Shown here: positions 1-50,918 of the stretch, piece after piece | Layout: each line of letters starts with the position of its first letter | How positions within the stretch are numbered: the first letter of the stretch is position 1 | Source of the DNA: Rickettsiales bacterium | GTDB lineage: Bacteria > Pseudomonadota > Alphaproteobacteria > Rickettsiales > UBA3002 | DNA: 50,918 bases | Assembly (NCBI GenBank): GCA_044341105.1 | Contig: JBIISI010000003.1 | Span: 1 to 50,918, forward strand | Reading direction: 5' to 3' | The notes under the pieces: generated by a model | Databases searched by the model: none | Told to the model about the DNA's origin: nothing | Seen by the model: the letters and a program-made list of their open reading frames with translations, nothing else | Translations under genes and position numbers: made by a program

Positions 1-483
1 GGGGATAAGCCCCAGTAATGGATAAAGCAGCGAGAGCGCCATTTCGCGTACAAAAAGGTCGCGCGCGTGCTCCGGCTGAGAGATTTGAACGGTAAAGTGG
101 TCATCGTGAACACCGTAGGTGCGCCAGCGCTTTGCCTCATGCTCAATCACTTGAAGCCCGCTTTTGCTTTGGTAAGGAAAGTTCATATCGCTATGCGAAA
201 TGTAGGCAAGGCGATGCTTCCTATCCCAGATTTGAACAAGGTAATCCTGCTCTTGCTTCAACTTCATACTCAAGCCGGGCCCAATAATTCCTTTCCTGCT
301 GTCGCTCAACCTGAGCGCGCCTAACTGGCTTTTCAGCGTCGCCGCCAATTCCATCATATTGCGATCATACAGCTCGTTGATCTCATCGGAGGCATGCACA
401 TAGGTAATACCGGTGACGATAAGCGAACCCGTCGCCAAAGCGATAATCAGCGAAACCAGTAAATAGCGGCGAATCGATCTCAT
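1..483 (-). CDS. Sensor histidine kinase, QseC/PmrB-like (N-terminal part; runs off window)
   Basis: Manual translation MRSIRRYLLVSLIIALATGSLIVTGITYVHASDEINELYDR shows a TM helix plus the E..ELxD periplasmic motif. ATGA overlap with the response regulator stop. Confidence 0.85.
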   Translation of the reverse strand, partial: MRSIRRYLLVSLIIALATGSLIVTGITYVHASDEINELYDRNMMELAATLKSQLGALRLSDSRKGIIGPGLSMKLKQEQDYLVQIWDRKHRLAYISHSDMNFPYQSKSGLQVIEHEAKRWRTYGVHDDHFTVQISQPEHARDLFVREMALSLLYPLLGLIP

Positions 484-1136
484 TTGGCCACCATGTAGCC
501 GATGCCGCGAATGTTATGAATAATATCCGAGCCTAGTTTCTTACGGACATTGTGAATCTGTACTTCAACCGCGTTACTGCTCACTTCTTCATTCCAGCCA
601 TACAGGCGATCTTCCAGCTCCGCACGCGACAATACTTTCCCCGGAACTTCCATAAGTGCAAACATCAGGGCGTATTCGCGCGCAGACAGAACGAGTTCCT
701 TGCCCCTGTAGGTCAGTTCTTTGGTGGTGGTGTTCAAGGCGATTGCGCCCGACCGAATCACGGATTCGGCATTGCCCGTATTGCGCCGCAAGAGTACGCG
801 GATACGTGCCTCGACTTCTTCTAATGCAAATGGTTTGACCAGGTAATCATCGGCCCCGAGGTTAAGCCCGAGCACTTTGTCTGCCACACGGTCGCGGGCC
901 GTCAAGACCAATACCGGGGTTTTATTATGTGCCCGGCGCATCGACTGTAGCACTTCCAGCCCCCCACGCCTGGGCAGGCCAAGGTCAAGCAAGACGAGAT
1001 GATACGTCGCATTCTTAAGACTTTCTTCGCCTGTTTCGCCATCACGCGCCCAATCAACCGCATAGCCGCCTGCCTTCAGCGCATGGCTTAAACCCTCGCC
1101 TATCATTTTATCATCTTCGATCAACAGAATGCGCAT
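480..1136 (-). CDS. OmpR-family response regulator, QseB/PmrA(BasR)-like
   Basis: MRILLIEDD receiver, LDLGLP phospho-Asp, GADDYLVKPF, winged helix SNAVEVQIHNVRKKLG..RGIGY. Confidence 0.95.
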   Translation of the reverse strand: MRILLIEDDKMIGEGLSHALKAGGYAVDWARDGETGEESLKNATYHLVLLDLGLPRRGGLEVLQSMRRAHNKTPVLVLTARDRVADKVLGLNLGADDYLVKPFALEEVEARIRVLLRRNTGNAESVIRSGAIALNTTTKELTYRGKELVLSAREYALMFALMEVPGKVLSRAELEDRLYGWNEEVSSNAVEVQIHNVRKKLGSDIIHNIRGIGYMVAK

Positions 1137-1172
1137 GGATATCCTTTAAGAACTTCCCATTCACGGTTGCGC

Positions 1173-1205
1173 ATCATAGGAAGCCAGACTTACGCCAAAC
1201 TTAGC
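1173..1205 (-). promoter_or_regulatory. PmrA/QseB-type direct-repeat box plus -10 element (probable autoregulated promoter)
   Basis: Minus strand GCTAAG-N5-CGTAAG, then 10 nt, then TATGAT, upstream of the response regulator. Confidence 0.6.
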
Positions 1206-1228
1206 ACTGAAACGGTGCCGGAATGTTT

Positions 1229-1975
1229 TCAGAATCTTTCGTTTTTCCTGTGATAGAGCCCACCATGGCTTAATAGGTAGAGCGTCAAGAAGCTGTAGCC
1301 AACAATACCTGCGAGATACGTGTCCAGTGGCGCATAGATAAAGCCTGCCACGATCGCAGCCATCATGAGCAAAGCCAATGGCGCCGCCTTTTTGCTGATA
1401 TGCAGAAGCTTGCTTGATGGTGTCTTGACATGGCTGATCATAAGCCCGGCCAAACAGGTAATGTAGATACCTGTATAGATGGAGGTCGTGGTGCTGATGG
1501 CACCTTTTAACTCTAACACAATCGGCAGGAAAATAAATACCGCTCCCGCCGGCGTCGGCATTCCGATGAAATAGTTGGTTGCAACGTTTTCCGCCCCCTC
1601 ATTATACATCACATTGAAGCGCGCCAACCTGTAGGCTCCGCCGACAAGGAAAATAAGCGTGGCCACCCAGCCGAAGAAATAAAGCCCTTTTAAATGCCAT
1701 TCATAGGCAATCAGCGCCGGCGTCACACAGAAGTTCAGAAAGTCGGCTAAGGAATCCAGCTGGGCCCCAATCGGGCTTTCCACCTTCAACCGGCGGGCAA
1801 CCTTGCCATCAATAGCATCCAAGAACGCCGCGATAAGAAGCAAGACCAACGAGTAATAAATATTTTCCCGAACGTAGCTGAAACGCAAAGCAGTTAAGCC
1901 CAGGCACATCGAGGTGAGGGTAATCGCATTCGGAATAAAGGGATAAATATATTTCAATTTCATTGGCGCTGCCAA
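1229..1975 (-). CDS. pssA: CDP-diacylglycerol--serine O-phosphatidyltransferase
   Basis: PNAIT and CDP-alcohol phosphotransferase motif DAIDGKVAR...GAQLDSLAD, RLARFN, FIGMPTPAG. Start may be 1963. Confidence 0.93.
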   Translation of the reverse strand: MAAPMKLKYIYPFIPNAITLTSMCLGLTALRFSYVRENIYYSLVLLLIAAFLDAIDGKVARRLKVESPIGAQLDSLADFLNFCVTPALIAYEWHLKGLYFFGWVATLIFLVGGAYRLARFNVMYNEGAENVATNYFIGMPTPAGAVFIFLPIVLELKGAISTTTSIYTGIYITCLAGLMISHVKTPSSKLLHISKKAAPLALLMMAAIVAGFIYAPLDTYLAGIVGYSFLTLYLLSHGGLYHRKNERF

Positions 1976-2670
1976 GTCAGTGCGGTTGCATCAAACGTTT
2001 TTGGATCAAGCGCCAACATCGTCTCGCCCCCTACCGTCACCGTGCCGATATCGACGAGTAACCGGTAATGCAGGGGAATGTACACATCGCAGCGGCTGCC
2101 AAAACGGATAATCCCATAGCGTGCACCGCCAAGCACCACCTGTCCCGGTTGTATTTCATGCACGATGCGCCGGGCGACCAGTCCGGCAATCTGGCAGAAG
2201 CCGATGGTTTCACCCTGACGATTGACCATGCTGCTGATCGTACGCTCGTTGTCGTCGCTGGCCTTATCAAGCGCTGCATTCAAGAATTTGCCCGGAACAT
2301 AGACATGGTGCGAAATCGTGCCGCTGACGGGAGTGCGGTTCACGTGCACATTGAAGACGTTCAGAAAAATAGAAACTTTGTGATACAAGGTGCCATCGCC
2401 CGTCAGCTCTTTCGGCAGCGGCGCCTGGCTGATATGGCTGATCACGCCATCGCCCGTCGCTAATACAAAACCATCTCCCTGGGGAGTGATCCGGTCTGGG
2501 TTACGAAAAAAATAAATGCAGAAAAGCAGCGCGACGACGCCCAGAAGGCCTGCATATTCCGAACAAAGAAACAATAGAGTGGCCACAATGGCAGCGGCGG
2601 CGATGAACGGTTTCCCCTTCGGATGCGTTGGGACAAACAGAACGCTTTTTATGGTCGATAAGAGATGCAT
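1960..2670 (-). CDS. psd: Phosphatidylserine decarboxylase proenzyme
   Basis: FFRNPDR, FLNVFNVHVNRTP, QIAGLVARRI and self-cleavage motif FGSRCD; adjacent to pssA. Confidence 0.95.
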   Translation of the reverse strand: MHLLSTIKSVLFVPTHPKGKPFIAAAAIVATLLFLCSEYAGLLGVVALLFCIYFFRNPDRITPQGDGFVLATGDGVISHISQAPLPKELTGDGTLYHKVSIFLNVFNVHVNRTPVSGTISHHVYVPGKFLNAALDKASDDNERTISSMVNRQGETIGFCQIAGLVARRIVHEIQPGQVVLGGARYGIIRFGSRCDVYIPLHYRLLVDIGTVTVGGETMLALDPKTFDATALTWQRQ

Positions 2671-2680
2671 CAGATCCTGA

Positions 2681-2713
2681 CTTAAGTTTCAGCTAAGAAT
2701 GTCGAGTTATACG
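2681..2713 (+). promoter_or_regulatory. PmrA-box-like site in the psd/eptA divergent intergenic region
   Basis: CTTAAG-N5-GCTAAG (2681-2697), then 10 nt, then TATACG; same geometry as the 1173-1205 site. Confidence 0.55.
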
Positions 2714-2868
2714 CGGCGATAATAACCATAGGTGCCGTATCGTATATTCGTTTTTCCCCTCATCACACAACTATAAAAGCGCTTTTCCCGATGATGTCAA
2801 AACAATGGCAACACACTGAAAAGCTGTGCTTAAATTAATTGCTTTCATTTCATTGGGATGCCCTTTCC

Positions 2869-4476
2869 ATGCTAAAAAAACTGTTCCACCCCATGCAGGT
2901 CACCAGCATGCAGCTTATTGCTCTTGTCGCATTATTCTGGATGGTATTCGCCAATTTCTCTTTGGTGGCCGCGCTGGTGCATGACTACCCCCTGACGGTA
3001 AAGAACGCGCCATTTCTTGGAACGGCCTTTCTAGGTTTCACCGCCGTTATCATCATCGTACTGAGCGTGGTTTGTATGCGCTGGACCATCAAGCCACTCC
3101 TTAGCCTGTTACTTATCTCTACGGCGATGACCGCGTATTTCATGGATACGTACCACGTGATTATTGACGACCTGATGATCCGCAACACGCTGGAAACGGA
3201 CGTGCATGAAGTAAGCGACCTGTTTAGCGTTCATATGTTGGGGTATCTTCTCCTGCTCGGGATTCTGCCGGCATGCTTCGTCTGGCGCTCGACCATTATT
3301 TTCCAACCGCTGCACCGCGAACTGCTGTCACGATTGAAATGGGTGGCTGCCCTGCTGCTTGCGGTTGGGGTGTTGTTTTTTTTACAAAGCGCCGTGATCA
3401 CATCGTTTTTCCGCGAACACAAACCGATCCGTTTTTATGCCAATCCCTCTAGTTATCTCTTTGGGTTGGCGCGTCATGTCTCCAAAGAGGTATCGGCCAT
3501 ACGGGGTGTGGCACCACTTGCAGCGTTCGGTCGCGACGCCCGAATCCCCGCGACGGATGTCCGGCGCGAACTAATCGTTATGGTAGTGGGCGAAACCACC
3601 CGTGCAGACCGGTTCTCGCTAAATGGTTACCAGAAACACACCAATCCCCTGTTAGAAAAACAGAACGTTGTCAGCTTCGCCCATGTGCAAAGCTGCGCCA
3701 CGCTCACGGCGATTTCGGTGCCATGTATCTTCTCAGGCCTCGGTGAAGAAGGCTTTACGGTTGCGAAGGCCAGGCGAAAAGAAAACATCGTGGATACATT
3801 AAACCATGCCGGTGTGCATGTGTTGTGGCGCGACAATAATTCAAGCTCGAAAGGGGTAGCGGACAGGGTAACCTACCAGGATTACCGCAGCCCTTCTGTC
3901 AACCCGGTCTGCGACGAGGAATGCCGGGATGAGGGGATGCTCGTGGGGCTTCAGGACTATGTGAACGCGCAGCCTGAAGGCGATATCCTGATCGTCCTGC
4001 ATCAAATGGGCAATCACGGGCCAGCCTATTACAAGCGCTATCCGGCATCCTTCGAGAAATTCAAACCGGTGTGCAAAACCAACGAACTTGCCGATTGCAG
4101 CCAGGATGAAATCAATAACGCTTACGACAATGCCATCCTCTACACCGATTACTTCCTCGACAAGACTATCGAGTTTCTAAAAAACAACGATGGAAAGTTC
4201 CAGGTCGCGATGCTCTATGCCGGCGATCATGGTGAATCGCTGGGAGAGAATAATATCTATCTGCACGGCCTGCCGAACTTCCTTGCCCCCGAGGCCCAGC
4301 GCCATGTCCCTATGATCCTGTGGTTGGGTAACAATTTCGAGGGAATGGATATAGCAACCGCGATGGCGAAGAAGGATCGCTCGCTCAGCCACGACAACAT
4401 CGCCCATACGCTTCTTGGATTGATGGAGATCCAAACAGGCGTGTATAAAAAAGACCTCGATTTGCTGAAGGACTGA
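2869..4476 (+). CDS. eptA: Lipid A phosphoethanolamine transferase (EptA/MCR family)
   Basis: N-terminal TM helices, VVGETTRAD, SCATLTAISVPC (catalytic Thr), HQMGNHGPAY, YDNAILYTD, DHGESLGE..YLHG. Confidence 0.95.
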   Translation: MLKKLFHPMQVTSMQLIALVALFWMVFANFSLVAALVHDYPLTVKNAPFLGTAFLGFTAVIIIVLSVVCMRWTIKPLLSLLLISTAMTAYFMDTYHVIIDDLMIRNTLETDVHEVSDLFSVHMLGYLLLLGILPACFVWRSTIIFQPLHRELLSRLKWVAALLLAVGVLFFLQSAVITSFFREHKPIRFYANPSSYLFGLARHVSKEVSAIRGVAPLAAFGRDARIPATDVRRELIVMVVGETTRADRFSLNGYQKHTNPLLEKQNVVSFAHVQSCATLTAISVPCIFSGLGEEGFTVAKARRKENIVDTLNHAGVHVLWRDNNSSSKGVADRVTYQDYRSPSVNPVCDEECRDEGMLVGLQDYVNAQPEGDILIVLHQMGNHGPAYYKRYPASFEKFKPVCKTNELADCSQDEINNAYDNAILYTDYFLDKTIEFLKNNDGKFQVAMLYAGDHGESLGENNIYLHGLPNFLAPEAQRHVPMILWLGNNFEGMDIATAMAKKDRSLSHDNIAHTLLGLMEIQTGVYKKDLDLLKD

Positions 4477-4477
4477 G

Positions 4478-4816
4478 ATGAAACGTCTTTGGTTTGCCTT
4501 TCTCTATTCCCTAAGTGGCCTTGCTGCGGCATGGCGCGATGAAGCGGCTTTCCGGCAGGAAGTGATCCTGGCTGCGGTGGTAATTCCGTGGGCCATCATT
4601 CTCGCCCCCAATAAATTATCACTGCTGCTCATGATCGGCAGTGTGCTTTTGGTGCTGGTACTAGAACTGCTGAATACGGCTGTGGAAGCATGCATCAACC
4701 GTATCGGCCCGGAAATACACCCTCTATCGAAGAAAGCCAAAGATACAGCCAGCGCAGCGGTGTTTATCGGGCTGGCCCATATGCTACTGGTCTGGAGCGT
4801 GATCCTGCTTTTTTAA
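4478..4816 (+). CDS. dgkA: Diacylglycerol kinase
   Basis: EAAFRQE, ELLNTAVEACIN, HPLSKKAKD motifs; 1 nt after eptA. Confidence 0.95.
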   Translation: MKRLWFAFLYSLSGLAAAWRDEAAFRQEVILAAVVIPWAIILAPNKLSLLLMIGSVLLVLVLELLNTAVEACINRIGPEIHPLSKKAKDTASAAVFIGLAHMLLVWSVILLF

Positions 4817-4982
4817 TGGAACGCCGGTCATCGGAGCACAAGACCGGGAAGATTCGGACTACACCTTGGTTAAGATTGCTGATTATCCAATCCAAGGTAT
4901 GGTTGCCCTATGCAAATTGCTAAAATCACCGCAGCAAGTTACAGCATTCAAACTGTTAGTTGGCTCAATGCGCCTATCACTT

Positions 4983-5651
4983 CTAGCCGATTTGCCTACT
5001 GTGCGATAACGCCGATTCTTTGATAATATCATGCAGTGCAGCAGCAGACGCATCTTGCGAAAGAACTTCTAATGCAGCATCGGTTAATACGACTTGGTGC
5101 GCTGGCTGCGTTTTCATTAACCGTAATATCTCTTTGTCTGCCTGCAATTCTGGATTCAGCTCTGTCAATAATCGCTCTGCCGCGCGTGCAAATTGTTCCG
5201 CATCTTTTCCATCTTTAAACGAATAAATGGCTCCTTCGGGAACCGTATGTCGCCCAAAACGCTTTTCATCGCCAATAGCCAAGACGGTATTTCCTTCGGA
5301 TATCTGGCAAGTTTCCCAATATGGAGTAAGTTCCATTCCTAGACACAGTTCATGATCGGCAAGCCATCTGTCTAACTCCAACTGCATCACTGGCCCGAAC
5401 CCAGATGGCGCGAACCCAGAACGGGCCAGACGCTTTATGTAGCTTTTATCCATCTGGACGAGATCGCTGATCGGAAGTTTTTTGGGGTCGTGCCCTGCCC
5501 AAACATTCTGGAGAAGATTGCGAAGACGAGTACTGAATTCTTCAAACGGTATAGGATCATCAAAGCGCGGGTCAAAAAAATTAGCCGTGTTACCCAAACG
5601 ATTAATTTTATTGGCCGCTATCTGACGATCAAAAGTCGATTGCTCTGACAT
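4983..5651 (-). CDS. Hypothetical protein
   Basis: 222 aa ORF with AAGGAG upstream; no recognisable motif. Confidence 0.6.
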   Translation of the reverse strand: MSEQSTFDRQIAANKINRLGNTANFFDPRFDDPIPFEEFSTRLRNLLQNVWAGHDPKKLPISDLVQMDKSYIKRLARSGFAPSGFGPVMQLELDRWLADHELCLGMELTPYWETCQISEGNTVLAIGDEKRFGRHTVPEGAIYSFKDGKDAEQFARAAERLLTELNPELQADKEILRLMKTQPAHQVVLTDAALEVLSQDASAAALHDIIKESALSHSRQIG

Positions 5652-5889
5652 TTGCTTCTTGCTTCTCCTTTATCTTCGTCCATCATATCATTTAATTATG
5701 TCAACATGATGAAGGCGTTCAGTAAAATTAATGACGTTAGCGCCCTTATAAGAATCGAACTGCCCAAGTACATATAAATCAATGAAAACGATTTAGCGGC
5801 CGTTTGAAATTGCTTAAAAAAACCAACCGACACGAACTCGCAACGCACTGATAATAAAGAAAAAAGAACGAAATCTCTGATTTCGTTGT

Positions 5890-5908
5890 AAATGGTGACT
5901 CTACGGGA
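5890..5908. repeat. att site (distal copy of tRNA-Glu 3' end)
   Basis: aaatggtgac-tctacggga equals 24686-24705 aaatggtgacctctacggga with a 1-nt deletion. Confidence 0.9.
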
Positions 5909-5968
5909 GGCACACCGGTCAATTAACGTATTGATTAGCACACCCAATTTGTCAACGGCGATCTTCGC

Positions 5969-5987
5969 ATGCCCCTAATTGTGCCCC
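5969..5987 (+). repeat. Integrase arm-type site (left)
   Basis: atgcccctaattgtgcccc, 18/19 identical to 24557-24575; inverted half-site taggggtat at 6026-6034. Confidence 0.7.
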
Positions 5988-6032
5988 TATTGCTGAATTG
6001 ACGTTTTTGGCTTGTTTCAGGCATATAGGGGT

Positions 6033-6638
6033 ATGAGCAAAACACCGCCGCCTAAAAAACGCAAAACCCGCCGAATGGTCGCACCATCGCTTTTTGTTCC
6101 GGTAACAAAAGAGGACAAGACATCAATGCCGTTTACCGGGGTGGAGCATGGCGAGCCAGAAGAAACCAAGCGAGAAAAGTTAGAACGGGAGCAACTAAAG
6201 CGAAAGCAGCTAGTCAGTCAATCAGCCCAAACCAATACCGAGGATATACTAAGATGGCTTCGGCAGGAAATGAATCGCCAAGAATACTCCTACGCGAAAC
6301 TTTCGGCTCTCACTGGAGTATCCGAACCAGCGATAAAATCTTGGTATAGCAAAAGCCCTACATCGCGACGGAGCCCCGGCCTTGTAGAAGTCATGAAATG
6401 TCTTCAGGCCTTAAATTTTATTCTCATCCCATCGGATGGTGTTCTGTATTTAGACGATACAGGGGACAGGTCTTGCAACCCCATCGATTGGTTTAGACAC
6501 CATCTTGCGAACCGTGAATTGCAGGATAGTGCCACAACACGAAAAACTAGCGTCTCTGAAGAGCATGCGCGCTCGAATGAAAACGCACGTCGCGCGCTTA
6601 AAATGAAAACGCATAAACCGCGCAGCCGGATATCTTAA
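6033..6638 (+). CDS. XRE/Cro-like HTH DNA-binding protein
   Basis: LRQEMNRQEYSYAKLSALTGVSEPAIKSW...SPGLVEVMKCLQALN resembles an HTH; ATG at 6033. Confidence 0.65.
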   Translation: MSKTPPPKKRKTRRMVAPSLFVPVTKEDKTSMPFTGVEHGEPEETKREKLEREQLKRKQLVSQSAQTNTEDILRWLRQEMNRQEYSYAKLSALTGVSEPAIKSWYSKSPTSRRSPGLVEVMKCLQALNFILIPSDGVLYLDDTGDRSCNPIDWFRHHLANRELQDSATTRKTSVSEEHARSNENARRALKMKTHKPRSRIS

Positions 6639-6721
6639 TTGGTTACTTCTGTAACCTTCCGCTCGTCGTAGTCTTTCTGCACCTTCGTACGACCATCACA
6701 GTCGTAATTAACGGAGGACTC

Positions 6722-6955
6722 ATGCAACCACTAGAAAACAAGCCAACCGGTTACAGCAAATATATTCGGGCCAAGCAGGCTGCTGAATATCTCGGCATCC
6801 CACTCTCGACGTTCTACCAGCTAGTCTCACAGGGAGTTTTACCAAAAGCCTTCAAACTCACGGATCGTATTTCGCTTTATCGGCGGGCTGATCTGGATGC
6901 CGTTTTGGCAAACCGTAATGGGGCGAATGAAGCCCTATCTGCAACGCAACGGTAG
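6722..6955 (+). CDS. AlpA-family excisionase/regulator
   Basis: YIRAKQAAEYLGIPLSTFYQLVSQGVLPKAFKLTDRISLYRRADLD; GGAGG RBS. Confidence 0.85.
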   Translation: MQPLENKPTGYSKYIRAKQAAEYLGIPLSTFYQLVSQGVLPKAFKLTDRISLYRRADLDAVLANRNGANEALSATQR

Positions 6956-6966
6956 GGGAGGCGCAC

Positions 6967-9525
6967 GTGGCAAAAATTGTTTCAGAACATGCCGACGTTG
7001 TGTTGAACATCGCACGCAACAGCAACAATATCGATTTGGTGCATACAAGGCCCTACAACCCAACCGTAAGCGAGTTGTTTGAGAGGCTTTCCAAGCCAAA
7101 GATCGACACCATTACGCTAGCGGAATACCTCGACCTCTCCCCGAAAGAGCGTAACAAGCATAAATCCAGCGCGGGATGGATTACAGGCGGTCGCGTGAGG
7201 AAAAACTACCGCTGCAAGAAGCACATGGGGAAAATCAGGCAGCTAATGCTCGATATCGACGGAGCGACACCCGAGTTGATCGAGGAGATTATCAGCGGCG
7301 ACACCGCATTCTCCAAGTTTGAGTGGTTTATGCACACCACGCGCTCGCATGATCCCGCCAAACCTCGCGTCCGGATTTACGTGCCGCTTCGTACCGCAGT
7401 TCCGCTAGATATCTTCGAGGCATTCGCGCGGATTACATGCACATTGCTTGCAACAGACGCACAAGCCGTCATGGATGCGGTGGACCCGGCCAGTTTTTCC
7501 GTAGCACAGCTCATGTACTTACCGACCATCAGCCGGGATCAAGAGTTCAAAAAATACCACAATAAGGGCGAGTTACTCGATTACCAAGACATCCTCGACC
7601 AATATGATGGGGACTACACCAATTTCGCTACGCTACCGCACTCATCCAAACGCGACAAAAAACATCGGACTCACATGCCCGATGGCAGCTATAAAGACCC
7701 ACGCGATAAGGAAGGTGTTGTTGGCGCATTCTGCCGGAAATGGAACATTGAGCAGGCCATGCGCGAATTCATTCCTGATGTTTATGAGCAAGACATCGGC
7801 GGTGACAGCAGCCGGTATCGTTACACAGGCTCCGACAGCATGGGCGGCGCTGTAGTGCTGGATGATGGGCAGTATCTCTATTCACATCATATCAATGCAG
7901 ACCCATGCGGCGGCGAATCCGTCAACGCCTTCGACATGGTACGTTTGCATGAATTTGGCGAACTGGATGATGATACTGATCCAGAAACCAAGATGACCAA
8001 GCTGCCATCCTACCAAGCGATGATCGAAATGCTCATGGAAATTCCTGAATTTCGTGACCAACTAGCGGAAGACCGTGTGGCGTTGGACGAATCTATCATT
8101 GACGCTTTCAAAGAACTCGACATCGAAGAAAAGGAAGATGAAGACAAAAAAATCCCGGCAGTCATGCGTTGGATGAATGAGCGGCATGCCGTGGTTGTAA
8201 ATGATGGCAACACAATCATTCTGAATTTTAAAAATGCAGAAGGCCATCTGACCTACAGCACCGCTCAAGACCTGCATATGCTCTACGCGAATAGAACTGC
8301 CACGCTGAAGACCGGAAAGCTTATGACCTACGACCGTTACTGGATGGAACACCCGAAGCGCCGTCAATATATCGGGGTGGATTTTAACCCCAATGGCGTA
8401 CCAGACGGATGGCTGAATACCTATCCCGGCTTTCCGCTTGCGCCGCGTGCAGGCGGAAACTTCAAGCGCATCCGTTGGCATCTTAAACATGTAATCTGCA
8501 ACGGTGATAAAGTGCTTTTCAAGGCGTTGATTCAGTGGTTGGCGCATATGATGCAAAAACCCGGAGAAAAACCCGGCTTTGCAGTGGTGCTCATCAGCGA
8601 AGGAAAAGGCACCGGGAAGGACACCGTAGGCCATATCGTGCACCAGATGCTGGGGCGCATGTGGACTCAAGTGCTCACCCCACGGCAGTTGCTTGGCAAC
8701 TTCAATGCGCACCTTAGCGATTGCCTGTTCATCCAAGTATCGGAGGCTATTTACCCTAAGGATAAGTCGGCGCAGGGGATGCTACAAAACCTGATTACCG
8801 AGCCGTTTCTGCCGATTGAGCGCAAGGGGAAGGATATCATGCGAGTCAGTAGTTTCCAACGCATCATGATTACCTCGAACCACCACCATGTCGTTCCAGC
8901 AAGTGCAGACGAACGGCGGTATTTCGTGCTGACCGTATCGGATCGGAAAAAACAGAACGCGGACTATTTTGACGCATTGTACGCAGAAATCGAAGATGTG
9001 AAGTCGATCCAAGCATTCATCGATTACCTCATGCATGTTGATATTTCCGACTTCGATCCGCGCAATCCGCCGAAGACCAACGCCCTTACCGAACAAAAGC
9101 TGGCGAACCTGACCGGGGTTGCCGAATGGTGGTACTACAGGCTTCAGGTGGGCCATATTCCCGGCTTCAGCAAATCCGGCAGTGGCGATGGGGGTTGCTG
9201 GGATGAGCCGGACATGTCGGAGTGGCAAGAGGGTTCTATTTCGGGCAAGAAACAAGCCCTGTACGATGATTATTGCGACCGTAATCGCCGCCGCCGCTAC
9301 GATGGCGACCCGGTAACGCCCGCAATCTTTTGGCGCGAAATGAAGAAGATGATGCCAGAGATCAAAACGGGGACCGCCCGGCAAGGGAAGACCTTTTACA
9401 AGAAGGCGACTATCGAGGGCCTTGATACCTGCCGGGCAGCATTCGCCAAGTTTATTGGCGGCAGCGTTGCGTGGGAGGGTGAACCCATGCCATGTCGCGA
9501 GATTGACCTAGAAGACCTGATTTAG
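6967..9525 (+). CDS. Primase/polymerase-helicase (AEP-like N-terminus, DUF5906/SF3-type ATPase C-terminus)
   Basis: MLDIDG, HTTRSH..PRVRIYVPL, YSHH..DPC..NAFDMVRLH; Walker A EGKGTGKD, GNFNAHL, IERKGKD, ITSNH, DERRYFV. Confidence 0.85.
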   Translation: MAKIVSEHADVVLNIARNSNNIDLVHTRPYNPTVSELFERLSKPKIDTITLAEYLDLSPKERNKHKSSAGWITGGRVRKNYRCKKHMGKIRQLMLDIDGATPELIEEIISGDTAFSKFEWFMHTTRSHDPAKPRVRIYVPLRTAVPLDIFEAFARITCTLLATDAQAVMDAVDPASFSVAQLMYLPTISRDQEFKKYHNKGELLDYQDILDQYDGDYTNFATLPHSSKRDKKHRTHMPDGSYKDPRDKEGVVGAFCRKWNIEQAMREFIPDVYEQDIGGDSSRYRYTGSDSMGGAVVLDDGQYLYSHHINADPCGGESVNAFDMVRLHEFGELDDDTDPETKMTKLPSYQAMIEMLMEIPEFRDQLAEDRVALDESIIDAFKELDIEEKEDEDKKIPAVMRWMNERHAVVVNDGNTIILNFKNAEGHLTYSTAQDLHMLYANRTATLKTGKLMTYDRYWMEHPKRRQYIGVDFNPNGVPDGWLNTYPGFPLAPRAGGNFKRIRWHLKHVICNGDKVLFKALIQWLAHMMQKPGEKPGFAVVLISEGKGTGKDTVGHIVHQMLGRMWTQVLTPRQLLGNFNAHLSDCLFIQVSEAIYPKDKSAQGMLQNLITEPFLPIERKGKDIMRVSSFQRIMITSNHHHVVPASADERRYFVLTVSDRKKQNADYFDALYAEIEDVKSIQAFIDYLMHVDISDFDPRNPPKTNALTEQKLANLTGVAEWWYYRLQVGHIPGFSKSGSGDGGCWDEPDMSEWQEGSISGKKQALYDDYCDRNRRRRYDGDPVTPAIFWREMKKMMPEIKTGTARQGKTFYKKATIEGLDTCRAAFAKFIGGSVAWEGEPMPCREIDLEDLI

Positions 9526-9552
9526 CCACTATCCTGTCGAGGTGGCTGAAGC

Positions 9553-9780
9553 GTGCCGTAGTCGTGAAGCCCCTAAACCCAGCAATTACGGCGCGTGACC
9601 GTGTAACGCAATGTAGCAGCAGGCATCGCAGCACCCCCTCATCCCTTTAACACTCGACTACAATATTTTTACCAACTCTCAAAACCCAGCACACCCAGCA
9701 CTACGGCACAACCAACCCCAACCGCAGCTTTACGCGCCCCCCCACTGTCGTTACAGCGACTACACAAGGTAGGCACTACC
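9553..9780. repeat. Putative replication origin: convergent short repeats
   Basis: gtgccgtagt (9553) / actacggcac (9700) perfect IR; gtagtcg (9558) vs cgactac (9655, 9757); tgtaacg (9602) vs cgttaca (9749); aaacccagca twice. Confidence 0.45.
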
Positions 9781-9790
9781 ACCCCGCTGT

Positions 9791-9837
9791 GGGTCCTTCC
9801 CCAGAAGTTGAGCCCCGTGGGACGCGCGGAGCCCCGG
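9791..9837 (+). other. Putative cos packaging site (cosQ/cosN-like)
   Basis: GGGTCCT (lambda cosQ sequence) at 9791-9797, then a GC-rich tract gtgggacgcgcggagccccgg whose core lies about 21-23 nt downstream. Confidence 0.4.
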
Positions 9838-9970
9838 TGAAAGGCAGTTGTCATAAATTGCCTATTACACATGAGGTTGCCAATTCCTGCTTTCGCAATG
9901 AGTGGATTGGCAGGTGGCGGGTTTTTGACTATGGTGCAGCCAATGTTGACTGACGGGGGAGCCAAGGTTG

Positions 9971-11296
9971 GTGAATCAGCAAAAAAATAAAGGCGGGAAC
10001 GGTCCATATGTTGCGACCCTGCTGCTATGCTTGCTGCTTTTCTCAGCGCGCGTAGTGGGCCAGTTGGTGCAGCATATTTCTCCCGTCGCGTTTCTCCCTC
10101 CGTTCGAGGCATGGCAAGGCAGCGGCATGCCGTATAGCGCGCTTCTCACCATGCAGCTGGTGATTGTTGCCGCCGCCTCATTCATCATCACCCGCCTTGC
10201 GCACGGTCGCATCACCCCCAACCCAAGAACCGCAGCATGGCTTTACTGGCTCGGCATCCCGTATTTTATTGCCATGCTGGTGCGCCTGCTCCTTGGCCTT
10301 GGGCCGCTGCATGAGGCCGCATGGTTCGCCGCCAGCATTCCGGCTTTTTTCCATATAGTGCTGGCCAGCATGGTGCTCACGCTGGCGCATTATCACTCAT
10401 CACCTGCGCAGCGGCTACGGTTCCGCCAAGCGATGCGCTGGGCGGTCTATCCGGGGATCATGGGGCTGGTGGTGCTCGCCTATTATGGCCTCATCGCACA
10501 AGGGGTCAGCCCGGTCATCAGCAGCTATGTCAGCGGGCTGTTAGCAGCCATCACCATTACCATCGCTGAAATCCTTCTGCCCTACCGCGCCGAGTGGCGA
10601 CCTACGCGGCATGACATCCTGCATGACAGCATTTTCCTGTTGCTCATACAAGTGGTGCTGCCCAATGCGCTGACCCTGCTAGCGGCCATCGGCCTGCAAC
10701 ATTGGGTAGTGCAAAGCGGCATCGCGGCGGATGCATGGTGGCCGCACCATTACCCGATATGGGCACAGATGCTGCTCATGATGTTTGCTGCCGATTTCCT
10801 GCGCTACTGGTTGCACCGCGCGTTTCATACCTACCACCGCCTATGGCCGATCCATGCCGTGCATCATTCGGTGCAGAAACTCTACTGGCTGAATGTGGGG
10901 CGCTTTCACCCGCTCGACAAATCGCTCCAGTTCCTTGCCGATGTGTTGCCTTTCATTTTCCTCGGCGTGTCGCAAGAGGTGCTTACGCTCTATTTCGTCG
11001 TTTACTCGGTGAAGGGCTTCTTCCAGCACAGCAATGTTGATGTGCGGCTGGGCTGGCTGAACTATCTTATCAGCGGCCCGGAATTGCACCGCTGGCACCA
11101 CTCCAAAATCATCCGCGAATCGAACAGCAACTACGGCAACAATATCAGCGTGTGGGACTGGCTGTTCGGCACCTTCCATTACCCCAAGGCACAAGAAGTG
11201 GGCGATCTCGGCCTGTTCAACCGCCACTACCCGATGGCTTTCCTGAGCCAGATGCGCGCGCCGTTCGTACGCGGGCTGGATAAGGAGGCGAAATGA
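9971..11296 (+). CDS. Sterol desaturase/fatty acid hydroxylase family protein with extra N-terminal membrane domain
   Basis: His boxes HRAFH, HAVHH, FQHSN, HRWHH; NYGNNISVWDWLFGT. Start codon uncertain (9968 TTG or 9971 GTG). Confidence 0.9.
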   Translation: MNQQKNKGGNGPYVATLLLCLLLFSARVVGQLVQHISPVAFLPPFEAWQGSGMPYSALLTMQLVIVAAASFIITRLAHGRITPNPRTAAWLYWLGIPYFIAMLVRLLLGLGPLHEAAWFAASIPAFFHIVLASMVLTLAHYHSSPAQRLRFRQAMRWAVYPGIMGLVVLAYYGLIAQGVSPVISSYVSGLLAAITITIAEILLPYRAEWRPTRHDILHDSIFLLLIQVVLPNALTLLAAIGLQHWVVQSGIAADAWWPHHYPIWAQMLLMMFAADFLRYWLHRAFHTYHRLWPIHAVHHSVQKLYWLNVGRFHPLDKSLQFLADVLPFIFLGVSQEVLTLYFVVYSVKGFFQHSNVDVRLGWLNYLISGPELHRWHHSKIIRESNSNYGNNISVWDWLFGTFHYPKAQEVGDLGLFNRHYPMAFLSQMRAPFVRGLDKEAK

Positions 11297-12801
11297 GCCG
11301 CCTTCAACAGCTGCTGGTACGGGTCCATATGGCCAAAATAGCGCTTGGTCCGTGGGCGCGTCTGAAGCAAAGCGCACGTAATTCGGAACGCACGCAGGCA
11401 GCATTGCTGCAACGTATCCTGCACGCCAACCGCACCACGCAGTTCGGTCAAACACATCAGTTCGCTTCGCTTGGCGATACCGCAGCCTACCGTGAAGCCG
11501 TCCCCATCCATGATTATGAAGCGTTGCGCCCTTTCATCGACCGCCAGATGCAACATGGCGAACACGCGCTAACGGTAGCGCCAGTATGCCATTATTTGCT
11601 GACCAGCGGCACGACCGGCGAGCCTAAGCGTATCCCACTAACCGAAGATGCGATGCGACATCTGCGCGATTGCCAGCGGCTAGCAGCCTACAGCCATTTC
11701 CGCGAAGCCCCGTTGCTATTCTCCGGCAAGCTACTCTCTATCACCGGCGCAGGCACGGAAGGGCAGATGCCCAACGACACCCCTTATGGCTGCCTATCCG
11801 GCGTACTGTTCGATGCCATGACCCGCTTCATGAAACGCCGCGCCATCCCCTCAGCTGCTATCGGACTGGAATATCGCTACGAAGACATCGCCCGCGAGGC
11901 TGCGGCAGCACCCGATATCACCGCTGCCATTACCGCCAACCCTTCCAGCTTCCTGCGCCTGAAAGAGATCATGCTGCGCGAAGGGCTGATACCGGCAGGG
12001 CGTTTACTCGGCGATCTGTGGCCCAACCTTCACGCCATCATCACATGGACACACGGTAACTGCGCCACCTACCTACCCGCATTGCAGCGTGAGTTCCCCA
12101 ACACTGCCATTCTGGAAGCAGGATATCTCGCCAGCGAAATCTATGGCACTATTCCCGTAGGTGGCGGGCGCTGCGTTCCCAGCCTTGAGCATACCTTTTT
12201 TGAGTTCATCGCGGTCGATGCATGGGAGAGTGGAAGCGGGGAAACCCAACTGCTGCACACGCTGGAGCAAGGCCACCGCTATTACGTCATCACCACGACC
12301 GAGAGCGGCCTTTACCGCTATTTCATGCATGACATCGTGGAAGTGGACGGCATGTTCGAGAACACGCCCTGCCTACGTTTTGTGCAGAAGGGAAAGGGCG
12401 TGACCAGCCTCACCGGTGAGAAGCTTTACGAGAGCCAATTGCTGCACGCACTCAAAACCATTCGGGGAGATGACGCGAACGCGCCCTTCTTCCTCGCCGT
12501 CGCTCATAACGATCCAGCCCATTACCGGCTCTATATCGAGAGCGCGCACACTGCTCCTGACATGGCCACACAGCTGGATGATGCGCTGGGCGCACTAAAT
12601 ATCGAATACAAGGCAAAGCGCGATAGCGGGCGGCTGCATCCGCTTTCCATCGCCTTCCTGAGCAATGGCGCAGGCGATGCTTACCGCCAGCACTGTATTG
12701 CACAGGGCCAACGCGATGCCCAATGGAAGCTGGTGCGGCTACAATACGCCCACGAATGCCCCTTCGATTTCACTCCCTTCCTGCGTAAGGATGCGTCATG
12801 A
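11293..12801 (+). CDS. GH3-family acyl acid-amido synthetase
   Basis: AVPIHDYEALRPFI, LTSGTTGEPKRIP, YLASE, TTESGLYRYFMHD, GEKLYE; ATGA overlap. Confidence 0.9.
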   Translation: MSRLQQLLVRVHMAKIALGPWARLKQSARNSERTQAALLQRILHANRTTQFGQTHQFASLGDTAAYREAVPIHDYEALRPFIDRQMQHGEHALTVAPVCHYLLTSGTTGEPKRIPLTEDAMRHLRDCQRLAAYSHFREAPLLFSGKLLSITGAGTEGQMPNDTPYGCLSGVLFDAMTRFMKRRAIPSAAIGLEYRYEDIAREAAAAPDITAAITANPSSFLRLKEIMLREGLIPAGRLLGDLWPNLHAIITWTHGNCATYLPALQREFPNTAILEAGYLASEIYGTIPVGGGRCVPSLEHTFFEFIAVDAWESGSGETQLLHTLEQGHRYYVITTTESGLYRYFMHDIVEVDGMFENTPCLRFVQKGKGVTSLTGEKLYESQLLHALKTIRGDDANAPFFLAVAHNDPAHYRLYIESAHTAPDMATQLDDALGALNIEYKAKRDSGRLHPLSIAFLSNGAGDAYRQHCIAQGQRDAQWKLVRLQYAHECPFDFTPFLRKDAS

Positions 12802-13892
12802 CCCTGCAACTCACCATGGCCCCGTTGCATATCCCCTTTCGCGCAGCATTCCGGCATGCAGGCGCGGAACGCGCGGAAACAGAAACGGTTATCGTTACCG
12901 CCCGCCGTGGTGGATTGGAAGGCGTAGGCGAAGGGTGCCCGCGCAGCTATGTCAGCGGCGAGTCCATCGCCAGTGCGTTGGCATTTTTTGAACAACATCA
13001 CGCTACGATCTCGCAATTATCGACACTGGATAACGTTCGCCACTTTACCCAACAGTTCCAGCAAGAGATTGATGCAAACCCGGCAGCATGGTGCGCGGTG
13101 GAACTTGCCTTGCTCGACCTGCTTGGCAAGGAGCAGCAGCTTCCTATCGAGGCGTTGCTTTCCCTACCGCCGATAACCCAGCCATGCCACTATTCCGCCG
13201 TGCTCAGCGCGGGCTCGGCAGATGGCTTCGCCAAGCAACTGGCGCAATATCAGGCGCAGGGCTTTACGCAATATAAAATCAAACTCTCCGGCGACGCCGC
13301 GCTCGATGCCGCTTATGTTGCGCATCTACGTGCAGCAAACATCCCCCTATCGCACGTGCGGGCCGATGCCAATCGTCTCTGGCCTGATGCCATATCCGCC
13401 ATCGCTCACCTCGCTGCATTGGATTACCCATTCTGGGCGCTTGAAGACCCGCTACATGCCATTAATACGGACGCACTTACCGCCATCGTCCACGCCCGCG
13501 ATTGCCGCATCATCATCGATGAGCATTTCCTACGCCTCGACCAGTTCGCTACGCTTGCTCCCCATGGCCCATGGATCATCAATCTCCGCATCTCGAAAAT
13601 GGGTGGTTTGCTGCGCAGCATGGCGATCATCCAGCACGCGGCTAATGCAGGTATTCCACTCATCATCGGCGCGCAAGTTGGCGAAACCAGTATCCTCACG
13701 CGTGCCGCCATTTGTGTTGCACAGGCAGCTGGAACTTCCCTGCTAGCCCAAGAAGGCGCGTTCGGAAACTTACTACTAGCAAACGATCCTTGCGACCCGT
13801 CACTCACGTTCGGCCCGCGCGGCATTCTCTCACCGCATCCCGCTTTTAGTACGCCGGGAATGGGCATAAATTGGCAACCGGAGGCCCTATGA
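12798..13892 (+). CDS. Enolase-superfamily enzyme (MLE/epimerase-like subgroup)
   Basis: GVGEGCPR, ELALLDL, KIK, DAN, LEDP, IIDE, RISKMGG, GAQVGET; ATGA overlap. Confidence 0.88.
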   Translation: MTLQLTMAPLHIPFRAAFRHAGAERAETETVIVTARRGGLEGVGEGCPRSYVSGESIASALAFFEQHHATISQLSTLDNVRHFTQQFQQEIDANPAAWCAVELALLDLLGKEQQLPIEALLSLPPITQPCHYSAVLSAGSADGFAKQLAQYQAQGFTQYKIKLSGDAALDAAYVAHLRAANIPLSHVRADANRLWPDAISAIAHLAALDYPFWALEDPLHAINTDALTAIVHARDCRIIIDEHFLRLDQFATLAPHGPWIINLRISKMGGLLRSMAIIQHAANAGIPLIIGAQVGETSILTRAAICVAQAAGTSLLAQEGAFGNLLLANDPCDPSLTFGPRGILSPHPAFSTPGMGINWQPEAL

Positions 13893-14545
13893 AAAAGTTC
13901 AGTTTTCTTCACCACTCTTTCATTGCTATGGCGCTGCTCTTACTTGCTGCATGTGGTGATGCGCCGCGCGGCCCGGCATTTTCCTATGATGGCAAAGAGT
14001 TGGAGCTTAAGCTGGAAGGCGGCAAATATCTTACCTTCACCGATGGCCCCTGCGACCAAGGATTTGACGGATGCGTCATTCACCAATTCAGAGGCACCTT
14101 TGCCAGAGACCAGTTTTATTTCGTTCATCACCAATACTACGAGGGCGGCAAGTACATGCTGTATTCTTATAAAAGTGGCAACAGAACGATTATCTACGGC
14201 GAGCCACATCTTTCTCCGCAAGAGAACCTCATTGCAACGGCAATGGGTGATGAAATGAATGACGATGGCACTGGCATACGACTTTTTGAAATCGCTAACG
14301 GCGAAGCAAAAGAACTCTTCCATTATAAGCCAAACGGCTACGCCCTTTACCGCTTTGACAAATGGATCAACAATAATGAGGCCGCCATTGAACTATACAC
14401 GATGTGCAGAGATAATGGGCGCAACGATTCGCTCACCATGCCGGTGCACCTAAGAAACACCCCAACCGGTTGGCAACTAGACCAAGGCATCGGCGAAGCG
14501 TGCATTCAATCCACGCGGCAACCTAAGCCTAGCGTAAGCCCGTAA
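13889..14545 (+). CDS. Lipoprotein, unknown function
   Basis: MKKFSFLHHSFIAMALLLLAAC lipobox; GGAGG RBS; ATGA overlap with enolase stop. Confidence 0.75.
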   Translation: MKKFSFLHHSFIAMALLLLAACGDAPRGPAFSYDGKELELKLEGGKYLTFTDGPCDQGFDGCVIHQFRGTFARDQFYFVHHQYYEGGKYMLYSYKSGNRTIIYGEPHLSPQENLIATAMGDEMNDDGTGIRLFEIANGEAKELFHYKPNGYALYRFDKWINNNEAAIELYTMCRDNGRNDSLTMPVHLRNTPTGWQLDQGIGEACIQSTRQPKPSVSP

Positions 14546-15635
14546 GTAGCCCGGCGGGTGGGACAGCATCGGTGAGGGCCAACTTGCCGCGTGTAACAGA
14601 CGTTGCAACCAATGTTGGGCGTTTTGCACCCCAGCTTGCAGATTCCCTTAGCAGCACGATGCCATCGTCGGTCCTACAATCCGTCTGCCAGTAATCCGAC
14701 ACACCGACAGCCATGTTATAATCACGGCATGATTCGCCTAAAACCTCCCGCGTTTCTTCAGGCTTAATCAGTCTTCCAGCTTCTCGCCCAGTTCGTTCCA
14801 CGCGCTTTATCTCGGCGCGCTTAAACTGGCCTTCAGGCGTTCTAATCACCTGAATGGAAATGCCCTCACCGTCGTACGTTTGGATACGATGCCTCTGGTT
14901 TTGGGATTCGGTCATTTTGTATGCGCCGAACCGCTTGATATGCAGCACATCGGTAATGGCCTGCTCATTGGGCGAAGATTGCAGCAGCACTTCGTCATTT
15001 GGCCCCTCCTTGCTGTCGGACCATTCATCCCACGCATTGAGTTCCAGCAAATCCGTTGGCACCACCAAGTCTTCGCGTTTCACGGTGCTTCTATCGATGG
15101 AAATCGTCTCCGAATGTTGGAGTTCAGTAGTCGCGTTACTGAACACTTTCTGCCACAGCAGTACACCATCCGCCGTGAGGCAACTCTCCTGCCTAATACC
15201 GGTTGTTCCGTATGGAACTTCCCATACGCGGCACGACTCCCCTAATCCCGTCCCTACCCTCTCTGTCGGGTGGAATGTATATTGCTCACTCTCCGTAGGG
15301 CCAATGATAGAAAGATGGTCATAGCGACCATCGGGCAGCACCGCATAGCTGTAAGAAAGGCCGGTTTTAAGGTCTGCAATGACGATGCCTTTTTTATCGT
15401 TACGCGTAGTCTCCTCACGTATCCGGTCACCCGCCCGCATGACCTTAATCGTCGATTTCTCCAGCTTATTCACGACCGTGATAGTATATTCTCCCTTTAT
15501 AGGCGCTGCATATCGCGTCCAACCCGGCATGATAAATGTTGCAGAAGAGGCAGCAGCCTGTGCAGCACTGCTTATTAAAATGACAGCAGCTACCGTTGCA
15601 ATTTTACGCATACTAATTGTAGATATTGCGATCAT
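14529..15635 (-). CDS. Exported beta-rich protein with internal domain duplication
   Basis: Signal peptide (AAQA); GESCRVWE...SCLTADGVLL repeated as GESCRDYN...DCRTDDGIVLL. Confidence 0.75.
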   Translation of the reverse strand: MIAISTISMRKIATVAAVILISSAAQAAASSATFIMPGWTRYAAPIKGEYTITVVNKLEKSTIKVMRAGDRIREETTRNDKKGIVIADLKTGLSYSYAVLPDGRYDHLSIIGPTESEQYTFHPTERVGTGLGESCRVWEVPYGTTGIRQESCLTADGVLLWQKVFSNATTELQHSETISIDRSTVKREDLVVPTDLLELNAWDEWSDSKEGPNDEVLLQSSPNEQAITDVLHIKRFGAYKMTESQNQRHRIQTYDGEGISIQVIRTPEGQFKRAEIKRVERTGREAGRLIKPEETREVLGESCRDYNMAVGVSDYWQTDCRTDDGIVLLRESASWGAKRPTLVATSVTRGKLALTDAVPPAGLLTGLR

Positions 15636-16081
15636 TGCTTGCCCTTCTTAGGCCTACATTCTTGGTATAGCTTGGCATAGGCTACTACCGCAGCATCAGC
15701 AGAGCAGCGAGCTTCTTCGTCACCACGATACAGCTTACAATCCCAATGTTCGGGTAATCCGTAGAAACGGTCGCGATCTTCAGTGCTACCAGTCTTTCTT
15801 ATTATGGAATGTGGACGGCCACGCACGTACTCAAGTACACGCCCGGAAAGAAACTGCTGACCATTTTTCTCGATGATTTGGTCAACGCTGAAATCCGTAT
15901 GTTTGGGGAATACGACTACCTCCCCCGACTCGGCATATGGTTTCGTTACATCCGGCTCACTAAACACGCGCGCGTCATCAACATCGGAGGAGCAGCTAAG
16001 ATGGTAATTACCCTCTACTGCCGCGCTTGCAGCTACAGAAAACCCCAAGACACAAGCTATAACGATCCCCCACAACTTCAT
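15632..16081 (-). CDS. Small exported Cys-containing protein
   Basis: MKLWGIVIACVLGFSVAASA signal peptide from ATG 16081. Confidence 0.7.
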   Translation of the reverse strand: MKLWGIVIACVLGFSVAASAAVEGNYHLSCSSDVDDARVFSEPDVTKPYAESGEVVVFPKHTDFSVDQIIEKNGQQFLSGRVLEYVRGRPHSIIRKTGSTEDRDRFYGLPEHWDCKLYRGDEEARCSADAAVVAYAKLYQECRPKKGKQ

Positions 16082-16604
16082 CACTTTTCTCCCTGCATGC
16101 CTGCAAATCGCGGTTGCAGGTAGTTCTTCCATGCTTGCGCCGCTTCGGAATCATTCATGCTCATGCAGTAGAGCCCTACACTGCGCACACGTATTTCGAG
16201 CGTGCCTTCATCAATCCGCTCAAAACGACCGCCATGACATTCGGCGGCAGGCTTGAGTAATGATCGATCTCTACTATCGCATCTTCCTCATCGTACTCGG
16301 TAATCTTCCCGGTCCAGTCATAAGCTAGCAGTTGATACTGCTTATACATCTGAGCGCATTTCGCGTCTTCTACACGCTGCGGATAGCCTGTGCAGTGCTG
16401 CCATTCTGGCGTGGATAGCTGCTGGTACAAATCCTTTACAGCTGCACGTGCGACTGATGCCACCTGCGCATTGGTTAGCGCCGGATCAATCGGCATCGTC
16501 GTGGCTTTAGAAGAAATCAACGGCGTAGGCAGACAGCAGGCGCTACACAAAAATAATAAAGAGAGGCTTGTGATACGCAGCATCACCTTAACGGCATCTC
16601 GCAT
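16081..16604 (-). pseudogene. Lipoprotein gene interrupted by a frameshift near 16260
   Basis: Lipobox LFLCSAC; another frame continues LLKPAAECHGGRFERIDEGTLEIRVRSVGLYC...GEK and stops in a TGATG overlap with the next gene. Confidence 0.55.
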
Positions 16605-16605
16605 C

Positions 16606-17010
16606 CTACGGCTCCTGCGCTTCGATAAATTTCTCGGATGTGTTCGATCCAAATCCATGGAGGTAAACGCTGGCCTTTGCCTGTACCCCGATACGGCCTT
16701 GTTGCTCTATAACCTCCAATGGACAAACATCGTGCGGCGATTGCGCAACATATACTTTATCGCCCAAAGCCAGCTTCACACGGCGCTTTCCCTTATCTTC
16801 CGCGATAGGGCATTGGTCAGAATTAGTCTTATTGTTGAGCCTGAAACAGCTGCCTTGCCAATTTTCGATAAAGTGGATTTCTATACCATCTGGAACGGCT
16901 TCAACCTTCTCTATCCAACATATGTTCCCCGCCCATACGGTTGCAGGAAAGAGGCCGAACGCAATAGTATATCCAATACGGTGCCAGATGCTAATCACTG
17001 ATGGCTCCAC
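16606..17010 (-). CDS. Small exported Cys-containing protein
   Basis: Signal-like TIAFGLFPATVWA followed by GNICW; 4 Cys; overlaps upstream stop. Confidence 0.6.
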   Translation of the reverse strand: MEPSVISIWHRIGYTIAFGLFPATVWAGNICWIEKVEAVPDGIEIHFIENWQGSCFRLNNKTNSDQCPIAEDKGKRRVKLALGDKVYVAQSPHDVCPLEVIEQQGRIGVQAKASVYLHGFGSNTSEKFIEAQEP

Positions 17011-17549
17011 AAATAAACGGTTATGGCATTTTCGGCGCTAATATCGCGCACGCAGCGAAATTGATCTTCTATCCCTTGCAACTGTACGAGGTCGGCGCTC
17101 CGATAGCCCCAACGGGTGGTAACATAAGCGCATTCCTGCGCCCCTTTCTTTTGCAGCGAGCCCAACGTCGTTTGCAGTGCATCACGAATTCTTTTGTCAT
17201 CGGTACGCTGTGCGGTTTGTTTCGTTAGCTTTTTTGCCTGTTCTTTATACAGCTCGTCCCACCAGATGGATTCACGCTCCATACAATTTCTACTGTGCGA
17301 ACCAACGGCAATATCGGCCAGCGCATTATCGTATGCGGACACGTCGCTAATACACGCCTTTGTGAATTTGCCGATGCAAGTTTGGTAGAGGGTGTATTTA
17401 TCATCCGCCGATGCAAGGCAATAATCCAAGAACTGCTTTCTTACCGGGTCAGCGGCATGGGCGATCCCTGCCATCCCGATAATCGCCCAACACATCATCA
17501 GCAAAGCTAGGTTCTTTGTGAGCATCGGAATCTTTTTTGTCGCTACCAT
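16995..17549 (-). CDS. Exported protein resembling LprI (DUF1311) lysozyme inhibitors
   Basis: Signal peptide AHA; CIG..T..C ... C..RE..WWD pattern, helical, multiple Cys. Confidence 0.55.
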   Translation of the reverse strand: MVATKKIPMLTKNLALLMMCWAIIGMAGIAHAADPVRKQFLDYCLASADDKYTLYQTCIGKFTKACISDVSAYDNALADIAVGSHSRNCMERESIWWDELYKEQAKKLTKQTAQRTDDKRIRDALQTTLGSLQKKGAQECAYVTTRWGYRSADLVQLQGIEDQFRCVRDISAENAITVYLWSHQ

Positions 17550-17558
17550 ACACTCACA

Positions 17559-18322
17559 CTAAGACAGAGGTTTCTTTGGAGTTCGCGCATATTTATCTGC
17601 CGTCTCTGGCCGTAATTGCAACCCCACCATTTTTTCATTCTCGAAAACATACGGACATACGGGCGCTTTGTAGAACTGCTCAAAGATTTCTTCTGCCACG
17701 TCAATTTGCTCGTCCGTCATACGCTTTTCGAGTTCTTCCTGTTCGGCACGTGTACCGAACATCTTGATCGGCACCATCGACGCATGGACATGCGCCAAAA
17801 TTACATTCGGTTCGACCAACGCCCGCTCCTCAGCGGTGATATCGGGAGATGGTAACCCACCATACAGTGCTGCCAGATAATGAGAGGAAAGTATTGGGCA
17901 CGATCACACGCCATACGGTGCATCCAATAAAGCGATTTAGCGTAATCCTGCTTAAACCCATCGCGCCATTTCATTTTTGGCGGCGGCCCATTCGGTAAGG
18001 TGTGTTGAGGCGGTATCTTTTGCGCATACTGCTGCGCCAACTCAATTTGGGCAAAGGGCTCACCCGCCTCTGCGGCTTTGAATAAGTAAATATTTGATTC
18101 TTCCTCGGTCATGCCGCCTTTGTCGCGGATGATACCGAAATGGTCCCCTAAAAGTCTCATCGCGGATATATCCCCGCTATCCGCTGCTGCTTTAATAGTC
18201 TCAAAACTATCTTTATAGCTCACCGTCGATGGCGGAAATGGCTTAAAGCGCGGATTTGGTTTGGGCGAGCATGCTGCCATTGCTAGGCAGCAGACAAGTA
18301 GCATTGCATTAACAACCCGCAT
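17559..18322 (-). pseudogene. Sel1-repeat lipoprotein split by a frameshift near 17885
   Basis: Lipobox AMAAC; Sel1 motifs AADSGDISAMRLLG, KAAEAGEPFAQIELA, QDYAKSLYW; second frame continues SHYLAALYGG...EKRMTDEQIDVAEE. Confidence 0.65.
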
Positions 18323-18439
18323 AAGAACCCTCCGCGCGCATCATACATTTTTTCTTACGCGGCGCAGCTACAGATTGCGGTTATCGAATAATATACATGC
18401 CGGTCGCGAGAAAATACGCTAATGCATTAGTGTTAACAC

Positions 18440-20188
18440 ATGGGAGTCAGCATGGTGCAGAGCACCGAGATTGTAGCTAATGCCACAGCAGGAACGCTGC
18501 ACCAACTCATCCTCGATGAGTATGAGCGCGGCATCGATGAGGGTGATGCAGCGTTTGTTGCCCTTACGGTTGAGCTGCATAACGCTGGAGCTATTGACCT
18601 TCTAGCGGCGCTGAGCCCCACTGCATTGGCAGACGCGCAGGGGTTCCAGTTTTTTACCCTTCAACAATTCTATTGCGCGGCTATTCCGAAAATCGAGGCT
18701 GAGCCGAAGCCTTTAATGACTGTGGTTTCAACCCTAGTGAAAGCGGCTGGAAATGACATGGCTTCTTACATGCCCAACGCTGCGTACCGGGATTGGTGCT
18801 CACTAAAACCAGAGCGTCCTGACCTCGTTATGAATTTAATCACCGCTGGAGACGCAGAAGCGATGGAATACCTGTCCCTGACATTAGAGGGTGGCGCTGT
18901 TTTCGATAAACGTAGATTCATGGAACAGGCCATCACTTACTTGCGAGATGCGCCAGAGTTACGCCAAGCCGCATTAACCGCGCTCGCCCGAATCGATAGT
19001 AGCGGCAATGTTGATCTTGCTCATACAGCATTAGCACTGATGGCGGAACACGTCACTGAGCAAGCTGACGATATGCTGCGCACCCATGTCTTAGCGGCGA
19101 CTCTTGGCCTATATTCGCGATCACCCGCAGAGATGCATGATGAAGCCTTGGCCCTAATTACACAGACCATCCAGCATCGCGGCGACGGTGTTCTACACCA
19201 CTGCGCGTCTGCATTGTTTGAGCGTAAAAATTTAACTGATGCGATGGTGGAATTACTCATAACAACACTAGAAGACGTGAATCCTGCTCACCTCGGCACG
19301 ATTAATTCGCTCGATGTTGCGCTGTCAGAACTTATAAAAGCGGGCAAGGGTGCGCGTGTTATTGGTTACTTAGAGAAAGTTTTTCGTGCCCACCCTGATG
19401 CGCTCAGCTTCAAGCAATTCGATAGTGTGGGTCACACGTTAACGCGGGAACAACAACCGCTCGCCACCGATACAACCGTGCGGTGGCTGATGAGTGGCGA
19501 TGCAAACCTTGCCTCCCATATCTCTGACCTTATGAGTGCGTCAACGCAGCAACCTACGATATTCACTGTTGATATCGCGCCCTACGCTTTCAGTGATGTT
19601 GAGGCCATTTTCCTTGCCCGTAAAGCCATTGGCTGGTTCTTCTTCCACCCTATCACCGCAGCATCACTCATTGTCTGCGTATTGCGCACTGTAAACGGCG
19701 ATACAGCTGAAACCATTGGCGATCTTCTTTTTGATCCGCTGCTGCTTAGTTATTCGGGAGAACTACGGAACTACCTGCAAGAGCGAACTAACGATCCAAG
19801 TGAAACTGCTGCGCCTCAAATCCAGCAAGCCATTGATAAGTTGGATGCATATCTAAACAATCTGCGTGCTGCCGGATTTATTGCCGAACTCGAACCTTCC
19901 GAACGTGAACGATTGATCGAACGGCAGAAGAATACTGAGCGCATGCGTCAAATTCAAAAACAGGCAGAGCAAAGCTCGGTGTTACTGTCACTCGTATCCA
20001 AGTCCATCATTCTCCATGGCAATGGCTCTATTGGGTATCGCTACGATATGGATGGAAAGCCCCACCGCCATAGCATGAAAATGGGTACTTATAGCTCCGT
20101 GTGGGAAGCGCCACGCTTAGAGGCTATCGACCCGTTCGGGCTTGATATGCAATTACGCGTTTTCCGCGCTGAGAGGCTCGTCGCATGA
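18440..20188 (+). CDS. Large alpha-helical (HEAT/ARM-like) hypothetical protein
   Basis: 582 aa Leu/Ala-rich amphipathic helices; ATGA overlap with the next gene. Confidence 0.8.
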   Translation: MGVSMVQSTEIVANATAGTLHQLILDEYERGIDEGDAAFVALTVELHNAGAIDLLAALSPTALADAQGFQFFTLQQFYCAAIPKIEAEPKPLMTVVSTLVKAAGNDMASYMPNAAYRDWCSLKPERPDLVMNLITAGDAEAMEYLSLTLEGGAVFDKRRFMEQAITYLRDAPELRQAALTALARIDSSGNVDLAHTALALMAEHVTEQADDMLRTHVLAATLGLYSRSPAEMHDEALALITQTIQHRGDGVLHHCASALFERKNLTDAMVELLITTLEDVNPAHLGTINSLDVALSELIKAGKGARVIGYLEKVFRAHPDALSFKQFDSVGHTLTREQQPLATDTTVRWLMSGDANLASHISDLMSASTQQPTIFTVDIAPYAFSDVEAIFLARKAIGWFFFHPITAASLIVCVLRTVNGDTAETIGDLLFDPLLLSYSGELRNYLQERTNDPSETAAPQIQQAIDKLDAYLNNLRAAGFIAELEPSERERLIERQKNTERMRQIQKQAEQSSVLLSLVSKSIILHGNGSIGYRYDMDGKPHRHSMKMGTYSSVWEAPRLEAIDPFGLDMQLRVFRAERLVA

Positions 20189-21939
20189 AGCTGGTCATCA
20201 GGGAATATATAGCAGCCCTTAAAGAGCGGGATGAGCTTGATGCCATGCTCCCCAATCTCCTTACTGAGATGGGTTTCACGGTTTATTCGCGCCCTAGCCG
20301 GGGCACCCGCCAATATGGTGTTGATATTGCCGCAGTAGGTCAAACTGCCGATGGGGAGCGCAAAGTGTATTTGTTCTCGGTAAAGCAAGGTGACCTGAAT
20401 CGCCAAGACTGGGACGGCACACCTCAGGCCCTGCGCTCATCGTTGAATGAAATCCGCGATGTTTACATCCCAACGCATATTCCCGCCGAGTATCGGAATC
20501 TTAAGGTTGTTATTTGTTTGGTGTTTGGCGGTGATATCAAAGAGCCGGTTCAACTGGAAGTACGTGGATACATCAACACCAATACTACAGCCAACGTCGC
20601 ATATGAAGAGTGGAATGGCGACCGCCTTGCAGATTTAGTTCTAAGCGGCATTTTGCGCGAAGAAATGTTCACTGGTCCAATGCGTGCGCATCTTCGTAAA
20701 GCCGCCGCAATGGTGGAAGAACCTGATATTGCATACACACATTTCCGCAGTTTGGTTGACGCTATCATCAAGCGCCCTACAAAAAAGAAGGGCGAGGATA
20801 TCTCCAAAGTGCGCGAAATAAACATGTGCCTTTGGGTGCTTTTTACTTGGGCGCGTGAAGCGAATAATGTTGAAGCACCCTACCGCGCAGGCGAATACGC
20901 AATCTTACGTGCGTGGGAATTGCTGAAGAATTTAATCGACGGCAATGGCCGTACAGCTACGGATGCAGGGATTGCCTTCAATGAACTTGTGCAACTTCAT
21001 TTCACTATATGGGATACGCTAGCTGAAAAGATTTTGCCGCATGTAGATAAACGCCACGCCATCTCAGCGGCTGTTGGCGCATTCTCCAGCTTGGATATCA
21101 ACCTAAAAACACATGACATTTTAGGGCGCATTGCCATGCGGGGCTTGTGGCATGCGTGGGCCAAAGGCCAAAGCAACCTGCCAGAACCGCTAGAAGGTTC
21201 TGAGGGCGATTTAAGCACCATTACGATGCAGTTATATCAGCTGATTAACAATAACCCCGCATTGCATGCACCGATTTGTGATGAGCAGGCTATCGACATC
21301 GCTCTGGCATTAATGCTGCTTGGGGTGCATGGCGGGCTCTCCAGCACCATCACTTCATGGTTGGATGCGCTCGTGGACCGGGCCCATTTCAACTACCGTA
21401 GGCATGGCAAATACCCAACGTGCAAGACTTCGTACTGGGATTTGGTCGAGCATCCGGCAGAAAAGACCGATGAGTACCGCAAAGAGGTAACCGGGGGCAG
21501 CATTCTCTATCCGATGCTCGCGTTGTGGGCAGGTGCCTATGGCGGAAACGAAGCACTCAGCGATCTGGCAGAGTTCAAAAAAGAGCAGTTAGCACATTGT
21601 AATTTCCAACTATGGTTCCCCGATAATGACAGTGAGGCAGGGTTGTATCTTGGAAGCGACCGGCATGGGGATATGTTATCCGATATTCCCGCAGATGCCG
21701 CAGGCACCAAAACACGGGAATATATAGAAGCAGAATGCACCCTGAATACTCATTTCGGGCAATTATCGGCGATTCGACTCGGGCATTGGCCTATCGTATT
21801 AATGGCCTGCCGACATTACCGTTTGCCTGTGCCGCCACAAATATGGATGGGGCTCCTACCGGCGCTGCCCGCTGCCACGGACAACCCCGCGACCAACAGC
21901 ACGCCCAACACCCAAGAAAGTGCGACGTTGCAGGACTGA
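20185..21939 (+). CDS. Protein with N-terminal Mrr-like PD-(D/E)xK endonuclease domain and helical C-terminus
   Basis: ELDAMLPNLLTEMGF...RQYGVDIAAVG...YLFSVKQG, EEWNGDRLA. Confidence 0.75.
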   Translation: MKLVIREYIAALKERDELDAMLPNLLTEMGFTVYSRPSRGTRQYGVDIAAVGQTADGERKVYLFSVKQGDLNRQDWDGTPQALRSSLNEIRDVYIPTHIPAEYRNLKVVICLVFGGDIKEPVQLEVRGYINTNTTANVAYEEWNGDRLADLVLSGILREEMFTGPMRAHLRKAAAMVEEPDIAYTHFRSLVDAIIKRPTKKKGEDISKVREINMCLWVLFTWAREANNVEAPYRAGEYAILRAWELLKNLIDGNGRTATDAGIAFNELVQLHFTIWDTLAEKILPHVDKRHAISAAVGAFSSLDINLKTHDILGRIAMRGLWHAWAKGQSNLPEPLEGSEGDLSTITMQLYQLINNNPALHAPICDEQAIDIALALMLLGVHGGLSSTITSWLDALVDRAHFNYRRHGKYPTCKTSYWDLVEHPAEKTDEYRKEVTGGSILYPMLALWAGAYGGNEALSDLAEFKKEQLAHCNFQLWFPDNDSEAGLYLGSDRHGDMLSDIPADAAGTKTREYIEAECTLNTHFGQLSAIRLGHWPIVLMACRHYRLPVPPQIWMGLLPALPAATDNPATNSTPNTQESATLQD

Positions 21940-21973
21940 AGGCTGTTCTACAACTCGGAAACATCCCTTTTTC

Positions 21974-22002
21974 TTTACTTTTTTAACGGACTTCAGTAGC
22001 TT
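21974..22002 (+). promoter_or_regulatory. Sigma70-like promoter
   Basis: TTTACT-N17-TAGCTT just upstream of the hairpin at 22009. Confidence 0.45.
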
Positions 22003-22008
22003 GATATC

Positions 22009-22158
22009 AGGTGCTGAACACACCTTAGATTTAGCGTTTTGCCGACACGACAGTCGGGACTCCTACCGTATGGTCGGGAGCCCTTCTGCCATACAACAGC
22101 CTTCGGGTGAAAGCAGTCGGGCACGACTAAATCCGTGTGTTCAAACTCCCGATCACCA
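22009..22158 (+). ncRNA. C4/CI-like antisense RNA / Ash-type leader
   Basis: Hairpin AGGTG-CTGAACA-CACCT; 22015-22036 is complementary to 22124-22143; ggtcgggag pairs with ctcccgatc; peptide MVGSPSAIQQPSGE from 22070. Confidence 0.5.
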
Positions 22159-22210
22159 TCCCATACTAGCGAGGGATGCTGGTCCGTTTAACGACGAAAC
22201 CGGGGATGCT

Positions 22211-22672
22211 ATGAACCAACGAATCTTGTTACCGCTTCTAAGTGCAACGCTTCTCGCAGCATGCGCAACAGAACCACCGTTTGAGGGTACACCCACCGTT
22301 CACATCTGGGCCACTCCAACACAAGTAGCCAGTCACTTAGCACAACACTGCATCCAAGGCAGAGGGCGTATCGTTGCGCAGAGCAATTACCACTTTGTGT
22401 GTGCTGTACCCATGGATGGGTCGATGAACAGCCTCGTCTTACGGGCACTGGTAACAGAGCACTATTCGTCCAACCCAGAAATTAATGTCCAATCGAGTTG
22501 GGCAGCGCAAGGTAACGGTGTTCGAGTATCCTCCATTTCGTGGATGGAGCACCAAAATGCATTCGGCAAAACGACCAAGAACTACCTAGATCAACCTGCG
22601 AGCAAACGGAGCCTGCAAGCTGGCCTTGAAAAGATGAAGGCCACTATAGAAGCGCAGAACGCAGCGCGATAG
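22211..22672 (+). CDS. Lipoprotein, unknown function
   Basis: MNQRILLPLLSATLLAAC lipobox; GGGGA RBS. Confidence 0.75.
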   Translation: MNQRILLPLLSATLLAACATEPPFEGTPTVHIWATPTQVASHLAQHCIQGRGRIVAQSNYHFVCAVPMDGSMNSLVLRALVTEHYSSNPEINVQSSWAAQGNGVRVSSISWMEHQNAFGKTTKNYLDQPASKRSLQAGLEKMKATIEAQNAAR

Positions 22673-22684
22673 GCAGGAGGCAAT

Positions 22685-23062
22685 ATGGCTCGAATAAAAA
22701 TACGCGCTGGCGACTTTATCACAATATCTCCCAGCCATTCATACGGTGGCAGAAATTTTCACTTAGCGACTGAGGCACGAGAATGGAAGCTCAAGAACAC
22801 CGAGACCATCCCTGTGACCGAGTTAGAATATGTGGAACTGGCGAGTGAAGAGAATGTGAAGAAGCTGGGCGGCACCATCGGCTGGGGTGCTGCTGGAGCA
22901 GCCCTGCTAGGGCCAGCAGGCTTACTCGCAGGTTTATTGCTCGGTGGTAAAAAGAAAGAAGTGACATTCATCGCAAAATTCAGGGATGGCCGTAAATTCA
23001 TAGGAACAACAGACCCGAAAACATGGGCAGACATTCAAGGCGGCGCGCTGCATTTGCTCTAA
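22685..23062 (+). CDS. Small protein with glycine-zipper membrane segment
   Basis: GGTIGWGAAGAALLGPAGLLAGLLLGG; AGGAGG RBS. Confidence 0.75.
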   Translation: MARIKIRAGDFITISPSHSYGGRNFHLATEAREWKLKNTETIPVTELEYVELASEENVKKLGGTIGWGAAGAALLGPAGLLAGLLLGGKKKEVTFIAKFRDGRKFIGTTDPKTWADIQGGALHLL

Positions 23063-23071
23063 GTATTAGCG

Positions 23072-23338
23072 TTATTTCGCTTCGTGGGCTTTCTTTTCTT
23101 GCCGCACGCGCCGATCATTCTCGCGTATTACGCGCAGCGTACGATTCTGCTCGGCGCGCTGGATATCATGGCGGCGCTGCCGCGTTTCAATTCGCTGTTG
23201 AAGATAGTCGGGCTCATTTTCGATGTGAACCGTAACAGACTGTGCCCCGCCCCAGTTCTCGTCGCCCCATGCATACGCTTGCCCTGCCATGAGGAGCATG
23301 CCGATTACGCAGTAAACAATATTACGCATGTGCTGCAC
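23072..23338 (-). CDS. Small exported hypothetical protein
   Basis: MRNIVYCVIGMLLMAGQAYA signal peptide; overlaps integrase stop. Confidence 0.55.
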   Translation of the reverse strand: MQHMRNIVYCVIGMLLMAGQAYAWGDENWGGAQSVTVHIENEPDYLQQRIETRQRRHDIQRAEQNRTLRVIRENDRRVRQEKKAHEAK

Positions 23339-24530
23339 CTTTCACTGCTTGTTCAACGTAATCGCCCCACCACTGCATCATCTCACGGCGTTCTGGGAGG
23401 TACTCCGCGTGGTTATAGGCGCTGCGGACTTGATCGCGTTCGGCGTGGGCTAGTTGGCGTTCGATGACATCGGGGCGGTGGTTATGTTCATTCAGGATGG
23501 TGGATGCAGTGGCGCGGAAGCCGTGGGCGGTGGCTTTGCCTTTATAGCCCATGATGTCGAGGGCTTTAAGGAAGGTGTTTTCGCTCATCATCTTGCGCGG
23601 GTTTTGCTGGCTGGGGAAGATGTAGCCAGAATAGCTATCGGCGGTGAGTTCATGCAGTTGTTTGAGGACGGCGATGCTTTGCGTGGAGAGCGGGACGATA
23701 TGCTGCTCTTTCATCTTCATGCGCTCGGCAGGAATGCGCCACTGGGCCTTATCCCAGTCGATCTCGGACCAATGCGCGCCGCGAATCTCGCCACTACGCA
23801 CGAAGGTCAGCACGAGAAACTCGAAGGCAAGCCGGGTGAGCGTGGTGCCGTTATAGTCTTGCTCGTAGCGGCTCAGCTTTTTCAGGAAGCCCGGAAGGTC
23901 TTTCTCGCGTAGGTGAGCGTAGTTCTCACTAATGACGGGTGCAAGCGCACCGCGCAAGTCTTGGCAGATGTCGCGTTCGGCACGGCCAGTGGCGATGGCG
24001 TAGCGGAATACCTGCGAGCAAACCTGCATGATGCGATGCGCGACATCGTGCGCGCCGCGCTTTTCAACTTTACGGACCGCAGCTAGCAACTCCGGCGCAG
24101 TAATGGCTTTAATGGGTCGCCCACCGAGCAGCGGGAAGATATTTGCCTCTAGCCGCTTGAGGATGGTCGCCGCATGCTTAACCTTCCATGTATGGTAACG
24201 CTGCTCGTGCCATTCGCGGGCGATACTCTCGAAACTATTCTCGTAATGTGTGAGGCGCTCGATCTTCTCCAACCGCTTTACTTCTACAGGATTGTGCCCC
24301 TCGGCTAACTGTTTTTTAGCAAGGCGGGCCTTCTCGCGGGCTTCTTGCAAAGACACATTCGGGTAAGTACCGAAGGAAATACGCTTCTCATCGCCGTTGA
24401 AATAGTATTTCAGCCGCCAGTATTTGCCGCCGCGCGCGGTGACTTCAAGGTATAGCCCATGGCCATCCGATAGTTTTCGCGTGATGGTGGTACAGGTGGC
24501 GTTCTTACACGCCGTGTTGGTCAGCTTCAT
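23322..24530 (-). CDS. P4-type tyrosine integrase with arm-DNA-binding domain
   Basis: LSDGHGLYL..GKYWRLKY, GTYPNVSLQEAR; catalytic R (VRSGE), HGFR, QLAH, YNHAEY. Confidence 0.97.
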   Translation of the reverse strand: MKLTNTACKNATCTTITRKLSDGHGLYLEVTARGGKYWRLKYYFNGDEKRISFGTYPNVSLQEAREKARLAKKQLAEGHNPVEVKRLEKIERLTHYENSFESIAREWHEQRYHTWKVKHAATILKRLEANIFPLLGGRPIKAITAPELLAAVRKVEKRGAHDVAHRIMQVCSQVFRYAIATGRAERDICQDLRGALAPVISENYAHLREKDLPGFLKKLSRYEQDYNGTTLTRLAFEFLVLTFVRSGEIRGAHWSEIDWDKAQWRIPAERMKMKEQHIVPLSTQSIAVLKQLHELTADSYSGYIFPSQQNPRKMMSENTFLKALDIMGYKGKATAHGFRATASTILNEHNHRPDVIERQLAHAERDQVRSAYNHAEYLPERREMMQWWGDYVEQAVKGAAHA

Positions 24531-24556
24531 TGGGGGTAACTTCCCGGTTCAAAATG

Positions 24557-24575
24557 ATGCCCCTAAATGTGCCCC
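24557..24575 (+). repeat. Integrase arm-type site (right)
   Basis: atgcccctaaatgtgcccc, matches 5969-5987; inverted tgggggtaa at 24531. Confidence 0.7.
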
Positions 24576-24685
24576 CTTTTGGTTTGGATGCCATTGGAGC
24601 CACTCAGAGTCTATCAGAGAAATATACCAGAAAATCAGCCGTTTTTGAAGGATTATTGTAGAAAACGGGAGTCCCTCAGAAGGGA

Positions 24686-24705
24686 AAATGGTGACCTCTA
24701 CGGGA
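24686..24705. repeat. att site overlapping tRNA-Glu 3' end
   Basis: Repeat of 5890-5908. Confidence 0.9.
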
Positions 24706-24763
24706 ATCGAACCCGTGTTACCTCCGTGAAAGGGAGGTGTCCTAACCGCTAGACGAAGAGGCC
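24689..24763 (-). tRNA. tRNA-Glu (TTC)
   Basis: GGCCTCTTCGTCTAGCGGTTAGGACACCTCCCTTTCACGGAGGTAACACGGGTTCGATTCCCGTAGAGGTCACCA: cloverleaf, T-loop, CCA. Confidence 0.97.
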
Positions 24764-24831
24764 ATCGGCGGGCGTTGCCCGAAAACAGGGGGCCTTAACA
24801 CCATAGCCGGACGCGAAGGTCAAGCGCTTTG

Positions 24832-26586
24832 TTACATCACCCGCGCCGCGTCCTCGATGATGAATTGCGGGCTTTCCTGCCCCTGCCAGCGATTCAACGT
24901 CAATTCGCCCGCCAGATGCAGGCTGGGCGCGGTGGCAAGCCACGCGCCCAATTGGCTATCGCCCACGTTAAACGCCACGGCATTCAGCCGGGCATTCCCT
25001 GCCTCATCGCATAGCACAAGTCGCAAATGCTTTTCTTTCATGACTTTGCGATGGACGATGCGTGCCGCGCGGATGCCAAAACGCGGGCTGGGGTTGCCAA
25101 GGCCGTAGGGCGCGGCGCGGGCCAGATCCTCGATCAGCCCGGCCTGCGCGGATTGGCAGCTGATCCAGCCATCGAGCTTGCGCACGCGCGATTCGGCATA
25201 GGCGGTGACGGCGAGGCCGAGGCGCTCGCACAGGAAGGTGTGGAAGGCGCTGAGCTGCGCGGCATCGAGGCTAAACCCCGCCGCCATGGCGTGGCCACCG
25301 CCCTGGGTGAGCAGGCCGGTGGTGACGCCCGCATGGACCGCTGCGCCCATATCGGCACCGGGCACGGAGCGCGCCGAGCCTTTGCCCACCCCGCCCTCGA
25401 GCGCGATAACGGCGGCGGGCCGCGCGAATTTCTCTTTCAACCGCCCGGCGACGATGCCGATGACCCCCGGGTGCCAGCCCTCGCCCGCCACGACGATGGC
25501 GGAGGCGTTGGCCTGCGTGGCAGCCTGCGCCAGCGCGGCTTCCAGCACCCCAACCTCGATCGCCTGCCGCTCGGCATTGTGCTGGTGCAGGCGGGCGGCG
25601 AGCACGGCGATTTCCGCATCGTCGGCGCTGGTGAGCAGGCGCACGCCGAGATTCGATTCGCCCACGCGGCCACCGGCATTGATGCGCGGGCCATAGATGA
25701 AGCCAAGATGGTAGGCGCTGGGCAGCTCGTGCAGGTTCGCCACGTCGGCCAGCGCGGCAAGGCCACGCTGCTGGCGGGTGGCCAGCTGCTTCAGCCCCTG
25801 CGCCACAAACGCGCGGTTGAGACCGGTGAGCGGCATCACGTCGCAGACGGTGCCGAGCGCAACGAGGTCGAGCAGGGCGAGCAGGCTTGGCGCGGGCCGC
25901 GCAGCGCGGAAGAAGCCGCGATCATGCAGCACGCGGTTGAGCGCAACGAGCGCAAGGAAGGTGACGCCGACCGCCGCGAGGTTGGTGTAGGGCGAGGTTT
26001 CATCGACACGATTGGGGTTGACGATGGCGAAGGCATCCGGCAGGTCGCCGTCGCTTAAATGGTGGTCGAGCACGATCACATCGACCCCCTTCGCGCGGGC
26101 GTGCTGGATGGGCGCATGCGCCAGCGTGCCGCAATCGACCGTAACGATGAGCGTGGCACCCTGCGCGATGAGTTGGTCGAACGCGGCAGTGCTGGGGCCA
26201 TAACCTTCCTTCATGCGGTCGGGAATGTAGGGAATGAACCGCACGCCCAGCGGCGCTAGGTAGTGCCACAACAGCGCGGTCGAGGTCGCACCGTCGACAT
26301 CGTAATCGCCGAAGACGGCGATGGTTTCGCCAGCTTGCACCGCATCGGCCAGCCGGGCGCTGGCGGCGGCCATACCCTGCAAATGCAGCGGGTCGGGCAG
26401 TTGCTCGCGCAACGTGGGCATAAGGAATTGCGGCACCGCATCGAGCGCCACGCCGCGCCCGGCCAGCACTTCAGCCAGCGCCTCGGGAATGCCGTGCTGC
26501 TGCGCCATGGCGAGCGCCAGCCGCGCATCGGCGGCGCGTGGCACCCAGCCAAGGCCCGAAGCAGTGGAGGACGGAGGAATCTGCAT
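24832..26586 (-). CDS. recJ: ssDNA-specific exonuclease RecJ
   Basis: GDYDVDG, TVDCG, DHH, GTVCDV, GPRINAGGR, GGHAMAAG. Confidence 0.97.
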   Translation of the reverse strand: MQIPPSSTASGLGWVPRAADARLALAMAQQHGIPEALAEVLAGRGVALDAVPQFLMPTLREQLPDPLHLQGMAAASARLADAVQAGETIAVFGDYDVDGATSTALLWHYLAPLGVRFIPYIPDRMKEGYGPSTAAFDQLIAQGATLIVTVDCGTLAHAPIQHARAKGVDVIVLDHHLSDGDLPDAFAIVNPNRVDETSPYTNLAAVGVTFLALVALNRVLHDRGFFRAARPAPSLLALLDLVALGTVCDVMPLTGLNRAFVAQGLKQLATRQQRGLAALADVANLHELPSAYHLGFIYGPRINAGGRVGESNLGVRLLTSADDAEIAVLAARLHQHNAERQAIEVGVLEAALAQAATQANASAIVVAGEGWHPGVIGIVAGRLKEKFARPAAVIALEGGVGKGSARSVPGADMGAAVHAGVTTGLLTQGGGHAMAAGFSLDAAQLSAFHTFLCERLGLAVTAYAESRVRKLDGWISCQSAQAGLIEDLARAAPYGLGNPSPRFGIRAARIVHRKVMKEKHLRLVLCDEAGNARLNAVAFNVGDSQLGAWLATAPSLHLAGELTLNRWQGQESPQFIIEDAARVM

Positions 26587-26692
26587 GCCGCAACCTTAGG
26601 CGAAAAGGGCCATTTCGGCTACGCCCATTTACTTTTGCTGGGAAGCATTCCTAAAATGCTGTATAATAGCACAAAAGCATTGAGGAGTCGTC

Positions 26693-27499
26693 ATGCGGCG
26701 TGCGGCGTTCAGCCTGATCGAATTGAGTATTGTGCTGGTAATTCTGGGGCTGCTGGCCGGGGGCATCCTTGCCGGGCAATCGCTGATTCGCGCGGCGGAG
26801 TTGCGGGCCATTACCGCCGACATGACGCGCTACGCCACCGCGTTGCAAACCTTCCGCGACAAATATTTCGCCCTGCCCGGTGATTTCCGCGATGCCACGC
26901 GCTTCTGGGGTTTCAGCGGCACGGGCACCTCGCCCGGCTGTGTCACCAATAGCAGCGCCCCCTCCGCTAGCCCCGGCACGTGCGACGGCAACGGCGATGG
27001 GTTCATCACGGTCGCCAGCGCGGCTAATGCCACGGGTGAGCTTTTCCAGGCATGGAAACAACTGGCACTCGCCGGGCTGGTTGAAGGCACCTACACGGGC
27101 AATTCCGGCAATTTAAGCGGCAACCATTTCCTGCCGGGCCGAAACTCGCCCACGGCCCGCATCAGCCCCAGCGTGACGTGGATGCTTTCTTACCATAACA
27201 ACACCACCTCCCCCAGCGGCCACATGCTGAACCTCAATTACACCAACTGGATTGGCGTGGGCGATGTGGCCAGCAATGGCGGCAACGATGGCAGCTGGGG
27301 CGATGATGGATTCCTGAAAAACGAAGAGGCCTGGAACATCGATATGAAGTTCGATGATGGCAATGCGCGGCAGGGAAAAATGCACGCCATGGGTTTCGAT
27401 ACCGGCTGCACGACCAGTACCAGCGGCACTGATCGCACCACCACCTATAACCTGAGCGACACCCGCGCGAATGCGTGTTCGCTGCTGGCGAGTTTCTAG
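26693..27499 (+). CDS. Type IV pilin-like / pseudopilin protein
   Basis: Prepilin motif AFSLIELSIVLVILGLLAGGIL; YFALPGD, CDGNGDG, IDMKFDDG. Confidence 0.88.
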   Translation: MRRAAFSLIELSIVLVILGLLAGGILAGQSLIRAAELRAITADMTRYATALQTFRDKYFALPGDFRDATRFWGFSGTGTSPGCVTNSSAPSASPGTCDGNGDGFITVASAANATGELFQAWKQLALAGLVEGTYTGNSGNLSGNHFLPGRNSPTARISPSVTWMLSYHNNTTSPSGHMLNLNYTNWIGVGDVASNGGNDGSWGDDGFLKNEEAWNIDMKFDDGNARQGKMHAMGFDTGCTTSTSGTDRTTTYNLSDTRANACSLLASF

Positions 27500-27501
27500 C
27501 G

Positions 27502-28509
27502 CTAGATTTCGGTTTTCAGCCCGAAATTATGCTGCGCTTCGATCCAGCGCACGGTGCCGGTTTTGCTGCGCATGACGAGGCTGTGCGTACTCGCACCGCC
27601 GCTCCAACGCTTCACGCCCTTCAGCATGCTGCCATCGGTCACGCCGGTGGCGGCGAACATCACGTCGCCCTTGGCCATATCGAGGATGGTGTATTTGCGG
27701 CTGAAATCGGTGATGCCCATGCGCTGGGCGCGTTCTTTCTGTTCGTCTTCGCCGTCGAACAGCAGGCGGCCCTGCATCTGCCCGCCGATGCTGCGTAGCG
27801 CCGCGGCAGCCAGCACGCCTTCCGGCGCGCCGCCGGTGCCGAGATAGAGATCGACGCCGGTGCTGGCGGTGGCGGTGGCGATTACGCCGGCCACGTCGCC
27901 ATCGGGAATGAGTTGCACGCGCGCGCCCGCTTCGCGCAGCTGCGCGATTTTTTCTTCGTGGCGCGGACGGTTCAAGATGATGACCGTAAGCTCGCTCACG
28001 TCGCGGCCTTTCGCTTTGGCGAGGTTCGTGAGGTTCACCTTCACGCTGTTATCGAGATCGACCACGCCTTCGGGCAGGCCGCCGCCCACAGCGATTTTGT
28101 CCATATAGACATCCGGCGCATGCAGGAAGCCGCCATGTTCGGCCATGGCCAGCACGGCCAGCGAATTGGGCCCCGCCGTGGCGCAGATGGTGGTGCCCTC
28201 CAGCGGGTCGAGCGCGATGTCGATGCGCGGGCCGGTGCCGGTGCCGACTTTCTCGCCGATATACAGCATCGGCGCTTTGTCGCGCTCGCCCTCGCCGATC
28301 ACCACCGTGCCGTCGATCGTGAGGCCATTCAGCGCTTCACGCATGGCGTTCACGGCAGCCTGGTCGGCGGCTTTCTCCTGCCCGCGGCCGATCCAGTGTG
28401 AACTGGCAAGCGCGGCGGCTTCGCTCACGCGCACGGCTTCGAGCGCGAAATTGCGATCCATGATCCATTCTTTGTTGGCGGGTTCGTTGCGGAAAGCTTG
28501 GGCGGTCAT
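27502..28509 (-). CDS. glpX: Class II fructose-1,6-bisphosphatase
   Basis: VIGEGERDKAPMLYIGE, DPLEGT, APDVYM, GGAPEGV, FAATGVTDG. Confidence 0.97.
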   Translation of the reverse strand: MTAQAFRNEPANKEWIMDRNFALEAVRVSEAAALASSHWIGRGQEKAADQAAVNAMREALNGLTIDGTVVIGEGERDKAPMLYIGEKVGTGTGPRIDIALDPLEGTTICATAGPNSLAVLAMAEHGGFLHAPDVYMDKIAVGGGLPEGVVDLDNSVKVNLTNLAKAKGRDVSELTVIILNRPRHEEKIAQLREAGARVQLIPDGDVAGVIATATASTGVDLYLGTGGAPEGVLAAAALRSIGGQMQGRLLFDGEDEQKERAQRMGITDFSRKYTILDMAKGDVMFAATGVTDGSMLKGVKRWSGGASTHSLVMRSKTGTVRWIEAQHNFGLKTEI

Positions 28510-28518
28510 AATAGGCTC

Positions 28519-29802
28519 CTACGATTCGATGCGCAGCACCACCGGCGGTTCGACGCTGATGGGCAGTTGGGCGATGGCGCTGGCCGCACGGGCCATGGCA
28601 CCTTCGCTGGTGGTGTGGGTGATGACGATGACCTGCGCCGAATGATCGGCCAGCACAGCGCGCTGGGTGATGGAATGCACCGAGATCTGTTCGACTGCAA
28701 ACGCGCGGGTGATCTCGGCCAGCACGCCCGGCTCGTCTTTCAGGCTGAGGCGCAGGTAGAACGCGCCGGGCAGCTCGGCCATATCGGCCGGGGCGGCCTT
28801 GGTGAGGTTGGCGGAGGCGACGGTGAAGGCCGGGTAGCGGTCGCCACGGGCGATGGCGATCACGTCGGCGACGATGGCGGAAGCGGTTGGCCCGCCGCCT
28901 GCGCCGCGCCCCTCGAACACCACGCGGCCCACTGCGCTGCCTTCGACCTGCACGGCGTTGAACGCGCCATCGACCGCAGCCAGCGGCGCGCTGTGCGGCA
29001 CGAGGCACGGGCTCACGCGCTGCAGCAACGTGCCGTTCTGAAGCGCCGCGATGCCGAGCAGTTTGATGCGGTAGCCGAAGCCGGCCGCGCAGTCGATATC
29101 GCGCAGGGAAATGCGGCGAATGCCTTCGATCTGCATGGAAGCCACATCGACCTGCGTGCCGAATGCCAGCGCGGCGAGGATGGAGACTTTGTGCGCGGTG
29201 TCGATGCCGTCGACATCGAAGCTGGGATCGGCTTCGGCGTAGCCGAGCTTCTGGGCGTCGGCCAGCACTTCGCCGAAGTCGCGCCGCTCGCGCTCCATGG
29301 TGGTGAGGATGTAGTTGCAGGTGCCGTTCAGGATGCCCGCCACGCGGGTGATTTCGTTGGCAGCAAGCCCCGAACGCAGCGCCGCGATGATGGGAATGCC
29401 CCCCGCCACCGCTGCTTCAAACGCCAGCACAACCCCTTTGGCCTCGGCCGCTTCGGCCAGTTGCTGGCCGTGATGGGCGATGAGCGCCTTGTTCGCCGTG
29501 ACGACATGCTTGCCATGGGCGATGGCCTGCTCGACCACCTCGCGGGCGATGCCTTCGGCCCCGCCGATCACTTCGACCACAATGTCGATCGCCGGATCGC
29601 TCGCCAGTGCACGTGCGTCTTCAACGATGCGAATGCCACTCAGGTCACAGTCGCGCTTCTTGCCCGTGTCGCGCATGCTGACGGCGACCACCTCGCAGAC
29701 AACACCGGCGCGCGCCGCAATCTGCGCCGCATTGCTGCGCAGCAATTGCACCGTGCCCGCACCGACCGTGCCTAGCCCGGCAATACCAATCTTCACACTC
29801 AT
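28519..29802 (-). CDS. hom: Homoserine dehydrogenase
   Basis: MSVKIGIAGLGTVG, VVTANKA, EAAVAGGIP, GILNGTCNY, C-terminal ACT domain; true start 29802. Confidence 0.97.
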   Translation of the reverse strand: MSVKIGIAGLGTVGAGTVQLLRSNAAQIAARAGVVCEVVAVSMRDTGKKRDCDLSGIRIVEDARALASDPAIDIVVEVIGGAEGIAREVVEQAIAHGKHVVTANKALIAHHGQQLAEAAEAKGVVLAFEAAVAGGIPIIAALRSGLAANEITRVAGILNGTCNYILTTMERERRDFGEVLADAQKLGYAEADPSFDVDGIDTAHKVSILAALAFGTQVDVASMQIEGIRRISLRDIDCAAGFGYRIKLLGIAALQNGTLLQRVSPCLVPHSAPLAAVDGAFNAVQVEGSAVGRVVFEGRGAGGGPTASAIVADVIAIARGDRYPAFTVASANLTKAAPADMAELPGAFYLRLSLKDEPGVLAEITRAFAVEQISVHSITQRAVLADHSAQVIVITHTTSEGAMARAASAIAQLPISVEPPVVLRIES

Positions 29803-31010
29803 GCCGCCTCGCGCAGTTGCTTTTTCATGCTCTCGGCATCTTTCGCCATGAAAGCTTTGATGTTGCGCACGGCCTGGCGCAGGCGATGTTTGTTTTCCAC
29901 CAGCGCGATGCGCACATACTGGTCGCCATATTCCCCGAAGCCGATGCCGGGGGCGACGGCCACTTCGGCCTGATCGAGCAGCAGCTTGGCGAATTCGAAA
30001 CTGCCCAGCTCGGCATATTGTTCGGGCAGTTTCGCCCAGATGAACATGCTGGCTTTCGGCTCGGCCACCGGCCAGCCCGCGGCGTGCAGGCCCTTCACCA
30101 GAATATCGCGGCGCTCTTTGTACAGGGCGCGCAGTTCGTCGATCGAATCCTGCGGGCCGTTCAGCGCCGCCACCGCCGCCGCCTGAATCGGCGTGAAGGT
30201 GCCGTAATCGAGGTAGGATTTGATGCGCGTGAGCGCGTGGATGAGGGTTTTGTTGCCCGCTGCAAACCCCACGCGCCAACCGGCCATGGAATAGGTTTTG
30301 CTCATGCTGGTGAATTCGATGGCGATGTCTTTCGCGCCCGGCACCTGCAAAATGGAAGGCGGCGGGTTGCCGTCGAAATAAATCTCGCAATAGGCGAGGT
30401 CGGAGATGATGTAGACACCGTAGGCGGTGCACATTTCGACAAGCCGCGCGTAGAAATCGAGATCGACCACTTCGGCGGTGGGGTTGCCGGGGAAATTCAC
30501 GATCACGGCCACCGGCTTGGGTGCCTGGTTCTTGATCGCGCGCTCGAGCAGGTCGAAGAAATCGGCGCCATCGGTCATGGCCAAATAGCGCACGGTGGCG
30601 CCGGAAATGACGGGGCCATAGGCGTGGATGGGGTAGCACGGATTGGGGGTCACGATCACGTCGCCGGGGCCGGTGATGGCCTGCACGAGATTGGCCAGCC
30701 CCTCTTTGCTGCCGATGGTGGTGATGACCTCCGCATCGGGGTCGAGATCGACGTTGAAGCGGCGCTTGTAGTAAGCCGCCTGCGCACGGCGCAGCCCGGC
30801 AATGCCGCGCGACACGGAATAGCCGTGCGCAGTTTCATCGCCCGCCACTTCGACTAGCTTTTTGATGACATGCGGCGGCGGCGGCGTATCGGGATTGCCC
30901 ATGCCGAGATCGATAATGTCGCGCCCCTGCGCCCGGTGGGCTGCTTTGATTTTATTGACCTCCGCGAACACATAAGGCGGCAGGCGTTTAATACGGTAGA
31001 ATTCTTCCAT
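29799..31010 (-). CDS. PLP-dependent class I/II aminotransferase (AlaC/LL-DAP-like)
   Basis: RIKRLPPYVF, GMGNPD, GSKEG, NFPGNPT, DLAY, SMSKTYSMAGWRVG. Confidence 0.93.
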   Translation of the reverse strand: MEEFYRIKRLPPYVFAEVNKIKAAHRAQGRDIIDLGMGNPDTPPPPHVIKKLVEVAGDETAHGYSVSRGIAGLRRAQAAYYKRRFNVDLDPDAEVITTIGSKEGLANLVQAITGPGDVIVTPNPCYPIHAYGPVISGATVRYLAMTDGADFFDLLERAIKNQAPKPVAVIVNFPGNPTAEVVDLDFYARLVEMCTAYGVYIISDLAYCEIYFDGNPPPSILQVPGAKDIAIEFTSMSKTYSMAGWRVGFAAGNKTLIHALTRIKSYLDYGTFTPIQAAAVAALNGPQDSIDELRALYKERRDILVKGLHAAGWPVAEPKASMFIWAKLPEQYAELGSFEFAKLLLDQAEVAVAPGIGFGEYGDQYVRIALVENKHRLRQAVRNIKAFMAKDAESMKKQLREAA

Positions 31011-31064
31011 GGGTGCGACGCAATCGTAAGTTAAGCGCCCACCTTAAACGGCAGCCGCCCGAAG

Positions 31065-32018
31065 TCAACGGCGATAGCTGGAATAGCGCGAACTGGGCAG
31101 GTAGGCCTGTGAACTGGCGTAATAGGTCGCCGGGGGCGTGAGGGTGATGGGCGCGCTGCTTTCCGCACTGGCCATTGGGTTGAAGCTGCCGCTTCCCGTG
31201 CTCGCTACCGAAACCGGTGCGGGCGCGGCGGGCGGGGCCTGCAAGCGAATGGGGGCAGCCGCCACGGCGGGTTGCGGCTGGCCCATGGGCATGCTGTCCA
31301 TCGCGATGGGTGCCGGGCCGGTGGCGATGGGTGCGGCCGTCGCCACAACGGGCATGGGCGGCGGGGGCGGCAACACCGGTGCCGCGGCGATGGTGAGCGC
31401 CATCACCGGCGCCTGGGCCACGGGGGCCACCGGCACGGTGCGCTGGCTGCTGGGGCCGGGCGCAACGGGTGCGGGCGGCGGGGCAGGCATGTCGGAAAGC
31501 AGCGATGGCTCCGCCGCCGCGTCGCGGTTCAGCTGGGCTTTGGCGGCCTCCGATGCCGCGCGCTCCTGCTCAAGGCGCAGGCGCTCTTCGTTCAGGCGGG
31601 CCGCGGTTTTTGCATCGCCACTGGCGGGGGCGGTCTTCGGCACATCGTGCAGCGAGGGGTAATCGCCCATCGCAACGGTCATGTTTTCTTCCGGCACGTT
31701 GCGTGCATCGTCGATGCGCTGCGCGGCCATGCGCTGCACGGCAGGGTCAACCGGCGGCAGATCCATGGTGGCGATGGGGGTGGGTGCGGGTGCTGCCTCG
31801 ACCACGGGCATGGGGGCGGCTTGCGAAACCCGGGCGGGCGCTGGCGCAGCCTGTTGTGCCCCCGTGCCGCCGGGGTTGTTGATCGGCGAGCGCACATCGC
31901 CCAGCACAATATTATGGCGCGGCTCGCTGGGATTATCGGGAATGAACAGCGCGCAGGCCGAAGCGAGCGCGAGAGCGACTAATGGCGAGAAGCGGCGAAC
32001 CGAACCGAGATAACGCAT
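31065..32018 (-). CDS. Pro/Ala-rich lipoprotein
   Basis: MRYLGSVRRFSPLVALALASAC lipobox; YPSLHDVP plus coiled coil; low complexity. Confidence 0.7.
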   Translation of the reverse strand: MRYLGSVRRFSPLVALALASACALFIPDNPSEPRHNIVLGDVRSPINNPGGTGAQQAAPAPARVSQAAPMPVVEAAPAPTPIATMDLPPVDPAVQRMAAQRIDDARNVPEENMTVAMGDYPSLHDVPKTAPASGDAKTAARLNEERLRLEQERAASEAAKAQLNRDAAAEPSLLSDMPAPPPAPVAPGPSSQRTVPVAPVAQAPVMALTIAAAPVLPPPPPMPVVATAAPIATGPAPIAMDSMPMGQPQPAVAAAPIRLQAPPAAPAPVSVASTGSGSFNPMASAESSAPITLTPPATYYASSQAYLPSSRYSSYRR

Positions 32019-32162
32019 GACTTGCCCACGATTTTTTATGTTATTGAAGTGCGTGTTACGTGGCACGCTAAAGCGCAATGCCGCGTTTGTCCAGCGCGCG
32101 CTCGGGAAAAGATTTTTTGGCGGAAATCCGCGTTGTCTTATGGGGATAAGCCCGCTATAGCC

Positions 32163-33974
32163 ATGCCCATGGCCACGAAAAAACCCAGCACCCCCACCGC
32201 CCCTGCCGACACCCAGCCGGTCGATGCCCATAAGCTGACCGAGAACATGGCCCGCGCGGGCGAATTGTGGAGCAAAATCCTGCAGGGCATCAGCGCCCAG
32301 CAACTGAACAACGCACCGAAGCTCGGCCATTCCGACCCGGTGAGCCTGGCCGAATCCATGCTGCACACCCTGCGCCATGTGCAGGTCGATCCGCAGGCCA
32401 TGTTCCATGCGCAGATGGGGCTGCTCGGCGACCACCTGAAATTATGGCAGAGCATGACCGGCAAATTGCTGGGCAAATCGAGCAGCGATTTTATCGAAGC
32501 CGCACCGAAAGACCGCCGCTTCAGCGACGCGGTGTGGGCCAGCAACCCCATGTTCGATTACATGAAGCAAAGCTACCTGCTGAACGCCCGCCACGCCATG
32601 GAAGGGCTGGGCGCGATCAAGGGGCTCGACGAGCACACCGCGCGCAAGCTGAACTTTTTCACCCGCCAATGGGTCGATGCGCTGTCGCCCAGCAACTCGC
32701 TGCTGACCAACCCCGAGGCCATGCGCCGCGCGCTGGAAAGCAATGGCGACACGCTGGTGAAGGGGCTTGAGCAATTGCTGAAAGACGTGGAGCGGGGCCG
32801 CATTTCGATGACCGATGAAAGCGCCTTCACGCTCGGCAAAGACATTGCCGCCACCCCCGGCAGCGTGGTGTTTGAAAATGAGTTGATGCAGCTCATCCAA
32901 TACGAGGCGAGCACGGCGCAGGTGCACGAAATCCCGCTGCTGCTGGTGCCAGCATGGATCAACAAATATTACGTGCTCGACCTGAAGCCCGAGAATTCGC
33001 TGGTGAAATGGCTGACCGCGCAGGGCTTCACGGTGTTCGTGGTGTCGTGGGTGAACCCCGATGCGAAACTGGGCCGCAAGCGCTTCGACGATTACCTGCT
33101 GGAAGGGCCGCTCGCCGCGCTCGATGTGATCGAACAGATCACCAAAACCAAACAGACCGCGCTGGTGGGCTATTGCCTTGGCGGCACGCTGAGCGCTATT
33201 ACCCTCGCCTACCTGCGCGCCATGGGGCAGGCGCAGCGCGTGGCGAGCGTGACCTACCTCACCACGCTGGTCGATTTCGCCGAAGCGGGCGATCTCAGCG
33301 TATTCATCGACGACACGCAGCTCGATGCGCTGGAAGCGCGCATGAGCGAGCGCGGCTATCTCGATGGCGCCGACATGGCGACGACGTTCAACATGCTGCG
33401 CGCGAACGATTTGATCTGGAGCAACGTGGTGAATAACTACCTGCTCGGCAAACAGCCCTTCCCGTTCGACCTGCTCTATTGGAACGCCGACGCGACGCGC
33501 ATGCCTGCTACCATGCATGCGTTTTACCTGCGCCACATGTATCAGCGCAACGACCTGATTAAACCGAACGGCATCGCGCTGTGCGACGTGCCGATCAACC
33601 TCAGCAAAATCACCACGCCGACCTATATCCTCGCCACCCGCGAAGACCATATCGCGCCGTGGAAATCGACCTACATCGCGACCCAGACCTACGACGCGGA
33701 TATCACCTTCACGCTGGCCGATTCGGGCCATATCGCCGGGGTGATTAACCCGCCGCAGAAAAAGAAATACGGGTACTGGACGAGCAGCCACCTGCCACCG
33801 AAAGCTGATGACTGGCTGGCCGAAACGAACGAACAGCCGGGCAGCTGGTGGCCGCACTGGGCGGCGTGGCAGGCCAAACGCGCCGGCAAAAAACTGCCCG
33901 CGCGCAACGTGGGCAGCACCAAACACAAACCCATCGAAAAAGCCCCCGGCAGATACGCCAAGGCGCGCAGCTAG
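32163..33974 (+). CDS. phaC: Class I poly(3-hydroxyalkanoate) synthase
   Basis: DRRF, ATPGSVV, PAWINKYYVLDL, lipase box GYCLGG, DHIAPW, SGHIAG, GSWWPHW. Confidence 0.97.
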   Translation: MPMATKKPSTPTAPADTQPVDAHKLTENMARAGELWSKILQGISAQQLNNAPKLGHSDPVSLAESMLHTLRHVQVDPQAMFHAQMGLLGDHLKLWQSMTGKLLGKSSSDFIEAAPKDRRFSDAVWASNPMFDYMKQSYLLNARHAMEGLGAIKGLDEHTARKLNFFTRQWVDALSPSNSLLTNPEAMRRALESNGDTLVKGLEQLLKDVERGRISMTDESAFTLGKDIAATPGSVVFENELMQLIQYEASTAQVHEIPLLLVPAWINKYYVLDLKPENSLVKWLTAQGFTVFVVSWVNPDAKLGRKRFDDYLLEGPLAALDVIEQITKTKQTALVGYCLGGTLSAITLAYLRAMGQAQRVASVTYLTTLVDFAEAGDLSVFIDDTQLDALEARMSERGYLDGADMATTFNMLRANDLIWSNVVNNYLLGKQPFPFDLLYWNADATRMPATMHAFYLRHMYQRNDLIKPNGIALCDVPINLSKITTPTYILATREDHIAPWKSTYIATQTYDADITFTLADSGHIAGVINPPQKKKYGYWTSSHLPPKADDWLAETNEQPGSWWPHWAAWQAKRAGKKLPARNVGSTKHKPIEKAPGRYAKARS

Positions 33975-34966
33975 CGCTTCAGTTCATTCGCCGTGGCGGC
34001 GCATTTCAGCACCGCGTTCATGCGCTGCGTTTCATGCACGCGCGGGGTAGGCACTTCCTTCACATGCATCGCCATGGCGTGCAGCACGCGATCGGCTTCG
34101 CTGCCCGGCGCGGCGAGAATGTGGTTGCCCTGCCATTGCACCGCATCCTTCGCCAATACCGGATGCGCCGTGCGCAGGTGGGTGCGGATATCGCTGAGGC
34201 TAACATCGTCGTGGTTGGGCAGCAGCACATAGCGGTGCTGCCCCTGCTGGTGGCCATGGCGCAGCAGGGTAAATTCCGCTGCCGCATGGTTCGGCAACGG
34301 CGCGGCCTGCGCCTCCTCCTGCCCTTCTTCGCACCATTCGGTGAGCTGCGCGCGGGCTTGCGCATCGAGCGTGCCTTCCTGCTGCAAGGCGCGCAACACG
34401 CCGCCACGATCCTGTTGGAAGGCGCGCTGCAATTGCGGCTTGAGCATGGCAAGCCCTCGATCGCCCACCGCTTTTTGCAACTGGTCGATGGGGATTTTAC
34501 AGTTATCGCCGCCCAGCATGCGCAGCAAATCGGTGCATTGCTGCCACTCGCTGCCTTCGCCGAAGATAGTTGAGCTGCGCCAGTTTGCATCGTGTTCGTC
34601 GCCACCCTGCGCAAGGAAAAATTCGCGCATGCCCTGCTCGCTTAGCAAGTCCATGGGCGACAGCCCACGCAAATCCGATGGCTGCACGCCATGCATGAAA
34701 CGGGCGAGATGCCGCACAAGCGCCTGCGGGCTGCTCAGCTGGCCAAGCGATCCCAGCTCGCCATGCAGTTCCGCGCATTCCGACACCAGATCGCCAAGCG
34801 CCCGGCGCATGGCCAGCATGGGGCTTGCGGCCCCCACCGCACCTCGCGCCACCATGGCGGATGCCCCACCCCCCGCCAGCATGGTGGGTGCCATGGCCGC
34901 AGCCCCCAGCCCCATGAGGGCGCGACGACGGCCATGATCGACAGGATCTTGCGGGGTGGATGCCAT
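33971..34966 (-). CDS. Hypothetical protein with twin-arginine-like N-terminus
   Basis: GRRRALMGLGAAA; TAATG coupling with upstream gene. Confidence 0.6.
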   Translation of the reverse strand: MASTPQDPVDHGRRRALMGLGAAAMAPTMLAGGGASAMVARGAVGAASPMLAMRRALGDLVSECAELHGELGSLGQLSSPQALVRHLARFMHGVQPSDLRGLSPMDLLSEQGMREFFLAQGGDEHDANWRSSTIFGEGSEWQQCTDLLRMLGGDNCKIPIDQLQKAVGDRGLAMLKPQLQRAFQQDRGGVLRALQQEGTLDAQARAQLTEWCEEGQEEAQAAPLPNHAAAEFTLLRHGHQQGQHRYVLLPNHDDVSLSDIRTHLRTAHPVLAKDAVQWQGNHILAAPGSEADRVLHAMAMHVKEVPTPRVHETQRMNAVLKCAATANELKR

Positions 34967-35967
34967 TAGAGAGCCCTTTCCATGGAACCGGTGCGCTGCG
35001 CGTCGACGCGCTCGGCGAACGAACGTGCATCGTGCTGCGCCGCGCGGCCCAGCGCTTTGACGAAGCTTTTTTGCGGCGCGGCAGCATCTTCGCGCGGGCG
35101 GTTATCGCGCGGCATAGCATCGTTCATCATGTAGGCGAGATGCGCCGGGCGCATGCGGCCATGGTTGATTTCGGTGGCGATCGCCTGCATGGCGTCCGCC
35201 ACGCCGATTTCTTCCAGCACCTGCGCCTGCTGGGTGGGGCGCATGCGCGCATAATCGGCACCGAACTGCTGCGCGATCATTGACTGCACCGACGGGTTAC
35301 CCGCCACCAGCACACTGTAAACCTGCTCTTTGGAAATGCCCCAGCCGCGCCCCATGCCGCGCTCCAGCTCGAGGATGCGATCATGCGCGGCGGCGTTGTC
35401 GAGGCCGGTTTTGCGGTCGATCGCGAATTCCAGCCCGCTATGCAGCACCAGCGAGGAGAACCCCGCAACCGACCCCATGGTGAGGAACTGCGCTACCCCG
35501 TCGAGCCCCCATGGCAGATTGGAAAAAAGCTCCTTACCCATGTCGAGGATGCCGACATTGATAAGGCCGAACGTAGCGATGGCGGCAAGCGCGCTGGTGC
35601 CGAAATTCACCCAGTTGCGATGGCTCTGCCGCTTCAGCGCCTGGTCGATCACGTCATTGGTTTTGGCCGCTTCGTGCAGGTGGCTGCGCGTGACATCGCC
35701 CGGGGCAATGCCGAACTCGCGCGCGATGTCGTCGCGGTAGAGTTCGATCATGTTGTTTTCATAGACTTCCTGCGATTTCAGGCGCATCACGCCGTTAAAC
35801 AGCGCGCCGCCGAACGCCACCACCGCCGAGGTAATCAGCGTGCTGCCGGGGGCCACCATGTTGGTGACCACGCCCGCCAGAATGACCGCCAGCGACAAAA
35901 ACCCGCGACCCAGCAAATAGGTCTTCAGGTTTTTCGCCCAGTCGTTAAATGCGTCGAACAGCCACAT
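34966..35967 (-). CDS. Hypothetical membrane protein
   Basis: Four hydrophobic segments; host-like codon usage. Confidence 0.75.
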   Translation of the reverse strand: MWLFDAFNDWAKNLKTYLLGRGFLSLAVILAGVVTNMVAPGSTLITSAVVAFGGALFNGVMRLKSQEVYENNMIELYRDDIAREFGIAPGDVTRSHLHEAAKTNDVIDQALKRQSHRNWVNFGTSALAAIATFGLINVGILDMGKELFSNLPWGLDGVAQFLTMGSVAGFSSLVLHSGLEFAIDRKTGLDNAAAHDRILELERGMGRGWGISKEQVYSVLVAGNPSVQSMIAQQFGADYARMRPTQQAQVLEEIGVADAMQAIATEINHGRMRPAHLAYMMNDAMPRDNRPREDAAAPQKSFVKALGRAAQHDARSFAERVDAQRTGSMERAL

Positions 35968-36040
35968 CGGTGCAGGAATCCTCCACCATGAAGTGTAACG
36001 TTTTGAGCGGGTTGGGAGTGTGAAGGTTTTGTGAAAAGGG

Positions 36041-36082
36041 GACTTGGGATTTAAGACTTAGGATTTAGGATTTTAGACTTAA
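36041..36082. repeat. Heptamer tandem repeat (6 x GAYTTNR)
   Basis: gacttgg gatttaa gacttag gatttag gatttta gacttaa. Confidence 0.8.
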
Positions 36083-36091
36083 TATCCAATG

Positions 36092-36622
36092 TCATAACCC
36101 CTTATAATCCTTCGCTGAATCCACGTAATTCTGGGCGCTGACGGGGATGAAATCGATCTCCGCCTGCTTCAGCGGGCGGAAGGGTTTGGCGGGGTTGCCC
36201 GCCCACATCTGGCCGGTGGGAATGGTTTTGTAGCTGGTAAGCATGGCCCCGGCGGCAAGGAACCCACCCGATTCCACCGTCGCAAAATCGAGCAGGGTGG
36301 AGCCCATGCCGATAAAGGCGTTGTCGTGGATGGTCGCTGCGTGGATGAGCACCCGGTGGCCGATGGTGATGCCCGAGCCAATGCTGGTCGGCCCGGTTTT
36401 GCGGGTGACGTGGATGACGGTGCCATCCTGGATATTGGTGCGCGCGCCGATGCGGATGCTGTTCACGTCGCCGCGAATGACGCAGCCGAACCAGACGGAG
36501 CTTTCCGCGCCGATATGCACGTCGCCGATCACCACCGCGCCGGGGGCGATGAACGCATCCGGGTGGATGGTGGGGTGAATGCCGAGATACGGCAGGATGA
36601 TGGCGCCGGGATGGGTTTGCAT
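36092..36622 (-). CDS. Gamma carbonic anhydrase family protein
   Basis: Hexapeptide repeats, VIRGDVN, TNIQDGTVIH, TIGH, GNPAK. Confidence 0.95.
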   Translation of the reverse strand: MQTHPGAIILPYLGIHPTIHPDAFIAPGAVVIGDVHIGAESSVWFGCVIRGDVNSIRIGARTNIQDGTVIHVTRKTGPTSIGSGITIGHRVLIHAATIHDNAFIGMGSTLLDFATVESGGFLAAGAMLTSYKTIPTGQMWAGNPAKPFRPLKQAEIDFIPVSAQNYVDSAKDYKGL

Positions 36623-36631
36623 GCGCTAGAG

Positions 36632-37675
36632 TTAGGGGAAAACGGCGGTGAGTTCAAGGTTGGTGGTTTCCGCCGCGCCCACCATGAGGTTGGCGTTCTG
36701 CAAGGCCTGGCCCGAGGCGCCCTTCACGAGGTTGTCGATCACCGAGACGATGATGAGCTCGCCCGCGCGGCGACCGGCATGCAGGCCCATGAAACACTGG
36801 TTGGTGCCGCGCACTTCGTGCGTGCGCGGGCTGCCTTCGGCCAGCACGGTGACGAAGGGTTCGTTGGCATAAGCCGCCTGCAGCAGGCTGTGCGCATCGG
36901 CAGCGGTTTTGCCCTCGGCCAGCTGCACATGGATGGTGCTGAGCATGCCGCGCGTGAACGGCACCAGATGCGGGGTAAAGGAGATGGTGAGGGGCGTGCC
37001 AGCTCCCTTCTGAAGCTCCTGCTCGATCTCGGCCATGTGGCGGTGGCGGCCCACGGAATAGGCCGACGCGCCGCCTTCCAGCTCATTATACAGCATCTCC
37101 TGCTTCACGCTGCGGCCCGCACCGGACACGCCGGACATGGAATCGACCGTGATCGTGTCGGGCTGCACCAGCCCGGCCTTCACCAGCGGCAGCAGCGGCA
37201 GCAGGATGCTGGTGGGGTAGCAGCCGGGATTGGCCACAAGGCGCGCGTCTTTGACTGCCTCGCGCGCATGTTCGGTGAGGCCATAGATGGCCCCTGCCTG
37301 CAAGGCCGTGGCGGCGTGGTCGTGGCCGTACCACTCCTTGTAGGCGGCGGGGTCGCTGAGGCGGAAATCGGCCGAGAGATCGACGATTTTTATGTGTTCC
37401 GGCAGGCTGGCGATGATGGCTTGCGTGGTGCCGTGCGGCAGGCAGCAGAACACGAAATCAATCTGCGAAAAATCGACCTCGGTGTGCTTCACCAGCTTCG
37501 GCAGGGCGCGCGCGCGCAGGTGCGGATAGACCTGCGCCATTTCCTTACCCGCCTGGCTGTCGCCGGTGAGGGCGGTGATGTCAAAATGCGGGTGGCCATG
37601 CAGCAGCCGCAATAATTCCGCCCCGGTATAGCCGGAGGCCCCAAGGATGGCCGTGCGATGTTTTTTCTGGGTCAT
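36632..37675 (-). CDS. argC: N-acetyl-gamma-glutamyl-phosphate reductase
   Basis: GASGYTG, DLSADFRL, ANPGCYPT, SGVSGAG, DNLVKGASGQA. Confidence 0.98.
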   Translation of the reverse strand: MTQKKHRTAILGASGYTGAELLRLLHGHPHFDITALTGDSQAGKEMAQVYPHLRARALPKLVKHTEVDFSQIDFVFCCLPHGTTQAIIASLPEHIKIVDLSADFRLSDPAAYKEWYGHDHAATALQAGAIYGLTEHAREAVKDARLVANPGCYPTSILLPLLPLVKAGLVQPDTITVDSMSGVSGAGRSVKQEMLYNELEGGASAYSVGRHRHMAEIEQELQKGAGTPLTISFTPHLVPFTRGMLSTIHVQLAEGKTAADAHSLLQAAYANEPFVTVLAEGSPRTHEVRGTNQCFMGLHAGRRAGELIIVSVIDNLVKGASGQALQNANLMVGAAETTNLELTAVFP

Positions 37676-37704
37676 GGCCCACTCCTAGCAGGATTGCTGG
37701 CAAG

Positions 37705-37743
37705 AAAAAACCCCGGAAGCGCTTTCGCATTTCCGGGGTTTTT
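37705..37743 (-). terminator. Rho-independent terminator after rpsI
   Basis: aaaaaaccccggaa...ttccggggttttt. Confidence 0.8.
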
Positions 37744-37761
37744 GCGTTCGGGAAATCGCGA

Positions 37762-38193
37762 TTAGCGTTTGCTGAACTGGAAGCTACGGCGGGCTTTCGC
37801 CTTACCGTATTTCTTACGTTCAACCACGCGCGGATCGCGGGTGAGGAAGCCAGCTTTGCGCAGTTGCGGGCGCAGGCTGGGATCGTAATTGTCGAGCGCG
37901 CGGGCAATGCCGTGGCGCACCGCGCCAGCCTGACCCGACAGGCCACCACCGGCCACGGTGATGAACAGGTCGAACTTGCCTTCTTCCTTCAGCAGGGCGA
38001 AGGGCTGGTTGATGATCATGCGCAGCACCGGACGGGCGAAATAGGTATCGATTTTCTTGCCGTTTACGGTGACCTGGCCCTTGCCACGCTTCACCCAGAC
38101 GCGGGCGGTGGCGTTCTTGCGGCGGCCGGTGCCATAGGCGCGGCCTTGCGCATCGAGTTTCGGGGCTTTTACTTCTTCACTTGCCGTTGCCAT
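37762..38193 (-). CDS. rpsI: 30S ribosomal protein S9
   Basis: [33 protein letters not shown]. Confidence 0.99.
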
Positions 38194-38205
38194 GATTACG
38201 TGTCC

Positions 38206-38667
38206 TTAGCGGGCGTTTTTATCGTTGAACTGGGCGAAATCGACCGATTTCGGCTGCTGGGCGCTGTGCGGGTGCTCGCCACCGGCATACACATGCAGGT
38301 GCTTGAGCTGACGGCGGGCCAGCGGGCTGTCTTTCGGCATCATGCGCTCGACGGCTTTTTCGAACACGCGCTCGGGGTGCTCACCGCTCAGGATGAACTC
38401 GGCGCTGCGCTCTTTAATGCCGCCCGGGTAGCCGGTGTGGTAGTAATACACCTTCTTACCGCGCTTACGGCCGGTGAGCTTCACCTTGCCCGCATTCACG
38501 ATCACGACATTGTCGCCCGTGTCCATGTGGGGGGTGAACATGGCCTTGTGTTTGCCACGCAGCACTTTTGCTACGTACGACGCAAGGCGGCCCAGCACGA
38601 TGCCGTCTGCATCGATTACAAGCCATTCTTTTTTAATGTCTTTCGGCGTTGCCGAGAACGTTTTCAT
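38206..38667 (-). CDS. rplM: 50S ribosomal protein L13
   Basis: [30 protein letters not shown]. Confidence 0.99.
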
Positions 38668-38708
38668 AACACGCTCTTTTTGTTGGTTTTGTTACAATTA
38701 GGGTGCGC

Positions 38709-38737
38709 GTTGTAGTGAAGCGCGCGCCCCCTGTCAA
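38709..38737 (-). promoter_or_regulatory. Sigma70 promoter of rplM-rpsI
   Basis: TTGACA-N17-TACAAC. Confidence 0.7.
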
Positions 38738-38775
38738 CCGCTATTGTACAGCTTTTTCGAGCTGCAGACGGCCTT

Positions 38776-39543
38776 TTAGCCGTAACGTCCCGTAATATAG
38801 TCTTTTGTCTGTTGCAATTGCGGGGCATTAAATAATGCATCGGTCTGCCCCTCCTCCATCAGGTGGCCGAGATGGAAGAAGGCGGTGCGGTCGCTCACGC
38901 GGCGCGCCTGCGCCATCGAGTGGGTGACGATGACGATGGTGTAGTCTTTCTTCAGCGTGTGGATCAGCTCCTCGACTTTGCCGGTGGCGATGGGGTCGAG
39001 CGCGCTGCACGGCTCGTCCATGAGGATCACTTCGGGCGACACGGCAATGGCGCGGGCGATGCAGAGGCGCTGCTGCTGCCCGCCCGACAAGCCGGTGCCC
39101 GGCGCGCCGAGGCGGTCTTTCACCTCGTCCCACAGCGCGGCGTGGCGGAGCGATTGCTCGACCACCGCGTCGAGCTCGGCCTTGCTGTCGCACAACCCGT
39201 GGATGCGCGGGCCGTAAGCCACGTTGTCGTAGATGGATTTGGGGAACGGGTTGGGTTTCTGGAACACCATGCCCACGCGCGCGCGCAGCAGCACCACGTC
39301 GAGCTTCTTATCATAGATATCCTGCCCGTCGAGCTGGATGGAACCGGTAACCTTCGCGCCGGGCACGAGGTCGTTCATGCGGTTCAGGCAGCGCAGGAAG
39401 GTGGATTTGCCGCAGCCCGACGGGCCGATGAAGGCAGTGACCGCTTTCGGCGCGACATTGAGCGACACGCCCTGCAGCGCGTGTTTTTCGCCGTAATGGA
39501 CATGGACGTTGTCGGCGATGATTTTGGGGGATTCGGTCGTCAT
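38776..39543 (-). CDS. pstB: Phosphate ABC transporter ATPase
   Basis: [42 protein letters not shown]; start 39543. Confidence 0.98.
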
Positions 39544-39544
39544 A

Positions 39545-40831
39545 TCACCAGCTTTGTTGGGTGCGTTTGCGCACGATAATGGCAGTCGCGTTGAGGAGCA
39601 AGAGAATGGCGAGCAGCACCAGAATGCCCGCCGAGGTTTTCTCGGCGAAGCCCACTTCCGGGCTGCTGGCCCACAGGTAAATCTGCACCGGCATGGCGGT
39701 GGCGGGGTCGGTGAGGCCGCGCGGCACATCGGCCACGAAGGCGACCATGCCGATGAGCAGCAGCGGCGCGGTTTCGCCAATGGCGCGGGCGATGGAAAGG
39801 ATCGTGCCGGTCATGATGCCGGGCAGCGCATAGGGCAGCACATGGTGGCGCACCGCCTGAATGGGCGAAGCCCCAAGCCCAAGCGCCGCAAGCCGCAGCG
39901 AGGGCGGCACGGCGCGAATGGCGGCGCGCGCGGCGATAATCATGACGGGCAGGATAAGCAGCGCGAGCGTGAGCGCGCCGACGATGGGGGCCGAGCGCGG
40001 CATGCCGAACCATTGCAGGTACACCGATAGACCAAGCAGCCCGTAAATAATGGAGGGCACGGCGGCGAGGTTGTTGATGACCACTTCGAGCAATTCGGTG
40101 GCGCGGTTTTTGGGCGCGAATTCTTCGAGGTAGATCGCCGCCATGATCGACACCGGCAACGCCACGCCGATGCACACCGCCAGCATGAGCAGCGAGCCGA
40201 CCATGCTGCCAAGGAACCCGGCGGCTTCCGGTGCGCGGCTATCGCCCCGGGTGAAGAATTCGTGGTTGAAGGCGCGGCGCAGGCGGCCCTGCTCGCCCCA
40301 CGCATCGAGCAGCGCGAGCTGCGCGTCGCTGATGGGACGCAGGCTTTCTTCCGCCTGCCGATCGATGCGGCCTTTCAGCAGCGCATCGGCAGTGTCGGAA
40401 AGCGGCACCCACACGGTGAACGGCACACGCGCCAGCACCGTGTTCGGATCGGTCTTTACGCGGGCGGCAAGCGCCTGTTCCTGCGCAAGACGGGCGCGGC
40501 GCACATCGTCGGCGGCGAAGAACCCGACGAGTTGGTAAAGCGCGCGGCGGTCGGCGGTGGTTTTGGGCGCGCGGGGCGCAAGCTGCGCCAGCGCGGCGTG
40601 GGTCAGCGCGTAGTCATCGACCTCGCCGCCCCAGCGGGTGGACGGGGCAATGTCGAGCTTCAGCTCGTGGCGGGTGAAGCCGCCAAGGCCCGGCAGCGCA
40701 ATGATCCACAGCAGGTAGCCCAGCATGAGCGCACAAAACAGCAGCGACAGCACGCCCCAGGCGCGAAAACGCATTTCGGCGGCGTGGCGCTGTTCGAGCC
40801 GTTCGGCGATGCGGCGGGTCGCGCTATTCAT
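39545..40831 (-). CDS. pstA: Phosphate ABC transporter permease
   Basis: [30 protein letters not shown]. Confidence 0.96.
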
Positions 40832-41762
40832 ATTGCTCCCGGAATTTGTTGACGATCCATTGCGCGGCGAGGTTCAGCAGCAGCGTGAACATGAACAGCG
40901 TGAGGCCGAGCGCAAAGGCGGCGAGCGTTTTCGGGCTGTCGAATTCCTGATCGCCGACCAGCAGCGTGACCATCTGCACCGTCATGGTGGTGACGGCCTC
41001 GAGCGGATTGGCGGTGAGGTTGGCCGACAGGCCCGCCGCCATCACCACGATCATGGTTTCGCCGATGGCGCGGCTTACCGCCAGCAGCACCGCGCCCATA
41101 ATGCCCGGCAGCGCGGCGGGCAGAATCACCCGCCGGATGGTTTCCGATTCGGTCGCCCCCATGCCGAGCGAGGCATCGCGCAGGCCCTTCGGCACCGCGG
41201 CCATCATGTCGTCGCTGAGCGAGGAGATGAACGGGATGATCATGATGCCCATCACCAGCCCGGTGGCGAGCGCACTTTCCGACGACACGGAAAGCCCGAC
41301 CGCACGACCCAGCAATTGCATGAACGGTGCCACGGCCTGAATCGCGAAATAGCCGTAGACCACGGTGGGAATGCCCGCCAGCAGCTCGAGCACTGGCTTG
41401 GCGAGGGCGCGCAGGCGGCGGCTGGCATATTGGCTGAGGTAAATGGCGCTCATGAGGCCCACGGGCACCGCCAACAGCAGGGCGATGGCGGTGATCATGA
41501 GCGTGCCCGACAGCAGCGGCAGCACACCGAAACTGCCGCTCGCGCCGGCCTGATCGGCGCGCAGGGCGGTTTGCGGGCTCCAATGCGTGCCCAGCAGGAA
41601 ATCCAGCACCGGCACGCGCGCGAAAAAATGCATCGCCTCGGTGAAGACCGAGGCCACGATGCCGATGGTCACCAGCACCGCCAGCGCCGCACAGGCCAGC
41701 ATGGCCGCGTAAATGAGCGGCTCGAAACGGCGGGCGTGAGTCATGGTGCGGGTGGTGCGCAT
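40824..41762 (-). CDS. pstC: Phosphate ABC transporter permease
   Basis: KPVLELLAGIPTVVYG, SRAIGETMIV, KFREQYE. Confidence 0.96.
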   Translation of the reverse strand: MRTTRTMTHARRFEPLIYAAMLACAALAVLVTIGIVASVFTEAMHFFARVPVLDFLLGTHWSPQTALRADQAGASGSFGVLPLLSGTLMITAIALLLAVPVGLMSAIYLSQYASRRLRALAKPVLELLAGIPTVVYGYFAIQAVAPFMQLLGRAVGLSVSSESALATGLVMGIMIIPFISSLSDDMMAAVPKGLRDASLGMGATESETIRRVILPAALPGIMGAVLLAVSRAIGETMIVVMAAGLSANLTANPLEAVTTMTVQMVTLLVGDQEFDSPKTLAAFALGLTLFMFTLLLNLAAQWIVNKFREQYE

Positions 41763-41839
41763 GCGCCTGCGTCATAGCTGCTGCGGTGGCAAAGGTCAAA
41801 GCATCGCTCACGCATGCGCTTGGCGCATAGCTCGGCGGC

Positions 41840-42316
41840 TCAGTTATGCTGCCAGATAAAGAAGTTGAGGTAGCAGGCGAAACTGACCCACGCCAGCAAC
41901 GGCAGCATCAGCGCGCCTGCCAGCCGGTCGGCCCGCCAGAACAGCCGCACGCTGACCAGCACCGCGCCCCAACCGGTAGCGAGCAGCGCCATGCCAAAAC
42001 CGATGTTGTGCTGGCCGAAAAACACCATCGTCCAAAGCAGGCCGAGCAGCAGCTGGATGCTCCACCAGCGCAGCGGGCGGCGCGCCGCCCGGCCCTGCAC
42101 CCCCACCAGCCGCGCGGCGGCCACGGCCATGAGGAAATACAGCAGCGTCCACATCACGCCGAACACATAGCCCGGCGGGTTGAGCGGCGAGCGATGCAGG
42201 GTGCGATACCATTCGCCCACCGCCTGCGCAGTGAAATAGCCGCCCATGGCCTGCACGGCGAAACACACGGCATAGGCGAGGAAAAACGCGCGCAGGTAGG
42301 TGCAGGTGCGTGCCAT
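41840..42316 (-). CDS. tspO: TspO/MBR family membrane protein
   Basis: WYRTL..PLNPPGYVFGVMWTLLY, WTMVFFG, LPLLAWVSFACYLN. Confidence 0.92.
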   Translation of the reverse strand: MARTCTYLRAFFLAYAVCFAVQAMGGYFTAQAVGEWYRTLHRSPLNPPGYVFGVMWTLLYFLMAVAAARLVGVQGRAARRPLRWWSIQLLLGLLWTMVFFGQHNIGFGMALLATGWGAVLVSVRLFWRADRLAGALMLPLLAWVSFACYLNFFIWQHN

Positions 42317-43713
42317 TACGATTCGTAGATCGGCAGGTAAACGGTGAACACGCTGCCCTCGCCCACCACGGAATCAATCGTGATCGCGCCGCGATGGCGG
42401 GTGACGATGCCTTTCACGATGGCAAGGCCGAGGCCGGTGCCACCGACCTGCCGCGTGCGCGCCGAATCGACGCGGTAGAAACGCTCCATCAGCCGCGGCA
42501 GATGCTGCTTGGGAATGCCGTCGCCCTGATCGCGCACGCTGAAGGCAACCACGCGGGTGAGGTTGCGCATGTTGAGATCCTGCGGCAGCTCGGTGGTGGT
42601 TTTCAGCGTCACCGTCACGTCGGAATCGGCGTAGCCGTATTTGATGGCGTTGCTCATGAGGTTGTGGGCGACCTGCGCCAGCTCGTTGCCCTCGCCCTTC
42701 ACCATCGGCAAATTGTCGTGGATGTTGAGCGTGACGCGCATGTTCTTGGCGCCCGCCGCGCGCTTCACGTTTTCGGCTTCGCGCCGCACCAGGTTGGCCA
42801 TGTCGAGCGGCTCGGTCGGCACGGAATGCGCGTTCATCTCGATCTTGCTGAGCGACAGCAGGTCACCGATCAGCTGCTGCATGCGGTCGGCCTGCTCGAG
42901 CATGATTTTCAGGAACTCGATGCGCGCGGGCTCGTCGTCGCGCGCGGGGCCGAGCAGGGTTTCGACGAAGCCCTTGATCGAGGCAAGCGGCGTGCGCAGC
43001 TCGTGGCTCGCATTGGCCACGAAGTCGGCGCGCATCTGCTCGACCGATTTCAGCTCGGTGATGTCGTTCATGGTGATAACGGTGCTGATGCCGCCCGCCG
43101 TGGGCACCGGAAAGCGCTCGATGATGGCGAGGAAATCGCGGATCACCGGCTCTTCGATGCGGAATTCGATCTCGCGGCCCTTCAAATCCTGAATCACGCT
43201 GGAGAGCGCATCGAGCAGATACGGGCTCTGGATCACGTCTTTCAGGTATTTGCCCGCCAGGTTCTGGCCAAAAATGGCGCGGGCGGCGCGGTTGGTGCGC
43301 ACCACTTTCTTCTCGTCATTCACCATGATGAGAATGTCCGGCAGCGTATCGACGAGGATTTCGCGCTCGGTGATGATGGTTTCCATCTGCTTCTTTTTCA
43401 CGTCCCAGCTGGCCTGCAGCTTCTTCAGCGCTTCGGAAAGCTCGGCGGCGGAACCGATAAAGCGCAGATCGGGCGCGGTCACGCGTTTGTCCTGCGCCAG
43501 CTCGCCCACATAATAAGTGAGCTGCGACACGTTCGACAAAAACGGGTAGCACAGCATGCCCGCGGCGAGGAAAATGAAGACATAGGCGTAGATGCCCTCG
43601 GGCACCGAGAGGGTGCCGAGAAATACATACAGGCCGAGCATGAGGAGCGCGGGGCTGGTGACGACCAGCACGGTCTTCACAAGGGTATTGAGCGGCACAA
43701 GGTTCTTACGCAT
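42316..43713 (-). CDS. phoR: Phosphate regulon sensor kinase
   Basis: PAS domain, DFVANASHELRTPL, NAIKY, RLMERFYRVD, GTGLGLAIV; upstream of pstCAB. Confidence 0.92.
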   Translation of the reverse strand: MRKNLVPLNTLVKTVLVVTSPALLMLGLYVFLGTLSVPEGIYAYVFIFLAAGMLCYPFLSNVSQLTYYVGELAQDKRVTAPDLRFIGSAAELSEALKKLQASWDVKKKQMETIITEREILVDTLPDILIMVNDEKKVVRTNRAARAIFGQNLAGKYLKDVIQSPYLLDALSSVIQDLKGREIEFRIEEPVIRDFLAIIERFPVPTAGGISTVITMNDITELKSVEQMRADFVANASHELRTPLASIKGFVETLLGPARDDEPARIEFLKIMLEQADRMQQLIGDLLSLSKIEMNAHSVPTEPLDMANLVRREAENVKRAAGAKNMRVTLNIHDNLPMVKGEGNELAQVAHNLMSNAIKYGYADSDVTVTLKTTTELPQDLNMRNLTRVVAFSVRDQGDGIPKQHLPRLMERFYRVDSARTRQVGGTGLGLAIVKGIVTRHRGAITIDSVVGEGSVFTVYLPIYES

Positions 43714-43768
43714 AGGCCACCGGTAGTAACGCGCCCCGGGCGCAGAGTAAATGGCTTTAGTAGATTAG

Positions 43769-44019
43769 AGTGGCGCGCCGCAGGCGCGCGAAGGGGGCGT
43801 CCCGCCGCCCTTACGGCCCTGCGGGCCTATCCCCCTCGTTCGCTTCGCTCCGGCTCGCGCAGCTGCGGCGCTACGCATCGCGTACTGCAACGTGAGGGCT
43901 CTCCAGAGAAATAGGGGTACCCCGCGTAGCGCCGCAGCTGCGCGAGCCGCGTAGCCGAAAGGGTAAGGAGCCGTAGGCGACGAAGGGATAGCAGATCCCT
44001 TCCAGCGCGCAGCGCCACT
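43769..44019. repeat. ~250 bp palindromic (MITE/REP-like) element
   Basis: Perfect 26-bp IR 43851-43876 / 43924-43949; outer IR agtggcgc/gcgccact; intermediate paired arms. Confidence 0.75.
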
Positions 44020-44076
44020 AAAAACCCCAAACCAAACAACCCCTTATACCAAATCCGGCGGCCCGGTTTTTCCTGG

Positions 44077-44104
44077 TTGACAGCGCGCGTCGCGGCTGTA
44101 TATT
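44077..44104 (+). promoter_or_regulatory. Sigma70 promoter of rplU-rpmA
   Basis: TTGACA-N16-TATATT. Confidence 0.6.
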
Positions 44105-44133
44105 CCCGCCTCCCTTTAGAAGGACATAAGAAT

Positions 44134-44619
44134 ATGTACGCAGTTATTATCAGCGGTGGCAAGCAATACCGCGTCACGGCCGGCGACACCATCACGGTGA
44201 ACAAGTTGGAAGGCGCCGCAGGCGACGCCGTGAAAATCGAGCAAATCCTTTCGCTCTCGGGCGACAAGACCGTGATCGGCAGCCCGACTGTTGCGGGCGC
44301 CCTGGTCGAAGCCCAGATCATTGCGCAAACGCGCAACGACACGGTGATCGTGTTCAAGAAAAAGCGCCGCCAGCACTATAAGCGCAAAAACGGCCACCGC
44401 CAACCGATGACCAAACTGTTCATCACCAGCGTGGGCCTGAACGGCGAAGTGGCTGCCAAAGCCGAGCCGCGCAAAGTGAGCGAGAAAAAAGCCGCCGCCC
44501 CGGCCGCGAAAAAAGCCCCGGCGAAAAAAGAAGCCGCCCCGAAAAAGGCCGCTGCCGCCAAACCGGCTGCTGCCAAAAAACCCGCTGCCAAAAAACCGGC
44601 TGCGAAAAAAGAAGCGTAA
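44134..44619 (+). CDS. rplU: 50S ribosomal protein L21 with Lys/Ala-rich tail
   Basis: MYAVIISGGKQYRV, FKKKRRQHYKRKNGHRQ. Confidence 0.98.
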   Translation: MYAVIISGGKQYRVTAGDTITVNKLEGAAGDAVKIEQILSLSGDKTVIGSPTVAGALVEAQIIAQTRNDTVIVFKKKRRQHYKRKNGHRQPMTKLFITSVGLNGEVAAKAEPRKVSEKKAAAPAAKKAPAKKEAAPKKAAAAKPAAAKKPAAKKPAAKKEA

Positions 44620-44629
44620 GGAGTAACTC

Positions 44630-44884
44630 ATGGCTCACAAGAAAGCAGGCGGTTCATCCCGCAACGGTCGCGATTCCGAGTCGAAACGTCTCGGCGTGAA
44701 AAAATTCGGCGGTGAAGCGGTGATCGCTGGCAACATCATCATCCGCCAGCGCGGCACGCAATACCACCCCGGCAAAGGCGTGGGCCTTGGCCGCGACTAC
44801 ACCATCTTCGCCGTGATCGACGGCAAGGTGGAGTTCAGCAAAAAAGCTGGCAACAAAAACGTGGTCAACGTGGTTGCCGCCTAA
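44630..44884 (+). CDS. rpmA: 50S ribosomal protein L27
   Basis: [23 protein letters not shown]. Confidence 0.99.
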
Positions 44885-44904
44885 GCGCTGGCACAGCAAA
44901 AATG

Positions 44905-44933
44905 AAAAGGGCCGCCCAGCGGCCCTTTTTTTT
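44905..44933 (+). terminator. Rho-independent terminator after rpmA
   Basis: aaaagggccgc-cca-gcggccctttttttt. Confidence 0.85.
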
Positions 44934-44960
44934 ATCCGCCAAATGGGCTAGAGACAGGTT

Positions 44961-46046
44961 ATGAAATTCATCGACGAAGCAAAAATCTATGTGAAGTCCG
45001 GCAATGGCGGCTCGGGCTGCGTGTCGTTCCGGCGTGAGAAATTCATTCCCGAAGGCGGGCCGGACGGCGGCGATGGCGGGCGCGGCGGCAGCATCATCAT
45101 GCGCGCCATCGGCGGGCTGAACACGCTGGTCGATTACCGCTTCCAGCAACATTTCAAAGCCAAAAACGGCGGCCACGGCATGGGTAGCCAGCGCTACGGC
45201 AAAGCCGCCCCCAACGTCTATCTCGACGTGCCGCTCGGCACCCAGATCTACGACGAAGACCGCGAAACCCTGCTGGCGGATTTCACCGAAATCGGCCAGG
45301 AAATCACCCTCGCCAAGGGCGGGCGCGGCGGGCTTGGCAACATCCATTTCAAAAGCTCCACCAACCAGGCGCCGCGCCAGAGCGTGCCCGCCGAACCGGG
45401 CGAGGAACGCACGCTGTGGCTGAAGCTGAAACTGCTGTCGGATGCCGGGCTGCTCGGCCTGCCCAACGCCGGGAAATCGACCTTCCTCGCCGCCGTCACC
45501 CGCGCCACGCCGAAAATCGCCGATTATCCCTTCACCACCCTGAGCCCCCAGCTAGGCGTGGTGCGCCACGGCGACCATGAATTCGTGCTGGCCGACATTC
45601 CCGGCCTGATCGAGGGCGCGGCGGAAGGCCGCGGCCTCGGCCTGCGCTTCCTCGGCCATGTCGAGCGCTGCGGCGTGTTGCTGCATCTCGTCGATGCCAC
45701 CGCAGAGGATGTGGTCGCGGATTTCGCCACCGTGCGCACCGAACTGGAAGCATATGACGACGCGCTGGCGGCCAAACCCGCCATGCTGGCCATGAACAAA
45801 TGCGACCAGCTGAGCGCCGAGGAAATCGCCGAGAAGAAAAAAGCGCTGCAGAAAGCGGCGAAAAAAGCGGGCTATGAAGCCACGGTCTACACCATCTCCG
45901 CCGCCGCGCGCGAGGGGCTGGACGACGTGCTGGTCGCCATGGCGCAGACCATTCAGGAATATCGCCGCCTGCAGGAGGAAGAACGCCTGCGCAATGCGCC
46001 CCTGCCCATCCCCCCCCACGAAGACGACGACGCGCATCATGGCTAA
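44961..46046 (+). CDS. obgE: GTPase Obg
   Basis: [42 protein letters not shown]. Confidence 0.99.
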
Positions 46047-47145
46047 GCCCCGTCCCACCCTGCCCGGGGCGAAACGCATCGTCCTCAAGATCGGCTCCAG
46101 CCTGATCGCGCAGGGAGCGGAATGGATGGCGGCGCTGGCCGATGATATCGCCGCGCTGCACGCGCAGGGCAAGGAAGTGATCGTGGTGTCCTCGGGTGCG
46201 GTGGCGCTGGGGCGCATGCAGGTGGGCTATGGCAGCAAAAAACTTTCCGTGCCCGAAAAACAGGCCGCCGCCGCCACCGGCCAGCCGCTGCTGATGCGCG
46301 CCTGGCGCGAAGCGCTGGAACGCCACGGCATTGCGGTGGCGCAAGTGCTGCTCACCATCGACGATTCGGAAGACCGCAAACGCTACCTGAACGCGCACGC
46401 TACGTTCAGCGAATTGCTGTCGCACCGGCTCATTCCCATCGTGAACGAGAACGACACGGTGGCGACCACCGAGCTGAAATTCGGCGATAACGACCGCCTC
46501 GCCGCGCGCGTCGCAAGCATGCTGAGCGCCGATGTGCTGGTGCTGTTTTCCGACATTGACGGGCTTTACACCGCCGACCCGCGCAAACACCCCGACGCGA
46601 CTTTTATCGAACGCGTGGATGCGCTGAGCCCGGAGATTCTGGCGATGGGCGGGGCCGCGCCCTCGCACCAGTCGAATGGCGGCATGAAAACCAAGCTCGA
46701 CGCGGCGCAGATCGCGCTGGCCGCCGGGTGCCACATGGTGATCGCCCGGGGCGACGCGCCGCACGCGCTGCGAACACTGGCCGAGGACGGGCGCGCGACG
46801 TGGTTTGTCGCCAGCACCTCGCCGCAGCTGGCGCGCAAGCGGTGGATTGCGAGCACGGTGGTAAGCCGCGGTGGCGTGGTGATCGACGAAGGTGCCGAGC
46901 GCGCACTGACGCAGGGCAAGAGCCTGCTGCCCGCCGGCGTGAAACAGGTGAGCGGCAGCTTCGAGCGCGGCGACAGCATCGCCGTTACCAACCTCACCGG
47001 CACGCTGATTGCGCGCGGCATCGCCGCCTACAGCGCCGAGGAAGCCCATAAAATCATGGGCAAAAAAACCGCCGATATCGCGGCGATTCTCGGCTATGCC
47101 GGGCGCGATACGCTGATTCACCGCGACGACCTGGTGCTGGTATGA
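46039..47145 (+). CDS. proB: Glutamate 5-kinase
   Basis: KIGSS, SSGAV, NENDTV, FGDNDRL, GGMKTK, PUA domain, HRDDLV. Confidence 0.98.
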
Positions 47146-47600
47146 ATGGCATCCCTGCATTCGCCGGAAAGCTCGAGCGCTTCCTCGCCAACCTGGTCGA
47201 TTCGCTAGCCACCATGCTGCTGCCAGCAGCCGTGCTGGCGGTGCTGCATCTGGGCATGAACAGCCCGCTGGGCCTTATCATCACCTTCGCGGCCAACGCG
47301 GTGTATTTCACCGCCTTCACCGCCGGCCCGTGGCAGGCCACGCCCGGCCAGCGCCTGTTCGGCATGGTGGTGGCGCGGCTGGATGGGCGGCTGTTGGGCC
47401 GCCGCGAGGCGCTGGAGCGATTCCTCGCCTATTACATTCCCTCGCTGCCCATGTACCTGAGCGACATGGACCAGAACCTGCTGGCCAAAATCGCTTTGTG
47501 GTTGGTGATCGTGTGGTTTTCGCCTATTTTGTGGCGGGCCGATCGCCGCGGCGTGCATGATTTGCTGTGCGGTACGATTGTGGTCACGGGGAAACGATGA
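47142..47600 (+). CDS. RDD family protein
   Basis: RFLANLVD, QATPGQR, RRGVHDLLCGT. Confidence 0.88.
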   Translation: MNGIPAFAGKLERFLANLVDSLATMLLPAAVLAVLHLGMNSPLGLIITFAANAVYFTAFTAGPWQATPGQRLFGMVVARLDGRLLGRREALERFLAYYIPSLPMYLSDMDQNLLAKIALWLVIVWFSPILWRADRRGVHDLLCGTIVVTGKR

Positions 47601-48865
47601 GCGAACTTACCACCATGCTGGAACAGCTCGGCGCGCAAGCGCGCGAGGCGTATCGCGCGCTCGCCACCGCCAGTGCCGAACAGAAAACACGCGCGCTGCA
47701 TGCGGCGGCCAGCGCCATTCGCGCCGCCAGCGACGAGATTTTGCGCGCCAACGCACAGGATATGGAAGATGGCGCGCAGCTGAGCGCCGCCGTGCGCGAT
47801 CGCCTGCAGCTCACGCAAGCGCGGGTCGATGCCATGGCCGACGCGGTCGACCAGGTGGCCGCCTTGCCCGACCCGATCGGCGCGGTGCTGGAACAATGGG
47901 AGGTGGCGAGCAACGGCCTGCGTATTGAAAAACGCGCCGTGCCAATGGGCGTGATCGGCATGATTTACGAATCGCGCCCGAACGTGACCGCCGACGCGGC
48001 GGCCATTGCGGTGAAGGCGGGCAACGCAGTGATCCTGCGCGGCGGTTCGGACTCGGCCCGCACCAGCGCGGTGATCGCGCAGGCCATGCGCGCCGGGCTG
48101 GCGCAAGCTGGGCTGCCCGCAAACGCCGTGCAGCCGATGCCCACGCAAGACCGCGACGCGGTGGGCTGGATGCTGGGCGCGCAGGGCGTGATCGACATTA
48201 TCATTCCACGCGGCGGCAAATCGCTGACCGAACGCGTGGCGCGCGATTCGCGCGTGCCCACCCTGCTGCATCTGGAAGGCAACTGCCATATCTACCTGCA
48301 TGCGGCGGCGAGCGCGGCCACGGCGCGCAACGTGGTGCACAACGCCAAGCTGCGCCGCACGGGCATTTGCGGCGCGCTGGAATCGCTGCTGGTCGACGCG
48401 GCGGTGGTGGAAACGATTGGCCGCGACGTGGTGCGCGATTTGCTGGATGGCGGCGTGGAAGTGCGCGGCGACGACGCCATTCAGGCGCTTGATGCGCGCG
48501 TGGTGCCCGCCCGCGATGCCGATTGGGGCACCGAATATCTCGAGAAAATTATCTCGGTGAAAATGGTGCCATCGCTGGATGCCGCGATTGCGCATATCAA
48601 CACCTACGGCTCGCACCACACCGATGCGATCATCACGGAAGATGCGAGCGCCGCCGACCGCTTCACCGCCGCCGTCGATAGCGCGATTGTGATGGTGAAT
48701 GCCAGCACGCAATTCGCCGATGGCGGCGAGTTCGGCTTCGGGGCTGAAATCGGCATCGCCACGGGCCGCCTGCATGCGCGCGGGCCGGTGGGCGCCGCCC
48801 AGCTCGCGACCTATAAATACGTGGTGACGACCACCGCGCCCGAGGGCGCCACCCGTGCCGGGTAA
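47597..48865 (+). CDS. proA: Gamma-glutamyl phosphate reductase
   Basis: YESRPNVT, IIPRGG, NASTQFADGGEFG, LHARGPVG. Confidence 0.98.
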   Translation: MSELTTMLEQLGAQAREAYRALATASAEQKTRALHAAASAIRAASDEILRANAQDMEDGAQLSAAVRDRLQLTQARVDAMADAVDQVAALPDPIGAVLEQWEVASNGLRIEKRAVPMGVIGMIYESRPNVTADAAAIAVKAGNAVILRGGSDSARTSAVIAQAMRAGLAQAGLPANAVQPMPTQDRDAVGWMLGAQGVIDIIIPRGGKSLTERVARDSRVPTLLHLEGNCHIYLHAAASAATARNVVHNAKLRRTGICGALESLLVDAAVVETIGRDVVRDLLDGGVEVRGDDAIQALDARVVPARDADWGTEYLEKIISVKMVPSLDAAIAHINTYGSHHTDAIITEDASAADRFTAAVDSAIVMVNASTQFADGGEFGFGAEIGIATGRLHARGPVGAAQLATYKYVVTTTAPEGATRAG

Positions 48866-49472
48866 GCGGCGCATCGGGCTGCTTGGGGGCTCGTTCAACC
48901 CGGCGCATGCGGGGCACCTGCATATTTCGCTCGAGGCGCTGAAGCGCCTGAAGCTCGATGAAATCTGGTGGCTGGTTTCGCCGCAGAACCCGCTGAAATC
49001 GACCGACGGCATGGCAGATTACGCGACACGCCTGCGCTTCGCCCGCCAGCTTGCGCGCCACCCGCGCATTCGCGTGCTGGATATCGAGGCGCGGCAGGGG
49101 CTGTATTACACCATCGATACCGTGCGCTACCTCACGCGCCGCCAGCGCAACACGCAATTTGTGTGGCTGATGGGGGCCGATAACCTCGCGCATTTCCACC
49201 GCTGGCGGGCATGGCGGGAGATCGCCCGGCGGGTGCCGATTGCCGTGCTGGATCGCGCGCCCTATGCGCTGCGGGCCCTGCACGCACCGTTTGCGCGCAC
49301 ATTCCGTATGGCGCGCTTAGGCACAGCCCACGCCGCGTTATTGGCAGAAAACCCTTGCCCCGCATGGGTTTACCTGTCATTGCCCCGCCACCCGCTTTCC
49401 GCCACCTATTTGCGAAAAACACTTGGAAAAGCCGCCTTTGTGATTCATAATTACGTCATCGATCGCGCATAG
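48855..49472 (+). CDS. nadD: Nicotinate-nucleotide adenylyltransferase
   Basis: GGSFNPAHAGH, SPQNPLK, MGADN, LSATYLR. Confidence 0.96.
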   Translation: MPGKRRIGLLGGSFNPAHAGHLHISLEALKRLKLDEIWWLVSPQNPLKSTDGMADYATRLRFARQLARHPRIRVLDIEARQGLYYTIDTVRYLTRRQRNTQFVWLMGADNLAHFHRWRAWREIARRVPIAVLDRAPYALRALHAPFARTFRMARLGTAHAALLAENPCPAWVYLSLPRHPLSATYLRKTLGKAAFVIHNYVIDRA

Positions 49473-49475
49473 GAG

Positions 49476-49922
49476 ATGCTTACGTCGACCACCGTCAAAC
49501 GCGCTGTGAAAAACAGCACCGCTAAAAAGACCGTTGCCAAAAAAGCCGCCGCCAAACCTGCCAGCAGCCCCCAACCGTCGAAGCTCAATCCCGCCCTCAA
49601 ATGGCGGGACGCGATTGCGCACGCGCTCGATGAAAACAAAGCCGAGGACATCACCGTGCTCGATTTGAAGGATAAATGCTCCTTCACCGATTTCATGATC
49701 GTGGCCTCGGGCCGCAGCGCGCGCCATGTTGCGGCGCTGGCCGACCATGTGGTGGAAGGCGTGCGCAAGGCCGATGGGCATGTCATGTCGGTGGAAGGCA
49801 AGGAAACCGGCGACTGGGTGCTGATCGACGCAGGCGATGTGGTGGTGCATATCTTCCGCCCGGAAATCCGCCAGTTCTACAACATCGAGAAAATGTGGGC
49901 GATCCCGCTGCCTACTGCATAG
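49476..49922 (+). CDS. rsfS: Ribosome silencing factor
   Basis: KAEDI, ASGRSARHV, WVLIDAGDVVVHIF, FYNIEKMW. Confidence 0.96.
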   Translation: MLTSTTVKRAVKNSTAKKTVAKKAAAKPASSPQPSKLNPALKWRDAIAHALDENKAEDITVLDLKDKCSFTDFMIVASGRSARHVAALADHVVEGVRKADGHVMSVEGKETGDWVLIDAGDVVVHIFRPEIRQFYNIEKMWAIPLPTA

Positions 49923-49926
49923 GGCC

Positions 49927-50391
49927 ATGAAGATCATCATCGCCACGGTTGGCAAAGCGAAGAAGACCGCCGAAGCCGAACTGGTCGCGCGCTACCTGAA
50001 ACAAACCCGCTGGGACGTGACGCTGAAGGAAATTCCCGACGCGCCCTCAGGCCTGCCGAGCGCCGAGCGCAAACGCTGGGAAGCAGAGAAAATCGCCGCG
50101 CTGCTCGATGCCGACACCCGCCTCATCGCGCTCGACGGCAATGGCGAGCAGCTCACCAGCCCGCAATTCGCGCAGCTCATTTCCGGTGCGCAAAGCCAGT
50201 ATGTGAAACGCCTGCTGTTCGCCATCGGCGGGCAGGACGGGCTGGATACCAGCCTGCTGGGCGAGGCCAAACGCATCATCGCGTTCGGCAAGGCCACCTG
50301 GCCGCACCAGCTGGTGCGCGCGCTGCTGGCCGAGCAGGTTTACCGCGCCTACACACTCAGCATCGGCCACCCGTACCATAGCGGACACTAG
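49927..50391 (+). CDS. rlmH: 23S rRNA (pseudouridine1915-N3)-methyltransferase
   Basis: IGGQDG, TWPHQLVRALLAEQVYRA, HPYH. Confidence 0.96.
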   Translation: MKIIIATVGKAKKTAEAELVARYLKQTRWDVTLKEIPDAPSGLPSAERKRWEAEKIAALLDADTRLIALDGNGEQLTSPQFAQLISGAQSQYVKRLLFAIGGQDGLDTSLLGEAKRIIAFGKATWPHQLVRALLAEQVYRAYTLSIGHPYHSGH

Positions 50392-50448
50392 CGGCGCAGC
50401 GCGCCATTCCCCACTTGCAAGGATTGCTTGGGGTGCTACACCCAGAGC

Positions 50449-50918
50449 ATGACGAATACACCTGCAAAACCTGTCGTTTTATGCATCCTCGATGGCTGGG
50501 GCGAGCGCGAGGAAATGGCCGATAACGCCATCGCCCAGGCGCACACGCCGGTGATGGATGGGCTGCGCGCGACCTACCTGCGCGGCGTGCTTTCCGCTTC
50601 GGAGCAGGATGTGGGCCTGCCCAGCGGCCAGATGGGCAATTCCGAAGTGGGCCACATGAATATCGGCGCAGGCCGCGTGGTGATGCAGGACCTGCCACGC
50701 ATCGACGCCGCCATAGAAAGCGGCGCACTGGCAAAGAATGCTGCGCTGCAATCATTCATTGCTGCGCTGCAGCAAGGCGGCGGCACCGCGCATCTGCTCG
50801 GCCTCGCCTCCGACGGTGGGGTGCATGCGCATATCGCGCACATCGCGGCGCTCGCGGGGCTACTGAAAAACGCCGGCGTGAAGGTCGCGCTCCATCTGTT
50901 TACCGACGGGCGCGATGT
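50449..50918 (+). CDS. gpmI: 2,3-BPG-independent phosphoglycerate mutase (partial)
   Basis: Manual translation MTNTPAKPVVLCILDGWG...GLPSGQMGNSEVGHMNIGAGR...SDGGVHAH...TDGRD. Confidence 0.97.
   Translation, partial: MTNTPAKPVVLCILDGWGEREEMADNAIAQAHTPVMDGLRATYLRGVLSASEQDVGLPSGQMGNSEVGHMNIGAGRVVMQDLPRIDAAIESGALAKNAALQSFIAALQQGGGTAHLLGLASDGGVHAHIAHIAALAGLLKNAGVKVALHLFTDGRD

Follow-up and report, generated by a model that had tools for sequence, protein, structure and literature searches.

A putative mobile cassette joining an EptA-type phosphoethanolamine transferase to genes for phosphatidylethanolamine synthesis and diacylglycerol recycling

Gene content of the module

The window analyzed here, a 50,918-nt stretch of contig JBIISI010000003.1 from a Rickettsiales bacterium, opens with six open reading frames (positions 1-4816). 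Four lie on the minus strand and encode a sensor kinase, a response regulator, the phosphatidylserine synthase PssA and the phosphatidylserine decarboxylase Psd; two lie on the plus strand and encode the phosphoethanolamine transferase EptA and the diacylglycerol kinase DgkA. The two groups are arranged about a divergent intergenic region of roughly 200 nt. The preliminary description of this DNA placed the frames at the same positions and proposed the same six identities, which are corroborated by matches to Pfam and NCBIfam models and, for the sensor, by its relatives.

The plus-strand transferase gene (2869..4476) encodes a 535-residue protein. Although the open reading frame extends from 2839 to 4476 (545 aa), the likely true start is the ATG at 2869, and the database protein P0001 matches the 535-aa form with 100% coverage. 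In the numbering of the 545-aa frame, the N-terminal domain of EptA and EptB (EptA_B_N, PF08019) spans residues 68-216 and the sulfatase domain (PF00884) residues 246-530. The protein passes the generic phosphoethanolamine–lipid A transferase model NF028537 (611.7 bits against a cut-off of 500) and matches the full-length MCR-1 structure 9nww with 417 bits, the catalytic motifs aligning. These motifs are GETTRAD at 241, the threonine-containing SCATLTAIS at 275, HQMGNHGP at 378, DHGESLGE at 453 and YLHG at 464; their residues are presumably the catalytic Thr nucleophile and the metal-binding Glu, Asp and His. Among the named MCR alleles, identity is highest to MCR-1 (41.9% over 96% of the protein); it is 34.2% to MCR-9.1 and 33.0% to MCR-3.1. 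Assignment to any of the families MCR-1 to MCR-13 was considered and rejected, every family cut-off being missed (best MCR-6, 440.9 against 1235; MCR-1, 426.3 against 1100).

The acceptor of such an enzyme is less readily assigned. Specificity within this superfamily is unreadable from sequence, and, as well as missing all MCR cut-offs, the window protein scores below the cut-off of the E. coli-type EptA equivalog PRK11598 (475.4 bits against 660). It might accordingly be supposed that the enzyme modifies the Kdo or heptose of the lipopolysaccharide core, a periplasmic glycan or a surface protein, and that the locus is no lipid A or polymyxin module at all. This is very unlikely given that the generic lipid A transferase model is passed, that EptA and MCR models (324-475 bits) score far above EptB (174.7) and CptA (79.6) in NCBIfam, and that a phylogenetic tree groups the window protein with MCR-1 and EptA-type enzymes, MCR-1 being sister to a broad clade that contains it. 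The window EptA thus probably decorates lipid A with phosphoethanolamine, and by homology the cassette may confer polymyxin resistance.

The gene for DgkA, a prokaryotic diacylglycerol kinase of 112 aa (4478..4816, plus strand), starts one base past the eptA stop codon. Its match to PF01219 (DAGK_prokar) scores 110.7 bits against a gathering score of 22.3 and covers profile positions 2-102 of 102. On the opposite strand, psd (1960..2670) encodes a short-type phosphatidylserine decarboxylase proenzyme that matches PF02666 (PS_Dcarbxylase) with 124 bits over profile positions 3-197 of 198. Among the NCBIfam equivalogs (PRK05305 models), its best match is NF003679 (244.2 bits, narrowly under the cut-off of 252), and at residue 190 it carries an FGSR motif, whose Gly-Ser we take to be the self-cleavage site. 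The psd stop codon and the pssA start codon overlap as ATGA at 1960-1963. The product of pssA (1229..1963, minus strand) is a type II phosphatidylserine synthase of the CDP-alcohol phosphatidyltransferase class (PF01066, CDP-OH_P_transf, 82.8 bits). The frame spans 1229-1975 (248 aa), with a likely true start at the ATG at 1963, giving the 244-aa database protein P0121; the CDP-alcohol motif D-x2-D-G-x2-A-R...G-x3-D-x3-D occupies residues 53-78 of the 248-aa frame. In NCBIfam, the pssA model TIGR00473 gives 101.6 bits, narrowly under its equivalog cut-off of 107, and ranks above the models for archaetidylserine, phosphatidylcholine and phosphatidylglycerol-phosphate synthases.

The minus-strand regulator (480..1136) has the Response_reg and Trans_reg_C domains of the OmpR family. 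PmrA (244.8 bits against 330) and QseB (232.9 against 345) are its top NCBIfam models, both under their equivalog cut-offs; it is described here as PmrA/QseB-like. Its stop codon overlaps the sensor start codon as ATGA at 480-483. The sensor gene itself (1..483, minus strand) is truncated by the window edge to the N-terminal 161 aa, comprising a first transmembrane segment, a periplasmic sensor domain and the start of a second transmembrane segment, and this fragment alone gave zero family matches in Pfam and NCBIfam. Its six best full-length relatives are 446-458 aa long and align over residues 1-161; all six contain HisKA and HATPase_c domains, and in each QseC is the top-scoring NCBIfam model (212-250 bits against a cut-off of 475). 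Since all six scanned relatives are QseC/PmrB-like kinases, the identity of the sensor is confirmed by homology, its kinase core lying beyond the window.

A divergent promoter region had been proposed between the two gene groups. The psd/eptA intergenic region is there in the open reading frame map (2671..2868) and is the presumed site of both promoters, but scanning it against the sigma-70 consensus revealed no promoter of that type, and the operon model received neither promoter nor terminator backing from that scan. Two possible regulatory sites, each a direct TAAG repeat with 11-bp spacing, were noted. The first, read from the sequence on the minus strand (1189..1204), lies 53-68 nt upstream of the regulator start codon and is offered as a candidate regulator binding site, as a lead only. 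The second, from a pattern scan (2682..2697, plus strand), faces eptA and lies just 11-27 nt from the psd start codon; it fits an a priori PmrA-box pattern with two mismatches, a pattern that occurs in the window at chance level (15 found, 15.2 expected). The pattern BTAAG-N6-BTAAG, defined post hoc from these two repeats, has three matches against 0.24 expected.

A low-GC island at tRNA-Glu

All six genes lie within an island of approximately 50% GC and at least 24.7 kb that is integrated at a tRNA-Glu gene in a host of approximately 64% GC. The lower GC content remarked on in the preliminary description is evident gene by gene, the module genes having a GC fraction of 0.49-0.54 (GC3, 0.58-0.64) and host core genes 0.58-0.68 (GC3, 0.73-0.86). 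The right end of the island is marked by a tyrosine integrase of the P4 type with an arm-binding domain (23322..24530, minus strand; Pfam Arm-DNA-bind_3, Phage_int_M and Phage_integrase; PHROG 1). This gene adjoins the integration site, tRNA-Glu(UUC) (24689..24763, minus strand), which was identified by ARAGORN, Rfam and composition, and GC content steps there from about 0.50-0.56 to about 0.64-0.70. With its integrase beside a tRNA gene and its deviant composition, the segment bears the signature of a tRNA-integrated island. No repeat of the tRNA-Glu 3ʹ end was found in 1-24688; the left end of the island, its far border, probably lies beyond the window start, and the missing repeat is then no argument against an island.

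Two further genes of the island lie on the plus strand. A small AlpA/excisionase-like DNA-binding protein (6722..6955) matches PHROG 66, "excisionase and transcriptional regulator" (E = 1.1e-7). A primase-polymerase/helicase (6967..9525) contains Pfam DUF5906, matches the helicase and primase families PHROG 256, 9765 and 1156 and is 28-35% identical to phage primases; it represents the replication module of a phage-satellite-like or integrative element. The island also carries a second putative membrane-lipid operon (9968-14545), with OlsE-like and GH3/OlsH-like genes by NCBIfam.

The location of the module in this low-GC island, whose composition psd and pssA share, indicates that the two genes were not inherited vertically by the host; their being its only vertically inherited copies had been named as something that would undo the cassette idea. 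The other 46 kb of the window contained no further pssA or psd. In gene order the pair resembles the alphaproteobacterial psd-pssA housekeeping operon, in which a short-type Psd gene is likewise followed by a translationally coupled gene for a type II PssA. The window copy differs in residing on a foreign island together with eptA-dgkA, and its PssA is at most 44% identical to those of Rhodobacterales, Methylobacterium and similar taxa in a plasmid and chromid collection. The nearest relatives of the window pair are thus unlike the typical high-GC alphaproteobacterial PssA.

Linkage of the genes in relatives

Conservation of the gene combination was examined in two sets of relatives. At the 44 loci examined around the nearest genome-borne EptA relatives, psd-pssA was never found, even at E ≤ 1 (PssA profile and Psd phmmer searches), and dgkA at two. 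The absence of linked pssA or psd at all 44 loci indicates that resupply is not a general need of EptA. For uncultured relatives, EptA, PssA and DgkA matches were compared, with contigs of identical length serving as a proxy for a shared contig, the gene order being unseen. By this measure, 14 of the 21 EptA matches P0002-P0022 (61-67% identity) lie on contigs of the same length as that of a PssA match, and 12 of these 14 lengths recur among the DgkA matches. Several of the linked contigs are merely 4.7-13 kb long. One length match, at 2025 nt, is demonstrably coincidental, the contig being too short for both proteins. Thirteen distinct relatives have EptA and PssA, and mostly DgkA as well, on contigs of identical length.

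The linked proteins are confined in their phylogenetic distribution. All 14 linked rows of the EptA tree fall inside the 22-row clade of the window protein (support 96), and the 46 rows beyond that clade include no linked one. The PssA tree places the window protein in a 28-row clade (support 99) in which 13 of the 27 other rows are EptA-linked; sister to the EptA-linked clade are PssA proteins encoded on contigs of 0.85-1.76 Mb. Divergence is correlated between EptA and PssA (Mantel r = 0.72, p = 1e-4, n = 14 pairs) and between EptA and DgkA (r = 0.76, p = 3e-4, n = 13 pairs). On one contig of 580195 nt, an EptA of the clade is paired with a PssA from another PssA clade, and inclusion of this pair lowers the EptA-PssA correlation to r = 0.53 (p = 0.02). 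The linkage anticipated for the module is borne out in part: eptA-pssA-dgkA recurs in a discrete clade, but the psd-pssA link is absent at the 44 nearest genome-borne loci. The eptA-pssA-dgkA link seems to be retained within a single uncultured clade and is not a general trait of eptA.

These data bear on whether the genes are coupled in function or just in location. Psd-pssA might be the ordinary phosphatidylethanolamine (PE)-synthesis operon of a donor lineage that happened to lie beside eptA-dgkA and was mobilized along with it. Such an operon is the usual alphaproteobacterial arrangement, the megabase-scale contigs of the sister PssA group point to chromosomal copies, and the nearest genome-borne EptA loci lack such neighbors throughout. 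Nevertheless, we consider fortuitous mobilization unlikely. The combination has been kept across a clade only 61-67% (EptA) and 71-78% (PssA) identical to the window proteins, with correlated divergence and on many short contigs, and here psd-pssA belongs to an integrase island that has entered a foreign host. The pair stands between the two-component system and eptA, which are known as functional partners, and its own stop and start codons overlap. Furthermore, PE supply limits MCR-1 function in experiments with E. coli (PMC12372871).

A proposed phosphoethanolamine cycle and its precedents

The explanation that we regard as reasonably probable is that 1-4816 is a horizontally acquired, sensor-controlled cassette for envelope remodeling, a mobile phosphoethanolamine–lipid A unit that would close the PE cycle. 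Each biochemical step draws on homology and established pathway knowledge. The QseC/PmrB-like kinase and the PmrA/QseB-like regulator would turn on the two divergent operons. EptA would then move phosphoethanolamine from PE to lipid A, making the surface charge less negative, which is the mechanism of polymyxin and cationic-peptide tolerance of the EptA/MCR type. The diacylglycerol left by this reaction would be converted to phosphatidic acid by DgkA, whose translation is predicted to be coupled to that of EptA, and the host CdsA would convert phosphatidic acid to CDP-diacylglycerol. From this, the translationally coupled PssA and Psd of the cassette would make phosphatidylserine and then PE. 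Three of the four donor-regenerating steps are held by the cassette, which should therefore buffer both PE drain and diacylglycerol build-up.

Experiments with MCR-1 reported in PMC12372871 concern the same pathway: in E. coli expressing MCR-1, cdsA, pssA and psd are up-regulated, loss of pssA sensitizes to colistin, and overexpression of pssA or psd increases tolerance. PssA and Psd might instead raise bulk zwitterionic PE, altering surface charge and peptide susceptibility alongside EptA without chiefly feeding it. Gene content and regulatory logic would be identical under both explanations, and the lipid operon at 9968-14545 suggests a wider theme of membrane remodeling. A closed substrate cycle accounts better for the coupling of DgkA to EptA and for the inheritance of DgkA together with EptA and PssA. 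A chiefly parallel role is improbable, although parallel action and serial feeding are not mutually exclusive. More tentatively, the proposed donor-recycling cassette could be the cargo of a family of integrative elements of approximately 12 kb among uncultured bacteria, consisting of integrase, excisionase-like gene, primase-helicase, sensor/regulator, psd-pssA and eptA-dgkA. Contigs of the relatives pile up at 10.9-13.0 kb, which, with the layout of the window, provides the lead for this possibility. Such a self-contained unit would need only CDP-diacylglycerol and serine from its host, so it could bring lipid A decoration and tolerance of cationic peptides to a host irrespective of native PE content, at a fitness cost below that of a lone transferase gene.

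The packaging of a lipid A enzyme with genes for donor resynthesis and by-product recycling seems to have no described precedent; the known accessory genes of phosphoethanolamine transferases are regulators, pap2 and dgkA (PMC10285318). Donor-lipid limitation has so far been inferred from MCR-1 experiments in E. coli (PMC12372871). A natural, conserved and mobile cassette with both PE-synthesis genes would argue independently, from evolution, that this kind of envelope modification is limited or made costly by donor supply and diacylglycerol recycling. It also offers a concrete system for testing whether resupply cuts the fitness cost of a transferase or frees transferases from host lipid make-up, and it shows that environmental integrative elements bear more elaborate versions of resistance-type loci than the clinical mcr contexts.

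Parts of the arrangement are familiar from known systems. A two-component system usually lies in an operon with, or adjoins, canonical eptA, as stated in PMC10285318, and chromosomal loci of the pmrCAB or eptA-basRS type share with the window an EptA-type transferase near a PmrA/QseB-like regulator and a QseC/PmrB-like kinase. In the window, by contrast, psd-pssA separate the two-component system from eptA, transcription is divergent, the regulator falls below the PmrA and QseB equivalog cut-offs and the whole unit sits on an integrated island. MCR-1 (mcr-1-pap2) is the closest named resistance enzyme, yet the window eptA has no pap2 neighbor and is not on an Enterobacterales plasmid or transposon.

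Two mobile contexts cited in the preliminary description were recovered on the plasmids themselves. The linkage of mcr-3 to dgkA was seen on pPN150, where a diacylglycerol kinase gene directly follows mcr-3.1, as dgkA follows eptA in the window; dgkA has been described with mcr-3 and with mcr-7/mcr-8 (PMC10285318). The mcr-3 context differs in having neither PE-synthesis genes nor a linked two-component system, and the window EptA stands elsewhere in the tree from MCR-3.1. The linkage of mcr-9 to qseBC was likewise found, wbuC and then qseC/qseB-like genes following mcr-9.1, so that a mobile transferase gene linked to a QseBC-like two-component system is common to mcr-9 and the window. The two differ in that wbuC is missing from the window, and dgkA, pssA and psd from the 10.6 kb examined around mcr-9.1. 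The qseB-like product of the mcr-9.1 locus on pW17-1 is 49% identical to the window regulator.

Gene content and packing of the putative lipid A modification module

Six ORFs were counted in positions 1-4816. They correspond to the sensor, regulator, PssA, Psd, EptA and DgkA genes named in the preliminary description, a composition confirmed by the ORFs themselves, by Pfam and NCBIfam matches and, for the sensor, by six relatives. Pfam families above the gathering score were found for five of the six. On the minus strand, psd (2670-1960; PS_Dcarbxylase) comes first in transcription order, followed by pssA (1963-1229; CDP-OH_P_transf) and, third, by a response regulator gene (1136-480; Response_reg and Trans_reg_C); a membrane sensor gene (483-1, minus strand) runs past the window edge after its initial 161 codons. 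The plus strand carries eptA (2869-4476; EptA_B_N and Sulfatase), whose reading frame has a mechanical ORF start at an in-frame TTG at 2839, and dgkA (4478-4816; DAGK_prokar). The rest of the window contains no paralogue of any module gene. Packing is tight: ATGA stop/start overlaps occur at the psd/pssA and regulator/sensor junctions, a single base separates the eptA stop from the dgkA start, the gap between pssA and the regulator gene is 92 nt, and psd lies 198 nt from the eptA ATG.

Family models place the individual products with differing margins. The top NCBIfam models for the regulator are PmrA (244.8 bits) and QseB (232.9 bits), both under their equivalog cut-offs. The best model for the CDP-alcohol transferase is pssA (101.6 bits against a cut-off of 107), with the CDP-alcohol phosphotransferase motif at residues 53-78, and that for the decarboxylase is a Psd equivalog (244.2 bits against 252), with FGSR at residue 190. 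The truncated sensor ORF alone is without any family match. It has 408 relatives in the full library (phmmer), and the six best, of 446-458 aa, align over their first 159-165 residues; all six, when scanned, were QseC/PmrB-like kinases with HisKA and HATPase_c domains.

EptA exceeds the cut-off of the generic NCBIfam model for phosphoethanolamine–lipid A transferases (611.7 against 500 bits) and falls under those of E. coli EptA (475 against 660 bits) and of all MCR family models (at most 441 bits, with cut-offs of at least 1075). The enzyme could act on an acceptor other than lipid A; against this, the family scores favor lipid A. The catalytic motifs are conserved in the alignment of this EptA with MCR-1. 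That alignment, with full-length MCR-1 (PDB 9nww), scored 417 bits.

Regulatory sites were sought by pattern. The PmrA-box pattern YTTAAK-N5-YTTAAK, with up to two mismatches, was found 15 times in the window against 15.2 expected, and because this count is at chance level, the search is not informative. The pattern BTAAG-N6-BTAAG has three matches against 0.24 expected, in both module intergenic regions and at 14523-14538. Each of the two in the module is a direct repeat of TAAG with 11-bp spacing; one (1189-1204, minus strand) precedes the regulator gene and the other (2682-2697, plus strand) lies in the divergent region. These repeats are candidate regulator sites, kept only as a lead because the pattern was derived post hoc from them; the repeat at 2682-2697 is only 11-27 nt off the psd start codon, an awkward position for an activator site. 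The third exact match (14523-14538, plus strand) is located where the 3ʹ ends of the ORFs at 13871-14545 and 14529-15635 converge. Within positions 1-6100, no promoter or terminator exceeded the shuffled background, and none was found in the divergent region.

A possible donor-resupply loop and its relation to MCR systems

As described in PMC10285318 and PMC12372871 and in the pathway literature, EptA/MCR enzymes remove phosphoethanolamine from phosphatidylethanolamine (PE), leaving diacylglycerol; DgkA converts the diacylglycerol to phosphatidic acid, which is returned to PE via CdsA, PssA and Psd. The cassette would supply every step of this loop except CdsA, with the steps split over two divergent units, predicted to be translationally coupled, beside a PmrAB/QseBC-like sensor pair. 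Judged from sequence, it is most economically read as a regulated phosphoethanolamine–lipid A modification system that resupplies its own donor and recycles the by-product. Experiments on MCR-1 reported in PMC12372871 support this reading. E. coli carrying MCR-1 up-regulated cdsA, pssA and psd; colistin tolerance was lost in a pssA mutant unless PE was fed, and overexpression of pssA or psd raised tolerance. The module's psd and pssA could also act in parallel with the transferase, by raising bulk PE.

The window EptA is 41.9% identical to MCR-1.1, 39.0% to MCR-5.3, 38.0% to MCR-8.1, 34.2% to MCR-9.1, 33.5% to MCR-10.1, 33.0% to MCR-3.1 and 32.1% to MCR-4.3. Its top match in the plasmid collection is a Pseudoalteromonas plasmid gene (43.3% identity), phage records hold no EptA relative above 37.8%, and the plasmid and phage collections contain no close PssA relative (at most 44% identity). 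The comparison with MCR enzymes called for in the preliminary description was made with a quick IQ-TREE tree of 68 rows: the window EptA, 47 database matches, 12 of 44 genomic EptA loci, seven MCR families and a Pantoea EptA. MCR-1 is sister to a broad 59-row clade that holds the window EptA, and MCR-3, -4, -9 and -10 fall on the outgroup side. By these sequence comparisons, the protein is an EptA-type enzyme outside every named MCR family.

Known contexts of MCR-like genes, as surveyed in PMC10285318, include two-component systems, TetR-, AraC- and YebC-type regulators, pap2 and dgkA. The term "phosphatidylserine" is absent from the main text of that survey, and full-text literature searches turned up no report of pssA or psd adjoining a phosphoethanolamine transferase gene. 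In ocean viromes, pssA has been reported as an auxiliary gene of viruses (PMC11360552), with no connection to eptA. What appears to be new here is the joining of a known resistance-type module with donor-synthesis genes on an integrative element.

The island and its host context

The first 24.7 kb or so of the window has a GC content of about 50%, and the remainder, about 64%. GC3 of the six module genes (0.58-0.64) resembles that of the adjacent primase gene; the host part of the window encodes housekeeping genes, and eleven host genes (recJ, glpX, hom, an aminotransferase, argC, rpsI, rplM, pstB, pstA, tspO and phoR) have values of 0.73-0.86. The island boundary is a tRNA-Glu gene (24689-24763) whose 3ʹ end faces a P4-type tyrosine integrase gene (23322-24530); tRNA was the sole Rfam match in the whole window. 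The island also holds an excisionase-like gene (6722-6955) and a primase-polymerase/helicase gene (6967-9525). As the shift in GC and GC3 and the integrase at tRNA-Glu show, the module's psd and pssA are island genes, not the host's own lipid genes. No repeat of the tRNA-Glu end (att) occurs in the window, so the island reaches past position 1 and spans at least 24.7 kb.

Other island genes were noted. Adjacent genes at 18440-21939 (plus strand) match OloA (355 bits) and OloB (691 bits) of the Olokun anti-phage defense in PADLOC, and the island therefore also carries a defense system. A four-gene operon at 9968-14545 (plus strand) has a GC content of 0.58, above that of the remaining island. 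One product is a fatty-acid-hydroxylase protein with an N-terminal membrane extension of about 150 aa, whose top NCBIfam model is the ornithine lipid hydroxylase OlsE (178 bits; cut-off 475). Another, a GH3-family ligase, scores best on the lyso-ornithine lipid synthetase OlsH (96 bits; cut-off 620), an enzyme described in PMC12493201. The other two are a racemase/epimerase-like protein of the enolase superfamily and a putative lipoprotein. The operon is possibly a second membrane-lipid module, of the aminolipid type.

Between the lipid module and the excisionase and primase genes lie divergent ORFs at 4983-5651 (minus strand) and 6012-6638 (plus strand), with a lower GC3 of 0.43-0.46 and no family match; for the former, ESM Atlas feature scores (all at most 0.81) and structural TM scores (all at most 0.43) were uninformative. 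Five consecutive ORFs at 14529-18322 (minus strand; 368, 166, 160, 184 and 173 aa) and three at 21920-23467 (plus strand) have no Pfam or PADLOC family and at most weak PHROG matches of unknown function. In the host part, ribosomal protein L21 (44077-44619, plus strand) has a lysine/alanine-rich C-terminal tail with a weak match to histone-like HC2.

Conservation and co-divergence of the gene combination

In the species-representative genome collection, the EptA query recovered 44 loci from Desulfobulbaceae, Sulfuricurvum, Gammaproteobacteria and others, all at most 53% identical. None carries the module. Homologues of the window PssA or Psd were absent from the flanks of all 44 in tblastn (E <= 1e-5), and likewise when all six-frame flank ORFs were searched with a PssA profile and with Psd by phmmer at E <= 1. 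An OmpR-type regulator gene lies near eptA in 15 loci, and dgkA is immediately downstream in two (L025 and L026). The proposed psd-pssA-eptA synteny is thus not general.

Closer relatives occur in a large protein database (EptA 61-67%, PssA 65-81% and DgkA 66-78% identical). Gene context itself is absent from these data, and linkage was judged by proxy, as identical size of the longest contig per protein cluster, for the best 59 EptA, 98 PssA and 56 DgkA of at least 119 non-self matches each. Among the matches compared, 15 sizes are common to EptA and PssA, 23 to EptA and DgkA, and 12 to all three (4684, 8222, 10910, 11371, 11398, 11943, 12605, 12962, 12969, 23088, 263011 and 580195 nt). A 2025-nt EptA/PssA match was discarded as coincidence because the two proteins would not both fit on such a contig, and on the 580-kb contig an EptA of the clade is paired with a PssA of another clade. 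Thirteen credible EptA-PssA pairs are left by this size proxy, ten of them on contigs of at most 13 kb.

The window EptA falls inside a 22-row clade of its tree (SH-aLRT 96) that contains all 14 rows sharing a contig size with PssA; by the same proxy, none of the 46 rows outside does. In a 110-row PssA tree, the window protein lies in a 28-row clade (support 99), in which 13 of the 27 other rows are EptA-linked; the remaining rows come from contigs too short to judge. Its sister group is found on contigs of 0.85-1.76 Mb, one with a source labelled "Rickettsiales bacterium". Pairwise divergences of EptA and PssA are correlated (Mantel r = 0.72, p = 1e-4, 14 pairs; r = 0.53, p = 0.02 with the 580-kb pair added), as are those of EptA and DgkA (r = 0.76, p = 3e-4, 13 pairs). 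Conservation of the combination, a check named in the preliminary description, is partly supported: on the contig-size proxy and Mantel tests, eptA-dgkA-pssA appears to be inherited as a unit in a single uncultured clade, and it is absent outside that clade.

The psd-pssA pair could instead be a housekeeping operon that hitch-hiked from a donor lineage. Conservation of the combination and co-divergence of the paired proteins argue against pure hitch-hiking, as do the island context and the placement of psd-pssA between the two-component system and eptA.

Contigs of the module's relatives cluster at 10.9-13.0 kb (10910, 11371, 11384, 11398, 11915, 11943, 11956, 12605, 12799, 12962 and 12969 nt), and the range from 13 to 23 kb is empty. 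Either a discrete mobile element about 12 kb long or an assembly effect could account for this. A 1,764,673-nt contig, from which no close EptA appears among the 119 EptA matches listed, carries two PssA paralogues (protein clusters P0146 and P0193), which are 74% and 62% identical to the window PssA and fall in different PssA subclades.

Follow-up and report, generated by a model that had tools for sequence, protein, structure and literature searches.

Which kind of mobile element occupies the tRNA-Glu gene of this Rickettsiales bacterium, and does it live on a helper phage, as an earlier note on the same DNA proposed? We addressed this question in the window, that is, the whole stretch of 50,918 nucleotides that was analysed. 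The element is an 18.8-kb mobile island (window positions 5890-24705), whose limits are marked by a direct repeat, 19/20 nt long, of the 3' end of tRNA-Glu. The tRNA-Glu(ttc) gene itself lies on the minus strand at 24689-24763 (63.9 bits in Rfam, which gave no match besides the tRNA). The attR site (24686..24705, plus strand, AAATGGTGACCTCTACGGGA) is the 20-nt core, 17 nt of which coincide with the 3' end of the intact tRNA gene, and attL (5890..5908, plus strand, AAATGGTGAC-TCTACGGGA) is a 19-nt copy of that end with one C missing, a deletion that could impair recombination. The local alignment of the two sites scores 36, against a maximum of 32 across 200 shuffles, and the core occurs in two copies only in the 2.02-Mb assembly when up to two edits are allowed. 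One arm-type repeat pair lies inside each end, at 5970..5987 (plus strand, P' side) and at 24558..24575 (plus strand, P side, immediately upstream of int). Both read TGCCCCTAAWTGTGCCCC, with two GCCCCTA units about 11 nt apart; the window holds no further copy and none is expected by chance (100 shuffles). The earlier note had described an intact element in tRNA-Glu with both att sites, one of them lacking a nucleotide, and with paired arm-type repeats, and this description is borne out.

The tRNA-Glu gene is found 0.1-3 kb from homologues of the genes on contig C61 of G000 in six of the seven relatives whose tRNA-Glu flank was examined, and the region is therefore an insertion. A candidate third att copy, at the native boundary on contig C61, was rejected, its alignment score being 22 with a shuffle mean of 21.8. 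The GC content of the element is about 0.50 versus 0.606 for the genome, with a richer stretch (0.56-0.59) at 10-14 kb, where a lipid cluster lies. The low GC (about 0.50) continues past 5890 up to the window start, and beyond attL about another 12 kb is taken up by genes for envelope and efflux functions, likewise low in GC and with no integrase among them.

The backbone of the island consists of an integration module at one end and a regulatory and replication operon at the other. The integrase (23322..24530, minus strand) is a full-length P4-type tyrosine recombinase with Arm-DNA-bind_3 (PF13356), Phage_int_M and Phage_integrase (PF00589) domains, which aligns to positions 8-400 of the 413-position PRK09692 profile. 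The first gene of the operon (6012..6638, plus strand; likely start ATG at 6033) encodes a candidate Cro/CI-type HTH regulator: residues 87-152 give a weak HTH match, the atlas feature and structure leads point to HTH_3 families, and one relative only was found, at 70% identity. In related islands alpA is preceded by 'X' genes, which were considered as homologues of this 208-aa gene and rejected (best pairwise E = 0.077; 0.04 is the best E among all pairs in that comparison). The following gene (6722..6955, plus strand) encodes an AlpA-type/MerR-type excisionase-regulator that matches HTH_17 (PF12728; 1e-09, 38.9 bits for a cut-off of 27), passes the TIGR01764 excisionase model, falls in phrog_66 and stays under the cut-off for Phage_AlpA (PF05930; 17 bits versus 21). 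The third gene (6967..9525, plus strand) encodes an 852-aa primase/helicase (PHROG primase/helicase families phrog_256/9765/1156), with a primase-polymerase-like N half and a C half that is a DUF5906 (PF19263) SF3 helicase; residues 519-693 match PDB chains named 'Primase' (6k9c/6k9e). Near this gene we saw no origin-like iterons, just a two-copy 22-nt repeat at 9925-9970. An intact integrase and an HTH-AlpA-primase/helicase module had been read from the sequence before, and the profiles agree: int, excisionase and primase are all full length.

We consider it about 75% probable that this is an intact, site-specific, self-replicating and not self-transmissible island of the integrase-AlpA-primase/helicase class, inserted in the 3' end of tRNA-Glu. 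In the scenario that we propose, the P4-type integrase would bind the paired arm sites and the 19/20-nt core and, together with the AlpA-type excisionase/regulator, would release an 18.8-kb circle. It follows from strands and coordinates, as the earlier note had pointed out, that int and the HTH-alpA-primase operon, 14 kb apart in the integrated form, would be divergent across attP in this circle, sharing a control region of about 280 bp. We infer that the primase/helicase then replicates the circle. The host would benefit from the payload, and cell-to-cell transfer would be borrowed, not encoded.

The payload amounts to about 13 kb, the figure given previously, and its contents, left unread at that time, comprise a predicted lipid-modification cluster, exported proteins and lipoproteins, and an Olokun pair. 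The cluster, predicted to be of the aminolipid type, is formed by three plus-strand genes: an OlsE-like membrane fatty acid hydroxylase (9968..11296; FA_hydroxylase 7.7e-30; NF052566 OlsE 178 bits, below cut-off), a GH3-family amido-synthetase distantly resembling OlsH (11293..12801; GH3 N, M and C domains; NF052613 96 bits, below cut-off), present in one of 151 genomes of the order, and an enolase-superfamily racemase/epimerase (12798..13892; MR_MLE_N and MR_MLE_C; best NCBIfam match the DgcA racemase, below cut-off). Then come seven genes for predicted exported proteins or lipoproteins, with signal peptides or lipoboxes in their translations, one on the plus strand (13871-14545) and six on the minus strand (14529-15635, 15632-16132, 16176-16658, 16606-17010, 16995-17549 and 17801-18322). 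Pfam, PHROG and PADLOC assign no family to these seven, and the whole cargo has about nine exported proteins or lipoproteins. The Olokun anti-phage system is represented by oloA (18440..20188, plus strand; PADLOC PDLC03925, 2.9e-106, profile positions 8-594 of 596) and oloB, for the nuclease subunit (20185..21939, plus strand; PDLC03926, 3.8e-208, positions 1-554 of 556). The two genes are adjacent and full length, with frames overlapping by 4 nt, and the system is complete. Beside int, two plus-strand genes belong to phage-borne families of unknown function, a lipoprotein (22211..22672; phrog_3152, 2.6e-08) and a small glycine-rich membrane protein (22685..23062; phrog_20920, phrog_12025).

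The earlier note had concluded that the element is a minimal satellite wholly dependent on a helper phage. With about 13 kb of cargo including an Olokun system, it is not minimal. The anatomy was described correctly, but int, AlpA and primase by themselves are not enough to identify a satellite. The absence of capsid, terminase, relaxase and T4SS genes was confirmed: among the 19 proteins of the element, none matched a PHROG for head, packaging, tail or lysis functions, nor a Pfam family of relaxases or T4SS components, and 18 further small or unknown ORFs gave no head, packaging, tail or lysis match (PHROG, E<=0.1). The element thus lacks the capsid, terminase, tail and lysis genes of a prophage (Pfam, PHROG) and the relaxase and/or T4SS of an ICE or IME (Pfam). 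Judged via Pfam and PHROG families in place of SatelliteFinder's own profiles, it has the integrase, AlpA-type regulator and primase/replicase of a PICI, and lacks the remaining two core components, devoted to packaging or capsid redirection. The packaging/redirection components of PICI are named terS, ppi and rpp. Neither the psu-delta-sid operon nor epsilon, components of P4-like satellites in the portion of PMC10085698 that lists them, was found by Pfam or PHROG.

Integrase, AlpA and primase form a backbone common to P4, PICI and PICMI, as had been noted before. Satellite P4 shares with our element a P4-type integrase, AlpA and a fused primase/helicase; it differs by psu, delta, sid and epsilon, absent here, and by a primase of a different family arrangement. 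Closer to the present gene content is the 'Type C PICI', defined in the relevant part of PMC10085698 by int, alpA and pri-rep, three of the five PICI core components; our element has exactly these three, without the two hijacking/packaging components. According to the same portion of that source, more than 6000 such elements were found and set aside because they might be defective PICI, mobile elements of another kind or genes brought together by chance. The class is explicitly unvalidated and the gene set ambiguous for the SatelliteFinder authors, which speaks against reading it as the mark of a satellite.

The best precedent for a satellite lifestyle is given by the phage-inducible chromosomal minimalist islands (PICMI) of Vibrionaceae (PMC10803314). 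The three genes of the PICMI model are present here, int (PF00589), AlpA (PF05930/PF12728, here PF12728) and primase (DUF3987/DUF5906, here DUF5906, PF19263), co-localised, although int lies 14 kb away from alpA-primase in the integrated state; in both cases capsid-remodelling and packaging genes are missing and defence genes are carried as accessory cargo. However, PICMI integrate downstream of fis and have six genes in about 6 kb, whereas our element lies in tRNA-Glu with no adjacent fis, measures 18.8 kb, three times PICMI115, has int at the opposite end from alpA-primase and resides in an alphaproteobacterial host. Moreover, helper dependence was demonstrated for PICMI, whereas the present element is known from its genes. 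A true phage satellite of this sort would be induced by its helper to excise and replicate via AlpA, and helper capsids would take up its 18.8 kb of DNA, either singly or concatenated, with no need for capsid-remodelling genes. This possibility, which we hold tentatively, is in keeping with the two phage-borne families beside int and with defence systems being satellite cargo in the parts of PMC10085698 and PMC13586616 that deal with it. The same genome also contains phage head and terminase genes, outside the element, which could be those of helpers (TerL_ATPase, PF03354, was not found in this genome, which is 91% complete). On the other hand, terS, cos/pac and any capsid-interference gene are absent, and IMG/VR contains no close relative, the best matches being 33-37% identical and mostly on contigs of 35-88 kb, some shorter.

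The genome also encodes, elsewhere, two VirB4-type genes, and the integrase closest to the present one (70%) is that of an ICE with a T4SS, inserted at tRNA-Glu. Both observations suit another possible, and equally tentative, explanation, an integrative mobilisable or tycheposon-like cargo element that would excise and replicate autonomously. A conjugative system in the same cell, acting on a cryptic oriT, would carry it to other cells, or else vesicles or transformation would, and an additive island would grow at the tRNA as one integration follows another. No relaxase family (Pfam) was found in the element and no oriT was recognised, which counts against this explanation. In the portion of the report available for the cargo-carrying tycheposons of Prochlorococcus (bioRxiv 10.1101/2020.12.28.424599), these insert at tRNA genes with a partial tRNA repeat, combine a tyrosine recombinase, an excisionase, a primase/helicase and cargo, and sit on the side of a larger flexible island that is nearest to the tRNA. 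All these features are found here, and the 12 kb of distal, integrase-less, low-GC genes correspond to the additive-island model of that source. According to the same part of the report, cargo-carrying tycheposons with these modules did not turn up in phage fractions, which counts against a satellite. The likeness nevertheless rests on site, modules and position: the integrase is here of the common P4 type (Arm-DNA-bind_3), and the cargo consists of defence and envelope genes whereas theirs, as described there, serves nutrient uptake.

The state of the element in nature was considered in four lake metagenomes (X1-X4), whose contigs span attL and attR in the integrated form only. The assembled contigs gave no sign of an excised circle, of an empty site or of raised copy number, nor any attP or attB joint, and among the loose ends listed at the tRNA none enters the left flank, which does not count as evidence against excision; in X1 the depth is flat, 7.1-8.9, for the element and its flanks alike. 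The lack of a circle and of excess depth speaks against a satellite, but the missing circle and empty site are weak evidence because contigs drop rare variants. Observing the integrated form alone also agrees with an immobile remnant, i.e. a prophage or island in decay, which would have retained the genes for integration and replication and gathered cargo over time, as do the deletion in attL and the kinship of both primase halves with phage-sized contigs and named phages. We regard such a remnant as unlikely: the backbone genes are all full length relative to their profiles, the arm sites are kept at both ends, no pseudogene or IS element was seen in the element, and it occupies the tRNA-proximal, most recent position.

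The distribution of the backbone genes was also considered. The primase is present in nine of 301 genomes of the order. Among 147 scored matches in a set of 5.8 billion proteins, alignments spanning 83-100% of the primase were obtained with only three other proteins, two with 82-83% identity and the third with 35%, so that there is little comparative evidence of the movement of this element; a single-protein query of genome and metagenome contigs found no close primase relative. The closest integrase relatives lie at tRNA-Glu(ttc), and 80 integrase-relative loci contained no AlpA, primase or cargo homologue within 10 kb (E<=1e-5); the pairing of this integrase with the primase is not conserved. 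The architecture recurs, with defence cargo and without structural genes, in G067 (SMODS+SLATT), G287 (Mrr_cat-nSTAND3) and G080 (AbiEii/AbiEi). Two loci (L207, L213) with integrases 58-60% identical, likewise at tRNA-Glu, carry CBASS with HORMA, and a genome of the same genus (G013) has an 11.3-kb tRNA-Glu island with PrimPol, DUF3987, an MmeI-type enzyme and Abi_2, its integrase being at the far end. The earlier note had allowed that such backbones might occur only inside full prophages or ICEs; this is not the case, since comparable structural-gene-free islands exist. The contexts of the homologues are nonetheless mixed, with small defence islands on one side, and on the other an integrase subfamily also found in an ICE and primase halves found in phage-sized contigs and full phages.

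Altogether, the element is a common kind of island and opens no new mechanism. The genome contains both phage head/terminase genes and two VirB4 genes, so transfer could take more than one route. Helper-phage packaging, as in the PICMI lifestyle, is the leading single candidate, to be held with reserve; the other options are mobilisation by conjugation, transport in vesicles or by some further route of the kind proposed for cargo-carrying tycheposons, or no present mobility. One could speculate that streamlined freshwater Alphaproteobacteria harbour a family of structural-gene-free hitchhikers, either satellites or vesicle-borne tycheposon-like elements, whose integration and regulatory/replication modules lie at opposite ends and would be joined in the circle across the attP control region, ferrying defence (Olokun, CBASS, MmeI, Abi) and envelope-remodelling genes at tRNA-Glu. 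In practice, its clear boundaries make the island a good case on which to test whether members of the 'Type C PICI' class count as satellites. If it is mobile, small-genome lake bacteria would gain an Olokun defence and genes that modify the envelope in a single package, at a tRNA hotspot, and the range of integrase-AlpA-primase islands, which have been described chiefly in enterobacteria, vibrios and marine cyanobacteria, would widen to include an uncultured freshwater alphaproteobacterial lineage.

The right end of the element (5890-24705) lies in a tRNA-Glu(ttc) gene (24689-24763, minus strand), the sole tRNA that ARAGORN finds and one that Rfam confirms. Here attR, the 20-nt AAATGGTGACCTCTACGGGA at 24686-24705, joins 17 nt from the 3' end of the tRNA to 3 further nt. 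A second copy of AAATGGTGACCTCTACGGGA lacking one C forms attL (5890-5908), and no third copy was found, allowing up to 2 edits, in the whole source assembly (2.02 Mb in 127 contigs, 91% complete, the window being the entire contig C48). The attL/attR alignment scored 36, against a maximum of 32 in 200 shuffles. Just inside either end is an arm-type repeat, TGCCCCTAAWTGTGCCCC (5970-5987 and 24558-24575); with up to 2 mismatches allowed, the window contains no further match, where chance predicts none at all, and each copy is made of two GCCCCTA-like units spaced by about one helical turn. Such paired units are what an integrase carrying an arm-binding domain at its N terminus would be expected to bind. 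The att pair and the arm pair thus bear out the coordinates and repeats of the earlier note.

The integrase (402 aa; 23322-24530, minus strand) carries the Arm-DNA-bind_3, Phage_int_M and Phage_integrase domains and covers positions 8-400 of the 413-position PRK09692 profile. At the other end, on the plus strand, the first ORF (6012-6638) gives only weak HTH signals, with atlas leads to Cro/CI-type HTH families. It is followed by an HTH_17/excisionase-type protein (6722-6955), above the cut-offs of PF12728 and TIGR01764 and below that of Phage_AlpA, and by an 852-aa primase/helicase (6967-9525). In the latter, PHROG primase/helicase families 256 and 9765 hit residues ~25-435, DUF5906 spans residues 542-651, and the PDB chains 6k9c and 6k9e, both named Primase, match residues 519-693. 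Excision would leave the start of int (24530, minus strand) and that of the first gene (6012, plus strand) about 280 bp apart and pointing away from each other on the circle, with the core and the two pairs of arm sites in between; strands and gene starts thus agree with the divergence of int and HTH-alpA-primase across attP proposed earlier. We favour, at a probability of roughly three in four, an intact island with an integrase-AlpA-primase backbone and a cargo of Olokun and envelope genes.

Among the 19 proteins of the element there were no head, packaging, connector, tail or lysis PHROGs and no relaxase or T4SS Pfam families, and 18 additional small or unknown ORFs, searched at E<=0.1, were likewise devoid of such structural or transfer families, which bears out their reported absence. 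The observed anatomy behind the reading as a complete, minimal phage satellite holds; the satellite interpretation itself is partly supported, int, AlpA and primase alone being the ambiguous 'Type C PICI'. Under this name SatelliteFinder groups the same gene set as in our element, 3/5 core genes; more than 6000 were found and excluded, since they might be defective PICIs, mobile elements of another kind or chance aggregates (PMC10085698). The PICMI model is described as int (PF00589), AlpA (PF05930/PF12728), primase (DUF3987/DUF5906) and fis (PMC10803314); our element shares the int, AlpA and primase genes but neither the fis site nor the ~6-kb size. With cargo-carrying tycheposons, reported as vesicle-enriched and undetected in phage fractions (bioRxiv 10.1101/2020.12.28.424599), it has the tRNA target, the module set and the island position in common. 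On these comparisons, the element belongs to a known, loosely defined class.

Elsewhere in the genome, contig C109 holds a portal-protease-HK97 capsid-connector cluster whose GC is that of the genome as a whole and which may represent a prophage or a gene transfer agent; Terminase_6N genes lie on C119 and C65 and a gpA-type terminase on C121, while C17 and C54 carry two VirB4-type genes. Either a phage or a conjugative helper is conceivable, with no link of either to the element. A phage satellite, consistent with the backbone and with these phage-type genes, is possible but doubtful given the ambiguity of the gene set. A mobilisable or tycheposon-like element, to which the tRNA target and the VirB4-type genes would point and the lack of relaxase families would not, is an equally tentative proposal.

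The host is an uncultured alphaproteobacterium, as relatives of its RecJ at 60-67% identity come from MAGs labelled Alphaproteobacteria or Rickettsiales. Its DNA is contained in lake-water metagenomes, and we compared contigs from four runs (X1-X4) with window positions 5300-25200. In X1, possibly the sample of origin, a 7048-nt contig across attL and a 3193-nt contig across attR both represent the integrated form, and depth was 7.1-8.9 throughout, except in the last bin, raised by tRNAs of other organisms. X2 yielded the same sequence at low depth. The circle junction (24705->5890) occurred in no contig of the four runs; since contigs suppress rare variants, this neither shows nor excludes excision. 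An immobile element would fit the integrated forms, and sits poorly with full-length backbone genes and arm repeats kept at both ends; we consider it improbable.

The favoured island carries both genes of the Olokun anti-phage system at full length, OloA (18440-20188; 2.9e-106) and OloB (20185-21939; 3.8e-208), described as an adaptin-like protein and a PD-(D/E)XK nuclease that form a 2:2 complex (bioRxiv 10.1101/2025.07.10.664194, a 2025 preprint). Three co-directional genes (9968-13892) form a lipid cluster: the first product is an OlsE-related fatty-acid hydroxylase, the second a GH3 enzyme that is a distant relative of OlsH, a lyso-ornithine-lipid synthetase, and the third a racemase of the enolase superfamily. 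Because all three fall under NCBIfam cut-offs, they are taken as paralogous functions. From sequence, we infer an aminolipid-type membrane-lipid module, which may be a novel aminolipid pathway. The cluster has a GC of 0.56-0.59 against ~0.50 in the remaining element, and its GH3 gene was found in one of the 151 genomes of the order searched, the source genome alone. A 22-nt unit in two copies (80% match) at 9925-9970 overlaps the annotated TTG start of the hydroxylase gene (9968) and may be a regulatory site. Nine more ORFs have signal peptides, lipoboxes or a glycine-rich membrane segment, as read from translations, and two of them, adjoining int, fall in phage-borne PHROGs of unknown function. 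In one X2 contig (depth 2.6), a 7-nt insertion at 16233 lies within a 160-aa exported-protein gene (16176-16658, minus strand).

Low GC continues past attL, positions 1-5890 being at 0.44-0.54 against 0.606 for the genome, where 54 of 948 2-kb windows fall below 0.54. By names read off translations, this stretch encodes a sensor kinase, a response regulator, PssA, Psd, an EptA-type phosphoethanolamine transferase, a diacylglycerol kinase and an unknown 222-aa protein, the only one covered by the profile scan. A histidine kinase is split between the end of contig C61, which has the portion from HAMP to the C terminus, and the start of C48, which has the N-terminal portion, and thus the two contigs abut. 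Homologues of C61 from 6691 downward lie 0.1-3 kb from the tRNA-Glu in six of seven relatives fetched; in the source genome, ~31 kb separates the tRNA from this native flank, namely the 18.8-kb element and ~12.3 kb of distal genes (window 1-5890 plus C61:~6900-13291). The distal part is low in GC, carries RND-type efflux and envelope-lipid genes, lacks an integrase and, at its outer edge, any recognisable att, and may be older island material displaced outward. This arrangement matches the 'additive island' picture of tycheposons, in which newcomers integrate beside the tRNA and older material moves outward (bioRxiv 10.1101/2020.12.28.424599).

Only three further proteins could be aligned along most of the primase; identity was 82-83% for two of them and 35% for the third. 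In its N half it is similar to VapE-type primases in Firmicute phage-sized IMG/VR contigs, and in its C half to Rhizobium, Ralstonia and Pseudomonas phage primases, at 28-37% identity. The only distant genomic match near full length, at 33% identity in an alphaproteobacterial MAG (L033, 9998-12458), seems interrupted, with an open frame for just the initial ~390 matched residues. Within the order, 9/301 genomes, the source included, hold relatives at E<=1e-10. All four contexts fetched are small integrase-bearing islands in which no structural genes were seen, three with recognisable defence genes: int, HTH_17, PrimPol-DUF5906 and SMODS + SLATT in G067 (L170); int, a regulator, PrimPol-PriCT-DUF5906 and Mrr_cat-nSTAND3 in G287 (L171); int, a 208-aa protein and a DUF5906 primase in G052; and HTH_17, AbiEii/AbiEi, int and a DUF5906 fragment in G080 (L173).

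For the integrase, we kept 80 of 162 related loci; five of the eight closest (58-70% identity) lie beside tRNA-Glu(ttc), and none of the 80 has AlpA, primase or cargo homologues within 10 kb. The seven loci annotated (77 ORFs) show the integrase in elements of various kinds: a T4SS-bearing ICE (L176), an element with a gpA-type terminase and SIR2/HerA (L179), a locus with an S24 repressor and helicase genes (L210), another with a Toprim primase and DUF927 (L183), and three int-X-AlpA/HTH_17-replication-gene islands, with a DUF5906 primase (L207), with PrimPol, a HORMA/TRIP13-type CBASS and a DUF6602 protein (L213), or with an AAA_25 ATPase (L177). In a genome of the same genus, G013, an 11.3-kb island at tRNA-Glu (L026 = G013:C6:68000-87999, locus 5936-17305), flanked by the tRNA and a 46-nt repeat of its 3' part, encodes PrimPol/PriCT_1, DUF3987, an MmeI-type restriction-modification enzyme, a DnaD-like protein and Abi_2, with the integrase at the far end; it has the same end-to-end layout as our element with different genes. 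Altogether, the modules of these islands are freely recombined, and the layout 'replication module - defence cargo - integrase' recurs at tRNA-Glu.

Follow-up and report, generated by a model that had tools for sequence, protein, structure and literature searches.

What might three overlapping genes, carried together on a genomic island of a Rickettsiales bacterium, be making? The window, that is the whole stretch of 50,918 nucleotides that was analysed, carries on its plus strand an open reading frame trio at 9971-13892 that encodes a hydroxylase, a GH3-family enzyme and an enolase-superfamily enzyme. Gene 1 (9971-11296, 441 aa) joins an N-terminal 4-helix membrane domain (9971-10420, residues about 1-150) to an OlsE-like His-box di-iron membrane hydroxylase domain of the FA_hydroxylase superfamily (10421-11296). 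It is followed by a GH3-family acyl-acid amido synthetase, an adenylating amide ligase (11293-12801, 502 aa), and by an enzyme of the MLE subgroup of the enolase superfamily (12798-13892, 364 aa). As the earlier note had claimed, the genes are joined by ATGA start/stop overlaps, which were read directly in the sequence at 11293-11296, 12798-12801 and 13889-13892. All Pfam calls on the trio proteins exceed the curated cut-offs. The unit is most likely a membrane-associated biosynthetic module of four parts, namely the 4-helix protein, the di-iron hydroxylase, the GH3 enzyme and the MLE-type enolase, and its product, judging from sequence, would most likely be a tailored fatty-acid-amino-acid lipid.

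The hydroxylase-GH3-enolase arrangement is far beyond chance, since the same order is repeated in loci from other phyla. It was found in all six of the first loci, and a synteny survey of the best 80 of 181 detected relatives, with clade-specific search patterns, placed the enolase after the GH3 gene in 80/80 loci and the hydroxylase before it in 79/80, the lone exception being cut by a contig end. In these best 80 loci, all cassette genes lie on the same strand, with median gaps between matches of 54 and 41 nt. The loci span about ten phyla, with taxa that include Nitrospirota, Nitrospinota, Chloroflexota, Acidobacteriota, Actinomycetota, Poribacteria, Binatia, Latescibacterota and alpha-, beta- and gamma-proteobacteria. 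Furthermore, FA_hydroxylase and GH3 domains occur in one protein in 22 of the 120 best homologues, and, among the 150 best representatives, 33 reach a length of at least 780 aa. Of these long proteins, the six checked by Pfam all combine hydroxylase and GH3, with an enolase domain in addition in one, P0174 (1207 aa). Conservation of the trio as a unit, which the earlier note had set as a point for checking, is borne out by this synteny and by the fusions. Closer to the host the distribution is patchy and island-borne: among 41 related genomes, the host's own included, the GH3 gene, the enolase gene and a close copy of the hydroxylase gene co-occur in the same two only. In genome G002, the trio has no companions and is flanked by unrelated genes.

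With regard to other neighbours, crude clustering of open reading frames in the best 80 of 181 relatives gave no clean family in more than 10 loci beyond the four cassette genes, except for a 15-locus cluster of opposite-strand frames lying over cassette and importer genes. In 9 of these 80 loci the cassette is interrupted by an ABC importer of PotA type (polyamine class), and a CocE/NonD hydrolase, which tblastn did not find in the host genome, follows the enolase in 7. TauD neighbours are also seen in some lineages.

The 4-helix membrane protein is the fourth conserved part, lying upstream in 58 of the best 80 of 181 relatives and adjoining the hydroxylase in 46. Most other genomes encode it on its own, in a small gene immediately before that of the hydroxylase (a separate frame by tblastn in L001 and L004-L006), and fusions of the two are present in the window, G002, L057, L079 and L084. 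This domain has no match among Pfam, NCBIfam or PHROG families, and its atlas neighbours are 'hypothetical protein' clusters only. Its AF2 model places helices at residues 11-36, 55-77, 85-109 and 118-141, and alignment A4 shows R27, Q31, Y55, Q62, Y98, R105, W118 and H128 to be invariant. The hydroxylase domain matches Pfam PF04116 (FA_hydroxylase) with 104.5 bits over residues 267-401 (cut-off 31). The only NCBIfam match of gene 1 is OlsE (NF052566; 178.4 bits, E 2e-52, 282 residues at 153-434), at a score that does not reach the cut-off of 475. The His boxes are all intact, with H282, H286, H295, H298, H299, H313, H353, H373, H376 and H377 invariant in 25 sequences. Residues 205-441 give a weak fold match to the hydroxylase domain of Scs7p (4zr1_B; Z 5.3, 180 aligned, rmsd 5.2).

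The second protein contains the N, M and C domains of Pfam GH3 (129.5, 69.4 and 55.8 bits; cut-off 23.6). Its only NCBIfam match is OlsH (NF052613), with 96.1 bits against a cut-off of 620, and the plant GH3 structures 7dk8, 6avh and 4epl match it with E-values from 2e-21 to 3e-20. The nucleotide motifs, as defined in PMC12493201, are TSGTTGEPK (104-112), GYLASE (277-282) and GLYRYFMHD (339-347), and are largely invariant in alignment A1. The protein in the window is a short form, without about 45 residues found in the main bacterial clade.

The enolase-superfamily enzyme matches Pfam MR_MLE_C with 85 bits (cut-off 29.4) and MR_MLE_N with 37.5 bits (cut-off 22). It lies nearest to the dipeptide epimerases and N-succinyl/N-acyl amino-acid racemases of the MLE subgroup, but falls under the cut-off of every NCBIfam equivalog, the best being DgcA (87.5 bits against 400). 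Sequence and profile searches of the PDB retrieved 3jva (profile E-value 5e-46), 2p88 (profile E-value 2e-44), 1jpm and 3rit, and the AF2 model (pLDDT 92.6) has 1jpm, 3q45, 3jva, 2p88, 3rit and 2zc8 as its top Foldseek matches, with TM scores of 0.81-0.87. Among these nearest solved relatives, whose substrates are N-acylated amino acids with the carboxylate free, are the cationic-substrate enzymes 3rit and 2p88. Across 32 sequences K160, K162, D190, E216, D241, R264 and K267 do not vary, so that the KxK lysines and the metal ligands D190/E216/D241 are kept. Arg264, however, replaces the β6 catalytic lysine of racemases and epimerases, with the '+3' lysine K267 retained, and the DxD motif, which has a role in dipeptide epimerases, corresponds to A317-x-E319; both changes are invariant or nearly so in the 32 family members. 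With an invariant arginine at this position, the enzyme is not a canonical racemase. Simple two-base racemisation is doubtful, given Arg264 in place of the second catalytic lysine and the lack of DxD, and the reaction may be either epimerisation or dehydration. Of the reactions named in the earlier note, racemisation is thus not secured.

The gene that follows encodes a lipoprotein (13889-14545, plus strand), with a signal peptide and an L-A-A-C lipobox visible in the translation. Its start is likely the ATG at 13889 rather than the TTG at 13871, given the ATGA overlap with the enolase gene. It has no match among Pfam, NCBIfam, PHROG or PADLOC families, and only three relatives in a collection of 5.8 billion proteins; its GC content is 49%, against 58% for the trio. 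The earlier note had described it as coupled after the trio. The translational coupling is real, but the lipoprotein is outside the conserved cassette, being absent from the first six loci, from all of the best 80 of 181 relatives and from G002.

That the trio is cargo of a mobile element, as had been proposed, is supported by the GC contrast, by a P4-type integrase at a tRNA gene and by a primase-helicase (6967-9525). GC content is 50.7% in 1-9970, 51.3% in 13893-24600 and 63.8% in 24800-50918, with 58.0% for the trio and 60.6% for the genome. The tyrosine integrase (23322-24530, minus strand) has Arm-DNA-bind_3, Phage_int_M and Phage_integrase domains in Pfam and a match to PHROG 1 (integrase), and scores 252.6 bits against NCBIfam NF007246, under its cut-off of 434 bits. 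Next to it ARAGORN places a tRNA-Glu gene (anticodon ttc; 24689-24763, minus strand), where GC content rises from about 51% to about 64%, and which is likely the integration site and right-hand border of the island. No att repeat was found in the window, because the contig ends inside the island. The island also bears pssA-like, psd, eptA-like and PmrA-like genes, all with functions in the remodelling of envelope lipids, and, beside the trio, the Olokun defence pair OloA/OloB (18440-21939, by PADLOC).

How, then, could these parts work together? The earlier suggestion that the trio makes or modifies an oxidised N-acyl amino acid fits the OlsE and OlsH family matches. The chances seem about even that the module is a membrane line which joins a fatty acid to a probably basic amino acid, hydroxylates it and acts on its α-carbon by way of the free carboxylate. 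On the cytoplasmic side of the inner membrane, a free fatty (lipid) acid would be adenylated with ATP by the GH3 enzyme, which would pass the acyl group to the α-amino group of what is most likely a basic amino acid, for example ornithine or lysine, and so give an N-acyl amino acid with a free α-carboxylate. The neighbouring, often fused, hydroxylase would then oxidise this lipid, presumably at the head group by analogy with OlsE, with the 4-helix protein as its putative membrane partner. Finally, the enolase may bind the free carboxylate via Mg2+ and take the α-proton with a KxK lysine. The outcome could be inversion of the α-carbon, leading to a D-amino-acid lipid, or elimination of the hydroxyl installed by the hydroxylase, leading to a dehydro-amino-acid lipid. 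The PotA-type importer and the lipid-remodelling genes of the island hint at a basic amine substrate and a role in envelope remodelling. Substrate identity is not transferable from OlsH or OlsE, since both scores are far below the equivalog cut-offs. Moreover, an ornithine lipid would be partly redundant, as the host already encodes an OlsB/OlsA-like pair, and a two-chain membrane lipid is left unexplained by a cassette with no O-acyltransferase such as OlsI. Also against this reading, the neighbours present in some lineages, namely the importer, TauD and the hydrolase, have a catabolic flavour.

Other schemes share some of these observations. An unlikely one reverses the order, so that hydroxylase and enolase act on the fatty acid before GH3 ligation: a 2- or 3-hydroxy acid would be formed, epimerised or dehydrated at its own carboxylate, and then linked to an amino acid or to an amine, perhaps a polyamine. 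In Pfam, gene 1 falls into the family of fatty acid hydroxylases, the α-proton next to a carboxylate that enolase-superfamily enzymes need is also offered by a free acid, one-base chemistry with KxK and Arg264 for the β6 lysine fits a dehydratase, and the polyamine-class importer fits an amine without a carboxylate. Nevertheless, the best match of the hydroxylase is a head-group hydroxylase, and the nearest relatives of the enolase in sequence and fold work on N-acyl amino acids and dipeptides and are not dehydratases of acid sugars or hydroxy acids. Slightly less probable again is a transient acylation, in which an imported amino acid would be N-acylated by the GH3 enzyme, inverted between D and L, and released by a hydrolase, analogously to the DgcN-DgcA and N-succinyl-amino-acid-racemase (NSAR) routes. 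The importer and hydrolase neighbours would find a place here, as would the match of the enolase to DgcA, an N-acetyl-D-Glu racemase. However, neither neighbour is present in the window, in G002 or in most of the loci, the match to DgcA scores far under its cut-off, the second racemase lysine is missing, and the di-iron hydroxylase, found in 79 of the best 80 loci and often fused to GH3, has no role in the scheme.

Improbable, and more so than either of these schemes, is a product other than an envelope lipid, be it a diffusible signal or an anti-phage or antimicrobial metabolite. Its position beside the Olokun pair and the lack of an O-acyltransferase would agree with such a product, and N-acyl amino acids are single-chain amphiphiles, possible signals or surfactants according to PMC12493201. 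Against this, none of the three proteins matches PADLOC, the conserved gene set contains no exporter, and defence genes are no regular neighbours of the cassette in G002 or in the best 80 of 181 relatives. Most homologous loci are in ordinary chromosomal contexts, and the defence metabolite raised in the earlier note finds no support.

In the papers searched, no description of a hydroxylase-GH3-enolase cassette was found, in keeping with the earlier note. A precedent does exist, as a related GH3 lipid pathway was characterised in 2025 with OlsH. Comparison with known systems shows partial likeness on several sides. The DgcN-DgcA pathway from D-Glu to L-Glu (PMC10845958) and the NSAR operons, cited as part of a D-amino-acid conversion pathway (PMC12006748), likewise combine an enzyme for N-acylation with an MLE-type enzyme that acts on the N-acyl amino acid, and DgcA is the top NCBIfam match. 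In the cassette, however, acylation would be by an ATP-dependent GH3 enzyme and not by an acyl-CoA transferase, the hydroxylase is obligatory and the racemase lysine pair is incomplete. The MLE-subgroup enzymes 3jva, 1jpm/1tkk, 3rit, 3q45, 2p88 and 2zc8 share the fold, and their KxK and three metal ligands align with those of the enolase, but identity is only 19-25% and both Arg264 and A317-x-E319 set it apart. Plant GH3 enzymes (JAR1, GH3.8, GH3.12 and others), the best solved-structure relatives, have the same three domains and motifs; they are soluble and conjugate hormones, whereas the cassette GH3 is membrane-coupled and often covalently fused to the hydroxylase. OlsE, described in PMC12971839 as the C4 head-group hydroxylase of ornithine lipids in Rhizobium tropici and Agrobacterium, resembles gene 1, which differs in its score (178 against 475 bits), in the 4-helix protein fused to or preceding it, and in its frequent fusion to GH3.

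Of the known systems, the OlsH/OlsI ornithine-lipid pathway comes closest as a precedent. [quoted passage not shown] The text of that paper contains no occurrence of hydroxylase, enolase, racemase, fused or Nitrospir-. All three GH3 nucleotide motifs are kept in the window, and the expected reaction would be the same, from ATP, free fatty acid and amino acid to an N-acyl amino acid. Unlike that pathway, the cassette has neither the α/β-hydrolase O-acyltransferase OlsI nor the methyltransferase OlsG, and its invariable partners are instead a di-iron hydroxylase and an enolase-superfamily enzyme, together with the 4-helix membrane protein.

The three coupled plus-strand genes proposed in the earlier note can be read directly from the open reading frames and their junctions. 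Gene 1, encoding a putative hydroxylase (9971-11296), gene 2, encoding a GH3 protein (11293-12801), and gene 3, encoding an enolase-superfamily protein (12798-13892), are joined by ATGA start/stop overlaps at 11293 and 12798, and a third overlap at 13889 couples a lipoprotein gene (13889-14545) whose product has a visible signal peptide and lipobox. The proposed families were also borne out, all three proteins scoring above curated Pfam cut-offs: FA_hydroxylase for gene 1, the N, M and C domains of GH3 for gene 2, and MR_MLE_N and MR_MLE_C for gene 3. The GC content is 58% in the trio and 49% in the lipoprotein gene. The 445 bp that separate the trio from the preceding primase-helicase gene (9526-9970) are non-coding and C-rich, with no Rfam match and a single promoter-like site, at chance level (9907-9935). 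A search for riboswitches or other RNAs upstream of the trio (9400-10100) returned only a chance-level miRNA match (E 0.48), and a promoter and terminator scan of 9400-15000 gave counts no higher than the shuffled expectation.

The trio is conserved as a neighbourhood. A search with the GH3 protein recovered six loci at about 40% identity, all six with the order hydroxylase-GH3-enolase. A search with an alignment of GH3 homologues detected 181 relatives, and among the best 80 of these, which were fetched, the enolase follows GH3 in all 80 and the hydroxylase precedes it in 79, the exception (L034) beginning at the GH3 gene. The two sets overlap, as four of the 80 are contigs already in the six-locus set, and one locus of that set (L003) is counted among the 80. 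In every one of the 80 loci the cassette genes lie on one strand, with median gaps between matches of 54 and 41 nt. Furthermore, a protein corresponding to the N-terminal 4-helix membrane domain of gene 1 was present in 58 of the 80; its gene adjoins that of the hydroxylase in 46 of them, and in the other 12 inserted genes come between the two. The lipoprotein gene was found in none of the 80 loci, none of the six and not in G002, the related genome that also carries the trio; its product has only three relatives in a collection of 5.8 billion proteins.

Fusions between the parts are frequent. Hydroxylase and GH3 share one chain in 22 of the best 120 homologues of the GH3 protein, and 33 of the best 150 GH3 representatives are at least 780 aa long; Pfam analysis of six of these 33 found hydroxylase and GH3 domains in each. 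One protein of 1207 aa (P0174) combines hydroxylase, GH3 and an enolase domain; in P0196 and P0200 the hydroxylase is preceded by a long extension at the N-terminus. At the level of the 80 loci, single open reading frames fuse the 4-helix protein to the hydroxylase in L057, L079 and L084, as in the window and G002, and the hydroxylase to GH3 in L052, L085 and L086. Since any two neighbouring parts among the four are fused in some genome, this arrangement argues that the cassette forms a single unit, physically as well as functionally. A more distant GH3 homologue of 720 aa (P0236) carries a C-terminal cyclic-nucleotide-binding domain.

Judged by record titles, Nitrospira and other Nitrospirales account for 20 of the 80 loci. 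Other carriers include Nitrospinaceae, Nitrosomonas, Nitrosospira, Nitrotoga, Gallionellaceae and Burkholderiales, many gammaproteobacterial metagenome-assembled genomes (MAGs), among them Candidatus Foliamicus, and Dehalococcoidia, Acidobacteriota, Acidimicrobiales, Binatia, Poribacteria and Latescibacterota. At least one carrier is cultured, Herminiimonas glaciei CCUG 59859, and Nitrospira sp. BLG_1 and Candidatus Nitrotoga sp. BS are further non-MAG records. Two identical-looking cassettes occupy opposite ends of a single MAG record labelled as a circular chromosome (L018 and L019), which is possibly an assembly overlap and not a true duplication. One gammaproteobacterial MAG has two copies on separate contigs (L047 and L075), one with an ABC importer insert and one without.

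Additional genes accompany the cassette in some lineages. In nine of the 80 loci an inserted PotA-type ABC importer separates the 4-helix gene from that of the hydroxylase; its ATPase scores above the potA cut-off, and its binding protein bears only a faint likeness to PotD. A hydrolase of the CocE/NonD type (Peptidase_S15) directly follows the enolase in seven (L017, L031, L050, L055, L061, L081 and L087), with remnants in L033 and L084, and could deacylate or transacylate the cassette product. No other clean neighbour family occurred in more than 10 of the 80 loci, by a crude clustering of open reading frames in which overlapping frames were merged; one cluster from 15 loci consisted of opposite-strand frames over cassette and importer genes.

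Gene 1 encodes a protein of two parts, the 4-helix membrane domain (residues 1-150) and a membrane di-iron enzyme of the His-box type (about 151-441). The latter matches FA_hydroxylase (PF04116) with 104.5 bits against a cut-off of 31, and its His boxes (HxxxH, HxxHH, QH and HxxHH) are intact, with ten histidines invariant across 25 homologues. The sole NCBIfam match is the ornithine-lipid hydroxylase OlsE (NF052566; 178.4 bits, E 2e-52, over 282 residues), below the equivalog cut-off of 475. In the AF2 model (pLDDT 85.8), residues 205-441 weakly match in VIA-align the hydroxylase domain of Scs7p, the one solved member of the PF04116 superfamily found for comparison (4zr1_B, Z 5.3, 180 aligned residues, rmsd 5.2; 4zr0_B, Z 5.1). 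Foldseek with the full protein gave nothing at E<=0.001, and a PDB sequence search gave no match. The 4-helix domain, which in other genomes is encoded by a small gene of its own, has no Pfam, NCBIfam or PHROGs family, resembles only generic helical bundles in VIA-align (Z<=6.6) and retrieved only unnamed clusters of hypothetical proteins in an Atlas search. A stand-alone homologue with 40% identity to residues 10-145 is encoded in a related genome in which no GH3 gene was found (L171, G025:C63, 4120-6684), directly after genes for a DUF6962 membrane protein and a FAD_binding_4/ALO-type oxidase. No clear function emerged from this neighbourhood, which hints that the 4-helix family pairs with membrane oxidoreductases more generally.

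The GH3 protein scores 129.5, 69.4 and 55.8 bits for its N-terminal, middle and C-terminal domains, against a Pfam cut-off of 23.6. [quoted passage not shown] Among proteins of solved structure, plant GH3 enzymes match best. With regard to NCBIfam, the sole match is OlsH, the GH3-type lyso-ornithine-lipid synthetase (NF052613), at 96.1 bits; neither this protein nor the Herminiimonas homologue (95.9 bits) reaches the equivalog cut-off of 620.

Gene 3 encodes an enzyme of the MLE subgroup of the enolase superfamily, with a capping domain (MR_MLE_N) and a TIM-barrel domain (MR_MLE_C). Both KxK lysines (K160 and K162, at the end of beta2) and the metal-binding residues D190, E216 and D241 of beta3-5 align with those of PDB enzymes, are invariant in 32 family members and agree with the strand positions of the predicted model (pLDDT 92.6). 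By sequence, profile and fold, the nearest solved relatives comprise the dipeptide epimerases 3jva, 1jpm, 3q45 and 3rit, an N-succinyl-Arg/Lys racemase (2p88) and an N-acylamino-acid racemase (2zc8), all at 19-25% identity and a TM-score of 0.81-0.87. All 12 NCBIfam matches fall below their cut-offs, the best being DgcA with 87.5 bits against 400; the named equivalogs tested were DgcA, L-Ala-D/L-Glu epimerase, OSBS, cis-3-hydroxy-L-proline dehydratase and muconate cycloisomerase.

The active site departs from that of these relatives. In 3jva, 3rit, 1jpm and 2p88 the second catalytic lysine is the first K of an N-I-K-L-M-K-x-G-G stretch at the end of beta6 (residues 259-263 in the gene 3 model), and its position is occupied by Arg264 in gene 3. 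In dipeptide epimerases, a DxD motif after beta8 binds the N-terminal ammonium of the dipeptide. The corresponding positions of gene 3 are A317-Q-E319 in the alignment with 3rit, or G320 and F322 in that with 1jpm, and among the 32 family members A317 is nearly invariant and E319 invariant. The protein departs from dipeptide epimerases in lacking DxD at the aligned positions, and from the two-lysine racemases and epimerases as a whole (NSAR, NAAAR and dipeptide epimerase) in the replacement of the beta6 lysine by R264 in 32 of 32 sequences. With Arg264 in place of the lysine and A317-x-E319 in place of DxD, the gene 3 protein is not a canonical two-lysine racemase. The only lysine retained in this stretch, K267, is likewise invariant in all 32 sequences and lies at the '+3' position, described in the available part of PMC12006748 as a second-shell specificity determinant. 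Possible chemistries would be a one-base mechanism (beta-elimination) or the use of a non-canonical second base.

The cargo status of the trio, also proposed earlier, agrees with its surroundings. The window is an entire contig of a genome of 2.02 Mb that is 91% complete, and the low-GC segment that holds the trio (about 51%) ends at a P4-type tyrosine integrase (23322-24530) beside a tRNA-Glu gene (24689-24763), beyond which the GC content is 64%. The primase-helicase gene (6967-9525) lies to the left of the trio. No att repeats longer than expected by chance were found in 1-25000, and the contig ends inside the island. The first 4476 nucleotides form an envelope-lipid module on the same island. 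After an open frame truncated by the contig end (1-483), whose likeness to a sensor-kinase N-terminus is weak and below threshold, come genes for a PmrA-like response regulator (480-1136), a pssA-like CDP-alcohol phosphatidyltransferase (1229-1975), a phosphatidylserine decarboxylase (1960-2670) and an EptA-type phosphoethanolamine-lipid A transferase (2839-4476). Because the last of these passes the general domain model NF028537 (612 bits against 500) and reaches no MCR-family cut-off, it is a mobile eptA-like gene accompanied by its own phosphatidylethanolamine supply genes. To the right of the trio, five minus-strand frames (14529-18322; 368, 166, 160, 184 and 173 aa) gave no match above the applied thresholds in Pfam or PADLOC; four had no PHROGs match, the 173-aa frame had a marginal one of unknown function, and the 368-aa frame, the one scanned against NCBIfam, had no match there either. 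PADLOC identified the Olokun pair OloA (355 bits) and OloB (691 bits) at 18440-21939, and two small frames on its 3' side (21920-22672 and 22685-23062) match only PHROGs of unknown function.

Beside a Fur-family regulator gene on the host chromosome lie two genes (L090, G000:C85, 1408-2983), one OlsB-like (285 bits against a cut-off of 320) and one OlsA-like (169 against 300), and production of an OlsBA-type amino lipid by the host itself is probable. The sequencing runs listed as holding the sequence are DNA runs, by record from lake-water and wastewater metagenomes, and no RNA run was among those listed. The RecJ relatives of this host, at 60-67% identity, are uncultured alphaproteobacterial MAGs. 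Across 41 genomes, that of the window (G000) and 40 from the same genus, family and order, the GH3, the enolase and a close copy of the hydroxylase co-occur in the same two, G000 and G002, with identities of 76%, 72% and 69% for GH3, enolase and hydroxylase, respectively; the remaining genomes have only distant hydroxylase paralogues. In G002 the trio stands alone between a GGDEF gene and an opposite-strand Fic gene, without the island genes of the window. In a midpoint-rooted FastTree phylogeny of 46 GH3 sequences, read without regard to branch supports, the window protein and its short-form relatives occupy their own long branch, and phyla are intermixed. Because the G002 trio lacks the island genes and phyla are intermixed in the tree, the trio itself is, on these sequence comparisons, the transferred unit and the island one of its vehicles; the window copy indicates that integrative islands can carry the module along with further envelope-lipid genes.

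The earlier note had suggested that the operon makes or modifies an oxidised N-acyl amino acid, to serve as a signal, a membrane lipid or a defence metabolite. The first part of this idea fits the enzyme families and is retained in the best-supported reading, that of a membrane-associated module making a tailored lipoamino acid, with the amendment that the enolase is not a canonical two-lysine racemase. The GH3 protein would adenylate a fatty acid and then amidate an amino acid, the OlsE-like hydroxylase would oxidise the product, and the enolase would take the alpha-proton beside the free carboxylate, leading to epimerisation or dehydration. The likeness to OlsE and OlsH, the polyamine-class importer of some lineages and the nearness of the cationic-substrate enzymes 3rit and 2p88 hint at a basic amino acid. 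Another order of events would have the acid tailored before its ligation. The cassette might also serve amino-acid conversion by acylation, isomerisation and deacylation, for which the DgcN-DgcA and NSAR pathways, as described in the available parts of PMC10845958 and PMC12006748, offer models; against such a scheme stands a membrane hydroxylase that is obligatory in the cassette and often fused. A signal or a defence metabolite would be yet another kind of product, and the defence idea fared poorly, because PADLOC-DB 2.0 matched no family to the three trio proteins or the lipoprotein and defence neighbours were not consistent across loci.

For the tailored lipoamino acid, the fixed partners and frequent natural fusions turn the cassette into a concrete, testable prediction of a new type of such lipid, and the question can be addressed at the bench because the cultured H. 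glaciei strain and two non-MAG records carry it. An exhaustive GH3 search of 1.84 billion representatives returned 5557 at E<=1e-3, 3352 at E<=1e-10 and 829 at E<=1e-30, the last, clustered at 50% identity, delimiting one large, sharply bounded GH3 clade, whose carriers include key players in nitrification and several uncultured lineages of which little is known. The enolase would add an unusual active-site variant, with Arg for the beta6 Lys, to its superfamily. A bolder proposal, which we offer tentatively and consider doubtful in its full extent, is that the cassette constitutes an undescribed further route to bacterial amino lipids. Hydroxylase, GH3 and enolase, bound to the membrane and often fused, would work as one machine with a 4-helix subunit dedicated to it. 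Its products would be a new class of lipids, namely hydroxylated N-acyl basic amino acids with the alpha-carbon inverted (D) or dehydrated by a non-canonical, Arg-containing enolase site. The pathway would be common among nitrifiers (Nitrospira, Nitrosomonas, Nitrotoga, Nitrospinaceae), uncultured Poribacteria and Candidatus Foliamicus, and would move horizontally across phyla as a self-sufficient envelope-remodelling module.

The earlier note knew of no characterised pathway with this trio. A full-text literature search, outside which lie supplements that possibly list homologues or neighbourhoods, likewise found no description of the cassette, but a related GH3-based lipid pathway has already been described. 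According to the available text of PMC12493201, GH3-dependent lipid synthesis in bacteria was not demonstrated until 2025, and then for one planctomycete enzyme alone, and its authors regard the functions of many other bacterial GH3 homologues as open; the available parts of that paper and of a 2026 review (PMC12971839) cover GH3-dependent ornithine-lipid synthesis and many uncharacterised bacterial homologues. The terms hydroxylase, enolase, racemase, fused and Nitrospir- do not occur in the text of PMC12493201, and the available part of PMC12971839 contains neither racemase nor epimerase and lists orders with OlsH homologues that do not include the main cassette carriers. The OlsH/OlsI pathway differs from the cassette in that no OlsI-type alpha/beta-hydrolase O-acyltransferase is present in the window or G002, and the CocE/NonD hydrolase of seven of the 80 cassette loci is of a different type from OlsI. 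We thus rate the cassette as a putative GH3-based lipid pathway distinguished from the OlsH/OlsI system by different, fixed partners and an unusual enolase active site.

Follow-up and report, generated by a model that had tools for sequence, protein, structure and literature searches.

A divergent copy of the two-gene anti-phage system Olokun on an integrase-bearing island of a Rickettsiales bacterium

Two adjoining genes of a Rickettsiales bacterium (GenBank assembly GCA_044341105.1) very probably make up an intact copy of the Olokun anti-phage system, oloA-oloB, which is cargo on an island that was acquired horizontally, bears an integrase and sits at tRNA-Glu. They lie in contig JBIISI010000003.1, and the whole stretch analysed, 50,918 nucleotides in length, is called the window here. 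In the PADLOC scan, ORF1 matched OloA (PDLC03925) with an E-value of 2.9e-106 and 355.1 bits, residues 7-580 of 582 being aligned with positions 8-594 of 596 in the profile, and ORF2 matched OloB (PDLC03926) with an E-value of 3.8e-208 and 691.1 bits, residues 1-558 of 584 being aligned with positions 1-554 of 556. Since both proteins matched the models end to end, the pair is the named system Olokun, already described, and its novelty is gone. The original prediction, made from the letters alone, had called for a check against named systems, with Olokun and Aditi to be excluded; the search returned Olokun. Aditi was ruled out, as ORF1 matched only OloA and ORF2 only OloB at E ≤ 1, and no further PADLOC family was found for either ORF at that threshold. 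The predicted two-gene design against phages, in which a helical scaffold is paired with a PD-(D/E)xK nuclease on a tRNA-linked island, was borne out by PADLOC, fold matches and the biochemistry of homologues, but its novelty was not. Thus, annotation of the locus as Olokun is justified with confidence, and the locus is not a candidate new defence system. The features discussed below are as follows, with the source of each in brackets.

18440..20188, forward strand: oloA ORF of 582 aa, encoding a HEAT/armadillo (adaptin-like) alpha-solenoid protein (PADLOC, Pfam, AF2, Foldseek)
19850..20149, forward strand: OloA C-terminal region, residues 467-566 of the 578-aa protein, predicted clamp on the OloB helical domain (interface model, conservation)
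20185..20188, forward strand: ATGA start/stop overlap coupling oloA and oloB (sequence, related loci)
20185..21939, forward strand: oloB, 584 aa, nuclease subunit (PADLOC, AF2)
20185..20667, forward strand: OloB N-terminal PD-(D/E)xK-fold nuclease domain, residues 1-161, with D47 and S65-x-K67 (VIA-align, AF2, conservation)
20692..21864, forward strand: OloB helical domain, about residues 170-560, predicted docking site of OloA (AF2 helices 164-557, interface model)
23322..24530, reverse strand: tyrosine integrase of the island (Pfam Arm-DNA-bind_3, Phage_int_M and Phage_integrase; PHROGs phrog_1 integrase, E 5.4e-63)
24689..24763, reverse strand: tRNA-Glu(UUC), integration site of the island (ARAGORN, GC shift)

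The two coupled genes of about 580 aa noticed at the outset are indeed ORFs of 582 and 584 aa, and their overlap can be read directly at the junction gtcgcATGAagc, where the ATG of OloB (20185-20187) overlaps the TGA of OloA (20186-20188). Translation of OloA probably starts at the ATG at position 18452 rather than at 18440, giving a protein of 578 aa; a GGGAG lies at 18442-18446, 5 nt upstream of that ATG, the database copy of OloA has 578 aa, and most relatives among the matches listed have 578-579 aa. In 78 of 80 related loci, OloA immediately precedes OloB; the two exceptions are L070, in which OloB begins at the contig edge, and L024. A two-gene arrangement that recurs this often is more than chance. 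Among 77 same-strand pairs, 65 had the ATGA junction and 70 had a 4-nt start/stop overlap. A third conserved gene accompanying the pair was sought in the 80 related loci and not found, and a promoter/terminator scan gave two promoter-like sites, fewer than the mean of 6.8 in shuffled sequences, with none upstream of oloA.

The window copy is a divergent Olokun orthologue and nothing different in kind. Its identity to most copies in other genomes was about 45-55% for OloB and about 33-36% for OloA, and of 7999 candidates that were scored, 1706 protein clusters were related to OloB at E ≤ 0.001. General family resources were uninformative: Pfam and NCBIfam gave no above-threshold family for OloA or OloB, PHROGs gave no match for either, and a sequence search of the PDB returned no match for OloA and, as the best for OloB, Aca2 at E 0.39 over 55 residues, which is not meaningful.

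The AF2 model of OloB (pLDDT 84.9, pTM 0.77) consists of an alpha/beta domain at residues 1-161 followed by helices at 164-557, in agreement with the long helical tail anticipated for the second gene. When the alpha/beta domain was compared with known structures by VIA-align, the best match was FokI (2fok_B; Z 11.1, rmsd 3.7, 146 residues aligned, model 1..161 against chain 396..564), followed by MspJI (4f0p_B, Z 9.5), AF1548 (1y88, Z 9.0) and EcoT38I (Z 8.1), and at a lower level by Upx (9wuf, Z 7.4), NucS (2vld, Z 7.4) and LmuA (9nxx, Z 7.2). The nuclease fold was clear only by this route, as a Foldseek search of the full OloB model against the PDB had no match at E ≤ 0.001 and MspJI as its best at E 0.064. 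The helical domain, C-terminal to the nuclease domain in the window copy, gave generic helical-repeat matches only (14-3-3 and TPR, Z about 8), below the level that the tool treats as meaningful for helical folds, and these were therefore not read as homology.

The motif noted at first in ORF2, E...QYGVDI...SVK with Ser at the D/E position, is present in full as E28, Q43-Y-G-V-D47-I and S65-V-K67. In the AF2 model, D47 lies just before the strand at 48-53, while S65 and K67 are at the end of the strand at 59-67. We counted the conservation of these residues over 80 sequences, namely the window copy and 79 locus ORFs. D47 was kept in 79 with one gap, K67 in all 80, and position 28 was E in 59 and Q in 19, with two gaps. 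Position 65 was S in 73 sequences, T in 6 and C in 1, and acidic in none; since it is never D or E, catalysis would depend on another acidic partner. E120, which begins the helix after the strand at 107-114, was near-invariant (76 of 80). The description of the motif as Mrr-like did not hold up at the sequence level, because OloB had no Pfam family at E ≤ 1, Mrr_cat included, and no NCBIfam family, and its best folds are FokI and MspJI; the likeness is that of the general PD-(D/E)xK fold.

OloA was modelled by AF2 as an all-alpha solenoid with helices over residues 1-473 (pLDDT 82.3), which confirms the all-helical character predicted for the first gene. Its fold matches in Foldseek were PP2A PR65alpha, importin-alpha, beta-catenin, CAND1 and AP-3, with probabilities of about 1.0, E-values from 1e-4 to 7e-3 and low TM-scores, and sub-threshold Pfam matches were to Adaptin_N, HEAT and HEAT_2. 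Judged from sequence comparison, OloA diverges faster than OloB: similarity to the window copy was lower for OloA in all 73 pairs (median 32.5% versus 48.4%). The majority-residue frequency was 0.39 for OloA residues 1-400 and 0.52 for 401-578, compared with 0.71 in the nuclease domain of OloB. Within OloA, conservation is highest at residues 467-566, with 0.57 versus 0.42 for the rest of the protein; this region overlaps those in which the monomer model had a pLDDT below 50 (475-487, 489-491, 501-530 and 537-559).

A complex prediction for OloA and OloB scored 0.77 (median of three runs) against 0.00 for the best control, and of 80 solved complexes, 58 attained the mark behind this score, as did 2 of 110 mismatched pairs. 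At least 88% of the contacts were common to the runs, and the pLDDT of the partners was at least 83. The predicted interface comprised residues 467, 470-471, 473-487, 489-490, 493, 553, 557-563 and 566 of OloA, and 178-181, 227-230, 233, 279-308, 312, 357-362 and 399-422 of OloB. As a prediction, this supports binding of OloA to OloB in the window copy.

The reference list of PMC10121019 attributes Olokun to Millman et al. (2022, Cell Host Microbe 30:1556); the words Olokun, OloA and adaptin are absent from the bioRxiv version of that work (10.1101/2022.05.11.491447). Passages of a preprint on PfOlokun (Ragucci et al. 2025, bioRxiv 10.1101/2025.07.10.664194) describe a 2:2 OloA-OloB complex of about 278 kDa, in which the adaptin-like OloA is bound to the helical domain of OloB and two OloB nuclease domains stand side by side. 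According to the same passages, PfOlokun degraded genomic DNA of T7, of SPO1 and of an ssDNA phage given in print as 'SEC 17', nicked plasmid and did not cut E. coli DNA, with activity in vitro seen only at 1 uM. Homologues of Olokun have been validated as phage defence, as stated in parts of that preprint and of PMC10121019.

For the window copy, OloB would be the effector, with an N-terminal PD-(D/E)xK nuclease whose non-canonical site is D47...(S/T)65-x-K67, followed by the helical domain, and OloA would be its HEAT/armadillo (adaptin-like) solenoid partner. The acid missing at position 65 may be supplied from elsewhere in the fold, for which E14, E17, D19, E120 and D146 are candidates. We infer that the conserved C-terminal tail of OloA could become ordered only upon binding the helical domain of OloB, and that the fast-evolving N-terminal solenoid could be a surface that recognises a phage cue or sets target choice. 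Judged by divergence rates, OloA may be the sensor, and the sensor-gated nuclease of the original prediction stays a conjecture. Put together, these steps give a tentative division of roles, which we regard as possible: OloA residues ~1-400 would recognise the phage, the tail at ~467-566, disordered on its own, would fold onto the OloB helical domain and transmit the signal, and OloB would cut by a Cfr10I-type relocated-acid D...(S/T)xK site. If this is true, an exchange of OloA solenoids could redirect phage specificity, and the trigger would be a protein of the phage rather than a feature of DNA. The (S/T)xK site, the faster divergence of OloA and the OloA tail at the predicted interface are testable handles on the trigger of Olokun.

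It is less likely, in our judgement, that Olokun acts by abortive infection, in which a triggered OloAB complex would degrade host as well as phage DNA and kill or arrest the cell instead of destroying phage DNA selectively. Such a mode would be in keeping with a nuclease site that has no obvious attached sequence-recognition domain and with the lack of a methylase or other self-marking partner. [quoted passage not shown] Against this, the same passages report that the purified homologous complex left E. coli genomic DNA uncut and only nicked plasmid (10.1101/2025.07.10.664194). The absence of a methylase and of an ATPase had been remarked on in the original prediction, and it was upheld here: neither OloA nor OloB contains a Walker A motif, and no cognate methyltransferase was found among 26 flanking ORFs by Pfam or 25 by PADLOC, which also led us to reject a restriction-modification system.

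The setting of the pair speaks for its acquisition together with the island, and it also bears on two further readings, both of which we consider much less probable than the assignment to an intact anti-phage Olokun system. GC content is about 50% in the island (about 0.50-0.56) and rises to 0.61-0.70 beyond tRNA-Glu, and the contig begins inside the low-GC region. A second copy or direct repeat of the tRNA-Glu 3' end was found neither within positions 1..25000 nor in the 127-contig assembly. Besides the integrase, the island encodes a primase-helicase (Pfam, PHROGs); no other satellite hallmark was identified with these resources, and satellite status is not established. The host genome is small, about 2 Mb, and OloB was found in none of the 60 relatives searched, which leaves the window genome as the sole carrier among 61. 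Within the class, the OloB family occurred in 3 of 401 genomes, counting the one that holds the window. An intact divergent Olokun on a tRNA-Glu island, absent from these relatives in its OloB, fits defence genes that travel as mobile cargo. That the pair might instead serve the island itself, for example as a module for addiction or for shutting out rival elements or plasmids that enter the cell, appears very improbable. The presence of the pair together with integrase and primase-helicase would be consistent with such a service, as would a related integrase within 10 kb of the pair in 6 of 80 related loci and the nicking of plasmid DNA by the homologous complex. However, the six small genes that flank the pair in the window, and likewise the primase, had homologues in 0 of the 80 loci, the homologues of Olokun are validated as phage defence, and of 16 related loci sampled, 11 had other defence genes close by (non-Olokun PADLOC matches at E ≤ 1e-10 within 7 kb), a raw count without a background rate. 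Two of these 11 loci are weak or ambiguous: L005 has a 60-residue HamB-like stretch, and L063 a reverse transcriptase with homing-endonuclease-type matches. In the window itself, no recognised defence gene was found by PADLOC among 25 neighbouring ORFs, and the only matches at E ≤ 0.001 were two of a response regulator at the level of its receiver domain. This lack of neighbouring defence genes would agree with a decayed or inactive remnant of Olokun, as would a small genome that is the only carrier among the 61 searched, and decay does occur in the family, since in L005, the closest genome locus, OloA is split into two ORFs. We nevertheless hold a remnant to be hardly credible: both ORFs are full length against the PADLOC profiles, the 4-nt overlap that couples them is undisturbed, the models of both proteins have a pLDDT of 82-85, and all columns invariant in the 28-sequence alignments are held by the window copy, although so by construction.

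The window pair resembles described Olokun in matching both PADLOC models, in having two genes with oloA first, and in the 4-nt coupling seen in related loci. It also shares an adaptin/HEAT-like OloA and a PD-(D/E)xK OloB, and its OloA is predicted to dock on the OloB helical domain, as described in parts of the PfOlokun work. What sets it apart is its origin in a genome of about 2 Mb with no OloB match in the relatives searched.

Of other nucleases, the cleavage domains of FokI (type IIS) and MspJI (modification-dependent) are the closest structural matches to OloB 1-161, although sequence identity is merely 8-10% and OloB falls in no Pfam family. OloB differs from both in having no DNA-recognition or SRA-like domain, and has instead a helical domain predicted to be bound by a separate solenoid protein. 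The nuclease domains of FokI and MspJI act as dimers, in parallel to the two OloB nuclease domains reported to lie next to each other in Olokun, and in MspJI, too, the (D/E) position is not acidic, the site being D...QxK. In the Cfr10I-type active site, PD...SxK...E, a Ser occupies the (D/E) position within the tripeptide S-V-K, and the acidic role falls to a Glu of a later helix. OloB is alike in this Ser and in S-V-K, and has in addition the near-invariant E120 at the start of a helix; Cfr10I was not among the VIA-align fold matches listed for OloB.

Among defence systems, Hachiman, Gabija, AbpAB, Shedu/PD-T4-8, Upx and Lamassu (LmuA) likewise have a PD-(D/E)xK-type or related nuclease effector that is controlled in a protein complex, and the nuclease domains of Upx and LmuA are themselves among the fold matches of OloB given above. 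In those systems the partner is usually an NTPase or helicase, whereas in Olokun it is OloA, a HEAT-type solenoid with no Walker A motif.

The anti-phage system of the original prediction consisted of two co-directional genes joined by an ATGA, and this arrangement was read directly in the sequence:

18440..20188, + strand, oloA (ORF1), 582 aa as an ORF
20185..21939, + strand, oloB (ORF2), 584 aa

The junction sequence, ...gtcgcATGAagc..., places the oloB start across the oloA stop with an overlap of 4 nt. For oloA, the sequence makes the ATG at 18452 a more likely start than 18440; GGGAG at 18442-18446 lies 5 nt 5′ of that ATG, and the database copy of OloA has 578 aa, with relatives listed mostly at 578-579 aa. 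The PADLOC search proposed with the prediction matched ORF1 to OloA (PDLC03925, E 2.9e-106, residues 7-580 against profile positions 8-594 of 596) and ORF2 to OloB (PDLC03926, E 3.8e-208, residues 1-558 against 1-554 of 556), and no other PADLOC family was found for either ORF at E <= 1. Since these models cover both proteins almost end to end, the pair is Olokun, a real and intact feature, rightly described beforehand, and an ordinary example of a published system; Olokun was among the systems to be excluded, and a match to it removes novelty. Other databases were less informative: in Pfam, OloA had only sub-threshold Adaptin_N and HEAT matches and OloB had none, NCBIfam gave nothing useful for both proteins, and PHROGs gave no match. 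Olokun is attributed to Millman et al. 2022 (Cell Host Microbe) in the reference list of PMC10121019; the name is absent from the bioRxiv version of that paper.

With one genome scanned per species, 255 loci proved to encode an OloB relative, and the 80 kept span Alpha-, Beta- and Gammaproteobacteria, Acidobacteriota, Cyanobacteria, Nitrospirota, Chloroflexota and others. In 78 of the 80, an OloA relative lies directly 5′ of OloB on the same strand, the exceptions being L070, whose OloB starts right at the edge of its contig, and L024. Of 77 same-strand pairs, 65 have ATGA at the junction, and in 70 the stop and start overlap by 4 nt in the OloB frame. Neither the six small genes flanking the window pair nor the island primase-helicase had a homolog in any of the 80 loci. 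The conserved unit is thus exactly the oloA-oloB pair. In the closest genome locus, L005 (OloB 76% identical), OloA is in two ORFs, 8266-8868, which matches the N-terminal part of OloA, and 8961-10004, and looks like a disrupted copy. One OloB relative (L018:10001-12394, protein record P0095) is longer, at 797 aa, and continues at its C-terminus for ~200 residues past the usual ~590. Public records name several OloB homologs (P0058, P0065, P0071, P0091 and P0096) "chemotaxis protein", which finds no support here and looks like a propagated misannotation.

GC content is 0.44-0.59 from position 1 to ~24.6 kb and 0.57-0.70, mostly 0.61-0.70, in the flank beyond. The contig start falls within the low-GC region, and the following features belong to this region and its edge:

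6967..9525, primase-helicase of 852 aa (DUF5906; phrog_256, E 9.4e-85; phrog_9765, E 2e-76)
23322..24530, - strand, tyrosine integrase, adjoining tRNA-Glu(UUC)
24689..24763, - strand, tRNA-Glu(UUC), followed by recJ

The integrase next to a tRNA gene marks the region as an island, and the primase-helicase suggests a self-replicating integrative element; searches of the contig and of the assembly turned up no repeat of the tRNA-Glu 3′ end. OloB was found in none of 60 relatives searched, 46 of which were at least 90% complete with no more than 5% contamination (47 with the window's own genome), and a sample of 401 genomes from the class yielded the OloB family in 3, among them the window's own. 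Directly 3′ of oloB, two ORFs (21920..23062) have matches among phage families to which no function is assigned (phrog_3152, E 1.1e-7; phrog_20920 and phrog_12025, ~E 1e-9), and they are kept beside Olokun in none of the 80 related loci. On the 5′ side, 14529..18322 (- strand) holds seven consecutive small or medium ORFs of 86-368 aa, several with hydrophobic N-termini resembling signal or lipoprotein leaders when the translations were judged by eye; Pfam, PADLOC and NCBIfam recognised none of them, and a single one had a weak PHROG match. Several genes for envelope lipids lie in the low-GC region as well, at 480..4816:

480..1136, - strand, PmrA-like response regulator
1229..1975, - strand, CDP-alcohol phosphatidyltransferase
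1960..2670, - strand, phosphatidylserine decarboxylase
2839..4476, + strand, phosphoethanolamine-lipid A transferase (NF028537, 611.7 bits, cut-off 500)
4478..4816, + strand, diacylglycerol kinase

These form a lipid A modification module of the eptA-dgkA type on apparently acquired DNA; the transferase did not reach the cut-off of any MCR family model. A higher-GC block inside the island (9968..13892, 0.56-0.59) has genes for a fatty-acid hydroxylase and a GH3-family enzyme, OlsE-like and OlsH-like respectively but both below cut-off, and for an enolase-superfamily racemase or cycloisomerase. These genes are a hint of ornithine-lipid-type modification, and the block hints that the island is composite.

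Enrichment in defence islands had also been proposed as a check. In the window, none of 25 neighboring ORFs encodes a recognised defence protein. Among related loci, we sampled every third of the 46 with full flanks (16 loci, 186 neighboring ORFs within 7 kb), and 11 of the 16 had a non-Olokun PADLOC match at E <= 1e-10, weak or ambiguous in L005 and L063; L039, L045, L053, L058 and L084 had none. The matches include Avs3a, PD-Lambda-3, mad3, PDC-S36, AbiEi, RmrA, PDC-M01A/B, LmuB and TmtA, and also type I R-M parts or sets. This raw count is only suggestive of a defence neighborhood around related Olokun loci. Two reports describe Olokun as concentrated in genomic-island hotspots of Pseudomonas (PMC12629846) and in E. 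coli islands (PMC10121019).

The description of the first protein as all-helical held for residues 1-473, a confident alpha-solenoid in the AF2 model (pLDDT 82.3); residues 475-559 were mostly below pLDDT 50 in the monomer. Foldseek matched OloA to HEAT/armadillo proteins (PP2A PR65alpha, importin-alpha, beta-catenin, CAND1 and AP-3) with probability ~1.0 and E 1e-4 to 7e-3; the TM-scores were low, which is normal for solenoids, given their flexibility. Neither OloA nor OloB has a Walker A motif, and the claim of no ATPase therefore holds. The complex prediction that had been called for was run with full-length OloA and OloB 160-560, each with its own alignment, and scored 0.77 (median of three runs, 0.80, 0.77 and 0.77) against 0.00 for the best control; of 80 solved complexes, 58 reach the mark used, as do 2 of 110 mismatched pairs. 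Between runs, at least 88% of contacts were the same, with partner pLDDT of at least 83, and a sequence search of the PDB found no structure resembling the pair. The predicted interface comprises OloA 467-493 and 553-566 (numbered on the 578-aa protein) and OloB 178-181, 227-233, 279-312, 357-362 and 399-422. The monomer model leaves this OloA region disordered, and no other part of OloA is as conserved (majority-residue frequency 0.57 vs 0.42 for the rest). As a prediction, the model supports binding of OloA to the OloB helical domain.

In all 73 pairs compared, OloA was less similar to the window copy than its partner OloB (medians 32.5% vs 48.4%), and majority-residue frequency falls from the OloB nuclease domain (0.71) to OloA 401-578 (0.52) and OloA 1-400 (0.39). 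From this fast divergence, we infer that the variable OloA solenoid is likely the recognition surface. These comparative observations are leads on the Olokun mechanism, beyond a solenoid protein and a nuclease that act as a complex to degrade phage DNA, and do not settle it.

The OloB AF2 model (28-sequence alignment; pLDDT 84.9, pTM 0.77) has an alpha/beta domain at 1-161, then helices to ~557. With Foldseek alone, no PDB structure reached E <= 0.001, and MspJI came closest (E 0.064, probability 1.00). VIA-align, run on the Foldseek candidates, aligned OloB 1-161 with the following nuclease domains:

FokI cleavage domain (2fok_B, chain 396-564), Z 11.1, rmsd 3.7, 146 aligned
MspJI (4f0p_B), Z 9.5
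AF1548 (1y88), Z 9.0
EcoT38I (7edb_A), Z 8.1
Upx (9wuf), Z 7.4
NucS (2vld_B), Z 7.4
LmuA (9nxx_D), Z 7.2

The helical domain had generic matches only (Z ~8), under the tool's meaningful level for helical folds. All elements of the motif described for ORF2 (E28, Q43-Y-G-V-D47-I, S65-V-K67) are present. D47 immediately precedes strand 48-53, and S65/K67 lie at the end of strand 59-67; in this fold, the PD and (D/E)xK elements canonically occupy these places.

Residues of the OloB nuclease domain in 80 sequences:
E14, E17 and D19: each in 78
E28: E 59, Q 19, 2 gaps
D47: D 79, 1 gap
Position 65: S 73, T 6, C 1, acidic in none
K67: K in all 80
E120: 76
D146: D 78, E 2

Serine at the D/E position was thus rightly noted for OloB, and position 65 is non-acidic (S/T/C) throughout. 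The MspJI site is D...QxK, and that of Cfr10I is PD...SVK, with the Glu supplied by a later helix; both are precedents for a non-acidic residue here.

The homologous PfOlokun has been characterised biochemically, and a preprint describes a ~278 kDa 2:2 OloA-OloB complex, in which adaptin-like OloA touches the OloB helical domain and the two PD-(D/E)xK domains lie next to each other (Ragucci et al. 2025, bioRxiv 10.1101/2025.07.10.664194). According to the same preprint, PfOlokun, active at 1 uM only, degraded genomic DNA of T7, SPO1 and an ssDNA phage printed as "SEC 17", nicked plasmid and left E. coli genomic DNA uncut; nuclease-site mutants lost the OloAB complex in purification, and each operon in the panel gave protection from one phage or more. 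The two descriptions differ in the helical domain of OloB, which is called N-terminal there, whereas in the model of the window ortholog it lies C-terminal to an N-terminal nuclease domain.
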